Shown in pieces: positions 1-64,000 of a stretch of DNA of 64,000 nt (positions are counted from its first letter, which is position 1; every line of letters starts with the position of its first letter). The stretch spans positions 78,678,001-78,742,000 of the forward strand of contig NC_043008.1 of assembly GCF_006345805.1 (NCBI RefSeq), written 5' to 3'. The position numbers and the translations under genes are program-made. The notes beneath the pieces were generated by a model that saw only the letters and a list, made by a program, of their open reading frames with translations, made no database searches and had not been told where the DNA came from. The DNA is from Octopus sinensis (taxonomy: Eukaryota).

Positions 1-59
1 GGACAAATATCCATCAAAAATAAATAATGTAAATAATAACGATATTAGTATTTCTGATA

Positions 60-510
60 TAAATTTCAATCACATTCATTTCCTTAGCAGTAGTTCTAAG
101 ACTAGAAACTCTATTTATCAATGTAAAATTACTTCCCGTTCTGATGTCTTTTTTTTACATAGGTAAAACATCTCAGTTGTCCAAAACAATATCTAACCAT
201 TACTCTACATTTAGACATATCAATAAATGCAGCAATACTGGGCTTAGTAAATTAATTTGGTCTCTTAAGGAACATAATAAACAACTTGATTTGGAATGGA
301 ATATTCTATCTAGATCCTTTCTGTATGATAAAGGTAAATCTTTTTGTCCGCTCTGTAACGAAGAACAGTATCTCATTTTGTTCTCAGAGAATTCTCTTGT
401 AAACATGTTTAAAGAACATGTTTATTATTGCAAACATTGACAAAAACATACCTTTAGTTCCTATAAGTAATTTCTATCAAGCTATAAAATTTGACTTTTA
501 TCTGTCTTCT
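60..510 (+). mobile_element. Penelope-like element (PLE) fragment, C-terminal GIY-YIG endonuclease
   Basis: ORF 144-440 reads FYIGKT...NHYSTFRH...TGLSKLIWSLK...W.IL...C.LC..E...YCKH. This is the PLE GIY-YIG C-terminal signature, shared with the copies at 39.8-40.2 kb, 51.9-52.4 kb and 59.7-59.9 kb. Confidence 0.75.
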
Positions 511-1159
511 TACATTTTATTTCCACTACATATATCTATTTACATGCTTTATTTCCACTCATCTTTATTTCCACTCATCTATCGCATTATATTTATCCAC
601 TCTTAATTTTCCATTAATTTCTTTCTTTCTCCTCTTTTTCTTTCTCCAAATTGCCTTTGACATTAAATCTATTAACAGTTTTTTAAGAAATAACTGGCCA
701 ATGTTCCCTTCATCATATACGCGGTAATCACATTCGGTTAAAATGGTTTATTGATGTGTTTTGTTTCTCTTTTTTCCCTGATCAGATGATTACATTGTTT
801 TACATCATTTTATTCCCTCAGGAATAATACCAAGGTTTTCTTCGAAACATGTGTGGGAAGAATAAAAATTTGAATAGCACCTATGTTTAACTCCATTTTT
901 AGATTTGTGTGTGTGTGTGGTGTCCCAGCATGGCCACAGCCTTAGCACTAAAATGCTTAAAAGACTATTGATCTGGGTAGTGTGCATAATATAATCGTTC
1001 TGGTTAGTATGTATGTATATATATATATGATACACATTATGTACAAGACATCACCAACAAGTGAAAAATACGTAAACACACACACATATACACATGCACA
1101 CATATATGTAGATAGACATACACATTTAGGGAACTATGGTTAACAATCAATTTCTCTAA

Positions 1160-1995
1160 CACCTTCATCATCATCATCATTTAACGTCTGTTGTCCATGC
1201 TGACAAGGGTTGGACAGTTGACCAGGCTTGCACGCTGAAAGGCTGAACCAGACTCCAGTCTGATTTGGTGTGGTTTTCTACAATTCGATGCCCTTCCTAA
1301 TGCCAACCACTCTGAGGGTGTAATGGGTGCTTTACATACCACCAGCATGGGTACCATTTGCATAACACTGGTATCTGCCATGACTGCAATTTTGCACAGT
1401 TTCATGGCTCTACTTCTCAAGCACAACATAATGCCAAAGGTCTTGATCATTGCCTCCATGGGGCCCAACACTCGAAAGGAACTCAGCCCCTTTGCCTCCG
1501 TGAGGTCCAATGTGTGAAAGGAACTCAGCCACTTTACCTCTGTGAGGCCCAATGCTCAAACGGTGCTCTTAACATGCCACCAGCATGGGTGCCAGTTACG
1601 TGACATCAACATCAGTCATGACTATGCTTTCACTTGGCTTAACAGGTCTTCTCAAGCACAGTATATCACCAAAGGTTTGAGCCATTAGTTATTGCTTCTG
1701 TGAGGGTCAAAGTTCAAAGATCATGCTTCACCACTTCATCCCATGCCTTCCTGGGTTTACTTTACCTCTACCACAGGTTCCCTCCACAGTTAGAGATCGG
1801 CATTTCTTTACACAGCTATCCTTGTCCATATGTATTGCATGACCATACCAACATAGTTGTCTCTCTTGCACACCACATCTGATGCCTCTTATGCCTAATT
1901 TTTCCTCTCAAGATGCTTATACTCTGTTGAACATGCACACTAACATTGCACATCAAGCGAAGCATACTGACTTTATTTCTTTCAAGTCTAACCTT
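1160..1995 (-). mobile_element. RTE-clade LINE 3' fragment (end of ORF2, 3'UTR with ~42-bp tandem repeats, (GAT)n tail)
   Basis: Reverse complement matches the 3' end of the RTE copy at 62.4-63.25 kb (GGCATTAGGAAGGGCATC... and (GAT)n tail). Tandem GGAACTCAGCC units lie at 1460-1550. Confidence 0.75.
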
Positions 1996-2215
1996 GTTTT
2001 CAATATTTCCTTATGTTTTATTCAATGACTACCAGTATGGTTTCCATGAAGCTAGATCAACTGAGAACCTGCTTTCCAGTGGCGCTTATCTATGATAACT
2101 CTTTTGAAAAGTTTAGTGGAAACAATATCATTACACTCAACATTAATAAAACATTTGACTTCCCAACTAAACTCTTGGTCTATGAATTGGATTCAGTTCT
2201 CTGCTAGGTCTACAA

Positions 2216-2218
<3 letters not shown>

Positions 2219-2294
<76 letters not shown>

Positions 2295-2311
2295 TCTCTC
2301 TCTCTCTCTCC
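2219..2311. repeat. (TC)n microsatellite
   Basis: Directly visible dinucleotide run. Confidence 0.95.
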
Positions 2312-3470
2312 CACTGAGCTATCAATTTGAATTTTCCTTAAGACTGTCACCCACACTCATCTTGTACATTGATGACCTATTTAGTATCACCTCTAAACAT
2401 GCATACTCATACGCAATTTAGACTTCACATGAAACCTGCACTACTTTGATACAATATACTTTCTACAATAGGGATATGACAATCTTGTAGCTTTCAACAA
2501 CCCCCAAAATATAAGTGTATGTATAAATGAAGGACTATTCTACCTCACCCTCTCTAGTTCTTAATAGCATGCAATTAAGTTGCTACCATTACTGGTGACT
2601 TTCCCTAGAGTGTCCTTCCCTTTAGGACTAAAAATACATTTGACTGGACATATAAGGATTCCTTAGAAAAGTACTGGTTTTGGTACAAACAGAAGTTGCA
2701 CATCACTAGTGTATTGATACAATTTTATCTCTAACTAAAATCAAATGTTAGTTTTAAAGTTGATATTTTATAAAATTTTATTTTATTCTGTTTTAATCAG
2801 ATAGTGTTAGCTTTAAAATGAGTTTCCTTGAGTGTTTTAAACTGTCTAGGTATTCTAATTTTGTTTATTTTAGAAATTATTCCTAGAATTTATAATTTGA
2901 TCACTATTCATAATGGATAAACATATTCATTGTTTTGTTTCATTACACTGTATTTTCAAACTGCAACATGATATATTTTTAATATATATTTAACAAAATT
3001 TTTCATAACTCAAAGAAGTTATTCATCAACTGATCCATTGTAATGCTTCATTGAGAGAAATTAACAGTTACAATAACTTTTTACTACTTTCCAAGAACAG
3101 AGAATAAATATTTTTAGGTGAACATAATGTGATTAATTTCCAAATTTAATTGTAGTTGATTATTAGTACATGAAGGTAAGGAGTTAAAGGAATATGTCTC
3201 AGAAAGTTCAGTAATTATTTGTGTGTAACATAAAAAACTTAGGTATGCATTTACTATGACCTCAGTATGAAAAATAAAGTCAGCTAATGTAGCAACAGCA
3301 TATATAAGAACATTACTAATTTTAATGAAGATGGAATATATCAGTGCCTCCTATAATATTTAATGAAAACTACCAGAAATGTTCTTATAAACATTACTAA
3401 AACACTGCAAATTGTAAAATTAAAGTTAGAAAATAAAGTAAACTACGTTGATATTAAAGTAATTTCTTAC

Positions 3471-3662
3471 TTTTCAACAAACTTTGCAAGCAATATAGCA
3501 GCAACACCTTTAGATGCAGAAAATATAACAGTTAGTGTATCATTCCTCCATGGTATCTGGACAGTTCTGTCTGCATAACCACCCCATAAGTCAACCACTG
3601 GCTTCCCTTTGTAGAAGACAGCAAAAGCAGCTCCAGTCTCAATTCCATCATCAATATTTTGT
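3471..3662 (-). CDS. Coding exon 2 of a beta-lactamase-domain (SxxK serine hydrolase, LACT-2/EstB-like) gene
   Basis: 192-bp exon with ctgttag acceptor and gtaag donor, phase 2/2. It translates (R)QNIDDGIETGAAFAVFYKGKPVVDLWGGYADRTVQIPWRNDTLTVIFSASKGVAAILLAKFVE, containing VVDLWGGYAD and the catalytic S-x-x-K (SASK). Confidence 0.9.
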
Positions 3663-4362
3663 CTAACAGCAGAAAATAAAAATTAAAATTTTTATTAGTA
3701 AAATATTTAAAATTGAGTTTCACCTCATTAGTTCTATCAAATATCATTAGAGCAATTTATAAAGTTTTCACAAATAACACCCACCTCTCTAATATATTAG
3801 TGAGGAAGGTAAAGAGGAGGAGATGATCACAGGAAGTGGCAATATGAGGAACAGATGAAGACATATAGAGTGGACAGTATTATCTGGAATGACAAATTCA
3901 CTAGTTCAAGAAAAGGAAAAATATAAACAAAGAGAGGAGGAATATAAACCAGTGCTTCAAGTTTTCTTTTTCCACTATCACATTTATTTTTTTTTTTATT
4001 ACACTATCACAATGTCCCCATTTCTTATCAGGCCAAACGAATTTAGTTCTGGGTAATAGTTTGATACATATGACAACTAACCACTAAACCACTCTACTAT
4101 AAGTGAATATTTAATGCATCACTTCATGACTTTGACAAAACTCAGGTATAAATTTCTTGTGTCTCATATATACACCCTTAGCTAACAGCTGAAATTTTAT
4201 CTTATGCTCCGCTTTGCAGTTATATTTTCTTCATTTACTCCCACCCCATCCCCACACACACACTACATACATGTTGATTTCACAGTCCACATACAAGTTT
4301 ACACAAACCTATTTATGAGATTAACAGGTGACATAGTTCAACAATGTTCAAGCATGTACATA

Positions 4363-4404
<42 letters not shown>

Positions 4405-4535
4405 TATGTACATGCTTGAACATATATAACTGCAAATCGGAGCATAAGTTAAAATTTCAGCTGTTAGCTTTACTTCATGTATGGAAATACACACAAGTTT
4501 TAACAATGTCTTTTATAAATTATACTTTAGTTTAT

Positions 4536-4821
4536 TACTCTTTTATTCTTTTACTTGTTTCAGTCATTTGACTGCGGCCATGCTGGAGCACCACCTTTTA
4601 GTACTTATTCTATCGGTCTCTTTTTGCCGAACCGCTAAGTGATGGGGACGTAAACACACCAGCATCGGTTGTCAAGCAATGCTAGGGGGACAAACACAGA
4701 CACACAAACACACACACATATACATATATATACATATATACGACAGGCTTCTTTCAGTTTCCGTCTACCAAATCCACTCACAAGGCATTGGTCGGCCCGG
4801 GGCTATAGCAGAAGACACTTG
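4536..4821 (-). mobile_element. SINE family 2, 5'-truncated copy (internal TA/TG microsatellite, TAAAAGAG-type tail)
   Basis: Near-identical in reverse complement to 23500-23828, except for a ~45-bp internal deletion. Confidence 0.85.
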
Positions 4822-5296
4822 TTTATAATTTACTTGCATATGTGGTGTATATTTGGTCCTGTTTATTTATTTATTCACATTTCAAAAGTCTGTTATTGTT
4901 AACACTGCATTGTTATTGCTAATGTCATTAGTGATTGTGGTTAATATCAGTTTTCTGATATGGTGTGAAATTTTGATTTATCAATAACTTCTCAGAGGTG
5001 AAACTCTTAATATAAAACCCAACTTATGGGATAGCACTAGTACAGAAAATGAAATCTGTAGTTGTAAATTGTTCATCAGTAGAGACAGCAATAGTGTTTT
5101 AAATGTGTTTTCTTGATATGTTTAGTGATTGTTTTCATACTATTGCATATGTCTAGATTGCCATATTCTCAATACAGAATGTTATTCATGTTTCTCCTCA
5201 TAGAAAGAGTTCATGTCTGCTGTTGTGAGAAGATGGCAACTGTGTGAAAATATTTCTAGGAATGTGATTTTAAATATTTGATAGTGAAACAATAGT

Positions 5297-5713
5297 TGGT
5301 ACTCTTTGGTTATCTCCCCCATTTTATAAGAAAATTGGTACTTTTGGTCATCTCCCTCAACTAAAAAAATAGTTTAACCCTCAATAAAACAAACAAAACA
5401 AATGAAAAAAATTAATAAACATGAAAAGTGGAAAGATAAAACATCTTATTGAATCTGATAATATTTTATAACAAATCATACAAAACTGCAAAGATTAATA
5501 AACGTGAAAAGGAAAAAATTAAACATCTTACTGAATCTGATAACATTTTTATAACAAATCATACCATGCCTATTGAGGAGGCCAAACGTCAACAATGTGT
5601 TGAAATACTGAATCAAAAGGATCTAACTCTTTTAATCCAATCTCATGTTGCCAAATAAACTCAATCTTTTAATGGCAATTTTCTTAATAGGGGTGAGATA
5701 ACCAAAAAGTTAA
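5297..5713. mobile_element. Degenerate MITE-like element with ~37-bp imperfect inverted ends and an internal ~75-bp tandem duplication
   Basis: ACTCTTTGGTTATCTCCCCCATTTTATAAGAAAATTG near 5302 resembles the reverse complement of 5677-5712. TAATAAAC..GAAAAG...ATAACAAATCATAC occurs twice internally. Confidence 0.4.
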
Positions 5714-6248
5714 TATAATGGTTGCAGCCTTTTGGCTGAAACATGTAAAAGAATGAAGGAAGAACATTAGTGTAGCAAATACTTCAGGGCAAAAAGAATA
5801 GCAGTTTGAACATGCTACGACTTTGATGGTTGAAAATGTCTGATCCAGGAAATGAGGGTTACCAAGAATGCAATTTTCTGTAGTCCTTGATTTTAGTATG
5901 TCTTCCCTTAGATCATCCTCTTTGTTACTACAAGAACTTCATCCAGACATCTTTGCAGGCTACAGTTACAGCTTGATTAATTGGATCAGTTGTGGTAGAA
6001 ACATACATCTTATTCTACATTACATATGATGATTTACTCAACCAAAAAAGATTGCTCAGTTCTCAAACTGAAGAAAGAAAACATGAAATTTTGACAAATT
6101 TAAAATTTAACCCATACATGGTAAATAAATCATTTGCAAAAGATAGCATATTTATCATGATAAGAATTATAAACAATTACTATGGCAAACAAAAATTCCC
6201 TTCAAGTAACTGAGAGATTTACGACTTTTATATTTATTGGTCACCTAC

Positions 6249-6394
6249 CTAAATGTATCTTCTACAAGCTTGAATTGAGTATCAGCATATCCTCCCATGA
6301 TCTTTGGTAAATTTTTATAACAACAAACATTAAAATAATACCAATGAATTGCTATTAAAGCTACAGCAATTCCTATTTTACTTGGAATATTCAT
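6249..6394 (-). CDS. First coding exon of the beta-lactamase-domain serine hydrolase gene (hydrophobic N-terminus)
   Basis: ATG at 6394 lies 10 nt after a tttctcag acceptor (6405-6406), and the donor is gtaggt. 146 bp = MNIPSKIGIAVALIAIHWYYFNVCCYKNLPKIMGGYADTQFKLVEDTF + AG. Its phase-2 end joins exon 3471-3662 in frame. Confidence 0.85.
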
Positions 6395-7411
6395 GTTTCT
6401 CTATCTGAGAAACAGTGACAAATCTTGGATGATTTTATGTGCTTTACGAACTGTAGTAGCCAAGATATAAATCAAAAATAGAATTGATTGTTGTTGACCT
6501 TCTTATATTTATTGCGCATGCTTATCAAAAAAACTTAGAAAAGAATTCAGATAATGAAAATATTGAGTGTTTGATGATAAGTAAATTACCAAATTTATAG
6601 GTTTAAAAATGCATAACCAAATATTTTCTTTTCACAACATTATTCTAAATATGAATGACAAAATATTGGTTTTTATGTAGCTCATATTCAAGGAGGGAAA
6701 CAGTTAATTAATTGACCTCAGCTCTTGATGAATATATTATCAATCCCAGAAGGGTAAAAGCAAAGCTGACTATAAAATAATTTGTATTAGGAATGTAAAT
6801 AATCTATATAAATACTGTAATAATGACAAAATATTAAAAGTAAAGCATAACATTGACTTAATATGTTATTTGTAAGCTATAAGATACCATTTAGTTGAAC
6901 AGTAACTGAAACTTTTACAACTGTGTGAAAACTTGTGGTAAACATAAGAAAATTAAAATGTAGTATATTTGATGCTCATTGTTCTTATTTACTTAATTCA
7001 CATGAATAGTACCAACTACTGGTTGAGTCATCAATAAAGAAAGTTATCTTATCTAGATGAGATAAGATTATGCTACCTATGTCTATGTACTTCTTTGTAC
7101 TGCATAGATCATGGCATGTATTTTAACATCCCAGCATATTTTGTTCCCCTAGTAGAACTATTTGTCACTGCAGTTATTATTTGTCAGTGAAATATAGTTG
7201 ACTACTTCATTCCTTTGTCTATTCTTGGTTTATTTATATACCAATCACTAGTCATGACAACTGCTATGTTGAAAAAATTTCTTTTGTTCAACAACTATTG
7301 ACAAACAGCCACTGAAAGTAGGACATAAAGCATAGTACCTGCTGAGTCATTGTACACTGCCTGCGAATAAACATCTCATTTAAATAAACTAAAATTATTC
7401 TGCTTAGATTC

Positions 7412-7800
7412 TTATTTCTTTCTTGCCCACAAGGGGTTAAACATAGAGGGGACAAGCAAATCGACCCCAGTGCATAACTGGTTCTTAATTTATCAACCCC
7501 GAAAGGATGAAAGGCAAAGTCGACTTCGGCAGAATTTGAACTCAGAACATAACGGCAGACAAAATACCTATTTCTTTACTACCCACAAGGGGCTAAACAC
7601 AGAAGGGACAAACAAGGAGAGACAAACGGATTAAGTCGACTATATTGACCCCAGTGCATAACTGATACTTATTTAATTGACCCCGAAAGGATGAAAGGCA
7701 AAGTCGATCTCGGCGGAATTTGAACTCAGAACATAGTGGCAGACGAAATACCGCTAAGCATTTTGCCGGTGTGCTAACGTTTCTGCCAGCTCGCCACCTT
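7412..7800 (-). mobile_element. tRNA-derived SINE family 1, head-to-tail dimer with Tx1-type tail
   Basis: Head GGTGGCGAGCTGGCAGAAACGTTAGC, B-box-like GAGTTCAAATTCC, core TTTGCCTTTCATCCTTTCGGGGTC, tail ...AAAGAAATA present twice. Imperfect ~20-bp TSD at 7391-7411 and 7801-7820. Confidence 0.85.
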
Positions 7801-8048
7801 AAAATATTCTGCTCAAATTCATGTGTGTGTATAGGAGTGTGTAAAAAAAAAATTCGAAAAATCTATGGTGGAAAAGACAGATTGAAGGTAACACTTAGAA
7901 GAGTCCTCAAGGTTAAAAGATAGAACAAGGCTATAACTTCTAAAAAGAACATGGCAAGTACTCTTCTGAATGTAAGTTTAATATATATAGTGATAGAACA
8001 CATCAAGTAAAAGTCTGTATGACATAAACTAAGAAAAAGCATTACATT

Positions 8049-8073
8049 GAGAGAGAGAGAGAGAGAGAGAGAG
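8049..8073. repeat. (GA)n tract abutting the 3' end of the Tx1 LINE
   Basis: Directly visible; mirrored by the GA tract at 13431-13537. Confidence 0.95.
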
Positions 8074-8324
8074 TATTTCTTTATTGACCATAAGGTTGAG
8101 AAAAAGAGGGGACAAAACAAACGTTGGGGTCAGGGTATCGAATGAGACGAAACATGAATAAACAAACAATTAAAATATATACAATTAAATGAGAATGAGT
8201 GAATAACAAAAAATGAAGCGGAGGACACGGTTGACCCCACAAACCACATACTCACACTGAAGACTTTGCTTTCTCCTTCTTCACAGTCTTGATTAAACAG
8301 GTTCTTTCACTCACAACATATTTG

Positions 8325-11300
8325 CTATAGACTTTCATCTTTTACGAAACACACTTTGCGCAGGCATTTCTTCTCCAGCCTTATTTTCCGTTTCATGTGG
8401 AAAATGAAAAAGTCGATTAGCTCGAGACTGGAGATAAACATGCCTGTTGCAATTCCTTTTACTCTCGTCTTCCACACTACTTCTTTCGCCATAGCAACTA
8501 CCGAGAGAAAACAGGCTCGCTCCTCCCTATTCAGGGAGGTCAGCGGAACTATCTTCATTACAGATTCACTCGACAGTTGTGCTCTTCTCGAATGCGACAG
8601 CAGGTGTTCGACATAAGCCCAGAGTTCAGTCACCTTGGGGCATTGGACAATCGCGTGCAGGACAGTTTCACTGTCCCTCTCACATCTTGCACAAACCGGC
8701 GAAGGTGCACACCCATGTCTAAAGAGCTTATCTCGAACCGGTAAAGCTCCTCTGTAACATTGCCAGGCCAGGGACTTTTGGTAATTATCCATAGGCCCCG
8801 GACCGAATGTTCTTCGGAACAGGCTGGCCAGTTGATTTTCGTCGAAGCCCAGAGTTTCTCCTAGGACGTCGTCACACTTAAACTCTACTAACCCTCTATA
8901 GAAGAACGAGGTAGCACCCCCGCCACCGGCGTTGCCCGACTGGGAGAGAAGCACGAGTGCCTGATAGCACTCTGCATGCCACATGCCCAACCTCAGTCTA
9001 CACTTGATCCATGGGTTCAGTTCGTTAAACGATGTGAACTGTGGAAATAACAGCTTGACGAACGGAGACCACACCTGCTCACCGTCCAGGTAAATCCAGA
9101 GGTGCCTAAGCCTGAGCGCATGTCTGTGCATTTTTAGCCACGGCATCCCTAACCCACCCTTCAGCGGCTTTTGGCAGCAAATAGAGCACCTTACAAGAGG
9201 TCTGCTGCCCCTCCACAAAAAGCGAAAGAGCATGCGTTCCAGTTTGTTCAGCCACGAATCGGGGCAAGGCACAACGGTCAGGCAGTAAGTGATTACAGAG
9301 GCGATAAACACCTCTGCAACCTCCGCTCAGACCATGTCTGAGTTAGGAGAGCCACCTTTCTCGCCACCTCGCTCCAGTTCTTCTCTATCTGGAGATCTGG
9401 CCCTAACCAGATTCCAAGCATTTTCACCGGTCCTTCCGTCCAACGTCCTACGACGCTGTCAGAAGACATCGACTTGCCCATCCAGGTGCCGAGTTGCAAG
9501 CCGACCGATTTATCCCGGTTGACTTTCGCTCCTGCCACCGCTTCATAGTCCCTTAAGGCCTCACCCACCCACTGTAGGTGCTCGACTCGGGAAACGATGA
9601 TGGTGATGTCGTCCGCATACGCCGAAGCTGACTTTCTGCACCCTAGATCTTGCGGAGTGCCTCTCATAGTTTCCAACCTCCTCAGCAATGGCTCGAGGGC
9701 CAAAACGTAGAGAAGCGTGGAGAGAGGACACCCTTGACGTACCGAACGTTCAATGCTGAACGGCTCCGAAAGGAAACCATTTACCCGAACTACCGATTTG
9801 ATGTTGCTGTATAAAGCGATGATCCATCCGCAGAAGGTCGGGTCGAAGCCAGCTGCCGCGAGGACCACCGCCAGATACTGATGGTCCACCCTATCAAACG
9901 CTTTCGATTGGTCCAAGTGGACCATAGCCCCACCCTTGCCAGGAATCCTATTTACCCTTTCTAAGGCATAGCGTAGAAAGTGGAGATTGTCGTGGATGGT
10001 CCTTCCAGGGATGGCGCAAGTTTGCGCCTCGCCAACAAGTTCACCCACGACCCGCGCCAACCTTTTTGCTAAGACCTTGGCCAAAATCTTCAACTCTGCG
10101 TTAAGCAGAGTGATGGGCCGAAAATTATCAATTAAATCTCCCTTGTTTGGGTCCTTTCTTAACAGCGCTACCACCCCTCGGCTCACAGACTTAGGAATTC
10201 TCCCATTCTGCTGCCAGTTGGTGTACACGCATGCAAGTAGGTGCCCAAACAAGTCTGGCATGCTACTATAGAGTTCGTAAGGCAGACCATCGAGTCCCGG
10301 CAATGTCCCCACCGCAGTCTGCCAACACATCCTCAACTTCTTTGGCTGTGATCGGCACCTCACAAGATTCCGCGTCCGGCTCCGATAGACGCGGCAAACC
10401 AGCTAGGAAGTCTGCAAGCTTCTCCCCGCGCTCCAGCTCGCTGCTCCTCCCGAATAGCTGGGTGAAATGATCATGAAACAACCTTGCACATCTCCTCGGG
10501 TTCATTTACTAATCGACCATTTGGGCCCGTCAAGGATCGAATGGTTGAGTTGTTGCCACGCTGGCCCTCTACCACCCGGGCCCATCCGGCTGCGTTGATC
10601 CCTTCATGTCTCATTGCACGGATCTTAGCCCTGACAATGCACCCTTCATGTTTAGCTTTGAGATGTTGGTCGAGTGCTAACCTCGCCACTAACACTTTCG
10701 ATGCACTGCCTGACCTCATTGTCTTAACTAGTTCCTTTTCTACTTTGTTTCTAGCACTAGCTAGTTCTTTGCTAAACCTAATTGACTCAAATTTGATGGC
10801 TCTTTTCAGGGCGTACCACCATTTGTTGTTGATAATGGATCCAGTTAACGCCCTCATTACTAATTGTTTAATTCGATTCCTGTAGGCTTTACAGTCCAAT
10901 AGTGACTTGTTTAGCTTCCAGTAACCGGTACCTCATCTACACATGCTATCTATGTCGAGCGTACAGGTCACTAATTTGTGATCGCTGTAGCTGACGATAT
11001 GGTGTTGTGGACAGCTAAGTATTTTCTTTATCTTTCCTTCTAGTTATGATTCTATCAATGTAAGACCTGGACAACCCGTCGTTTTTTGCCCAGGTCCATG
11101 CTGGAGTGTCTGGGTGGTCCAGTCTGAATCTATCTGCCAATTCGAAACAACTTAGCATATCGTTGAGGTGAGGTAATCCCCTCCTATTCTTTCTCGAGCC
11201 AACATAATCTACGCTTGCATCGCAAATTATGTTGAAGTCACCTAGCAATACTAATGTGTTCGACGTGCCAAGAAAATTCTCTAGGCTTTTGAAATACTCT

Positions 11301-11670
11301 TTCTGCCCGGCTTTTCCTTCGCAGGGAGCATAGACAGCGACCAGCCTGAACACTTTACCACTGCTGTGCGTCACATCCAAAACGACCAACCTGCCTTCTG
11401 GATCTATAAAGACAGTTCTAATCTCTAAATCCAGGTTTTTCCTGACCAGCACTGCCACTCCTCCGCCCCCTCCAGGTCGACAGGGAGAAACGTATTTCTC
11501 GTAGCCGTTTAGAATGGGCGTAAAAGCCTGTAGCCCACTCAGTCTGGATTTGGTAATTACCACTACATCCAAACGATGCGACCTAAGGTCGTTAAGGAGG
11601 TAGCCTTGCTTCCAATATGACCCCAGGCCACGAATATTTATACAACCGAGTTTAAACGAGAATGTGAAAA
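8325..11670 (-). pseudogene. Tx1 ORF2 (APE endonuclease + reverse transcriptase + C-terminal CCHC), frameshifted
   Basis: EN motifs NIRGLG, LVAVYAP, LGDFN, SYIDRI. RT motifs FRPITLLNAELKILAK, LDQSKAFDRV, VRQGCPLS, YADDI. C-terminal CARCERDSETVLHAIVQC. Split over ORFs 11015-11572, 10471-10899, 10266-10505, 9293-10363 and 8325-9311. Confidence 0.9.
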
Positions 11671-11690
11671 ATTAGTCGAAAGTTTAAAAC

Positions 11691-13268
11691 TTACTGTTTT
11701 AACGGAAGAGAGGGTGTAGTTTCACCCTCCTCTTTTCTGTCTGTGAGTGTTGTGTTTTGCGAGGTCAGTTTTTTTGCGAATTGCCTGTACAGATGGCTTG
11801 AAAAGTTCATCTGTAACGGGCCGACGTCCTCCACAAAAGATTTTTTTATTTCAAAATAATCAGCGTTATCTATTGTATAAAATTTGACATTTTCAGAAAT
11901 AGTACTATTTATATCTGTTACGATATATTTTTTCGCCGATTTCATTAAAATAATTTTTTCTCTTAATGGGTTATTGTTTTTATTTATCGCCGTGAGGGTG
12001 TTTCTTTTCTTTTTGTTAGGCGATTGTGGAGGGGTGTGTGTGTGTGTGTGTTTGTGGGTGTGTGTGTGCTTGTAAAAACATGGGTGTTTGTAGGTCTGTG
12101 TGTGCTTGTGGTAGGTGTGTGTGTGTTTGTGTGTGCTTTTTCCAGTGTGTGTGTTTTTTTGGCTAACTGTGTGTTTGCGACTGTATTTGTGGGTGTGCTT
12201 GTCTGACTCGGAGTTTAGTCCTGTGTATCCAAAGAGGGTGGATTTTTCCGTTTCCGTCTTCTCTTTGAAGGTTCTATGGTGACCCACTCCTGGATGTTGT
12301 TGTTGTTGTTTTCTCCCGTTGTCGGCTGAACTTTGGCAATTGGGGTGCGCGACGTGGCTGCTATTTCTAGCGGTGTAGTTGTTGTTTTCGGCGTCGTGCT
12401 TGCCTCTGCAGTATTTTCTTTGGCTGTCTTCTTGCAGCTCGACCTTAGGTGGCCTTTCTCACCACATTTATAACACCTAGGCTTTCTTCCCTCGACTATT
12501 ACCATCATGCTGGTATTATCTCCAATGGTGAGGGAGCTGGGCAATTTTTCCAAGTCTGAGGGGTTTGCTTGGATCACAAGCTCTAAGTCATGTGGCGATA
12601 TCTCTTAGACTGAAGAATGGCAATTTCTTCCTCTTTGCCTAAGAGAATCGCTGCTATGACAAAGTCCACATCTATTTCGGGAGGAATGTCAGTGACCGTT
12701 ATTCTGGAAGTTCTCATTCCTAAATAAAATGGTAGAACTACATCTTCCGACTTCAACATTCTTGTTGAATGTTCCCTAGCTTTTTCTTCGCTAGGGAAAC
12801 GCACCTCTACCGTGCCGAAGCGACTACCCCTCGTTATATAAGTAGTTTGTTGCCATATCGGCCTCAAACATTTTTCTATGGCTTCTCTCTGCACGAAGTC
12901 AATTTTACTATTTTTCACATTATATGTCTTGTATATGACAGTTTTTCTCTCCGTCGCGTAAATTAATTCACTGGGAGGGAACAACTTCACATTATCACCT
13001 TCTTTTTTTAATAAACTTTGGTACTTCTTTAATTCTTCTTTGTTAATAACGATGTTTTCACAGGGGCGAGTTGCTGCACTCGCAAAATCTATTTTTTACT
13101 TTTCCTGTTGTGTAGTAGCTTCGCTAGACATATTGTCGTCTGCTTTTGTAACAAGCGCGTGAGACGTCTCTTTACTTTTACCTTCCTCCTCCCACATTTT
13201 CGCCTTCATGCCTTCAAACAAATTTTCAATGTTTTCCTCCGACTCGGAGGAGATTGGTGGCAAATTCA
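11691..13268 (-). pseudogene. Tx1 ORF1 (gag-like, zinc knuckle), disrupted
   Basis: RGSRFGTVEVRF...IPPEID segment, CYKCGEKGHLRSSC knuckle, basic KRRRKRK stretch and Thr-rich region. Several frameshifts and a stop. Confidence 0.85.
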
Positions 13269-13430
13269 TGTTTTTCGTCGCTTCCCCCTTGAAACAAGGG
13301 GGAAATAACAGCAGAACTCTGCTGCAACAGCATAAAAGAAGTGGCCTCGACGATCAAATCAGCAAATTTTCAAACTTTTCAGCACAAAAACAATCTTTCA
13401 CTGCGGAGCAAAGAATAACACAACCTATCA

Positions 13431-13540
<110 letters not shown>

Positions 13541-13719
13541 CAACTCAATTTAAGCATAACAGACTTTTTGTATTACACAGTTTTAACACAATGTTTGAAG
13601 TGTCCCAGAAAGATTTACCCATTGATATTTCTTAACTATTCAAAATAAGCTAAAGTTGGGATAATGAAATTTAGCAAAAACATTCTAATGTAAATTGTCA
13701 ATCCATTGCAGTAATTACA

Positions 13720-14620
13720 TTTCAAAATGACCACTTTTTGCCTTGATCATCATAGCCTGTAAACTAATGGTCACCTCTTAATTGTACCACCTCTTAATCC
13801 GATTTGACCCATGAAGACAAAAGGGCTTTTATCAGATCTGGCACATTTGAATAGGGGCAAGCAGAAACATTACTCTTTAAGATGAACCAGATAGCAATAT
13901 CTATGGGATTAGGGTCTGGACTTAATGGAAACCTTATCATCTTGTCTCAAAAACTACTGAAATGTTTTTTGCACCACTGCTGTGCCAAATTAGATATGTA
14001 GGTCAGAGCCCCATCTTGAGTGAAAATGCAATGGTCATAAAAGGTTTCTGTGACCTATGGCAACACTTTCTCATCCAACATTTCCACATAAACTTCACTG
14101 CTGATCTTGATGCCAGTAATGGTGAAGATCAAGAGAGGCCTGGACCCATCAGATGCAACTGCAACTCACACCATGAGTGAAATTGGCTTCTGATGGCATA
14201 AATGACTCCTGCTACCTTTAGAAAAATCTCCAGTATTATGTGCATAAAGCCTGTCATTTTACTTGTTGGTAACTGCCTCCACAGTGAAGATCTTCTCAAT
14301 GGACCAGATCAACACTTTGATAGCAGTGTACTTCATCTCAGCTAACTTAGTTTTACACCTGTCAAGCTGTTTCTTTTTGGAACCTGCTGAAATTAACTAC
14401 CAGGATTGTTTCTTGTATGCAGTTAGCTTTAAATCCTCTTTAATAGTCCTGTGCATTGACGATTTCGAAATATCAAGAACTTTTACAGTTTTTCTTGCAC
14501 TCCTGCAGGGATTTTGGTTCATTCACTTCTTCACAGCCACAAAAGTTTGCTTGGTGTGAATTGATTGTTTCCTAACAGGAATTAGCTTACTAGAGGTAGT
14601 AGAAGACTCTATATATCATT
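13720..14620 (-). pseudogene. Degraded IS630-Tc1-mariner DDD/E transposase (maT/DD37D-like)
   Basis: Manual minus-strand translation across stops and frameshifts gives EKIFTVEAV, QKPISLMV.VAVASDG, GIKISSEVYVEMLDEKVLP, FTQDGA and SPDPNPIDIAIW. Confidence 0.7.
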
Positions 14621-14984
14621 TCCAGGTGTTGAAAACTATTTTATGGCACACATTCAATTATTTTGCTATGCCCTTGTTGCTCATTTCAGCTATTTCCAAA
14701 GTAACAATCTGGTCACATTTTGCTTTTGATGCCTTGTTTGTTTACAAACCTGTTATAGATGAACAAAACAATAGACGCATGAACAAAAGACATATCCAAA
14801 TCATTATATAAAATGTAGATAATATTACCTGAACCAATATTCCTTAGGAAGAGTTTTAAACATGGGTAAATCTTAGACACCCTGTACAATAGAAATATTA
14901 ATTTCAAATTTTAGCACAAGGCCAGTAATTTCAGTAAAAGGGATAAGTCAATTACATCAATGTTCAATTGATTACACCAGTGTT

Positions 14985-15097
14985 AAGCTGGTACTTATTT
15001 TATCAACCCTGGAAGGGTGAAACACTAAATCAACCATGGCAGAATTTGAACTCAGAACGTAAAGACAGATGAAATGTTGCTAAGCATTTAGCCCAGT
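14985..15097 (-). mobile_element. Diverged partial SINE family 1 copy
   Basis: Plus-strand GGCAGAATTTGAACTCAGAACG and GCTAAGCATTT match the head/core of the 7412-7800 copy. Confidence 0.6.
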
Positions 15098-15289
15098 GAT
15101 ATACAATTAAAATATCAACACCAAATATGGTGTGGTAAGCAACAGAATTTTGAACAGGAAGTAAGGAATGCTGGATTACATGTACTGAAAACACAGAATA
15201 AATTGAAATGGTTAAAATGGCACTAAATGAAGCAGAAAACATATAAATAAACATAAGATACTAATAAATAAATTAGCCCCATGATGGTA

Positions 15290-17250
15290 GGGATTTAAAA
15301 ATTTACAGTGAAACACCTGAAATAGTCAAACTTGAAATCATCTTAACAAATGTGCACCAAGGTGATTGGTTGATGAAAAAACAAAAGATCTATTGGCTAA
15401 TCTCCTATCTCAAACTGTTATGGAAATTACTAATGGGTATTTTTTATGAGCAACGCAAGTAATCATTTGATACAGAACAAATTATTACCTATTGAATAGA
15501 AGTGGTGCAGAAAATACTCAAAATGCACCAAACACCATCTTGTAATTGGCAAAGAACAATAAAGAATTTCAAACCAAGACAGACAAACTTGTGTGTGGTG
15601 TGGGTCAACTTCAAAAAGGATTACATGATGATACACCAATCATGGATCATGGAGTCAATTAGAATGTCTGGTATAGGTGAGAAATGTATCCTCTCTCATC
15701 ATGAATGACTTAAAGATATTTGAAAACAACAAAAATTCAGTTCTGAAAATAAAAAAAAGGAATGGAATTTGGTATATCAAAATGCATGACTTTAGCCATG
15801 GACAGAAGGAAGAGTAAACATTTTTGGGCCAGAGTTGATAGAATGAGTTGAAGTCAGTTCTTTATCATATATTTATTGTTACTTTAGGAAGAAAAACCAT
15901 ATATCAGTCCTGTTGCGCAAAAAGAAGAAAGAATAGAAAAACAAGGTTTGTTTAGCAAAATCATGGAGGGATTTTTCTGTGTGGTTAGTTAGAGTAGTGT
16001 TCATATTTTGCTAGTAGTCAGGTTTGTTAAAACAGAATCAGCCAAAATTATTCACATGATAGAAGTTCTGTCAGCCTTCTTGAGATAGTATCAGCTACAA
16101 AAAGAATTTTATTTAGTCATACTTTATTGCTCACAACTCTATCAACTTCTAAAGCTTTTACTTGTCAATAGCATGTTATCTTCCAGACAGATTAACAAGA
16201 ATGAGCTTGCTACCTACTGCACAACTTAATCACCAAATCTGTTTTAACCAGATTCCAAGAATTCCTACTTGTTTATAAAGGAAATCATTGGTCAAGTTTT
16301 TGCTGTTGTCATTCAAAGAATTTGATGCCCAATTTTTGGCACTCATGTAGTTAGAGGGGGGAGGGACAGTGGGGGCAGTCTGCTCCTGGCAGTGCTTTTA
16401 TAGGGGTAGCACCACTTTTGGGTCTGCTGTAGGTAATATGTATGTTTTGTGGAGGACCAGGGGTGGCAAACTGAAGGACCATTCCAGGTAGCACACTCTC
16501 TAATTACGCTAGTGATTGTTGGGTATCATTATTTAGAATTTTCATGACATTATCACTCAATTTGAAAAATACCGTTTTGCTGTTTACTAGATTCTTGGTG
16601 AAAAAATGAAACCAGGTCCAGCTTGAGGCACAAACCTGCCACATTTTAATGGAATAGTCCTATCTGAAGAAGGGATTTTTAAAACTTGATTGCAACGGTT
16701 AGAAGTATCTAGACATACTGAAACTTTATGAGTTTATGCATAAGGAAATAAAGAACAAGTGGAAATAATATATCTGAAATATATACAGCTAGTATTGAAG
16801 TCCAAACTAAATTCAAGCAATTTAATAAATGTGATTATGACATGGGGAGTGGCCATCATGCATTACTGTTCTGGAATTGTGAATTAGATGTAAAGAAGAA
16901 ATAGATGCATCAGACAGAAAATGAGAAAAACTCTAGCTCACATGGAGCACTTAATCTAAAGCCATTTATAGATGAAATGGAAGATTAGAGGGAAAAGTCT
17001 TCTTAGTATTTCTGATTGTGTAAGTAGATGAAGTGCAAAAGTCAATAAACCATTACTTTGCAAAAACTGAATAAGAACTACTGAAATATTATGTAACTAG
17101 GACTTACTTGTTTTGAACTTGAAGAGAAGGGAGCATAACAAAGTAGGATAATTTGGGAAAGAATGAAAGCATTAGCATAAGTGTACTTACACATAATTCT
17201 ACAGGAACTCTAACTAGGTTATAAAAATGTCACAACTCTTCAATGAAGAA
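15290..17250 (+). mobile_element. Heavily degraded R4/Dong-like (RLE-type) LINE RT region, interrupted
   Basis: Remnant motifs LWKLLMGIF, NLCVVWVNFKKDYMMIHQSWIMES (cf. WxDYKKAYDxxPHSWI) and LKSKLNSSNLINVIMTWGV...DRK.RK. Coordinates approximate. Confidence 0.55.
16342..16512. mobile_element. Short MITE-like insert with imperfect inverted ends
   Basis: TGTAGTTAGAGGG at the left end and CTCTCTAATTACG at the right end; GC-richer than the flanks. Confidence 0.35.
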
Positions 17251-17254
17251 CATT

Positions 17255-17430
17255 CAGCAATGACAGTGGATTTTCTGAGATATAGATGGACACAAGAAGG
17301 GACCTGATCCCTTTTTCTGAAAACAAAACAATCTCAATCCCAGATACAAACTGGAAGTGACTCACTTCCGACAAGTTGTGAAAACTAATACTAAATAGTA
17401 ATACAGTAGACTTATCATTGGAGATAACAC
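17255..17430. repeat. ~180-bp segment duplicated at 19595-19770
   Basis: GAAGAACATTCAGC.ATGACAGTGG.TTTTCTGAGATATAGATGGACACAA...CTCACTTCCGACAA...GTAGACTTATC.TTGGAGATAACA occurs in both places. Confidence 0.85.
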
Positions 17431-17779
17431 TCCACCTCCATAAACCATGGGGTATTTACTGAACAATGCAAAAGAAATATAAATATTGACTCTACAGATA
17501 ACAGACACACTGCAACAGTACAACTATTTACTCAGATACTCACCAGCACCCTCAAGTAAAATAATTCTGGTAATCAGTCACTCTAATTGACTAGACTTAG
17601 TTTTCAACTTAACAGATCTAACATGTCCGTCTCTTTCTTTCACTACCTCCTGTACTACTGCCATAGACCATAAATTCCTTGGAGTGTTTTCTCCTGACAT
17701 CAGCTCCCCACCATATGAGAAGCTGCTGGTGGGTTAAAAAGCCAATCTATGTTTCAATTCAATGCATAAGCTTGGATAT

Positions 17780-18950
17780 CGGTTTAAGATAACTCCTGTA
17801 AACCCCTTTTTAACTTAGCTGTAGCCCCAACAAAGTTTGTACCATTGTCTGAGTAAACCTTCTCTGGGTGACCCCTTCTAGATATAAATGTGCGAAAACA
17901 ATTGATGAAAGATTTGGTGTCTAAACTATGTAACATCTCAATATGTACTGCTCTAGTCACAAGATATGTGAACATACAACCATAATGCTCTACTTCTGAA
18001 TGGTTGACTTTGACCATGAAATGTCCAAAGACATCTACACCAATGTATGTAAATGGAGGTTTATCTGATTCAACTTTCTCCCTGGGTAGATTTACCATAA
18101 TTTGAGAAGCTGGTTTGGCAAATAACTTCCTACAAACAACACATGAACAGATAACTTTCTTGACAACAGATCTGTCACCTGTAATCCAATAATGCTGTCT
18201 GATAAGTCATAAAGTTCATTCTCTCCCTACATGAGCTTTTCTGTGAAAATGAGCAGCAATACACTCAGTAATGACATGTTTACCTGACACTATAACCAGA
18301 TTCTTGATTTCAGCTGTAGACTCAACCAATCTACCACCTACCCTGAGAATACTAGCATCATCCAGAAACGGGTGGAGTGACCTGAGGGACTGGATTTGCT
18401 GATACATTTTTTCTCAATAATCTATCTAATTCATCTTCATAATGTATTTGCTGAGCTCTCATGATCAGAGGCAACTATGCATGCTGGATTTCTTCAACAC
18501 ATATTTTTGCTCATCTGTAGGATTCATACTACCTACCTGAAGAGTATTGCACATCCTAATTGGGTTTTTTCTGATCTCCATCTCACCCAATAACAATTCC
18601 CCAATATTCTTGTATGGTTGCCATTCATTAGTTTTGTGTTGCCTCAAGAAGGTGGGTCCACGAACCAAACTTGCTATCTAACCTGCTAAACACCAGATCT
18701 TGACTAACAATGTACACAGGATTGTTTCTGCTTGATACATAATGCCACTGATTAGGTTGTGACCCTTCTCTGATAAGACTAACTTTATTTTCTATAAATA
18801 TCTGGAACTGTTTGGTTTCATTTATAATGTATCCCATAATTCAATCACTGAATGATCATCTTGTGACCAACCAACTTCATTAATCCCCTCGTTTTCCAAT
18901 TTCCATAATTTATGTATGTCATTTGTAACTACAGGGGGTGACATAGTAAC
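17780..18950 (-). mobile_element. BEL/Pao LTR retrotransposon pol fragment (RNase H-integrase region)
   Basis: QWHYVSSRNNP, GPTFL, LHPFLD...ILRVGGRL, PFTYIGVDVFG, TRAVHIE, FISRRG.P..VYSDNGTNFVGA. Confidence 0.85.
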
Positions 18951-19781
18951 AAAGTTAGATATGACTTGACGACTAACCTTTTTAACCGGTGATTGGTCAT
19001 TGCTACACCAACTTTACTTTTCAACTGCTTTTCAATGACTTGGGAGTCTTATGCAAAATTTTTTCTACTGTTGCTGCTTCATGTAGAAATCTAGGCAAGT
19101 GGGGTCACAATCACCACCGCGATAACAAAGACAAACATTGGTTTTCATTTTTTGGAGCCATTTATTTTCTTCTCGTACATAACATCATGCAGGTGTACTG
19201 CGTGTATATACAAATGTATCGCAAGTGTATGGTAGACTACAAAATAAGAAAACTACAAAATAAGACAAACTAAGATAAAAATTATTTGAACAGGGTTTTA
19301 CTGATATTTGACTTCCTGATATACAGCTTTCTTGTGACAAAGTTTGATTGCAAAATACATTTAACATGTTTATTATAACTGATACACACGTGGGTGAAAA
19401 GAACCGAGTGAGGAAAAAATGATACATACACTGAAACACTTTCACCTATGGATATACAATTATCTATGCCTCATTATATGTCTCAGGTTAATGTAAGGAA
19501 AACAACTAGATATATTTAAATTATCTTACAAAAACTTTGTCAGTTCATCATTCTGGAAGCAGCAATGGTACAAAACCATGTTCGCAGTAACATGAAATAA
19601 CCAGAGAAGAACATTCAGCGATGACAGTGGGTTTTCTGAGATATAGATGGACACAAAAAGGGACCTCACCCCTTTTTCTGGAAACAAAACAACCTCGATG
19701 CCAGATGCAAACCGGAAGTGGCTCACTTCCGACAAATAGTAATATAGTAGACTTATCGTTGGAGATAACAGTTACTTCATA

Positions 19782-20014
19782 TAAGGCAGCGAACTGGCAG
19801 AACCGTTAGCACGCCGAGCAAAATACGTAGCTGTATTTCGTCTGCCGTTACGTTCTGAGTTCAAATTCCGCCGAGGTCGACTTTGCCTTTCATCCTTTCG
19901 GGGTCGATAAATTAAGTACCAGTTACACACTGGGGTTGATGTAATCAACTTAATCCATTTGTCTGTCCTTGTTTGTCCCCTCTATGTTTAGCTCCCTGTG
20001 GGTAATAAAGAAAC
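19782..20014 (+). mobile_element. SINE family 1 monomer with Tx1-type tail and 19-bp TSD
   Basis: Full head, core and tail GTCCTTGTTTGTCCCCTCTATGTTTAG...GGGTAATAAAGAAA. Exact TSD AGATAACAGTTACTTCATA at 19763-19781 and 20015-20033. Confidence 0.9.
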
Positions 20015-20329
20015 AGATAACAGTTACTTCATAAGAAAATATGAATGCAGCAGTTCCAACAAGTGATCAAGAGTGCACCAGAAAAAGCTCTAAATAAACT
20101 TGGTACACAAAAATTCTATAATAAACCCAAATTTCTATAACTGAACACTATTGAACAGATACCATTATGCATGACATCAAAAAACTGTTGCACTTCCTCC
20201 AAACAAAAACATAAGCAGATATTAAATTAAGAATAGACATATCAGGAATGTGAGAATGTCCAACAACAAAAGTGAAAGTAATATCTATAACTGTCAGAGC
20301 ATTCGATTCAATTAATAAAAACCTATCAT

Positions 20330-20450
20330 ACACCTGAAATGGTTAGATGTCAAAACAGACGTATCTACTCAAAAATCGACCTTCCTTGGAACAGCTCATA
20401 TTCTTAAGAAGATATTTTCTAAGGATTTATTTAAGGCTTGACATAAAAGG
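20330..20450 (+). mobile_element. R4/Dong-like LINE C-terminal remnant
   Basis: Encodes QKSTFLGTAHILKKIF, the typical R4-like ORF end. Confidence 0.55.
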
Positions 20451-20479
20451 AAAAAACAGTAGAAAGGGTCATAGCTCAA

Positions 20480-22925
20480 TTATTTAGGAAGAGAGTTAGT
20501 GTTGATGAGATGCAGTCCAGATTTGTAGTGGGTAGGAGCACAATTGATGCTATATGCCTGGTTAGGCAACTGCAGGAGAAGTAATTAGCCTGTAGCGGAT
20601 TCTCTCTCTCTGTTATGTATACATGAATACGGACGTAGTAGATAACAGCTAGCCTTCGGCCACTCCTTTGAACCCTGTTGTGTCCACTACTCTGATTGGT
20701 TGGTATTGGTGCAATCTATTATGCACCAATGTGCTACCCAACCAATCACAGCCTTCTGACAAGACAGTCTCTTCCAAACAATCTGGTGAACCAATAGCGT
20801 GGTATAAAATGCTAGTTTCAACACCATATTTCGTCTTTCGGTTCTAGACCTTCTAAGGTCTAACCACTGACCACAGCCAGTTCCAGTGACAACACCAGCA
20901 GCCACATTGGAGACTCAACATTCGTCCAACAGCATACAGCAATCTCCATCTCCGTCACCTTCATCTTAACGTCATCAACAATATCTCTCTACATACACAG
21001 TGACCAGCAACATTTGCTCAGGTTCATTTCAACACTTCATGAATCACTTCACCATGGTTAACAGCAAATACAACCTGTGAGAACTTCCTGTATCAAGTGA
21101 CCAGCTGCAGCATAGTAACCACAGCTTCCTGCACGACATGTGCCTCAACCGGCTCTGCTTCTTTGCCATAAGTTCTTGTTACAGCAATTCAGCTATTGTG
21201 TACCTTTGCTACGAACTGGTATTTATCATCCTTGTGTCTGAACATTCTTCTAGCGTCCTATTATAGACTCTTTCAATACTCTGTATTTAATGTACACACA
21301 TACACATTATGTATACATGACGACATGTCTATTATTGTTATTATTATGCATATATGACACACACACACAGACACACATATTAACCTATCAATAAAATCTT
21401 CTCTTAACATTCTACCGGTTGTGTCTCTCTTTTCCTTCTGGCACTTGGACTCATTTATCACTTTTCGTATTTTATTGTAAACGATCGTGCGGTGTACTAA
21501 AGGAGCCATTCACGTCACCTATCCTTTGCACAGTCGTTCTACAAGCCAAAAATAAACTTCTGTACTTAGCTGTTGTTGACATGGAGAAAGCCTTTGACAG
21601 GGTTCAATGCTCCCTTATCTGGTGGTCAATGCAGAAGTTAGGGATAGATAAATGGTTAGTGAGAGCAGTACATGGATGCTGCCAGTAAGGTGAATGTTGG
21701 CAATGAGTATAGCAATGAATATAGCAAAAGAATATACAGGTAGGAGTGTAACAATGAAATCAGTGTACAATGTACAAGGCTCAGTTCTCAGTCCTCTCAT
21801 GTTTATCTTAGCCCTCCGAGCCTTAACAGAGGAATTCAAGACCAACTGTCCCTGAGAGCTCCTCTACATTGATGACCAGTTTCTTATAGCTGAATCACTA
21901 CCTGACCTAGAAAAGAAATTTCAGATGTGGAAACAAGACCAAAATCCTAGTAAGGAGGAGAGCAGACAAACCACAAGTCCCTTCTGGGAGATATAAGACG
22001 GTGTTGGTAGAAGCTCCATATGTTGTACCCAGTGCAAGATTTGAACATATAAGCGATGTAGAGGTATCACAAGAAGGTTGATGAAGAATATAGTCTTTGT
22101 GTGTGGTAAATGTGCATTAAAAATGTGCAGACAATAGGCTCCCTCACATGCTTGGGGGGATCATAAGAAGTAGTAGATAGCTTCTGTTACCTAGGAGACT
22201 AAGTTAGGTGGAAGAAGTTCTGAAAGTGTGGTTGCTAGGATAAGAACAGGCTGGGCAAAGTTCAGAGAGCTTCTACATTTGCTGGTAACTCCCTCAGAGT
22301 ACATGCAACAATATTACATGACAGTGAAACATAGGCTTTGACTACAGTGGGCTTGCAAAAGCTTGAAAGAAATAAAGCTAGCATGTTCCACTGGATAGAT
22401 AATGTCAGTGTGCATATATAAATGACAGAGTATAAATGATTTGAGAGGAAAACTGGGTATAAGAGGCAGCAGACGTTGTATGCAAGAAAGTAGGCTGTGC
22501 TGGTTTGGTCATGTGATGCATATGGGTGAGGACAGCTGCGTAAAGAAGTGCCATGCTCTAATTGTGGAGGGTACTAATAGAAGGGGTAGACCAAGGAAGA
22601 TGTGGAACTAAGTGGTAAGAAAGGATCTTTGGATACTGGGCCTCACTGAGGAAAAGATAAGGGATCAGGAATTGTGGTGATTTACTGTACTTGATAAGAT
22701 GCATCAAGCTAAGTAAAATTCTGTCGGGTACCAGTGCCACTTAAATAGCACTTGTGCTGGTGCTGCATAAACGCACCCATGCCAGTGGCATGTAAAAAGC
22801 ATTTAGCACTCTCTGTTAAATGGCTGGCATTAGGAAGGGCATCCAGCTGTAGGAACCATGCCACAACAGACAGTTGAAGTCTTGACAACTCCCTGCTAAC
22901 CAGCTCCATGATGATGACAATGATG
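20480..22925 (+). mobile_element. Degraded RTE-clade LINE (RT to 3' end) split by a solo LTR
   Basis: RQLQEK*LA is followed after the LTR by (A)KNKLLYLAVVDMEKAFDRV...LIWWSMQKLGIDKWLVRAV. The 3'UTR has GGCATTAGGAAGGGCATCCAGC and a (GAT)n-like tail. Confidence 0.8.
20591..21543 (+). mobile_element. Solo LTR (953 bp) with 4-bp TSD
   Basis: TGTAG...CTACA termini; AGCC duplicated at 20587-20590 and 21544-21547. CCAAT at 20726, 20742 and 20791, TATAAAA at 20803, AATAAA at 21390. Removing it restores the RTE reading frame context. Confidence 0.9.
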
Positions 22926-22964
22926 AATCTGACTGGTCAATCTAAGCAGGAAATCGCATTATTT

Positions 22965-23420
22965 CTTTTTCTTCATCATCATCAATCATTCGATGTCCGT
23001 AGTTCCATGTTAGCAAGCTGGGGAGTTGCACCAGACTCCAGTCTGATTTGGCAGGGCTTCTATGGCTCCAGTCTGATTTGGAGTGGTTTCTATGGCTGGA
23101 TGCCCTTCCAAATGCCATCCACTTTACAGAGTGTGCTGGGTGCTATTATGTGGCATCACACAGGTGGTTTTGTATGGTGCTGCACAGGTGCTTTAACGTG
23201 ACACTGCCATGAGTGATTTTCACTACCAAAGGAACTGGTCTTCATACTGCTGCTGTAGAATACGGGTCTTCTTGAGTACAGCAAGGCTCCAGGCATTTCA
23301 GTCCTTTGTTATCTCACCTGAAAGGTTCAGCATCCTGAGGTCATTCTTCAGGTACTTCATTTCATGTCTTCCTGGGTCTCCCACTTTCATGTTTCATCTA
23401 CTTTGAGAAATCGCTACTTC
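22965..23420 (-). mobile_element. RTE LINE 3' terminal fragment
   Basis: (TCA)n tail, GGATGCCCTTCC motif and a 31-bp internal tandem duplication CTCCAGTCTGATTTGG. Confidence 0.7.
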
Positions 23421-23454
23421 TTTATGGAGATGTTGGCATTCTTTAGCTTACTAA

Positions 23455-23828
23455 CCAACCACATGGTTCCGGGTTCAGTCCCACTGCGTGGCATCTTGGG
23501 CAAGTGTCTTCTGCTATAGCCCCGGGCCGACCAATGCCTTGTGAGTGGATTTGGTAGACGGAAACTGAAAGAAGCCTGTCATATATATGTATATATATAT
23601 GTGTGTATGTGTGTGTGTTTGTGTGTCTGTGTTTGTCCCCCTAGCATTGCTTGACAACCGATGCTGGTGTGTTTACGTCCCTGTCACTTAGCGGTTCGGC
23701 AAAAAAGACCGATAGAATAAGTACTGGGCTTACAAACAATAAGTCCCGGGGTCGATTTGCTCGACTAAAGGCGGTGCTCCAGCATGGCCGCAGTCAAATG
23801 ACTGAAACAAGTAAAAGAGTAAAAGAGA
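23455..23828 (+). mobile_element. SINE family 2, near full length
   Basis: tRNA-like B box GGGTTCAGTCCC, internal TA/TG microsatellite and tail GACTGAAACAAGTAAAAGAGTAAAAGAG. Near-identical to 4536-4821. Confidence 0.85.
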
Positions 23829-23845
23829 TATGTGTGTGTGTGTAT

Positions 23846-23946
23846 TGTTATATAGCACGTTCAAAAGGCGTACCTTTGTCAATGATGTACCTCTACTCAA
23901 CTACTGAACTCAGATTTCCAATGACTCAACTCAACAGAACTGAACA
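23846..23946 (-). mobile_element. Gypsy LTR remnant homologous to 31347-31445
   Basis: By hand alignment 82 of 100 positions match the 5' LTR at 31347; many differences look like CpG decay. It lacks ~60 bp present in the other copy. Confidence 0.8.
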
Positions 23947-25500
23947 TAGAGGGGGACAAACAAGGACAGACAGGACACCACAGAAGGGTCAATACATAGA
24001 ACGCATATGAATGAAATGATTATATAATAATGAAATTATGAATGGTTGCATATGCCCCTCATCACATACAGTACCATTAATCTTGTTTACAATCAATTAT
24101 TATCGGATATTTAAATAACAATTAACTAACATGTAACATACCATTGCAAGTCACCAATCCATGTATTATCCCGCGGTCCACATCGGATTCCTGATGCATT
24201 GTCTTTCCAATAAAAACAGTCTTATTACTCGCTATCCATTGACAGAGGGCTATCACATCACTCCGGTCGATTACTGGTTCCACCTTTTCAAACTCAACTT
24301 CAAACTGTACCGTTCCCATGTCGTACCTGTTTTTCAACTCTTCATAGCAATTCAGTTCTATTATTATTGCTTTAGTACCATCCTTAGGTAATTTAACCCA
24401 TATTACTGACTTCATTTTCAGGATCTCTGTTTCCGTATGTATATTCTTATGGTACTCTACATAATACCATCTCTTCTTCATCTGATTTTCACCTCCTCTT
24501 TCATTCCTTTTTACTTCACCTCTCTTCAATCTCACCTCCGGAGGAGAAATTTTCAAACTTTCCTCTTCTGTTTTTCTTGTCACCATTTTTTCTCCGTTAC
24601 TTCCCATCGCCTCTTTTTTCTTTTTGAGCTTCTCTGGTGGAGAACCCCTTCTACATTTTCTTTTCCGTGGTTTCACCTCCACTAATTCCTCTTTTGTATC
24701 CACTGTTTCAGTTCCTTCTACACATTCCACCACGTTTGCCTCTCTCTGCGTCGAACTCTCCTCCCTCTCTTTTTCCTTGTTTTGAGGGCAGTCCGCTTTT
24801 TTTGTGTCCTCTTTTGCTACACAAAACACATTACAAAGGCCTGCCCTCTACCACCACATTCAGCTTGTTTCCTTCGGGCAGTACTATTTCTTCAATTATG
24901 GAATTCAGGTCTTCCAGGGTGGCTTGAATTTTCATTTCTAGCCCATAAATTCAACTTTGGAGTTCTTGTTGCCTTTAATATTTTCAGACTCTGTTTCACA
25001 TGGAACAAGACTGCCGCCATAATCCACGTCTCGTCATATTCAGGTGAGATTTTACCCACCTTTACTCTCGCCATTCTTTTCCCACAGTAACTCGGTAGGA
25101 AAGCCCACTCGTCATTCCTAATCGCGTCTACTGCACGCTCTGCTGCTACTTCCTCAGATGCGAACAGGACTTCTACCACTCCGAGCTTCTGACTTCTTGT
25201 TACAAAAGTCGTCAGGTATTTAATATCTTTGAGTGCCTTTTCTACTCTCAGTCGTTGTGGTTTCAATTTTTCTTGTGGATAATCTTAAAGTCTTATACAG
25301 GACCGTTCTTTTTTGTAAACTTTACAAAAATTCCTTTGGCAGTACCAGAGAGAGTGCTGTTCCTTGATTCGTTGACAATTTTCCACTTTCTTTAATTCTG
25401 TCTGTTTCTACCTTTACGTCCATCACTGTTAACGAGGGCCACCGCTGCATAGCTCTGGCTCAAGGTATTCAAGTTCTCCATTATACAATTGAATTGCTCT
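23947..25500 (-). mobile_element. ORF1-only Tx1-derived element a (HAL1-like)
   Basis: ATG at 25481 (MENLNTLSQSYAAV), LGVVEVLFASEE...FLPSYCGKR, and a degenerate knuckle C..C.KRGHKKADC. The stop at 24122 is followed by a ~180-bp UTR and the TGTCTGTCCTTGTTTGTCCCCCTCTA tail; no EN or RT. Confidence 0.75.
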
Positions 25501-25504
25501 ATGC

Positions 25505-27165
25505 TTTCTCTTTATTATAGGCATATAGCCTTTTTTATAGAATGGACATTACAAAGACAAATGTAGAGTACATAAAATGATTAACAAATGAATTATGAAG
25601 GGTGAAATTATAATAATGAAATGACTTTCTACCCCACAAAGTAGAAAATCCCATTTTACTGTTTTTATAATCAATGATTTTGTCCAGTATGCATCATGTT
25701 TATATTGCATAAGGTATTAAGTCTGTATACATTACCACTGTGGCAATTCATCATATTGAAACCGCTTTCTTGTAATTTCCGCTCTACTTCCAAATGTCTC
25801 TTTTAGTCTTGCCGCTCTTTCGTTCTCAAGTAGCACTACTTTCATAATATGGTTCTCTTCATTATCTACTAATTTCACTCTTATTATATCTTTCATTTTT
25901 GCTATACGCTTTTCCATTTCCACACTTTTCTCATACACTGCTGATAATCGTTCATGTTTTTCTTTGTGTGGCTTTCTCGGCTGTATTTCTTCACTCTCTA
26001 CACCAGTAACTGGTGTCTCCATTTCTGTTTGTTGTTCGTTTTCTTGTCTCTTCTGTCCTTCCTCCCCTCCACTCATTGAAGGTTCCGGCTCTTGAGTTCA
26101 ATCCTCCATTGCTTCTTCATTTCTTCTTTTTTTTCTTTTTTCCTTTCCTCCACCTTCCTTTTCTTTTTCGGTGGAGATTCACTATTTCCTTCCTTCTGCA
26201 CCACTGTAAACTTTATTTCCCTCTCCGATATTACATTCACTTCCATTTGATGCCCCTCCTCCACCGTTCATGTTTCTGGGGACACTTTGCCTTCATGTGC
26301 CCCCTTACTCCACATTGGAAGCAAAATGGTGGGCTACCCTCCACTATGACTCTCAGCCTGGTCTCATCGGGTAGCACTATCTCATCTATCATTTTGTGGA
26401 GGTCAGGCAGGCTGATAAGTACCATCACTTCTAGGCCATACCCCCACCAGTTGACCTCCACTGTCTTGAATATTTTCAGTATCTCTACTTTCTCCTCTGT
26501 ATTGTAGAGGATGGCTGTCACAAGCCAGTCTCCGTTAATTTCGGGTAACACTCTCCCTATCCTCACTCTGGCTGCGTGTCTGCCACAGTAAGTAGGCAAG
26601 AGTGTCCACTGTACTGATTTTAAAGCTACGGTGGAGTACTTCTTTGCTTTGTTCTCATTAACGAAGCATACCTCCACCGTGCCAAATTTTCATCTTCTGT
26701 TAAAGAAAGTCGTCACTTCCTTAACTTCTTTCAAACACTCCTCTATTTCTTCAACACCTGCTATTTCTACTTTTCTTGTATTTATGTTCAGCATTCAGTT
26801 AGTGATTATTTTCCTTTCCGACTTCTCTGTTATTTCTTTGTGGGGTGTCAGTCTCAAACATTCTCCTTCCTTCTTCAACAGGTTATCAAACCTTTTGTAA
26901 TCAATATCTTTCACTTCCAGTTCCCGTATTTGCAGTAGCTTCGCGGTCAGGCTTTTGCGTGTCACCGCAGCATAACTGCCTGTCTGGGTCTGCGTGTTCA
27001 TAGTTTCATTATTTACTGCTTCCCCCATAAATGGGGAAGCCAAATAAAATCTTCAACGAATTCAAAAAATTACAAATTCAACAATCACAATTTGAACAAT
27101 TCAACAATTCCACAATTCAAATTAACAAAGCAACAACTCACATGTGAGCGAAATCAAGATACAAC
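25505..27165 (-). mobile_element. ORF1-only Tx1-derived element b (HAL1-like)
   Basis: GSYAAVTRK, LLPTYCGRHAARVRIG and CFQCGVRGHMKAKC. The stop at 25732 is followed by a UTR ending AATAAAGAGAAA (25505-25516); no EN or RT. Confidence 0.75.
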
Positions 27166-30100
27166 AAAAGGTGGTTCTATGCTACGCCTGTCTAGCTATC
27201 ACATCCACTATATATATGTATTGGACTAGCCTACTTATCGTCTGGGGGTATCCACACAACACTTCCCCCTTTTGAGAGTTTTTTTTTTTTCTAAACCCAA
27301 ATTTATTTCCTTGGTGAGAAACTGGGGCATATCTTTTTCTCTTAGTGTTAATTTCCATCATTTTTGTAGGTTGGACCTACGTGTCAGTTCTGCTTCTGCT
27401 TGTGGTTTTGGGACCTCGAACAAATCATACCATATATCCATTGGTTCCTCTCGCCTCTCTTGAGTTTTGGTATATCTGCTTTTTAATTGGTTTATATGCC
27501 TTCTGGGTTCATATTTTGATCCTTTTACTATGTACATCACGTTACCCAGACGTACAGTTACAGTCCCTTGTTCCCAGTCCTGTTTTCCGTTTCTATATAT
27601 TTCAAAATACACTTCATCGTCCGTGTTAAAAGATTTCGTTTTTCTTCCCGAATTTTCTATTTTCTGTTTCCTACTCGGCAACAATTTATCAAAAGTAGAA
27701 CGAATTTTTCTAGAAAACATCAAATCTGCAGGTGACCTACTCTATTCTGCATTTGGATTCAGTGTTATTCTATACACCTGCAAAAACTTCGTCATTTTTG
27801 TATCTTCAAGTGTTTCCCATCTGGTCTTTCTTAAATCTCTCTTGAATGTGTCGACGAATCTTTCCGCTAACGCATTTGACCTTGGATGGGATGACAGAGT
27901 TAATACATGGTTCATTTGAACCGACTTACAGAATCTTTCGAACACCTTCTCCATGAATTGTGTACCATTATCTGACAATCGTATCTGGCACCCCATAACG
28001 AGTGAATAATTCTTCCAAGAAGTCAATTGTGGTTGGCCATTTGGAATAGCTATCCACCACAATGATATAATGAGAGTCATTTATTGGTCCTGCGAAATCC
28101 ACATGCAGTCTAGACCATGCCGAATCCATTTTTGGCCACGGATAAATCTGCACGGGGGTGGGGGGTGGCTTTGCTGCCATAGCGCATCCCCTACACTGTT
28201 TTACCAGTCTCTCAATTTGCTTGTCCATATTCGGCCAATAAATGTAACTCTTCATGAGGCTCTTCATCCGGACAATCCCTGGATGCCCTACTTTTAATAC
28301 TCTGTATTGCAGCACTTCAGGTATTACCACTCATTGTGCATATAATAATACCTCATCACATACTGAGTAGTGCTTTGAACCTGCGTCCCGCTCATTTATA
28401 TTTTTCGTGTTACTCAACATTTTTTAAATCTTGTTTATGAACCTATCTTTTCCTGATTCCAATTTAATTAGTTCCAGCGTTACCGGCAAATCATGTACTA
28501 CATTGCACAAAATGTTCTTCAGTTCCATTTCAAGTTTTAACGATGCAATCATCATGTGTTCAAAAAGTTCCTCATATTTTGGAATTAGCCTCGACAACCC
28601 GTCTGCGTGTCCCATTTTTAATGATGGCAAAAACTCCATCTGAAAATCGAAGTTCAACAGGGTAGTCCACCAGCACTGTAAGCAGTTTGCTGAGCATGTG
28701 GGATACCCTTTTTCAAACTGAAAATAGACAGTAATGGTCGGTGATCCGTTTGCAGTGTAAACTTCCTCCCATGTAAGAATTTATGGAATTTTTTACTGCG
28801 AAGATTAATGATAACGCCTCTTTTTCAATCTGGCTGTAGTTTCTTTCCGCTGGTAATAGAACTCTTTTATTTCCTTGGTGAGAAACTGGGGCATATCTTT
28901 TTCTCTTAGCATTAATTTCCGTCATTTCTGTAGGTTTTCTCTTCCTGTTTGACCTACATGTCGGTTCTGATTCTGCTTTTGGTTCTGGGACCTTGAACAA
29001 ATCATACCATATATGCATGTGCAATAGCTTTGATTTTACCATCATTAAATGTATGCGATATCATAGCTCCTATACCATATTCACTGGCATCCAATGCCAC
29101 AATTATTTTCAGGTTTGGGTCGAAATGAGTTTATGATAACTGATGTTAACCGCTTTTTTAATTCCTCGAATGCTTTCTGACATTCGTTTGTCCAGTCCCA
29201 TTTCGAGTCCTTCTTTAACAACTTGTTCAACGGAGCTCTTAGCTCATACATTTTAGGTAATAAGTGGTAATAATTTATCAGACCTAAAAATGCTTGTAAT
29301 GTTGTTTTGTTAGTGGGAGGAGGCATTTCTTTTATCGTGTGAACCCTAGAAGGGTGCGGTTTTCAACCGTTTTCATCGATAAACTGTCCTAAGTACTTTA
29401 TTTTTGTCAAGAAAAATTCACATTTATCCTCACTTACTTTAAACCCGTAATCGTTTATCTGTTTGAAAACCTCTTCTATATGTTCAATATTTTGTTCCCT
29501 TGATTCCCTTTTGATCAATATGTCATCCAAGTATGGGACCGCAAACTCACAATCTGCTAGCATTGTATCCATCACTTGCTGAAATATTGCTAGTGCAACC
29601 TTAACCCCAAATGGCAGTCTTTTGAAATGGTAGAGACCTTTATGAGTATTGATTGTTAATACTTTAGCACATTCTTCATCTACCAGTAATTGGAGGTGGG
29701 CCTCTGACAAATCCAGCTTGGAAGAAATTTTCCCACCATTACACTTAGCAAATATTTCTTCTGGGTTTGGAAGCGGATAATTGTAATTTTTTAAACAATC
29801 ATTAAGACCAGTTGAGAAGTCCGCACATATTCTTATTTCGTTGTTCTTCTTTTTTATAATTACAGTAGGAGCCGTCCACTCAAAGTAATCTACTTTTTCA
29901 ATTACCTCTATGTCTTCCAGTCTTTGTAATTCCTTCTCAACTTGATTTAATGCCACAAAAGGTACATCCCTTTTCAGTTTGAACACCGGCACTGCATTTT
30001 CTTTCAACTCAAACTTTACTTTGATTTTTTTACACATACCGAGTTCTTTCGAAAACATAGGGTACATCTTTTTCAATTTTAATTTCAATTTTTTCGATGC

Positions 30101-31334
30101 TTTCTCTGACACAGACTGTGACACATTCACCTTATTGCATAGTGTATTCAGTGGTAAATCCCACAGGTCGAATTCTTCCATCAAATCTGTCCCAAACAGA
30201 TTCATTGTAGTCATAGATACCGTTAGTTTACTTTTCCGCGTCATGTTTTTAAGTTTTATTTCTGGTGAAATTTTGCCCAAGAATTGAACCTGTTCCCCTG
30301 ACACACCGTGAGTTATCCTAGTAGTTTTTTTATACACCGGCCTGCCTATCTTATTCCATGTTGCTGTATTTATTATCGATACGTCTGAGCCGGTATCTAA
30401 TTTCATTTTGGTCTGAAAATCATTTATTTCTACCAACACAAATTTTCGATTTTGTATGGTATAATTTATTTTTGTTGAGCAGAATTTCTTTGGTTTTACA
30501 ACTTTCTTCGACCGGCATTTCATCTGTATATGCCCAATTTTACCACACTTAAAACAGGTTTTATCTTTAAAGGGGCAATCTTTCCTCAAATGTCGGTCCC
30601 CGCAACCATACCACCATTTTGAATTGATATGTTTTCTTCTATCTATACTTTCTTTACACATTCGTACATTCTTATTATTGTCTTCTATTTTTCTTGTATC
30701 ATCTCAAAGGTTTATTATTTGTCAGCATTCCTCAGCCACTTTCTGCAAGGTTAATATTTTTTTTCTAATTTCCACATCTTCCATTGCCACCAGCCCTTTA
30801 ATGAATATTAGGCACTTGAACATATCTGGCATTAATTCTTCCAGCTTAAATCTTTCGCAAGCCTACCGGCATATGTTACAAAATTGTCGGACTCGTTTTT
30901 CTTTAAATTTAAACATCCCCACCAAATGTTAAACTGTGAACTTTTCTCGCTAAAAATATTAGTCAAAATAGTTATTGTTTCATCAAAACATAATTCCGTG
31001 GGTTTTCTCGGCAAAATAAAGTTACAAAAACTTTCATGTTCTGGAGAGGCAAGCTTTCGCAAAAGAAGTTTTACCTTCCTTTCACTAGACCATCCCTTGC
31101 ATTTCTCTCAGAATAAATGTTCTTATCGTCTGTAATATGCAGTACAGATAGTTCCTTCATTCAGTTTGTAGTGAAATTCTTTGATGGAATTTGCAACACT
31201 GTCTGCTGAAAATGATTCGGTCGTATTTCTCAACTGCAGTAACAATTCTATTAACTTCTGTAGTTGTTGCTGTTGCTGCTCTTGTTGTTTGACAACTACT
31301 TTCAGTAACTCTTCCATTTCAGTACTATTCGAAA

Positions 31335-31345
31335 CCTCGTCGCCA
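31335..31345 (-). promoter_or_regulatory. Primer binding site TGGCGACGAGG (complementary to the 3' end of tRNA-Ser(GCU) as recalled)
   Basis: Lies 1 nt after the LTR end ...ATATAACA and just upstream of gag. Confidence 0.8.
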
Positions 31346-31346
31346 C

Positions 31347-31505
31347 TGTTATATTGCATGTTCAGATGGCGTACCTTCGCCAATAACATACCTCTACTCA
31401 ACTACCAAACTCTCACATCCGACGACTCAACTCAACAGAACTCAACGTCTAGTCTACCGATAATTTCAGCTCGCTCTACGTGACACTCTTTCTACGGCCA
31501 TAACA
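31347..31505 (-). repeat. Gypsy 5' LTR or its 3' portion (159 bp, TGTTAT...ATAACA)
   Basis: Precedes the PBS, has inverted 6-bp ends and is homologous to 23846-23946. Confidence 0.75.
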
Positions 31506-32433
31506 TAGAGGGGACACCACAAGGACAGACAACACAAAAGGTGGGGTACATACAAACATATAATGAAGGAATTATGAATTATGAGAATAATGAAAATGAA
31601 ATGGCTTTTCTACCCCCCAAAGTAGGAAGTTGCATTTTAATGTTATTCAAAATCAGTAATTATTTTCCAGTTTGTATCGTGTTCACACCAAAAAATCTAT
31701 TAACTCCTCAAATTCTATCACTGATGGCATTTCGTCATATCTAAATCAGAATGCTGTTATTTGTATCATGTCTCCAAATATTTCTCTCAATCTTCCTGCT
31801 CTCTCATCTTCAACACAGCTTTCATATTCAGGTTCTCCACCTTGTTGGCCAGCTTAATCCTTATTACGCCTTTCATCTTGGAAATTCTTTTCTCTATTTC
31901 CACGCTCTTTCCGTACTGCACCATCACTCTTTCGTATTTCCCCTTCGGTGGCTTTCTCAGCTCTATCACTTCGCACTCTGCCCATGTTGCTAGTGTTTCC
32001 ATCTCTATTTGTTGCTCCTTCTCACTTTCTAGTCTTTTCTGTTTTGCCTCCTCCATGCTTGTTGAAGGCTCTAGTCTTTGTGTTCGTTTTCCTGTTGATA
32101 CCTTATTTTTTCCTTTTTCATACTTATTTTTCCCCGCTTTTCTTTTCTTTTTAGGTGGATATTCAATGTTTTTTCTCTTCCTTTCTACCACTGTAAACTC
32201 CTTTTCCTCCTCTGCCGTTACAATCTCTTCTTCCCGACTCTCTTTCTCTGCCTCCTCCTGTTCGTGTTTCTGGGGACACTTGGCTTTCATGTGACCCCTT
32301 ACTCCACATGCAAAACATAGTGGAGGTCTACCTTCCACAATAATTCTAAGTCTGGTTTCGTCTGGTAAAATGAGCTCTTCAACAATCTTATGGAGGTCTG
32401 GTAAGCTGATATGGACCATTACCTCTAGCCATA
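31506..32433 (-). mobile_element. ORF1-only Tx1-derived element c (5'-truncated, HAL1-like)
   Basis: ORF 31787-32419 with CFACGVRGHMKAKC is similar to element b with many synonymous changes. It has the same UTR layout and the GTCTGTCCTTGTGGTGTCCCCTCTA tail. Confidence 0.75.
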
Positions 32434-33134
32434 GTGTAGATATGAATTATATAAGTATATTAAGTATATGATTTAACTTCATATACTTATATTCGATCAT
32501 ATTTTTCATAAATGGAGAAGATTAGATGTTAATATGGATTGAAATTATTTTTATTCATATAGCTATACGATCATTTCATACAGAAGAACAATAAATTCAT
32601 TTTAAGAATCTGGGTTGTCAAAAAGTATTTGTCAGTAGCAAAAATTAAGGAAAGGAAAAAAAAGCTAAAAAAACGTTAGAATTACATAGGTATAGTGTTC
32701 GTAATATGTAATTGTTCTGAGAGTCATGTCTATTTAAAACAAGACTAAAGGGTCTCAGTTGGATGTTGATATATGCAAAAAATTAATAAGGGTTACATTC
32801 TCTCTATAGATTAGTATAAAGGAGATAATTTTAAACTCCCATATATGAAGTAAAAAAAAACAGGTAGGGTTGTATTTAATGAGAAAAGTCTAACCAAATA
32901 AGGGAGTATGGAATTTTAAATATTGGGGACTAAAATTTATATTAACCATCAATAATCAATACGGCTTAGATATTAGTTTGAAAAAATATTATAAATAGTT
33001 CGTGGTATATAAACTGAGATATTGCTGGCATAATTTCGTTATATCTATATTCCACAACCCATAAATACATAAAAACAGAACAGGCACAGACACAGACAAG
33101 AACAAGCACGCACACACAATCCATTAGCTTTCTT

Positions 33135-33561
33135 GGCAATCTTTCGTCTCTAGTAGACCTTTCCGTCGATTTCCGTAAAAATTTTTTTTTTTTACATATG
33201 GGCTTGCGGGAACTTTTGAAGTGATGAGAGCGAAAGAGACTAAGAGAAAGCGATTGTATGACGAGGGAAATTCTTTTGAAGTTACCGTGCATGGGAAGCA
33301 TTGATGTACATGTGTGTGTGTGTGTGTGTGTGTGTTTGATGGGGTGTGGGAGACAGACAGTATGTTGTGTAAGTGAAGTGCTTCTGTTAGTATGTGTGAA
33401 GAGACAGAGTAATGTGTGAAAGAAAGAGATAACTGAAATTTTTTACTCGGTGTATGTGTATATGTATGTATATTACTTCAAAAGTTCCCGCAAACCCATA
33501 TGTAAAAAAAAAATTTTTTACGGAAATCGACGGAAAGGTCTACTAGAGACGAAAGATCGCC
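33135..33561. mobile_element. Non-autonomous TIR element 1 (GG...CC ends, ~88-bp TIRs, 8-bp TSD; Merlin-like)
   Basis: TSD GCTTTCTT at 33127-33134 and 33562-33569; arms GGCAATCTTTCGTCTCTAGTAGACCTTTCCGTCGATTTCCG... Confidence 0.85.
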
Positions 33562-33816
33562 GCTTTCTTCTCCTCCTCCCAATTTTGCAACTGTCATTTG
33601 GTACGGAAATACACAAAGTCAAATGTTTTGATTTTGTCGAGTTATATGGAACGAATGCCATATATTCATACACCCAGCCACACACACAAACATATATCTA
33701 TCTACACAACAGCCCATTAACTATTCTACTCTACCTGTGTAAACTGTGGGGGTATGGTATCAACTATGTATATTTCCTATTTAGTATAGGAGAAGTTTCA
33801 TTTATAAAGATAAATG

Positions 33817-34740
33817 GGCGAAGTTTCGCATGTCGTAGCACAGATTTCCGTCGATTTCCGTAAAAAACTTTTATTTTTTTACATAAGTAATGAGAGCGAA
33901 AGAGACTAAGAGGAAGCGATTTTACGATGAGAAGGTTTCTCTTTGAAATCGGCCTGTGTGTGTTTGATGGGGTGTGGGAGACAGACAGTATGTTGTGTAA
34001 GTGAAGTGCTTCTGTTAGTGTGTGCGAAGAGACAGAGAGAGTAATGTGTGAAAGAGAGAGATAACTGATTTTTTACTCGGTGTATGTGTATATGTATGTA
34101 TGCATGTATGTGTGTGTGTGTATGTATCTATGTATGTGTGTGTGTGTAAGTATGTGTGTATGTATGTATGTATGGCCGATTCATCGTAATTTTTTACTCG
34201 GTGTATGTGTATATGTATGTCTGCATGTATGTGTGTGTGTGTATGTTATGTATCTATGTATGTGTGTATGTGTATGTATGTATGTGTGTATGTATGTATG
34301 GTCGATTCAGTGTAATTTTTTACTCGGTGTATGTGTATATGTATGTCTGCATGTATGTGTGTGTGTGTATGTATCTATGTGTGTGTGTGTAAGTATGTGT
34401 GTGTGTATGTATGTATGTATGTGTGTGTGTGTATGTATCTATGTATGTGTGTGTGTGTGTATGTATGTATGTATGGCCGATTCATAGTAATTTTTTACTC
34501 GGTGTATGTGTATATGTATGTCTGTCTCTTCATACACACTAACAGAAGCACTTCACTTACACAACATACTGTCTGTCTCCCACACCCCATCAAACACACA
34601 CAGGCCGACTTCAAAGTGAAACCTTCTCGTCGTAAAATCGCTTCCTCTTAGTCTCTTTCGCTCTCATTACTTATGTAAAAAAATAAAAGTTTTTTACGGA
34701 AATCGACGGAAATCTGTGCTACTACAACCGAAACTATGCC
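33817..34740. mobile_element. Foldback TIR element 2 (same family as element 1; ~220-bp TIRs around a TG-rich minisatellite; 8-bp TSD)
   Basis: TSD GATAAATG at 33809-33816 and 34741-34748. Arms 33817-34040 and 34520-34740 are near-perfect inverted copies. Confidence 0.85.
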
Positions 34741-34857
34741 GATAAATGTAATATTACGAAATGTAGTTAAATTTGTAGAAGGATATTTTATAAGGTTAAA
34801 GAAATATTTTATTGCCTTCACGGTGTTCACCATTTTACAAAATCACGATTGAAAAAA

Positions 34858-36420
34858 GGTTAATATAGGGCGTTACGATTATCAGAAAATCAAAGGGGGA
34901 GAGGCTTCGGAAATTTCACATCTTCAGTCCACGGCCTTTAAACTAAGAAAAAATAGTGTAATTGGTGTAAAACTACTTGTTCTAAACGAGTATCAAGAAC
35001 ACACACTCACACATGAATCATAAAATCATATTTCGCAAAAAAAAATAATAAAGAGAAGAAATTCTGGAAAAAGTGAAGAAATGTTGGATCTCCGCCATGT
35101 GAATCAAAATACGTATCAGAAACATCTTGAAATACTACAGAAATTATGTTACGAAAATGATAATGTATACATACATCTTTGAGTGGTCCATCGATAATGA
35201 TGATAAAGAAATGAGTTGGATTTGAACTCAGAATATTGACTAACACAACTACATACTACAAGACTCAAAATATTCAGCCAAGTCACCACCCTTTAACTAG
35301 CAATAATAATAACATCAATAACATAACAGCCAAAAGATTTATTTGTTCTGAAAATAACAATCATAGTAAATAAATATGTTCTTTAATATTCACATTCATG
35401 TGCACAGTTAAACACACTTACATACAAACAGTCACGCATGCATAATACAGAACGGAACACATAAATGAAGGATGCATTACTTAGTATATATTACATCTAG
35501 AGAATTTTGATTAATAAGTCAAATATGCAAATTATAAAGATAATTAATTGCTTTACTAAACAGTGTTGTAAAGGTGAAAAAATAAATTTGGGAAAAAAAT
35601 ACACGCCAAAACTAATTAATAAAGGATAATTAGGGAAGGATTGACACAAAATAATAATTTTTTCTGTCTCTTTTTTTCTGATAAATGCATCTTAATAAGT
35701 GAGAAGAATTGCATATATCTGAACTATTTCAAAGAAAAGCATAAATTTAATGTTTAAAATAGCTTTAACCAAGGAATGAGATCCAACATTTCTTCACTTT
35801 TTCCAGAATTTCTTCTCTTTATTTATTTTTTTTTTTTTGCGAAATATATACAAAAATACGGAGTTTATGATTCATGTGTGAGTGTGTGTTCTTGATACTC
35901 GTTTAGAACAAGTAGTTTTACACCAATTACACTATTTTTTCTTAGTTTAAAGGCCGTGGACTGAAGATGTGAAATTTCCGAAGCCTCTCCCCCACCCCCC
36001 TTTCGCGAGCGCGCATTTTTTTCATGATAGTCGTTTAGAGCAAGTTGTTTTATACCTATTACGCTGTTTTTGTTTTTGTTTTTGTGCCCGGTTCAGACGC
36101 TTTCGGAAATTCCCGATATAAATTTTCCGAGGCCTCTCCCCCACCCCTCTTTCGCGAGAGCGCATTTTTTTTTTTTGTCATATTCGTTTAGAGCAAGTTG
36201 TTTTACACATATTACACTATTTTTGTTTTGTTTTGGTGCCCGGGTCAGCTCCTCAGACGCTTTCGGAACTTCCCGATGTGAATTTTCCGAGGCCTCTCCC
36301 CCACCCCCCCTTTCGCGTGCGCGAATTTTTTTTTTCACATTCGTTCATAGGAAGTTGTTTTACACCTATTACACACATTTTTTTTTGATTTTCTGATAAT
36401 CGTAACGCCCTATATTAACC
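34858..36420. mobile_element. Foldback TIR element 3 (GGTTAATATAGGG ends, 8-bp TSD, ~155-bp tandem repeats in the right arm)
   Basis: TSD TGAAAAAA at 34850-34857 and 36421-36428. Terminal ~36-bp IR, plus inner inverted arms at ~34895-35090 and ~35777-35990. Confidence 0.85.
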
Positions 36421-36459
36421 TGAAAAAATTAAAAAGAAAAAAAAACAAAAAAATTTACT

Positions 36460-37190
36460 ACCTTGGGTTGAAAATTTGGGGACGCTGGGAAACCTCTCTA
36501 ATGGCTATTGAGACATGCCAGCACGCTTACAACATTGCGAGGCTGATGTGCTGGAACAGCCAAGTGCCCTCACGAGCCTCACCAGTTACCTCCGCAAAGC
36601 GAGTTGCCACTGAAGACAGGAATCTCACAGTCAGTGGTCCGACCCCACCACAGGATGGAAAATGTAGTTGGCCAACAGATCATGGTATTTCAGGATATTG
36701 TTCCACTTGGATGCAGAAGCTGCGGATCTTGCCCTGACCGTAGCGTCCAGGATGTGAGAAGCAAAAGAGTTGCTAACTGTGACATCCCAGACAAGGCATC
36801 TGCTCTGTGACCAGGGGCATAGGATGAGGTCATCAGGTCTCTTCCCATCACATCTGGACAATCCAGATGGTTCCAAGATGGAGGGGATATTTGCCTGGGC
36901 CAAGTTCCTCTTGAGTATCAGGTTCAACTCCATATGACGCGTGAAGCGACCAGCAGTCAGGTGGCAAGAAAGGCCATAGAGACTTGTGGCTCGAGGAGCC
37001 TGCCACAATGACAGATCAAACTTGTGCATACGTCAGCACCCACTCTCAGGGCAATGGAGACACGAAGTTCATCTAAGCTGAGTAGGCCACTAACATTAGC
37101 CACAGGCATCAATCCAGTCACCTGAGTATTTGGTGCTGGCAGACAGTAAGTGGTACCTTGAATATTGGTCCGACTGGATGAAGGAGTTGA
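36460..37190 (-). mobile_element. CRE-like (RLE endonuclease) non-LTR retrotransposon C-terminal fragment
   Basis: LNLILKRNLAQANIPSILEPSGLSRCDGKRPDDLILCPWSQSRCLVWDVT, the PD-(D/E)xK restriction-like domain typical of CRE-type elements. Confidence 0.75.
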
Positions 37191-38211
37191 AGGTATATAC
37201 TAAAAGACGGTTAATAAAATAAATATAATTATTTTAAAAATAATAAATAAAAATATGAAGATGTAGGAGTATTTACTTACTTTATCTGCTGCTAAAAACT
37301 ATGAATGATCTATGAAGCGGTATAGAAAAGTTATATATATTGAAAAGAGTTGTGAATAATTTATGAAAAAGGTAAAATTCAGAGTTAAGAATAGTGTAGG
37401 GGAGATAACACTTAAGGATGGGGGTCTTTTTGTTATGGTAACGAAGAAAGAATTAAAATTATAAACATTAACATCATATGTAGATGGAAATGCACATGCA
37501 AAAAATTATGTCATACATAACTTTATACTTCAGAGTTAATACCAGTACAAAGATATATGTATATAAATGAAAAAATCAAACAGATACCTATACATACGAT
37601 AATGTATATATACCCCATACATGTCAATAACAGAGATACACTTATATATGGAATACTATGACTAATGTATACATATGTTCGTAAATTATATTTATATATA
37701 TAGGCCTGAATGTATAATGGTCATGTAGGCTTATATTTGTACAAATATACATTGCAAAAAACATTGCAAAAAACATTGCAAAAAACCTATATACATTATA
37801 ATAATATAAAAGAATTTTAATATTTAAAATTGTTTAACATATTATAAACATTTTTAATTAACAAATAAAAATAGTTATAAAACCTAGTTGCTAAAATTAT
37901 ATATAAATTATAAAATTTTATTAAATAATGAATATTTGTACATATAGAGGAAGCCACAAGAAGATACTTATGTATAATTTTTATATACTCAAAAATACTT
38001 CTGTACATATGTGTAAAAATATCCGGCAACACAATGTGCAATTAGATATGTGGATATATATGTGTGTGTATATATATATATATATATCGAAATTACTACG
38101 ATGATCCGGTTCTTGACTGAAGACTGAGGGGTTCGAATGTCCTGTCCATGTTTATTGTATCGTCTTCTAAGAGTTATACGTTCTTGTCCATGTTGTATTT
38201 TTCTACATACC

Positions 38212-38242
<31 letters not shown>

Positions 38243-38529
38243 CATTATCATTTAGCATCCGCTTTCCATGCTAGCATGGGTTATGCACATTTAACAATTG
38301 GAAGAACAGTACATTACATTAAAGTTAGTGTATGTATATATTTTTTAAAAGCTAAAATGTACATGGATGGGTACATACAAGTATATAAGCACAAAAAAAA
38401 ATTATTATCATATACACATATATACCCATGTATATATACATTCAAGTAAAAAAGTATATAGATATGTATATGCACCCACATAGATATGTACATACATATA
38501 TATACACACACATATATATATATACATGC

Positions 38530-40210
38530 CCTTTTCTTAGTAAGGAGCACTTCATATAGAAAATTTGGAAATTACAGAAAAAGACTACATACATTTTTTA
38601 AAAACAAAGGCCTCTCAATTTCTATTGAAAAAGATAACATCTCTGTAAACTTCCTTGACATCAATTTCAACCTTAATACTTCAATTAACCAATCTTATCA
38701 TAAACCTAAAACCAACATAAGATACATAAATGTAAACAGTAACCATCCACACAATATTATAGAAAACCTGAGTACTAACATAGAGAGAAGAATAAATTTG
38801 CTATCATCTAACAAAAAATTATTTAATAATGACTATTACAACATTGCACTTAAGAAGGCAGGATATATGTGAAATTAAGTACAATAAGAATTACAACACT
38901 AATAAAAATCATATTAAATATAATTACATAAATAATAATGTTAAGACTAGAGACTTAAATACCTATAATGTAACAGTATACACTCATCAACAAACAATTA
39001 AAATTCCCAATACTAGTCATAAATATAACAATCGTGTTAAACAAACCAATCATGATAATATTAAAATTAAACTTAAGCATATATTATAGCATAAATAAGC
39101 ATATATTACAGCATAAATAAAATTCATAATAAGAATAAAAATCATAAAAATTATCACTAATGAAAATAACCCTAAAAATACTGATAGCATAAACTGTAAC
39201 AATATAATTAAAGAATAGGAACATAAAGATAACAATAAATAAAAATATGAATAGCCAGAGTAAGACAACTAACAATAATGATATGAATAGCCATAATAAT
39301 AAAATTAATAATGATAATAACAACAGTCCAAAAGAAACCAATACTATGTATGAGGAAAAATTACCTTTTGTATACATATCAATGCTCAACCAAGGTAGAC
39401 CATGATAAAACCATTTGGATAATAATTCCCTTTGCTAAGCATTTAAAGATGAACTTTATAAGATCTATCAAAAAGATTATTAATAAAAACTTTAAAAACA
39501 TTAGATATGCAAAAATATTTAATAATAAACATATCAGATTCAGATTTTCAGTTTCTCCCAAACTTTTCAGGATAATATGTTCACTTAATAATAAGAAACT
39601 AGATCAATTATATGAAAATAAAAAAAACACAAACTGAACCTAGAACATACAAAAATATTAATAAACCACAACATAATAGTACAATTAGCAACATAAATAC
39701 TCTTAATAACTACAACCCATATAAATCAACAAAGTCTGGAAATAACACATCACCCATACATAAAAATTGTAATTTTAAAGACCAAAACACTTGTGAGATA
39801 GACAGAGATTGTAAAAGAAAAATGTAGGATACCAAGCAATAATTATAATACAGAATTCCTTAAAATATCATTATATCGGATGTACACAAAACTGGGTTAA
39901 ATCAAAAATTTCAAACCACGAATCAACCTTTAGAGACCAAAGCAAAATGAACAGTACTGGACTCTCAAAAAAATTTGGCACCTCAAAAAAAAAATGAATA
40001 AAACAATATTGATTTCACAATTAAATGGAAAATTCTATCTTTTTCACTTTCTTACAGAATTAACAATAAATTCTGTAGATTATGCCTTGAAGTATAAAAT
40101 AATGAAGATGAAAGGAAACCTAGTAAATATGAGGGATGAAAAAGTTCTTTTTCATGTAAACACATGACGAATTTCCTTTCCACTAATCTAAAATAACATA
40201 ATATGATCAT
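38530..40210 (+). mobile_element. Penelope-like element fragment: RT C-terminus/thumb, Asn-rich linker, GIY-YIG; between (TA)n tracts
   Basis: VNFLDINFNL, YINVNSNHP...IERRINLLSSN, then YIGCT...NHESTFR...TGLSKKIW and CRLCLE across frameshifts. Confidence 0.75.
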
Positions 40211-40420
40211 TAATAGAGTTGTTTAATATTATTTAACATCTCACTAAATATTCCTTTATTAATCTAAATAGTACATTACCTTCTTTGATTTAACAGTATT
40301 ATTTAATTATGTTATTTAATATTACTTAATAATGATATCTGAAGGACATCTATGTATATATATGTGTGTGTGTATGTATATGTATGTATATATGTGCATA
40401 TATATGCATATATATATGCT

Positions 40421-40451
<31 letters not shown>

Positions 40452-40462
40452 TATATATATAT

Positions 40463-40493
<31 letters not shown>

Positions 40494-40569
40494 ATGTGCA
40501 TGCATATTATATACTTACATATTTTAATTTGTATGCATCAATATGTATGTAGCTAAACATGATTATGCT

Positions 40570-40602
<33 letters not shown>

Positions 40603-41024
40603 GTATGCATGTGTGTATATGTGTGTGTGTATGTATGTGTATGTGTATATCTATGTGGGTGCATATACATATCTATATACTTTTCTACTTTAACTTATAT
40701 ATTTGTAAACCATGTTAAACCTTCTGCAATACATTTGCAAAGAGCATTCATTCTTAGATTTGCAGCTGCAGCAAGACCTATCTTGCATGAAGGAATTTCC
40801 TATAAGTGGATTGGATGTTGTACTATTAGAGGGCATGCTAGGGCTTAGTGTAGTACCCTCAGATCCACTCCCAGTGTATTCATTATTATCATTTATACCT
40901 ATAATGTATTGATTGATGAGATCATAGATATTCTAGATTGCTGGGAAAGACTAAGCTCAGTAGTATCCTGTTGGTTTGCCTCAGAAGGTCTATTACAGTT
41001 GCTAATCCTCGAGGTATTGTGGCT

Positions 41025-41026
41025 AT

Positions 41027-41058
<32 letters not shown>

Positions 41059-41068
41059 TTACTATTAC

Positions 41069-41102
<34 letters not shown>
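41025..41102. repeat. (TAC)n(TAT)n compound microsatellite
   Basis: Directly visible. Confidence 0.95.
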
Positions 41103-41104
<2 letters not shown>

Positions 41105-41310
41105 GGCAGTGAGCTGGCAGAATCATTAGCATGTTGGACAGAATGCTTAGCGGTATTTCATCTGTCACTATGTTCTGAGTTCAAATTCTACTGAAGTCAA
41201 CTTTGCCTTTTATCCTTTCAGGGTTGAAAGATTAAGTACCAGTCAAGTCGATGTGATCAATTGCCCCACTCCCCACAAAAATCCAAACCTCGTGCCTATA
41301 GTAGGAAGGA
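41103..41310 (+). mobile_element. SINE family 1 head/core with an alternative tail ending in (ATT)n
   Basis: Same head and core as 19782, but the tail is CCCCACAAAAATCCAAACCTCGTGCCTATAGTAGGAAGGATTATCATTATT. Confidence 0.8.
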
Positions 41311-42420
41311 TTATCATTATTATTATTAGCATTGTCATTGCTCTTATTATCAATATTATTAATGCTACCGCTAGTCATATTATCAAAGTAATTATTACTA
41401 TCATTAGGATGGTTGTTAACCAAAGTAATAAGACTATCCTCAATATTGTTCTCGTTAATGGTAGTATTAAGATTGTTGTTGTTTCTGCTATTAAGGTTAA
41501 TATTATGATCAATATTATATTTATTATATTTATATTTACTATGCTCCTTAGAATTGTTATTTTGGTAATAACTATTAAAGCTTAATAGGTGTTGTTATTG
41601 CCAACATATTTCAAGTTATTGTTGTTGCTATTCATATTGTTATGGTTGTTTGAGTTGTTGTCAGTGTTGTTATTGTTACTGTTGTTGTTATGTTTGTTCA
41701 AATTTAGTTTATATTTTTAATCAATTACATGCTCAGTTTAATAATTTTAAAATAGTTTATTTATAAAATATTGTCACTGCTACACAAATAAATATATTAT
41801 GTTATAGGTTTTGCAATGTATATTTTATTACATAATTATGTTACTATTGTCTTTTTATGCTTAAAATTTATGCAAATATGTCTTTAAATGAAAACAGTGT
41901 GATTAGATAGTCAAGGTTCTTAATCTTTATAAAAGACTTGGTGAACTTTTGAAATAGCTGTCCCACAAAAGTTGGATTTTCTCTATTTTCACATGGATTT
42001 TCCAAAATCTTTTTTGCACCACACATTTCAAAATAATGAGAGTGGGGAGGTAAACCTTTTCTAAAATCCATGATTTTTAAATACCCTCACCCTCCTATTT
42101 TCTCTCACTTGTGCCTTCACAACAGGAAAACAATATTTGGGAGGTTTTATCTAAAAGGAAAAAAATTTGAAATGCATGATTTTTTTTATCATCTTCCCCT
42201 GCTCCATATAAGTTGGAATTTCTTCATTTTGGTTGGGATTTTTCTTGATTCTTTCTTGTGACACACATTTCAAAACAATGGGAAAGGGGAAGACTTTAAA
42301 AAAAAATTAAAGCCATCATTTTTGAATGCTTGACTCATATCCCTTCCTCCTACCTTTGCAACTGCCATCACTGCAAGAATTTTCACCCCTTCATGCTATA
42401 AAATTCTATACCTGTACATG

Positions 42421-42616
42421 TATGAGGGGCTGCTAAAAAATTCCTGGCTTTAAGGCCTGGTTGGAGGCCAAAACCTGCTGAGTTTTTTACAAGGCTTAGA
42501 AAAACTGCAATAAGTGTGTGAATCTGAGAGGGGAATATGTTGAATAAAATCATGATTAATTGATCCTCCTGTATTTTCTTTTATTCAAAGCCAGGAACTT
42601 TTCAGCACCCCCTCTA
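42421..42616 (+). mobile_element. Internally deleted mariner derivative (MITE)
   Basis: ~28-bp TIRs GAGGGG.TGCT.AAAA.TTCCTGGCTTT with TA at both ends. The internal KCVNLRGEYVE* matches a mariner transposase C-terminus. Confidence 0.75.
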
Positions 42617-44527
42617 CTCTGCATTTTTAGAGGAAAAAAAATTTCAGCTCCATATATTTTCAGTGTCACTCCTCTCCCCATAAATGCTTTAAAAATAGCA
42701 AGCACCACTGAAATGAATATTTTTCTTTTTTTTAAAATCATTTTGCTTTATTCCACATTCTGAAACATTTGTAATTTATATTTAAAACAAAATAATAATA
42801 ATAATTCTTACCCCTCCTCTCCATAATAAACTTTTATATTTGTTATATTTTGTCTGTTTATTTTTCTTACTTTTGCCATATTGTAAAAACATTTTTCTCA
42901 ACAAGACTACATTAACACTTACTTACATTCCCGTCAAATTTCATTTTACATGCCATTTTTTCCTCTCCCACACAAAACAAAAGCAAATAGAATTATATTA
43001 TTTTACTCTGGACAAGGTGCTGTGACAAACTGTTGCTATGACAGAGAGGGGAAAAGATATTTTTGGTCATCTTGGTGGAAGGGCACAGCAAGTAATATTT
43101 ACTGCATTTTTGAATTTAAGAAAAAACAAAAAAAATTCTTACAAATGTTCACTACCTTGCAAAAACTATATCAGCTAAGCAAATGACCTCTAAATGCATT
43201 AAAAACAGTAACATATTCAGAGCACTGTTTCAGAAAATTATCTCTGTTCTCTGAGCATATAAAAGAGAAATTTAGATAGGATAAAATGAGTAAGACAAGA
43301 TAAGGTAAATTTTGCTTCTTCAATTCTTCAGAATTACATTTGAAAAACGACTCATACACATCAGAAAGATCAGAAATGTGAAAAAATTTTAAATATCTAG
43401 GTCAAATGAAAGAAGGTCATGAAAAAATGGTACATTATATAAAATTAATGAAATTTGACTAAATCTAAATCTCAGCATAAAACATTCTTCATAGATTTGG
43501 GTTGCTCTCTTCCTGATTTATTAATGCACCATGCAGTTAAAGAGAAGAAATTATTGAAATTAATCATTATTTATTTTGCCCCAATTTAAACATCATTTTT
43601 TGAAAATTGAAAATTATCAAATTGTATATTAGTGTGGGGAAAATTGACTCAAAATCCAATAGGGAAAAGTATTGATTATTAAGCACCAAAAAATATCCAG
43701 ATAACAACCTCAATTACAATCAAGTCAAATTTGAGGAAAACATTTTGAAAAAGATTATGCCACCTGACTATATTTCAAACTCTCAACAACTATGCTGACA
43801 AAATTTTACTCCCAAAGGTTATGAATCAGCGCAAAATGATGATGTAATACTTGCAATGTAACAGTTTCAAATAGGTAGGAAAAAATAACAAGAAATCAGA
43901 AATTACTCATTTATCCCTACCCCTATACTTTTCTTCAATTAAAAATATGTTCCTTTCTATATTTTAAATGACAGAAATTATCATTTTAGAAATATTTTGT
44001 TTTACACATCACTTTGAGGTGTTTGATATTTTTAATTATGAAGGGAATGATGAAGGAGGGAAGTGGAATTAAGAATTAAAAAAAGAAAGTGCAAGATGCT
44101 GTTCCTAAAGTATGATTTAGGACAAGGTGAGTAGAAGTTTAATGATTAACTTATGCAGGACAGTTATTCTGAAATGAGGGAACAGACAATAAAAAAAATC
44201 ATGAATTTCGAATATTTTTCTTTAAAAAAAAGTTTCCTCCATCATTTTTCGGTATATAAGTTACTATAACTTGAGGGGAAAAATTTTTTAATGGTGATGA
44301 CTGTCATGAAGGCACAAGGAGGGAGGGGAAGCAACATTAACAAATCATGGATTTCAAAATTTTATTTTTTAGAAAAGGTTTCTTCCCATCATTTTTCAAA
44401 AATGCATGGTGCACACAAAAGATTTGAAAAATCCCAGTTGCAATGGAGAAAATCCAACTTATATGGTACAGCTATTCTGAAAGTCCCACCAAAGGCTTCT
44501 GTTTTGAGAGTTCACTATCATTCGCCT

Positions 44528-44627
44528 TCACCACAGAGTTGTTTTTCTTTCGGGGTTCATGAAATCAGTTGGCTTACAATGAAATGCCATAGCAAATTCT
44601 TCAGTATTTTGCAAAGTAACGATGACC
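44528..44627 (-). CDS. Terminal coding exon of an M13 (neprilysin/ECE-like) metallopeptidase homolog
   Basis: ttttacag acceptor, 1+99 nt: (R)VIVTLQNTEEFAMAFHCKPTDFMNPERKTTLW*. Aligns ungapped to the neprilysin C-terminus [32 protein letters not shown]. Confidence 0.92.
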
Positions 44628-45744
44628 CTGTAAAATATATAAATACAAATAAAAGTCATTCATCGACTATCAAAATAGTACCATGCATGATATGATTATC
44701 AATCAATATGTACACATATAAAAGATATGAGGAGTTTTCATCAGGGTGACTCAAACTAGTAGGCATGCATTCTAAGTGCTCAAATAGACGTGTCACTAAA
44801 ATTCCTGTTTGATCAGCAGTTGAAGTTGTGGTATGTGACTGTCTTGATCAAAACAACTAGAAGTGGCTTCCCTTTGAATCAGTAGGTTTAGATTAAAGCA
44901 GTGAGGAAAAGCAAACATTTAGGCAATATTCAACAAGGACATTTAATTTATTTTAGCTACATAACGAATGGTAGATAAGGTATTCCTTTGGTAAATCCAT
45001 GATCAGAAAGAATAATTAGATAGTACTCCATGGTGAAAGAAAAAGTATGGTTAGATAGTACTCCATAGTGAGGGAAAATGAATACTAACAGTTCTAAAAT
45101 TGGACAAATACTGAGAGGAGGAATAAATAATACACTCAGATGTGAGAAAGATAGGTAGATAAGAGCTTTGTACACGATATATACTAATCAGTGTAGTGGG
45201 GGGGGGGGTTCCTGTCCAGGAAAATTAGAGAGAGCAAGTGCAAAAATGAGTGAGGGTTATTCCTATTCAAAGAAATTAGGAGGAGCAAACAGATAAGGGA
45301 AGGAATAAAGCAGATGCCAGACCTACAAGGTTGGGTACTAATGAGGTGGGAGGTGTAGGTAATAAAGTGGTTTGGCCAAATTTTACTAGAGGAGAGACCT
45401 AGGACAGCCAAGTTGTGTTAATGCTAAATGTGTCTAAGCTAGAAATAGATGCCACACTAACAAACAAAAGATTTCAGATTTGCAGTTTAAAAACTAAGGT
45501 TGAAACTTCATATTATAAAAATAAATAAAAATGTTAAAAAATAATAAAAAATAAAGTAACACTTAAAATTAAAGCTAGAATTAAAATTACGAAGTGAGTA
45601 GCCATAGTGTTAATGAAGATATTGCTATTGAGGCCTGTAGAAATATGAGCCTAAAGAGTCATATATATAAACTAGCAGCTAAGACCGGTTTCACCCAGTC
45701 GGTTTGGATGATGTGGCTGTAAAACCTGCTCTGTGTAAGCATTT

Positions 45745-46460
45745 GACTTGTTTGGGCATGCTTACATTGCTTAATATACTTCTCTGACCCCTTCTTTATC
45801 ATTCCCAATGCACCAATTACTACTGGTATTATTGTAGTACTAAGCTTCCACATTTTCGTGCTTTCAATTTGCAGATCTTTATAATGAGAAAGCTTTTTGT
45901 ATTCCTTTCTTGAGACATTTTGATCCTGTGGGACAGACATATCTATTAACAGACATATCTATTAACAAACATATCTAAATGGCGGTGCCCCAGCATGGCC
46001 ACAGCTCATAAGCTGAAACTGGAAAAATCAAAATCAAAATCAAAATCATTAACAGACAAGTTCCTCCGTTGTAGTCCTTGATCACAATGTCTGGTCGATT
46101 GGAGTTAATTTTTTTGTCTGTTTGTATTAGGATGTTCTAAAGGATGGTGATACCCTTGCCATTTACTACATCCTCTGGATGGTGCCTATACCACTTATCA
46201 TGGGATTAATTTTGTAGTATTTACAATCATTCCAGTGGATGTACTGCCCTAGTCTGTCATGTCTTGAGGTACTCCTTTTCAGTGAGGACTGGGTAGCCAG
46301 AAACATGATCAATTGTCTCTGTGAATTTTCCACAAATTCTGTATGAAGGGTCAGATCCATCTATAAGGACGTTTGCATTGTAGTTTCTGGTAGGTAAGCT
46401 CTGATCTTGTGCTGCAATAACAAAACCTTCTGTTTCCCCTTTCAGACCTGTCCCTTGTAG
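45745..46460 (-). mobile_element. R4/Dong-like LINE C-terminal (RLE endonuclease) fragment
   Basis: GFVIAAQDQSL, RHDRLGQYIHW, PDIV, DMSVPQDQNVSRKEYKKLSHYKDL, IIPVVIGALG. Confidence 0.75.
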
Positions 46461-46483
46461 CCATCATCATCATCATCATTATT

Positions 46484-46706
46484 AAAGTGGTGAGCTGACA
46501 GAATCATTAGCACACCAGGCAAAAATGCTTAGTGGTTTTTCACCCATCACCTCGTTTTGAGTTCAAATTCAACCGAGATCAACTTTGCCTTTCATCCTTT
46601 CAGGGTCGATAAATTAAGTACCAGTTAAGTACTGGAGTCGATGTGATCAACTTACTCCCTCCCCCAAAATTTCAGGCCTTTTGCCAACAACAGAAAGGAT
46701 TATTAT
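46484..46706 (+). mobile_element. SINE family 1 head/core with the alternative (ATT)n tail
   Basis: Tail CCCTCCCCCAAAATTTCAGGCCTTTTGCC...AGAAAGGATTATTAT, like the 41103 copy. Confidence 0.8.
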
Positions 46707-47195
46707 ACTTTATAAAGATTGACATAACTCTTCACACAGGAAAATAGACAGTAAGAACACGATGTGATTGTAGTATACTATTTATTGGTTTGAACGATAT
46801 TTCAACAGTTCACCTGTCATTTTTAAGTTCAAAATGTAAATTGAAGAAACACAGAAATTCAAAACTACAAAACCCTGCATTCCCACTTTGAATGACATCA
46901 TCAATCTTCAATTTTGCAACTGGTAAAAGGAAAAAGAAAGAATGAAAGAAAAAAGGACAGAGAAAAGAATATGTTCGACTAAATATTCTTTTTGCTTCTT
47001 TCTGTTCTTTTTTCTTTCTTTTCCATTTTGTCAATTGCTAAATTGAAGACTGATGATATCACTCTTTCAAAGTAGGAATGCAGGATTTACTCAGTCATAT
47101 TTTTGAATTTCTGTGTTTCTTCATTTTACATTTTGAACTTAATAAAGACAGAGAAGCTGTCAAAATATTGCTCAAACAATTTATTAGAATCCATT

Positions 47196-47488
47196 CATTC
47201 GTGGCCGTTGCCAGCCTCGCCTGGCCCCCATGCCGGTGGCACATAAAAAGCACCATCTGATCGTGGCCGTTTGCCAGACTTGTCTGGCACCTGTGCCGGT
47301 GGCACGTAAAAAGCACCCACTACACTCATGGAGTGGTTGACGTTAGGAAGGGCATCCAGCCATAGAAACATTGCCAGATCAAACTGGGCCTGGTGCAGCC
47401 TTCTGGCTTCCCAGACCCCAGTTGAACCGTCTAACCCATGCTAGCATGGAAAGCAGACGCTAAACGATGATGATGATGATGATGATGA
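47196..47488 (+). mobile_element. RTE LINE 3'UTR fragment with (GAT)n tail
   Basis: AAAGCACCCACTACACTC..GAGTGGTTG.CGTTAGGAAGGGCATCCAGC...CCCATGCTAGCATGG...GATGATGAT. Confidence 0.8.
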
Positions 47489-47716
47489 TATCACACTCAT
47501 CTTATTATTATTATTATTCATTCCTCCTCTCAGTATTTGACCAATTTTAAAATTTCCCTTACTGCAGAATACTATCTGACAATTCTTTCTGATCATGGAC
47601 TTACCTAAGGAATACCTGATTTAACTGGATTTAATTGGATTTCTGCTCCCTCTTCAACATAATAATCCACAACAACTACCATTGATGATGAAATTCCTTC
47701 CATTATCTAACTTATA

Positions 47717-47806
47717 TCTCTCCGATGACAGTATTCCCAACTTATAGAGTTTTCGCTCGAAACGATGTTCCAATAGCTGGGCTATCCCAGAAACAGCTGT
47801 CAGAGA
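47717..47806 (+). ncRNA. Hammerhead-ribozyme-like motif with U4C core change and enlarged stem II
   Basis: TCTCT-CCGATGA-(61 nt)-GAAA-C AGCT G-TC-AGAGA; 5-bp helix I and palindromic helix III ACAGCTGT. Confidence 0.45.
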
Positions 47807-47899
47807 CTTTTTTTTTTACCATTAGTTATGTAGTTATATTAAATTAAATGTCCTTATCAAGTTTTGTCTAATTGTTTGCCTTTCCTCACTACTTTAACC

Positions 47900-47937
<38 letters not shown>

Positions 47938-48006
47938 CTCAATGCATTATATATTTTTATTCACCCTATTTAACTGACTAACATTTCTCTAATATAAAAT
48001 ATATAT

Positions 48007-48288
48007 TAGAGCAGTTGTATACTGTCAACCTATCGTGACAGTCCCATAAAGGGAATCATACTACTGCTATTTAGCCCTAGGAAGTAGATGACAAACAAAA
48101 CTCAGAAACATGTCTCTGGATGCAGGCTTAGCTGGATGGGGGTGCTTGTCTCCCCCTTGTAAACATAAGGACACAGGAAATGTGTCAAGGCCGACAGGAA
48201 GCGTTTGATGCTTCCTAGGGCTAAATAGTGGTGGTGTGATTCCCTTTATGGGACTGTCATGTTAAGTTAACAGTATACAACTGCTCTA
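48007..48288. mobile_element. MITE with ~80-bp terminal inverted repeats
   Basis: TAGAGCAGTTGTATACTGT...GACAGTCCCATAAAGGGAATCA...CTATTTAGCCCTAGGAAG is mirrored at 48205-48288. Confidence 0.85.
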
Positions 48289-49399
48289 TCATACCACCAC
48301 TGCTTATATCTCTCTGAGATATTTAGAAATTTAAAATATATGTTGTGTCTGTCATATTGTTTCTAGTAGCCCTCATTACTTGATAGTTTGCCTCTAAAAT
48401 TTAAATATTTAAGATCTAACATACAGACCAAATAAAAAATTTAGCTTCATTGAGTAAAAATATATTGGGCATATCTACATACATGTGCCCTCCACCAACT
48501 TTTTTCAAAATTTCAAGTTTCATTTGTAGATATGTATGTGATGTATGTCAGTATGTGTGTGCATCCACACACCATTTTTTTTTACATTAAATTCCAATAC
48601 AATCTTGATGTACATCATCTGAAAAGTATTTGTTGAAAATTTCAGTAAGGAATACCAATCTTCTGAAAGCTATGAGGAAATAAAATTGACATAGTTAGTT
48701 AGTTAATTTGGCTCAAAAGCAAATAGTAAGACCATGTAGGGGGAAATGGAGTTAAGTACAGGGTGGTGTTCATGTAAAGAGTTCGGGCCACTTGAGGTCA
48801 AGGGAGGCTTTGAACAAAGCGGTCGTCGGCATCTTCACCATCTCGTCTGGCAGCTTGTTCGTACATTATCTAAACCTCTTTTCTCACTGCCCCTCACCCC
48901 AAACTTTTCATAACAAATTTCAATATACTCTGAATCTACATCATCTGAAACATATTTGTAAAACACTTCATTAAAAAAAAAATGCATTTTCCTAAAAGTT
49001 ATGAATAAACAAAGTCAGGGGTGGAGAGTGTACTTTGTGTAGGTATGCCTTGTGTTGTTCCTTTGCTTTTTATTTCATATTTAAACTAAAATTAGATTTA
49101 TTACAATGATTTTAACATAAATATCCCACAGACACTAGTAAATATACACTTCCTTTCATACTTTAACTGCTCATCTTTTAAAGCCATCCCCTTAGTTAAA
49201 AAGCATCTGTAACTCTGACTTGTCTTTCTCAAAAGCTACAATTAGAGAACTTCTCTATATTGTAAATAATTCAAGTAACCCTCTCCAGTATGCCTTCATT
49301 TAAAATTTCATCAAAATCATAAACATTACAAATATTATTATTATAATGGCTGGGTTCCAATCCACTTTAACAACAAAGTCCACCTGCTATACTTCTCAG

Positions 49400-49930
49400 T
49401 CCATCATCACTACCTCAAGGTCCTGGATACATTCCAGACCAGCGTCTGCTATCAAGTTACCGCTGTAAGTGTGACAACATTTTCTTCTTCTTACCATGAA
49501 ATGGGTTCCACAAGACTAATTTGGATGCTTCCAGTTCAAGGTGGTACATGCAGAGACCAGATAGTCACAGCTGTCTCTTCCTGTTGTTCATGTCTACTTC
49601 CAAACTGCTCACCCAACCACATAAATACTTGAAGTCTTCAGCAACATTAGATTATGCAATACAGCAGGCTATAGACAATAGTGACAAAGACCTTGGTTTC
49701 ACCATAGGCCAGCAAAGATCATGGAAAGTACCAGTAATAACCACCACAGACCTGGACTTCGCAGATGATATAGCACTCATATCTGATGAAATATATCAAG
49801 CACAAAAGCTGTCCAACAGAGTAGAAATATCAGGTGCTAAATTAGGACTGTAAACAAGAATACTGAATACATGTTTTTCAACCAATCAAGAGATATTGAA
49901 CTGTTTGCTTTGAGCAGGTCCAAATTGAAT
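49400..49930. mobile_element. Fragments of a second RTE-like LINE family in opposite orientations
   Basis: Plus strand: LDYAI...LGFTI...TDLDFADDIALIS. Minus strand 49400-49590: HLELEASKLVLWNPFHG-like C-terminus, repeated at 51510-51710. Confidence 0.6.
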
Positions 49931-50250
49931 GTTTCTGAAAGCATTAAAAAGGGAATTATTAAAAAAACTTATCATTTTAAGTATTCTTTTCTTTTGCCAT
50001 ACTATTCATTGTCCATCACAGCAAAAATTGTAGGTTATAAGCGATTTATGTAGGGGGTCAGTATAAAATTGTAACTCTTTGGCCATGTTCTGTTCATGTG
50101 TACATACAGAGAGATCCTTGCAGTACACAATTAAATAATTCACAGAATGAGATATTTAATAGTGCTTGATGTAGATAAAGAGAGACTCTATGCTATTCCA
50201 CTTGTGAAGCCTCGCCCAATCACCCACACTCATGATTAAAACCATATATA

Positions 50251-50301
<51 letters not shown>

Positions 50302-50535
50302 TATATTATATATATATATATAATATATATATATACATATATATATTATATATATATATATAATATATATATATATAATATATATATATATTATACATAT
50401 ATATATATATATATATATTATACATATATATATATACATAATAATGAAGGGTGAAATTAATTAATTTGGAAAAATTATCAATTACACCAAGTAGTCTTCG
50501 GCATGTAAAAGCCTCATTCGAGGAAAATTTAAGTA

Positions 50536-50595
50536 ATACTAAGCAATAAGGGTTTAGCAAAGGCAACTCGTTGCTAAACCCTTATTGCTTAGTAT
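50536..50595. repeat. Perfect 25-bp inverted repeat with 10-nt loop
   Basis: ATACTAAGCAATAAGGGTTTAGCAA-AGGCAACTCG-TTGCTAAACCCTTATTGCTTAGTAT. Confidence 0.95.
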
Positions 50596-50609
50596 ATATA
50601 TATATATAC

Positions 50610-50665
<56 letters not shown>

Positions 50666-50671
50666 TCCTAT

Positions 50672-50706
50672 GTTTCCGACGAAGAGCTCCGCTCGAAACG
50701 TCATAC
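50672..50706 (+). ncRNA. Minimal type I hammerhead-like motif (PLE-type), U4C variant
   Basis: GTTT-CCGACGA-A-GAGC tcc GCTC-GAAA-CG-TC-ATAC. Helix III is only the palindrome ACGT, as in dimer-forming PLE hammerheads; helix I has one mismatch. Embedded in (TA)n. Confidence 0.5.
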
Positions 50707-50797
50707 CCTCCTTCTTCCATTTTCCTGAGCGCCTAATAATAATAATACTGTAATTGTTCCACGTGTTGTTGTTTTTTCTGTTTTCCCGTTTGGATTA

Positions 50798-50860
<63 letters not shown>

Positions 50861-50864
<4 letters not shown>

Positions 50865-51350
50865 CAAATTACGATGAACGTGAACAAACAAATGAAGTTT
50901 GCTTTAGAAGCGTTGAGATGTCTTAGAAAGTTAAAGAAGTGATTTTAAATTCTCGAACACAGGATAATGCTAATAATATAGTTTGAACAAGATGAGCTAA
51001 CCCTATTTTGCAGAAAAAAGTGTTGGTGGCTGGCTATAAGACTCAAACTCACACCTCCGTGATTACGCGTCGCGGTGCTCTGAATCATTAAGCTAAACCA
51101 CCCACACCACAAATTGTTCTGCAAATTTAAGATATATAGAAATCTCGCTTTATGAGACGCTATCATACATTAAATTCAAATTATGATGAACATAAACAAA
51201 CAAATGAAGTTTGCTTTAGAAACGTTGAGATGTCTTAGAAAGGTAAAGAAGTGATCTTAAATTCTCAAACGCAGGATAATGCTAATAATATAGCCTGAAC
51301 AGGATAAGCTACCCCTATTTTGCGGAAAAAAGTGCTGGCGGCCAGCTATA
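50861..51350. repeat. ~310-bp tandem unit (1.6 copies) between (TA)n tracts
   Basis: AATTCAAATTA.GATGAAC...GGATAATGCTAATAATATAG...GAAAAAAGTG.TGG.GGC occurs at 50861 and 51172. Confidence 0.85.
51028..51102 (-). pseudogene. tRNA-like sequence (pseudogene or SINE head; anticodon position reads CGT)
   Basis: GGTGGTTTAGCTTAATGATTCAGAGCACCGCGACGCGTAATCACGGAGGTGTGAGTTTGAGTCTTATAGCCAGCC folds into an imperfect cloverleaf with A/B-box-like motifs; T6 follows 8 nt downstream. Confidence 0.45.
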
Positions 51351-51365
51351 TATATATATAACATA

Positions 51366-51399
<34 letters not shown>

Positions 51400-51400
51400 C

Positions 51401-51470
<70 letters not shown>

Positions 51471-51758
51471 CATATATATATATGATGATGATGATATATA
51501 TATATATTAATATATCACTGCTTTGAGGTCCGGATACATTCCAGGCCAGTGTCTGCTATCAAGTTGTCGCTCTAAGTGTGACAACATTTTCCTCTTCTTA
51601 CATCACCATGAAATGGGTTCCACAAGACTAATTTGGATGCTTTCAGTTCAAGGTGGTACATGCAGAGACGATAGTCACAGGTGTCTCTTCCTGTTCTTCA
51701 TACATCTGTTTGTTTTGTACACCACCTGTCTTCGTCTTTTGTCTTTTTCGTAAACTCT

Positions 51759-51828
<70 letters not shown>

Positions 51829-51829
51829 A

Positions 51830-53555
51830 TAGCAGAAGTAACAGCAACAATAGTAGTAATGGCGGTGGTAGTAATGATAACGTTAGTAATTATGCCTTCT
51901 ATAACCTCTCTTCTGATGATACTCCCTCTTCAGTTATCGAACATGATCCTCAAAATTCACCTAATTGTAATTGCCGTCCTGGAACAACCTACCCACTACA
52001 AACCCATTGTAGAAGATACAATGTAATCTACAAATGCACAGTCCTTAACCAATTACACAACTCTACAGCCATATACATAGGATCAACAAAAAATTTTAAC
52101 CAACGATATGCCACTCATCTCCACTCTTTTAGATATGATAAACATAGTAAATCTACAACACTCGCCAACCACATACATCATCTCAAAAATGCAAATATAC
52201 CCTATACTCTATCATGGTCCATGATAGACTTAGGACTTCCCTACCGAGGTCAACGCTCAATCTGCAAGCTTTGCCTGAAGGAGGCACTCCAAATAATAAA
52301 GCACAACTCTCCAACATGGCTTAATAAACATAACAAGGCGTTAAGCAAATGCAACCACCGCTTTTATCACACATTTAAATTCTATCACAAATCCAAATGC
52401 CAAAATGACCACATGGTACATTTCTGCAATAATTCTTAGGTAATCCCATTAACCAATAAATTTACACTCTAACTTATAACCCATATCTAGTTTCCACATA
52501 TGCAAGCATCTGATTATATATGTTTACATATATACGCGCACACACCCATGCATGCGTATATATGTATGAGTGAGGGTATGCATGTATGCATGCGTGTGGG
52601 TATATGTAAACATTTGTACACATGCAAAATATAGATAACTGCATATGTGGGAACGATGATACACGAGGATTGTATTTGTAACTTATCTCTGTAACTTATC
52701 TGATATATAAATGTATATACATCTTCACATAAATATTTTCTCGGAATAATTAACACTACTATTTCCTTAATTCTTAATTCTTCATATATGCCTCACAATT
52801 AAAAGCTACTACTACACTTAGTACTTCCTCTACCTCTTAACCCCACCATTCCTCTATCATTTATACTATTATACCTTTCTCTCTCTATCCCCACTCCTAC
52901 TTTCAAACTATCTCCATTGACCACTGACCAACTTATATCTTAATTTCTCTTTTCTTTTCCTTATTCCCTTTATTCATACCTTCAGGGGTTTCAGGGGTTT
53001 CATTCTTTTATTTTTTACTAATCTTCTTTCTCTTTAATTCTTTCTTTCTCTCCTCCTTTTTCTCTCCCTTTCTTTTTTCTTTTGTCATTCCTCTCTTCCT
53101 GTCTTCAATTTGACCATACACTCCCTATTTCTAAGTCAGTTTAAACACAAACCTTGAATATGCTACACTTTATATAAATTCCCTACTGAGAACGACCAAC
53201 AATGTAAGAGAATCTTACATTGCTTATAAACTCTACATCTGGATGGACTCATATTAAACTCTGTTGGACTTTTGGATTTTACTCAAAGGATATTGGAATA
53301 TTACACATATATACCATTATGCCTATAAAACGGATTTACAAATTCAATAACGATACATATCTTACATCTATTTTCTTTCCTCCACCTCACTCTCTATTTG
53401 TATCACATCGAAACTAACTATGACTTAATTTTTCCTCTCACACCGTCTCTGATGAAGGGATATAATTAATTAATATCCTAGAAACAGGTGTAAGACCTAT
53501 CTATAAATGTTCTAATGTCTATACAGCCTTGGTTTTTTATCTCATTACGCAAAAA

Positions 53556-53560
<5 letters not shown>
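51830..53560 (+). mobile_element. Penelope-like element 3' portion (GIY-YIG ORF end, long 3'UTR, terminal hammerhead) between (TA)n tracts
   Basis: CNCR...PLQTHC...VIYKC...IYIGST...RY..H..SF...TTLANHI...W...CKLCLKE...LNK...KCNH, stop at 52439. Confidence 0.85.
53445..53496 (+). ncRNA. Type I hammerhead ribozyme-like motif at the PLE 3' end
   Basis: GTCT-CTGATGA-A GGGATAT aattaatta ATATCCT A-GAAA-C AGGT G-TA-AGAC. Canonical core, 4-bp helix I, GUA cleavage triplet; an A.A apposition sits at the base of stem II. Confidence 0.65.
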
Positions 53561-53589
<29 letters not shown>

Positions 53590-53976
53590 TAGCTGGATTT
53601 TGAGGTTCTCAGCTTCATCCTGCTATACCTATGCCTACAGTAATCCCTCAACTATCTTGGGTGTTACATTCCACCACCACTACCATCCTATCCCCCCACC
53701 CTGCGATAGGTGAAAATTCGTGAAGTAGAAACAGTATTGTACTGTATATTTTTTATTATTTTTATAATTTGTATGTATTTATTTTATTATAAATGCAAAA
53801 CAACACCTACACACTAGGATTTTCATAAGTCTGCTAAATCAATGATATTTTTGTGCCAAACTCAATATATGCTCTTGCATCAATTGGATTTCTTGACCAA
53901 AGTCTTTTTGCCACTAACAAATGCTGCTAAAAGATAAAGGTAATAAAATCTCAGCAATATTTATAACAAAGCTCAC

Positions 53977-54053
53977 CTGCTTTTACCTGACATATTTGAT
54001 TTTGTATATTTTGAATCCATTGCATTCTGCATCATTTGTTTGTTACACCATGC
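53977..54053 (-). CDS. Penultimate coding exon of the M13 peptidase homolog
   Basis: ctactccag acceptor, gtgagc donor, 77 bp: AWCNKQMMQNAMDSKYTKSNMSGKS+AG. Phases 0/2 fit both neighbouring exons. Confidence 0.88.
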
Positions 54054-54824
54054 CTGGAGTAGAAATAGAAATTTATATGTCAGTTGGTTAAGACAAACTG
54101 GTTGGAAATACTTTTGATGAATGGGGACAGCTCATATTTTGATTACCTAAATTCTATAAGTCTAAAGATTACTGAACTAGTGTGAAAGATGGTAACAGCT
54201 ATGTCAGTTTTAAGACTCCAGCCTGAATTACAATTCACCAAAGGGAATGTTTTCATCTCTTAGCCAAAGTTGTAGAATGTAGTGAAAATCTGTTCTAATT
54301 AAAAGAAGTTTAATCCTTAGCTATATACTACATTTGCATTTACAACCAATTTACTAGTTGGTAAAATATTCTTTATATATGAGAACGTTTATTTGATGTT
54401 TTATATTTAAATTGCTCTATGATGAGAAATATGTGTCACTAAATGCAAAATGTCTATTTTCCCTTAATCTTTTATTTTTTTAAATCTATATATTAAATCT
54501 AAAATCAGAGAGTCTATAGAAAATTAAGAACTTCCTATTCAAACTTTTCTGAAAAAAGCCACTCCAGTTAGATGGAATATACATGTTGTCTATGTCTGAT
54601 TATTTTTTTATGTATTTTTTGTCAATCAAAGTTTATTGCTTTATCAACAACATTCATGAAAATGCATGCCAATGCATATCATATGACCTTTTAAAATCAT
54701 GATCTGCCTGTAAAGAATCAAATAAATATTTAATTATATTTTCTGCATTTCATTAAATTTATTGGTGCGTTTATTAATTATATGTTGTTTCATAATATAT
54801 TTCATGAAAGTGAGGTTAAGGAAA

Positions 54825-55522
54825 TATGCTGTGCTTGAGAAGACCCAGCAAGCCAAATGAGACCATAACCTCGTGGCCTGTGCCAGGAACGCAACCAGCC
54901 CACTTGTGCATACCTTTTCCTTCTTTGGACACTAAACTCTGCTTGCGAAGACCTGTTGAGGCAAGTGAAATCAAAATGAAAATCAAAGTGAAATTCGATG
55001 ACAGGCACAAGCACCATACTAGCATGATCGTTGACAGAGTGGCCAACCAACTTCCGTGCCTATGGCACATAAAAGGCATCATTCGAGTGTGATCGTTGCC
55101 AGCTTCGCCTTACTGGCACTTGTGCCCCATGCTAGTAGGGTGCTAAGAGCACCATCCAAGCGTGATCGCTGCCAGAGCGGCTAACTGGTTTCTGAGCCGG
55201 TTGGCATGTAGGAGGCACCATTTGAGCGGGATCGTTACCAGCATCGCCTTACTGGCACCTGTGCCGGTGGCATGTGTAAAAAATTCGAGCGAGGTCGTTG
55301 CCAGTACTGCCTGACTGGCCCCCGTGCTGGTGGCCCGTAAAAGCACCCACTACACTCTCGGAGTGGTTGGCGTTAGGAAGGGCATCCAGCAGTAGAAACT
55401 CTGCCAGATCAAGACTGGAACCTGGTGCAGTCATCTGGTTTGCCAGCCCACAGTCGAACCTTCCAACCCATGCTAGCATGGAAAGCAGATGTTAAATGAT
55501 GATGATGATGATGATGATGATA
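54825..55522 (+). mobile_element. RTE LINE 3' fragment (ORF2 end, repeat-containing 3'UTR, (GAT)n tail)
   Basis: YAVLEKT.QAK* end, repeated TGCCAG...CTGGCA units and the conserved terminal segment shared with 47196 and 63060. Confidence 0.8.
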
Positions 55523-55529
55523 TATATTT

Positions 55530-55905
55530 ATATATATTGAGTCATCCTATAAATAATACGGTTTTTTCAATTGCATGAACTAAAAGTTAGAGGGGGATGG
55601 AATAATCTCCCTGCATCAACTTGCTATAAGAGCAGGTAATAATTTTACCTTGTACTTATTCTATGTGAAAGTTTTGAAGAGTGCCGTTTGATTTTCATAG
55701 TTATTTTTTCAAAACTATAAGGGAAGTGACAAAGGAGCATATTTGGCATATTTTGCTTTATGAGTTCAATAAAGGCAACAATGCAACAGAAAGTGCAGTA
55801 TAAGGAGATCAGACAATAAGCATAAGCCAGTGTCAGTAGCAGCTCCAGAAATTCTGAGCTGGTAACTACAGCCTAGAAGATGAGCCTCATCCTGAAAATT
55901 GTAAT
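55530..55905 (+). mobile_element. Mariner transposon 5' fragment (HTH region)
   Basis: KEHIWHILLYEFNKGNNATESA...GDQTISISQCQ..LQKF.AGNYSLEDEP, a Mos1-like N-terminus. Confidence 0.75.
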
Positions 55906-56360
55906 TTGCTTGAGAAATTACTCGTATGTATCTCAAAATTTCGTTTGTTATTTGAAAAATATTTAATTTGTATTGTGCTGTTTATCACATTAAATGCATA
56001 TTGAATGCTTAAAACAATAAAATGTGTCGTTTACTCGTTTTTTAGTGGGGAAGGGGTCATTAAGGTGGTCGTGAGATGTACTAAAATAACAATTTTAATT
56101 TTAATATTTCTAATATATGTATTTTTCTGGATGGTGTAATTTGGTTTTGTTGTTCATTTTGAATTGATAAATAGACCTTAAATCTAAATAGACCTTAAAT
56201 CACGTACTCTCAAATTTTAAAGCTAAATAGACCTTAAATCACGTACTCTCAAATTTTTTTTTTTTTGCATAATCATATGGATTTGCCTGTGTAGAATACA
56301 AATTCACCAAAATTTTGTGAAAGCTCCAAAAATTAAAAAAAAGTTTTGAGGGGTTAAATG

Positions 56361-56769
56361 GGATCTTTTCGGTTTGAACAGCAGTTTTTTCTAGCGGTGT
56401 CATATGAAATTGTCACCCATAATTATGACCCTAGAATCGATCTATTGCATTTCAATCTCTTTTAGGGTTAGGGGTGGGGGAAGGGTATCTTTTTTCTTCA
56501 CAAATGTAAATAAACCCAATCAGTTTCTTAAACGAGGGACATATTTATACAGCACAGAATGCTTTTTAACTCAATAGACATCACTGATTGGTTGAAATTG
56601 CAGAAATTGAAGACAAAAAACAACAAATATCTTACAAACTATAGAATTTTCTGAATAAAGCCAAGAGAAAAGGATGTTTTATAAACACATTCTACCAGTA
56701 TACAAAGTTTTAAATTTTTTAGTTACCTAGAAACTATGTTAAAAACTGCCGTTCAAACCAAAAAGATCC
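56361..56769. mobile_element. MITE 4 (GG...CC ends, 29-bp TIRs, 8-bp TSD; Merlin-like)
   Basis: GGATCTTTTCGGTTTGAACAGCAGTTTTT and AAAAACTGCCGTTCAAACCAAAAAGATCC; TSD GTTAAATG at 56353-56360 and 56770-56777. Confidence 0.88.
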
Positions 56770-57263
56770 GTTAAATGTTGTGTATAAAGCAGAATTCCAC
56801 CAGTATTTCATTTGTTTACAGTTTCAGATTAAAACATGTGCCATTTTCAGAATGTTAACAAAATGACAACTTTCAAATCTTGTTTTCGGACTGGGTAAAA
56901 ATTATCAAACTTTAAACCTCTAAAATTTTTTTTCAAATTTTTCTGAAAAAAGTGAAATATCTCCTGAGATTCAGCAAGGAAAATTACATTAATAGACCAA
57001 ACTTTAAAATTTTCAATAAACTTTGAAATTTCCACAGGTGTATCCAAATAGAAAAGATCCCACTATTAATCTTAACCTTTTTTAGTAAGTCATATCTCTT
57101 ATTTAATAACGTAGTTGTGGTAGAATAAACAAATGACAAAATAATCTAGCCTTACTTTACTTAATGTCACCTCACTTCAACTTAAGACAAGCTGAGCAAC
57201 AAAGTTTTAATAACCATAAAAAACAACTAAAGATAAGTGAGAATATATTAACATATATCGTAC

Positions 57264-57362
57264 ATGAGCATAACTAACAAAAAACAGTTGCTGACTGGTA
57301 AAATTCATTCCAGGTAATCTCAGTGGTTCCAAGTTGAATTCTTGCATCATTTTGTGATATGC
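57264..57362 (-). CDS. Internal coding exon of the M13 peptidase homolog
   Basis: ttcttcag acceptor, gtacga donor, 99 bp: AYHKMMQEFNLEPLRLPGMNFTSQQLFFVSYAH (M13 LPG...QLFF motif). Confidence 0.92.
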
Positions 57363-58248
57363 CTGAAGAATAAATTAACTTCATTTAAAAAGATACAAAT
57401 CAATTTTTAGGCGAAGGGTTAGTACACTAAAATGTCTCTTATTTTATATTTCCCAGCTGCCTGAAATCTCAGTTAGGTTTGAAGTTAAAATACAAGATAT
57501 AATATTACTGGAAATACAATTAGTCTGGCATTTATATTTTTGGCTATATCTTTCACTACTATAATACAGTAAATTTTGAATATACTTTCATTATATTTAA
57601 AAGTATCTGAAAATAATTGTGCAACGTTTTAGATACTTCTTAACATTGATTTATATTTCAATATCATTCACAAATGTTAGTTTAAAATTGCATAATCACG
57701 AGAGACACATTAGAACAAATATAAGTATCTTAAAATATTCCACAGATACATTACAAACTTATTCAAACTGGACTCTAGCAATGCTTTAAAAAGTTAATTT
57801 AAATATCCAAATTAATTAGATACTCCAATCATTATATTATAGAATATTATTAGAATATTATAAATAACAGCTAGTATAAAGGCATTAAAGCATTTCAAAA
57901 TAAATGTTATTATACATATTAACATGTTCTTTGAAGCAATAGAGCACTGCTTTTTTGATACAGAGGAATGTCAGTTGTTCTTTAGCATAATCAGTTACAA
58001 GAGTCTAGAAACTTTAGTTTAATGTTGTACTTTAGAACTAGTATTTTATCTGATGTTCCTTCTTTGTAGAAAGTGGTTTTAAAAATTATTATCTACAAAT
58101 GAAAAAGAATAGATAAGATATACTATATCTCAATCTAGAACAATCATGCAGGAAACCTTTGATTTTCAGAGATAAACTATAAAGTTTAGGTGTTTTACAA
58201 AGCAATTAAAAAAATGATTCATTTGTATTTTACAATCTTACTTCTTAC

Positions 58249-58314
58249 CTGAAGGGCTATTTTGAGTCCACCAATATCAGCACTACTTTCTAAGATATCT
58301 TGTGGAAGTAATTC
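58249..58314 (-). CDS. Internal coding exon of the M13 peptidase homolog carrying the ExxxD motif
   Basis: tttcacag acceptor, gtaaga donor, 66 bp: ELLPQDILESSADIGGLKIALQ (cf. ENIADNGG). Confidence 0.88.
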
Positions 58315-59359
58315 CTGTGAAATGACAGAACAAGTTATAAGGTAGAAAACAACTAAGGAAGTTTTGTATAAAGTAATTTGTAAATACAGGATAAAGAAAA
58401 TGATAAGTTTATACCATATAAAATCAATCTACTTACTTTTTGGTTTGTTAGCTAATTGAGTCAATAACTTAGTGAACAAACAGGCAAATTTGAAGCTTCT
58501 TCTCTACACATACAGAATTTGGAGAGTCACTTTTTTTTTGCTTCTATGCATCTTAGTTTGTCTATTTCATTGGAATGGGTACCAAGTCGTATATGAATGT
58601 TTCTGAGTTAAGGAGTTAATAGATTTATATTTGTTGTATCTTGAGAGAGTCATTACACCAATAATATTAACACACACACAAGTTCAACTTCACTTCTTTA
58701 TTGATAGTCAATTGGTTAAATATCTAACCAAGTAACTTATCAGCCATTTGTTTAATGAATGGATTGGTTGCTTGTTTGTCAGTCAGTTTTTTCATTGTTG
58801 TTCACAGCCTTTCCATTAACTCAATGACTTCCCTTCTGCTGAAAAGCAGATTTTGGAGTGAGCAGGAAGGAAGTCACTGACCTATACTAATAGACAGATT
58901 AACACTAATAAACAAGCTTATATGGGTAGTTTCACTTACACTGATAGCAGATACTGATATGCTCTTACAGATCACCCTCTTCAACTGTCTACATATTGAT
59001 AATTTCCTCTCAGTTATCATTACAATAGTATTTCTGTTACTCCCAGATGATTAACTCTAAATCATTTCAATGTATTGGCTACTTTCTCAACTTTCAATAT
59101 TATACACTACAGTTATTTCTGAATTATACACCACCTAGTCCCTCTAAGTACAACTACAGTCCCCTGATACTTTATTTTTTCCTCCAATTACCAATCTTCA
59201 ATAATACCAAACTAAATTTTAAATGTATTAATGACATTCAGATGAGTACCTATAAAAACTACAGGCATCATTCTACCTGCCAGGACAAATGGATAGCTAA
59301 AATTAATTACTGATGATTAGACTGAGAGAACATTTTCATCTTGAACACATGCATACATG

Positions 59360-59361
59360 CA

Positions 59362-59429
<68 letters not shown>
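59360..59429. repeat. (CA)n microsatellite
   Basis: Directly visible. Confidence 0.95.
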
Positions 59430-59431
<2 letters not shown>

Positions 59432-59689
59432 TTAACTTTAGACATTCATTCATTCAACCAAGAACAATGTCATTAAATAACTAATTTAGTTTATAAAAAT
59501 AAAATATAAAAATTACCATACTAATTCCAAATTTTTTGAAAATTTGAAATCTGCATAAAAAACCAAACATAAATAATGAGTATATTTATCTACTAAAATT
59601 GATGATGCCAAAGATCAAAAACTGCAGACAAGAATTCTACATGATGCTTAATAGATAACTAAAGAATAAAAACTACAGATAATAATTCT

Positions 59690-60520
59690 ATGTAATGCTC
59701 AATAAAAACTTATATACTTTATGTTGCAGGAATTAGAATGATTATAAAATCTAGATTTCCAACTAGTAGCAGGAGAACCAATATACCAATACTTACAATG
59801 TCTAGTTATTACTTCACACTGATATACTATATTCTTCTTTAAACACTGATTTCCTAAAGGGTATCGAGTTTTGTTTACACAATACACATGGGTTTGATCA
59901 CTTGTAAATTGCCTTCATAGTTATAATAATTTCTACTAGCACCTGTCTGTAAAATAGGTGTTATGGTTGGATCATAATAATTATTATTATTATTAGAATT
60001 AATATTAATACAAAGTAAAAGACTAACAATATTATCAGCAGTTTGATCAAATATAGAATCTAAATCTTGTTCTGAATGACTATCAATAAGGTTAATTTCA
60101 CTATATATATTATCAGTTCTACAATTATTTATAGATATAGATTTTAGATATTCTCTAATTATTTTGTGCTACAATAATCTCAGCTAAATTTCTAGTGGTT
60201 GAATATGAAAACTTAACACTATGCTTATTAAATAATTTCCTATATTTACTTGAAGGTGGGAAATACCTATCTAGTGCTGCAAAGAATTTACAAGAGATAT
60301 TAGAAGCTATTGAATATGAAAATGGAGCATTATACCATTCAACCACTAGAAATTTCTCTAGCTTTTAATCACTCACCATTCTCTTATCTAACTTGTAATA
60401 CTAACATGCTTATATGTGATGCTAACATGTATTTTGAGTTAAAATAACTGTTTCGACTTATAATTCTTAAAATTTTTCAATTTGATCATTTCCACACTTT
60501 GCTATAATCCTCGCCTCACT
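59690..60520 (-). mobile_element. Penelope-like element fragment (linker + GIY-YIG)
   Basis: EWYNAPFS...FNKHSVKFSYSTTRNL and YC...YPLGNQCLKKNIVYQC...WYIGS...WKSRFYNH. Confidence 0.75.
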
Positions 60521-60699
60521 AAAGGCCTCAAGTCCCTTACTGCCACTTCTCTCTCTCCCTCTTCTAACGTGTATTTTGAGCTAAAATAACTTCTCTGGCC
60601 TATTATTCTTTAAATTTTTCAGTAACTTTTCAAATCGTTTTACATACTCCTTGTGTTTCTATACTTTCCTACGATCTTCGCTTCACTAAAGACCTCAAG

Positions 60700-60870
<171 letters not shown>

Positions 60871-60959
60871 TCTTGTATGTGAGGCAAAACTGGCCGTTGC
60901 TTGACCACTTCTGGTTATAAACCTTCTGGTCTTCTGAAGTCTCACATTCTTGCTCTGCT

Positions 60960-63250
60960 GTAGACCTAGGGTAACATGGTGGTGGAACAATGAGGTAGAC
61001 AGGGCCATTAGAGCTAAGAAACAGGCTAGGAAGGCCTGAAAGAATGGTGGGTATCAGGGAACTGTATCAGATTGCCAGAAGGATGCTAGGAGATAAGTAT
61101 ATCTAGCCAAGGGAGAAGCAGAAAAGAAGTTTGCCTATGTTCAGCAACATGAAGACCAAAGAACTGAAGTGTTTCAGATTGCAAGACAGTGTGTAAGAGA
61201 AAATCGTGATATCATAGGAGAGAAATGTGCCTGTATGGATGATGGTGCACTTACATGTAATGATTCTGCAAAGAAAAAGGCTCAGAAATACCATTATGGA
61301 AAGACTGCTGAACGTAGAGAATGAGCGGGAGGAGAAGAGTCAGCCAAATGTTGACCTAATTGAGGGACCGACAACTCAAATCGACAGTTCCATGTAGGTA
61401 AAGCAATTAAACATATGAAGACAGGAAGAGTCCTTGACCCATTAGAAATCTCCACTGAGATGCTTTAAATATCTGGCTGTGTGGGTTATGGACCAGTCAC
61501 CCATATTGTAAATCAGGTGGTTCATGAAGGAGTCATATCCAGTGACTGGTGTAGCAGTACCATAGTCAACTGCTACAAAGGTAGAGGTGATGCCTTATAT
61601 AGAAATAATTACAGAGGTTTCAAATTGTGGGATCAGGCGACGAAAGTTTTAGAAAGAGTCATAGACTAACTAATTACAGAGAGACTTAGCTTAGATGAAA
61701 TGCAGTTTGGTTTTGTGCCAAGGAGAAGCACCACTGATGCTATATTTCTGGTAAGGCAGCTGCAGGAGAAATACATAGCTAAAGATAAATCTCTGTACTT
61801 GGCCTTTGTTGACTTTGATAAAATCTTTGAAAGAGTCCCCTGATCCCTTATCTGGTGATCTATGTGGAAACTAGGGATAGACAAGTGGTTGGTAAGAGCT
61901 GTACAAGCTATCTACAGGGATGCTGTTAGTAAGGTGAGGGTTGGCAATGAGTACAGCAAAGAATTCAGGGTTCAAGTAGGGTTTCACCAAGGATCGGTGC
62001 TCAGCTTTAAATATCTGGCGGTGTGGGTTATGTGGGTTATATTGTTAATCAGGTGGTTCACAAAAGAGTCATAGCCAATGACTGGTGCAGCAGCACCATA
62101 GTCAACTGCTACAAAAGTAGAGATGATCCTCTTGTTCATCATAGTCCTCCAGGCAATAACAGAAGAATTCAAGACAGGCTGCCCCTGAAGCTCCTCTATG
62201 ATGATGACCTTGTTCTTATTGCTGAATCAAGTGACCAAGTTAGTAGTGGAGGTGGATGCTCCAAGAGTGTAACTGAGAATAAGATTAGGATGGGCAAAGT
62301 TCAGAGAGAACCAACTCATGCTGGCAACAATGGGCCACACTCTCAGAGTGACAGGCAGATTGTATGATGCTTATGTGTGAACAACCATGCTGCATGGCAG
62401 TGAAACATGGGCTGTGACTGCCAAGGATATGCATAGGCTTGAAAGAAATGAAGCCAATATGCTTCGCTGAATGTGCAATGTCAATGTGCATGTTTGACAG
62501 AGTGTAAGCATCTTGAGAGAAAAGTTAGATATAAGGGGCATCAGATGGGGTGTGCAAGGGAAACGAATGAGCTGGTATGGTCAAATGATGCATCTAGATG
62601 AGGACAGCTGTGTAAAGAAGTGCCAATCTTTAACTGTGAAGGGAATCTGTGGTAGAGGTAGACCCAGGAAGACATGGGACGCAGTGGTGAAGCATGAACT
62701 TCAAACTTTGAGGCTTGCAGAGGTAATGACAAGTGACCAAGACCTTTGGTGATGTGTTGTGCTTGAGAGGACCCGTCAAATCACGTGCACCTGTGCTGAT
62801 GGCACATAAAGAACACCTTTCAAACGTTGGGCCTCACGGAAGCAAAGTGGCTCAGTTCCTTATGAAGTCAAAGTGGCTGAGCTCCTTTCAAGTGCTGGGC
62901 CTCATGGAGGCAATGACTGAGACCTGTGGCATTATGTCATGCTTGAGAAGAAGACCCATCAAGCCAAGCAAAATCACAGTTGTGACAGATACCAGCATCA
63001 TGCAAATTAGTACCCATGCAAGTGGAACATAAAAGCACGCCGGTATCACGCAAATGGCATCCATGCCAGTGGTACGTAAAAGCACCCATTACACTCTCAG
63101 AGTGGTTGGCATTAGGAAGGGCATCAAGGCATAAAAAAATCATGCCAAATCAGACTGGAGTCTGGTGCAGCCTTCCAGCCCAGTCACACTGTCCAACCCA
63201 TGCCTGCATGGACAACCAACGTTAAATGATGATGATGATGATGATGATAT
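60960..63250 (+). mobile_element. Degraded RTE-clade LINE (linker, RT, 3'UTR, (GAT)n tail)
   Basis: TWWWNNEV, NNYRGFKL, MQFGFVPRRSTTDAIFLVRQLQEKY, GFHQGSVLS, LLYDDDLVLIAE, GRGRPRKTW. Confidence 0.88.
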
Positions 63251-63344
63251 ATATATATATATATTATATATATATATATATACTTCGTTTTTGTGTCTGA
63301 TTTGCAAGATTCTTTATGTGAATTCATGTGTTGAAACAAATTTT

Positions 63345-63855
63345 ATTGTGTCTGGGGAGAGACATACTGTGTTCATATCTAACACACTCACCAGTTCAAT
63401 TTCCATACATTTATTATTTATATTTTTTCTTTTCCATAATTTTTGTTGCTTTTTCAACCTCGTCAATGGATGTTGACAGTCCATTACTAGAGTTGTGTTC
63501 CTTTTGTCGGTTTGTGAGCATGTGAGTGTGCCAGCATGCATGTGTACTTGTGTATGCATAAATGTATGTATGTGTGTGTATGCATATATGTAGGAATGCA
63601 TGTGTGTATGTATGTATGCATGTATGTATGTATGTATGTATGTATGTATGTGTGTATGCATGCATGTATGTATGTATTGTACATATTCAAAAGGAATGCA
63701 GCTCTGATAACAGACAGAGCCAACATTCATTGACAAGGCTGCAAAAGCAACGACAATTTTGGAAAAGGAAAAATAGAGATAATAAATGGGTGGAAATTGA
63801 ACTGGTGAGTGTATTAGATATTAAGGCAGTGTGACTCTCCCCAGACACAACAATA
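63345..63855. repeat. Inverted pair of a ~130-bp interspersed repeat separated by TATG microsatellites
   Basis: TTGTGTCTGGGGAGAG.CA.ACTG...CACTCACCAGTTCAATTTCCA... at 63345-63475 is mirrored at 63722-63855. Confidence 0.75.
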
Positions 63856-63891
63856 TGTGTGTGTGTGTGTGTGTGTGGTGTGTGTGCGTGC

Positions 63892-63924
<33 letters not shown>

Positions 63925-64000
63925 CATACATACACACATACATACATACAAAAAGGTAAAAAGTAATATTTTTTATATTTCCAGTTTGTGTCACATATCT

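Follow-up and report, generated by a model that had tools for sequence, protein, structure and literature searches.

One LINE-derived 3' tail on three classes of non-LTR retroelement in Octopus sinensis

Three classes of non-LTR retroelement in a 64-kb stretch of the Octopus sinensis genome (the whole stretch analysed, hereafter the window) carry one LINE-derived 3' tail. About 45 nt long and made up of a small hairpin followed by AAAGAAAT, this tail is found on a LINE, on three derivatives with ORF1 only and on an abundant SINE (Table 1). Quite probably, an octopod L1-superfamily LINE lineage ends in a 3' module of about 45-60 nt that is copied in trans on SINE and half-LINE parasites. This lineage most likely corresponds to the L1-Tx1 group of mollusc annotations and, since the tail is kept in both LINE and SINEs of Argonauta, it is the likely engine copying a SINE type abundant in octopod genomes. 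The sequences thus argue for a genuine partnership of SINE, half-LINE and LINE, of the known shared-tail kind, whose unusual point is an animal LINE of the L1/Tx1 group; we found no published description of it.

Table 1. Elements and flanking tracts, with their positions in the window.
Feature	Position	Strand	Basis
LINE, L1/Tx1 superfamily, full-length but dead, 5.36 kb	8074..13428	-	Pfam, structure, frame mapping
LINE ORF1	11691..12990	-	ORF, Pfam, homology, frame mapping
LINE 3' tail TTGTCCCCTCTTTTTCTCAACCTTATGGTCAATAAAGAAATA, hairpin ACC-TTAT-GGT then AATAAAGAAATA	8074..8115	-	motif, alignment, profile
(CT)13 immediately 3' of LINE end	8049..8073	-	sequence
(TC)n tract, ~108 bp, immediately 5' of LINE start	13429..13537	-	sequence
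ORF1-only element a, ~1.56 kb, abuts end of b	23941..25502	-	homology, core motif
ORF1-only element b, ~1.68 kb, in 3' LTR of Gypsy	25503..27180	-	homology, tail profile
ORF1-only element c, 5'-truncated, in 5' LTR of same Gypsy as b	31484..32433	-	homology, core motif
Ty3/Gypsy copy hosting a, b and c	27181..31483	-	homology
SINE type 1, full-length: tRNA-like head, CORE-like body, LINE-type tail	7569..7799	-	alignment, motif
SINE, 5'-truncated and internally deleted, head-to-tail with 7569..7799 copy	7413..7568	-	alignment, motif, TSD
SINE type 1, full-length, perfect 19-bp TSD AGATAACAGTTACTTCATA (19763-19781 and 20015-20033)	19783..20015	+	alignment, TSD
SINE type 2: type-1 head and body, other tail ...CAGGCCTTTTGCCAACAACAGAAAGGATTATTAT	46484..46705	+	alignment
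SINE type 2, further copy	41103-41312	+	
SINE type 2, further copy	~14890-15093	-	

The LINE is laid out as 5'UTR, ORF1, ORF2 (APE endonuclease, RT and zf-RVT C-terminal domain) and 3'UTR. Its Pfam matches are Exo_endo_phos (2e-12), RVT_1 (5e-30), zf-RVT (8e-9) and zf-CCHC (3e-5), and its closest solved structure is human L1 ORF2p (6e-38). With these domains and this relative, the element belongs to the L1 superfamily; the literature on mollusc LINE clades, together with the (TC)n flanks, suggests membership in Tx1. In ORF1, the N-terminal domain (12583-12990) is conserved and followed by a CCHC knuckle (12215-12577); CA-rich simple repeats break up the C-terminal part. The initial annotation had seen here an autonomous Tx1 lineage. 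Comparison with the Argonauta and P0001 homologues revealed at least four frameshifts in ORF2 and one in ORF1, and this copy is dead. The pyrimidine repeats on its two sides show that it lies within a (TC)n microsatellite; with the LINE flanks left out, (TC)n occupies about 0.4% of the window. The TSDs of type-1 SINEs and of the Argonauta LINE are ordinary and not microsatellites, so target choice differs between the window's LINE and the SINEs.

On the minus (element) strand, the LINE terminates in TTGTCCCCTCT-N11-TTATGGTCAATAAAGAAATA at 8074 and the truncated SINE in TTGTCCCCTCT-N12-TTGTGGGCAAGAAAGAAATA at 7413; the full SINE copies have their 3' ends at 7569 and 20015. All end sequences quoted in the initial annotation are present where it had placed them. 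From O. sinensis the sample comprises a single copy of the LINE and three copies each of the type-1 SINE and the ORF1-only elements. The motif TGGNYARKAAAGAAAYA (TGG..A..AAAGAAA(T/C)A) has four matches in 64 kb against 0.07 expected, namely at the 3' ends of the LINE and of three SINEs and nowhere else, while TTGTCCCCTCT with at most one mismatch has seven against 0.88 expected. Comparing LINE with SINE tails gives 33-34 identical positions out of 42-43 nt (about 78%), which bears out the shared end first proposed. The tail core of 29-30 nt, TGTCTGTCCTTGT(T)TGTCCCCTCTATGTT, is matched exactly in the SINE at 19960-19988 and, allowing at most three mismatches or a single indel, in elements a (23943-23972) and c (31502-31531) and in the SINE at 7596-7624 (0.00 matches expected by chance), and the close likeness of a and c to the former SINE thus held. 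A profile of the tail, run over the 64-kb window, yielded no further matches.

This tail is conserved well beyond its surroundings. Across 43 nt, 10-13 aligned tails of LINEs, SINEs and ORF1-only elements have a mean column identity of 71%, against 37% for complete 3'UTRs; between a and c, the core is about 90% identical, the 3'UTR 70% and ORF1 58%. Outside the tail, 3'UTR similarity is marginal (z 1.9-2.3). A hairpin of 4 bp is predicted by RNAalifold, with compensatory change at three of the four pairs, and paired cells reach 92%, compared with 67-78% in shuffles (0/500 shuffles) and 14-64% with partners slid. The helix is only 4 bp long, its register is ambiguous in the window's LINE, and tails folded singly reach energies no better than those of shuffles (z +0.7 to -2.4). 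The stem reads ACC/GGT in the window's LINE and CCC/GGG in the SINE; this difference, together with a tail match of only about 78%, indicates that the dead LINE copy itself is not the driver.

Homologous LINEs at 57-65% amino-acid identity, one from Argonauta hians (L002) and one from a cephalopod-derived JGI metagenome contig (L003), carry the same 3' tail. The Argonauta LINE is near-intact, with an ORF1 of 482 aa and an ORF2 of 1200 aa holding one in-frame stop. A 22-kb Argonauta locus contains nine tails, seven of them on SINE-like units that have another head and the same CORE-like body as the Octopus SINE. All these tails read GGCC.TTGTGGCTAA.AGAGAAATCTAT, as in the Argonauta LINE, including the species-specific terminal bases, and in O. 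sinensis the LINE and the SINEs both end in GAAA(T/C)A. Between Octopus and Argonauta, LINE and SINE tails evidently change together.

The ORF1 products of a, b and c are homologous to that of the window's LINE family, and ORF2 is absent from all three, in agreement with the half-LINE tier proposed earlier. Homology to the LINE ORF1 is significant for a (4e-19), b (2e-25) and the CCHC part of c (7e-13), and for b against the Argonauta LINE ORF1 (2e-20). The post-CCHC C-terminal part of the three ORF1s has no significant similarity to the LINE ORF1, nor has the 5'UTR of b to the LINE 5'UTR (z -0.09). Element b consists of a 5'UTR with short tandem repeats, the ORF1 homologue and a 3'UTR of about 220 nt; its tail is complete, and looser, as initially described (AGGCTATATGCCTATAATAAAGAGAAAGC, ending AATAAAGAGAAAGC). 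Element c begins within ORF1, shortly before the CCHC knuckle, and its tail reads TGTCTGTCCTTGTGGTGTCCCCTCTATGTT, then degenerate ATGGCCGTAGAAAGAGTG, the second half being degenerate (ATGGCCGTAGAAAGAG). The tail of a ends after TGTCTGTCCTTGTTTGTCCCCCTCTATGTTCA, where LTR sequence adjoins, and lacks the hairpin and the AAAGAAATA part. Hence its motif is not the 3' terminus that it had been supposed to be; the three-tier scheme stands in that three classes share one tail, with support from Argonauta and the metagenome, and fails on this point and on the autonomy of this LINE copy. All three elements inserted into a single Ty3/Gypsy copy, in its two short LTRs; this copy retains a 5' LTR remnant (31347-31483), PBS (31335-31345), gag-PR-RT-RNaseH-IN and PPT (27262-27273). 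The 3' LTR is split, its first 81 nt lying at 27181-27261 and the remainder at 23846-23940; a relative with intact LTRs was found in L015.

In the mechanism that we propose, by analogy with stringent-type LINEs such as eel and zebrafish L2, the ORF2 protein (endonuclease and reverse transcriptase) would select its template via the 3' module, at whose end target-primed reverse transcription would begin. The module comprises a pyrimidine-rich block (TTGTCC(C/T)CTCT), a GC hairpin of 3-4 bp whose loop is of the CTTGT type, and A(A/G)TAAAGAAAT with 1-4 lineage-specific terminal bases. Two parasites would be copied in trans: a SINE of about 230 nt (Pol III-type head, CORE-like body and tail) and an ORF1-only half-LINE of about 1.6 kb (5'UTR, ORF1, 3'UTR and tail), the latter presumably still making ORF1 protein and depending on the ORF2p of the full LINE.

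Another and more abundant octopus LINE clade (RTE-BovB, CR1 or Dong-R4) might drive the SINE, the L1-type likeness being a functionless recombination relic or a shared A-rich poly(A)-signal end. RTE, CR1 and Dong-R4 are indeed the most abundant recently active LINEs of O. vulgaris (PMC13282606), AATAAA within the tail is a generic signal, and the imperfect match of the window's LINE to the SINE tails would agree with this reading. We give it little probability: the similarity extends over 43-60 nt, including a block that is not A-rich and the hairpin, the motif occurs nowhere else in the 64 kb, terminal bases of LINE and SINE co-vary between the two genera, and TSDs of 13-22 bp are L1-like and fit L1-type TPRT. 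Moreover, no other LINE clade bears the tail in any locus examined, and the roughly 50%-identical LINEs L013 and L014 lack it. A fusion of a SINE fragment to, or its insertion at, the end of a 3'-truncated LINE whose family has no tail of its own, a possibility raised at the outset, is hardly credible and already largely refuted, even in a window with abundant SINEs and frequent nested insertions. The LINE 3'UTR belongs to one length class with those of L003 and Argonauta (251 versus 273 and 277 nt), aligns to that of L003 beyond the tail (z 4.9) and has no SINE CORE/body sequence ahead of the tail. Three independent LINE copies from other sources have the same tail, and its presence on the Argonauta hians and metagenome LINEs marks it as native to the LINE.

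It also seems improbable that the ORF1-only units are dead-on-arrival products of single LINE insertions (internal deletions or template-switch artefacts) lying together by chance, with no propagating tier. They do all lie in one 9-kb region, in the LTRs of one Gypsy copy; TSDs sought for a, b and c were not found, their frames are broken save for stretches of 210-235 aa, and the database search returned one relative only. Against this, they are 58-68% identical and yet alike in architecture (ORF1 stop, UTR of about 200 nt, tail), so the ORF2-less structure is older than their divergence. Their ORF1s are only about 37% identical to that of the window's LINE, and the annotation of O. bimaculoides includes a c-type protein fragment whose N-terminal half is near-identical and which matches the b query at 74% over the part that aligns. 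Very improbable, finally, is relaxed recognition as in mammalian L1, in which any short A-rich end (AAAGAAAT) or terminal microsatellite annealing to the nicked target is used and the upstream 35 nt are conserved by common descent only. Target sites start with bases that could anneal to the RNA terminus: every Argonauta TSD begins (C)TAT after GAAATC, (CT)13 follows the LINE within (TC)n, and (ATT)n follows the L003 LINE and type-2 SINEs. Relaxed recognition is contradicted by the compensatory substitutions in the hairpin stem and by a tail core far better kept than the adjoining UTR among long-diverged elements.

The proposed module-directed copying resembles stringent SINE/LINE pairs whose members have a 3' stem-loop tail in common, such as eel UnaSINE1/UnaL2 and zebrafish ZfL2 (Kajikawa and Okada 2002; PMC4176376) and the bivalve HCD-SINE/LINE pairs (PMC11481361), in its LINE-derived tail of about 40-60 nt, its conserved hairpin near the end and its defined terminus in place of a long poly(A). 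Span and identity of the Octopus homology are within the range accepted for SINE-LINE partnerships in bivalves (shared tails of 35-61 bp, 72-95% identity; PMC11481361). Those pairs involve L2, CR1-Zenon, Nimb, RTE and similar LINEs, whereas the putative Octopus partner is of the L1 superfamily. Stringent pairs of the L1 clade are maize ZmSINE2/ZmSINE3 with LINE1-1_ZM and Chlamydomonas SINEX-3_CR with L1-1_CR (Ohshima 2012, PMC3472496). They likewise combine an L1-clade LINE, a conserved 3' end of about 45-50 nt, a hairpin stem with compensatory change and SINEs sharing that end; they come from plants and a green alga, some with a poly(A) end, while the Octopus case is from a mollusc and adds an ORF1-only tier. 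ORF1-only non-autonomous LINEs are represented by HAL1 (L1), HeT-A (Jockey) and Ag-Sponge (CR1) (PMC5786205), in which, as in a, b and c, 5'UTR, ORF1 and 3'UTR are kept, ORF2 is lost, the parental ORF2p is needed (presumably so in a, b and c) and several diverged lineages have one architecture. HAL1 depends on poly(A), whereas a, b and c carry a specific tail; they differ further in a 5'UTR without demonstrable likeness to the LINE and in the dissimilar post-CCHC part.

L1-Tx1 families have recently been active in O. vulgaris (PMC13282606). The Tx1 clade includes Tx1L in Tx1D, Keno, Kibi ((TC)n) and Koshi ((TTC)n), and crocodilian Tx1-Mar with SINEU, from which Tx1 elements are known to be able to mobilise SINEs (Kojima 2015, PMC4494074). 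The (TC)n tract that surrounds the window's LINE has the same orientation as in Kibi, and ORF1-only elements in LTRs of another transposon recall Tx1-type targeting of repeats. SINEU shares with Tx1-Mar a target preference and a poly(A) end and no specific tail, unlike the Octopus SINE, and the ordinary TSDs of type-1 SINEs and the Argonauta LINE set them apart from microsatellite-targeting Tx1 elements; the window's LINE is itself only a putative member of the Tx1 clade.

Ohshima and Okada reportedly described, in 1994, the octopus tRNA-derived SINEs OR1, OR2 and OK. Our SINE is likewise abundant and about 230 nt long; it has a B-box-like motif (GAGTTCAAATTCC), its body is similar to the CORE domain, and it very probably belongs to this family or is a close relative. 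Cephalopod repeat surveys list SINEs of this type as tRNA-Core (PMC8967140, PMC4758252, PMC4824008); the literature that we examined names no LINE partner for them. ARAGORN and Rfam gave no sign of the tRNA origin initially ascribed to the head. Type-2 copies are bordered by (ATT)n or (ATC)n. SINEs are very abundant in the 64-kb window, where nested insertions are common. The TSDs of 19-21 bp first reported proved correct and perfect for the SINE at 19783-20015 (19 bp), while the dimer at 7413-7799 has one imperfect TSD of 21-22 bp around the pair (7800-7820 and 7390-7411). Such head-to-tail composites within single TSDs presumably arose by template switching.

SINE and LINE share their terminal sequence: the 3' end of the former and the last nucleotides of the LINE 3'UTR are homologous, with similarity above chance. 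On the minus strand, the LINE ends in ...TTGTCCCCTCTTTTTCTCAACCTTATGGTCAATAAAGAAATA at 8074, followed by (CT)13, and the SINEs end in ...TTGTCCCCTCTATGTTTAACCCCTTGTGGGCAAGAAAGAAATA at 7413, ...TTGTCCCTTCTGTGTTTAGCCCCTTGTGGGTAGTAAAGAAATA at 7569 and, on the plus strand, ...TTGTCCCCTCTATGTTTAGCTCCCTGTGGGTAATAAAGAAACA at 20015. LINE and SINE tails (the tail being the common 3' end of about 45 nt, a hairpin followed by an A-rich end) are identical at 33-34 of 42-43 positions, and tails of SINE copies match each other at 37 of 43. The sequence TTGTCCCCTCT, allowing at most one mismatch, has seven matches in the window versus 0.88 expected; the terminal 17-mer TGGNYARKAAAGAAAYA has four (0.07 expected), located exactly at the LINE end and the three SINE ends. 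The homology of LINE and SINE 3' ends proposed in the initial annotation is thus borne out, since the ends it quoted are present and the motif is confined to them. The same annotation had ascribed a near-SINE tail core to ORF1-only elements a and c, two of three "half-LINEs" without ORF2 in the window, and here too it was right: TGTCTGTCCTTGTTTGTCCCCTCTATGTT, the 29-nt SINE core at 19960-19988, is seen again, with one indel, in a (23943-23972) and in c (31502-31531), where 0.00 occurrences are expected. A profile HMM of the tail, run over the whole window, retrieved the LINE, SINE, a and c instances together with element b and nothing further.

Tail-bearing elements, associated SINEs and microsatellite tracts in the window, with the reference Gypsy copy
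Feature	Coordinates	Strand	Remarks
Type-1 SINE, 5'-truncated	7413-7568	-	abuts end of the 7569-7799 copy; one TSD around the pair
Type-1 SINE, full length	7569-7799	-	
(CT)13, after LINE 3' end	8049-8073	-	
LINE, 5.36 kb	8074-13428	-	ORF1, ORF2, 3'UTR
(TC)n, ~108 bp, before LINE 5' end	13429-13537	-	
Type-2 SINE	~14890-15093	-	
Type-1 SINE, full length	19783-20015	+	perfect 19-bp TSD
ORF1-only element a	23941-25502	-	tail stops after ...CTCTATGTTCA
ORF1-only element b	25503-27180	-	
ORF1-only element c, 5'-truncated	31484-32433	-	distal tail half degenerate
Type-2 SINE	41103-41312	+	
Type-2 SINE	46484-46705	+	
Sister Gypsy copy, O. sinensis locus L015	9199-13003		clean LTRs

ORF2 of the LINE contains, according to Pfam, an APE-type endonuclease (Exo_endo_phos), RVT_1 and the Cys-rich C-terminal domain zf-RVT. 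Among solved proteins, its best match is human L1 ORF2p (6e-38, compared with about 1e-20 for R2 proteins), and the element is a member of the L1 superfamily (L1/Tx1 group). Placement in the Tx1 clade has indirect support from LINE surveys: tree-based surveys of molluscs list Tx1, and not L1, among their named clades (PMC10294476), and L1-Tx1 is the sole L1-type group given for recently active LINEs of O. vulgaris (PMC13282606). ORF1 carries a CCHC knuckle (Pfam) and is enlarged internally by CA-rich simple repeats; an AlphaFold model of its N-terminal domain reached a pLDDT of 45, too low to show an RRM fold. The autonomy initially claimed for this LINE does not hold for the copy in the window, which is dead, having accumulated at least five frame changes relative to its homologues (ORF1 has one, ORF2 four or more). 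The nearest database relatives share 57-66% protein identity with it and come from Argonauta hians, another NCBI assembly and a contig from a JGI metagenome, evidently of cephalopod origin.

The initial annotation had also allowed that the LINE 3' end might be a SINE fragment fused to a truncated LINE. This explanation was rejected, because the tail sits on independent LINE copies, the lengths of their 3'UTRs agree, and no SINE body was found upstream of the LINE tail when looked for. The Argonauta homologue (locus L002, 6886-12290) is near-intact, with an ORF1 of 482 aa and an ORF2 of 1200 aa interrupted by one in-frame stop, and ends in ...TTCTGTGTCAGCCAGGTGGCTAAGAAAGAAAT; 130 bp downstream lies a second LINE 3'UTR unit, which ends in ...TTCTGTGTCGGCCCTTGTGGCTAATAAAGAAATC. 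The LINE on the metagenome contig ends in ...GGGCCCTTGTGGCCAATAAAAGAAATC, then (ATT)n. The 3'UTRs of the window, Argonauta and metagenome LINEs span 251-277 nt, and those of the window and metagenome LINEs are alike even outside the tail (z 4.9). The LINE family thus owns the tail, which independent copies and related species all carry. It is absent from three more distant LINEs (L004, L013 and L014, about 50% RT identity) and therefore marks one octopod lineage. Scanning of metagenome contigs with the tail pattern gave eight matches, all of them unrelated chance matches.

The 22-kb Argonauta locus allows the tails to be compared between hosts. Of its nine tails, two belong to LINE 3' ends and seven to SINE-like units. 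The tails of the Argonauta LINE and of all seven SINE-like units read GGCC.TTGTGGCTAA.A(G/A)AGAAATCTAT, and in O. sinensis the LINE and the SINEs both end in GAAA(T/C)A. LINE and SINE tails therefore change together within a host lineage, which is what a functional partnership predicts. The Argonauta units share the CORE-like body of the Octopus SINE but have a different tRNA-like head (B box GTGTTCGAATCCC); heads have been exchanged, with body and tail persisting. TSDs at this locus measure 13 and 15 bp for SINE-like units and 17 bp for the full-length LINE. CTAT comes next after all nine Argonauta tails, and (C)TAT(T) opens each of the three TSDs that could be read. Either the end of the element is ...GAAATCTAT, or the endonuclease or priming favours TAT targets through microhomology with the RNA end. 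Further short tail-bearing units, starting ..CCCTAATTTAA(A/G)T.GG, lie in the same locus at 12291-12651 and 13885-14015 (minus strand), and in one of them a 130-nt head with B-box-like GGTTCAATC precedes the entire LINE 3'UTR. These units may represent additional non-autonomous families that use the tail.

Conservation of the tail was assessed in alignments of 10 and 13 tails. Mean column identity was 71% over 43 nt of tail versus 37% for whole 3'UTRs. Elements a and c are 70% identical in their 3'UTRs and about 90% identical in the tail core, which argues for constraint on the tail. RNAalifold places a hairpin of 4 bp some 13 nt from the tail end, occurring in the forms CCC-CTTGT-GGG, ACC-TTAT-GGT, GGCC-CTTGT-GGCC, AGCC-AGGT-GGCT and AGGC-TATAT-GCCT. 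Of the hairpin cells, 92% are paired, versus 67-78% in shuffles (0/500) and 14-64% when partners are slid. Covariation reaches 0.50-0.65 versus 0.22-0.23 in shuffles (0/500), two to three of the four pairs being changed on both sides. With so small a helix, whose register in the window LINE is ambiguous, and with single-sequence MFE z-scores that are not significant, we regard a conserved tail hairpin with compensatory change as suggestive only. In several folds, an invariant outer stem forms between a pyrimidine block (TTCT/CTCT) and the AGAA within the terminal AAAGAAA.

Six SINE copies or fragments are present in the window; they are short, dispersed and flanked by TSDs. Those with the LINE-type tail (type 1) are 86-92% identical among themselves, and their TSDs are 19 bp (perfect) and 21-22 bp (imperfect), against the 19-21 bp given initially. 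ARAGORN detected no tRNA in the SINE heads and Rfam yielded no tRNA match at E<=1; by eye, the head contains B-box-like GAGTTCAAATTCC and D-arm-like GCTGGCAGAA..TAGCAC. The body we take to be like the MIR CORE (..TTTC.TC....GGGG.T.ATAA.T.AGTACC), and the element is probably the SINE that Ohshima and Okada (1994) described as OR1/OR2. In surveys, the main octopus SINEs are classed as tRNA-Core (PMC8967140).

Three further copies (type 2) share head and body with type 1 and differ in the tail, ...CAGGCCTTTTGCCAACAACAGAAAGGATTATTAT, in which a GGC/GCC hairpin and an A-rich end are kept. They are located in or beside (ATT)n or (ATC)n. Their tail resembles that of the metagenome LINE, which is likewise followed by (ATT)n, and this likeness suggests a second pair of LINE sublineage and SINE with a microsatellite-type end.

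The ORF1-only elements encode homologues of the LINE's ORF1. In tblastn, the N-terminal domain matches LINE ORF1 at 4e-19 in a and 2e-25 in b, and the CCHC part matches it at 3e-6 to 7e-13 (the latter in c); b also matches Argonauta ORF1 at 2e-20 (tblastn). After the ORF1 stop, each element continues with a UTR of 175-220 nt and then the tail. No Pfam endonuclease or RT match was found among the ORFs scanned in a, b and c. They are mutually only 58-68% identical and still have their architecture in common, so the ORF2-less form is older than their divergence. A protein search with the ORF1-only protein returned one match, a c-type fragment annotated in O. bimaculoides. Outside the tail, similarity of their 3'UTRs to that of the LINE is marginal (z 1.9-2.3). 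Homology between the 5'UTRs of b and the LINE, convincing by eye, was dropped, as it scored no better than shuffles (z -0.09). A short hairpin motif, (T)TCCCC..loop..GGGGGAAG(C), precedes ORF1 by about 80-100 nt both in the LINE (13220-13180, minus strand) and in b (27045-27015, minus strand), the version in the Argonauta LINE being CCCTC..GAGGGGAAGG (L002 7005-7030). No TSDs were found for a, b and c, three copies at a single locus.

These three elements flank the interior of a Ty3/Gypsy element (CCHC-PR-RT-RNaseH-IN) exactly at its LTR positions. That they might be parts of its LTRs was considered because the 100 bp following a show 82% identity to those following c, where the PBS comes next. 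Another, related Gypsy copy of this genome (L015), used as reference, possesses intact LTRs of 140-155 bp (TGTTGTGTGG...CAACATAACA) without a, b or c, and in comparison with it the window LTRs are merely interrupted, so we rejected this possibility. Element c breaks the 5' LTR after about 45 nt, and the head-to-tail pair b+a breaks the 3' LTR after about 80 nt, some 35 nt further in; the interruption points are 31484/31483, 27181/27180 and 23941/23940. The 3' LTR resumes at 23940 and stops at 23846, and the 5' LTR ends at 31347 beside the PBS TGGCGACGAGG. About 300 bp of LTR (about 150 bp each) has thus received two or three independent insertions, and the 4-kb interior none. Such clustering is unlikely by chance and, at this one locus, hints at target preference. 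The product of a 432-aa ORF at 29363-30661 is identical to one on the O. sinensis chromosome record CM016870.1 (assembly GCA_006345805.1), in which the window lies near 78.7 Mb. The Gypsy copy also carries a second version, 84% identical, of the ~150-bp 3' end of its pol (integrase C-terminal part, 27302-27441) at 28866-29018, between the RT and RNase H regions. In L015 this piece is single and located at the pol 3' end; the duplicate is an internal rearrangement of the window copy.

Three composite structures bear on how tail-bearing RNAs might be copied. The SINE dimer at 7413-7799 consists of a full and a 5'-truncated SINE within a single TSD, the b+a pair (23941-27180) is joined head-to-tail with no spacer, and in Argonauta (L002 6886-12651) a full LINE and a 360-bp tail-ended unit are together flanked by a 17-bp TSD, TATTTTTAAAATTTGTA. 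All three would be consistent with template switching, in which the RT reaches the 5' end of a first RNA and moves to the tail of a second. We envisage that, in active members of the LINE lineage, ORF2p would recognise its own RNA by binding the hairpin-plus-AAAGAAAT module, at whose end target-primed reverse transcription would begin, and that SINE and ORF1-only transcripts bearing the module would be used in trans. This mechanism is inferred from the anatomy of the elements and from established stringent-type LINEs (PMC4176376, PMC3472496). A broader scenario, which we put forward tentatively and consider rather unlikely in full, is that an octopod L1/Tx1-group LINE has kept or re-evolved stringent stem-loop recognition, that it (and not the more abundant RTE, CR1 or R4) drives expansion of CORE-type SINEs and supports a protein-coding half-LINE tier, and that the last tail bases or microsatellite direct integration through base-pairing with the nicked target. 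Were this true, steering by the tail end could give rise to sublineages homing to (TC)n, (ATT)n or the LTRs of particular transposons.

The window LINE itself is embedded in a (TC)n microsatellite, with the tract on both flanks in element orientation; (TC)n tracts make up about 0.4% of the rest of the window. In this it resembles Kibi elements of the Tx1 clade, which target (TC)n (PMC4494074), the likeness resting on one case. Unlike it, the full-length Argonauta copy has an ordinary 17-bp TSD. TSDs of the SINEs are not microsatellites.

Partnerships of SINEs and LINEs sharing a tail are well known. ORF1-only derivatives of LINEs are likewise familiar, as in HAL1, HeT-A and Ag-Sponge (PMC5786205). 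Pairs involving the L1 clade are rare: a 2012 survey by Ohshima lists three SINEs with L1 tails, all from plants or algae (PMC3472496), and the SINE partners described in bivalves belong to four clades, Tx1 not among them (PMC11481361). The one reported link between Tx1 and a SINE, SINEU/Tx1-Mar, differs from the present case in that it rests on target preference without a shared tail (PMC4494074). None of the octopus repeat papers searched gives a partner LINE for these SINEs. Few repeat classes of Octopus genomes are as large as the SINEs, which constitute about 11.6% of the O. vulgaris genome (PMC13282606), about 40% of annotated repeat content (PMC8967140) and about a tenth of Octopus genomes overall, and which have been linked to brain-expressed transcripts. 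The shared, co-evolving tail points to one specific L1/Tx1-type lineage copying them, and by assigning a single lineage it makes the question of their engine testable. [quoted passage not shown] The ORF1-only tier would offer a natural system for studying what ORF1p contributes in trans.

The window is AT-rich and repeat-dense, and several other repeats were recorded in it. A short interspersed repeat, present at 4538-4821 (plus strand) and 23501-23827 (minus strand) in copies 84% identical, reads ...TCTTTTACTTGTTTCAGTCATTTGACTGCGGCCATGCTGGAGCACCGCC... on its own strand, has CA-rich simple repeats before or after it and directly adjoins the Gypsy 3' LTR end; it is probably a different abundant octopus SINE. 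An ORF of 104 aa at 17784-18098 (minus strand) is integrase-core-like (..YSDNGTNFVG..); it is left over from a different LTR or retrovirus-like element and has no connection with the tail. An inverted pair of 830 bp occupies 1157-1990 and 62434-63249 (71% identity), and a repeat family of about 200-300 bp has at least five copies, the coordinates recorded together with the pair being 47206-47491, 55233-55523, 63055-63252 and 22773-23166.
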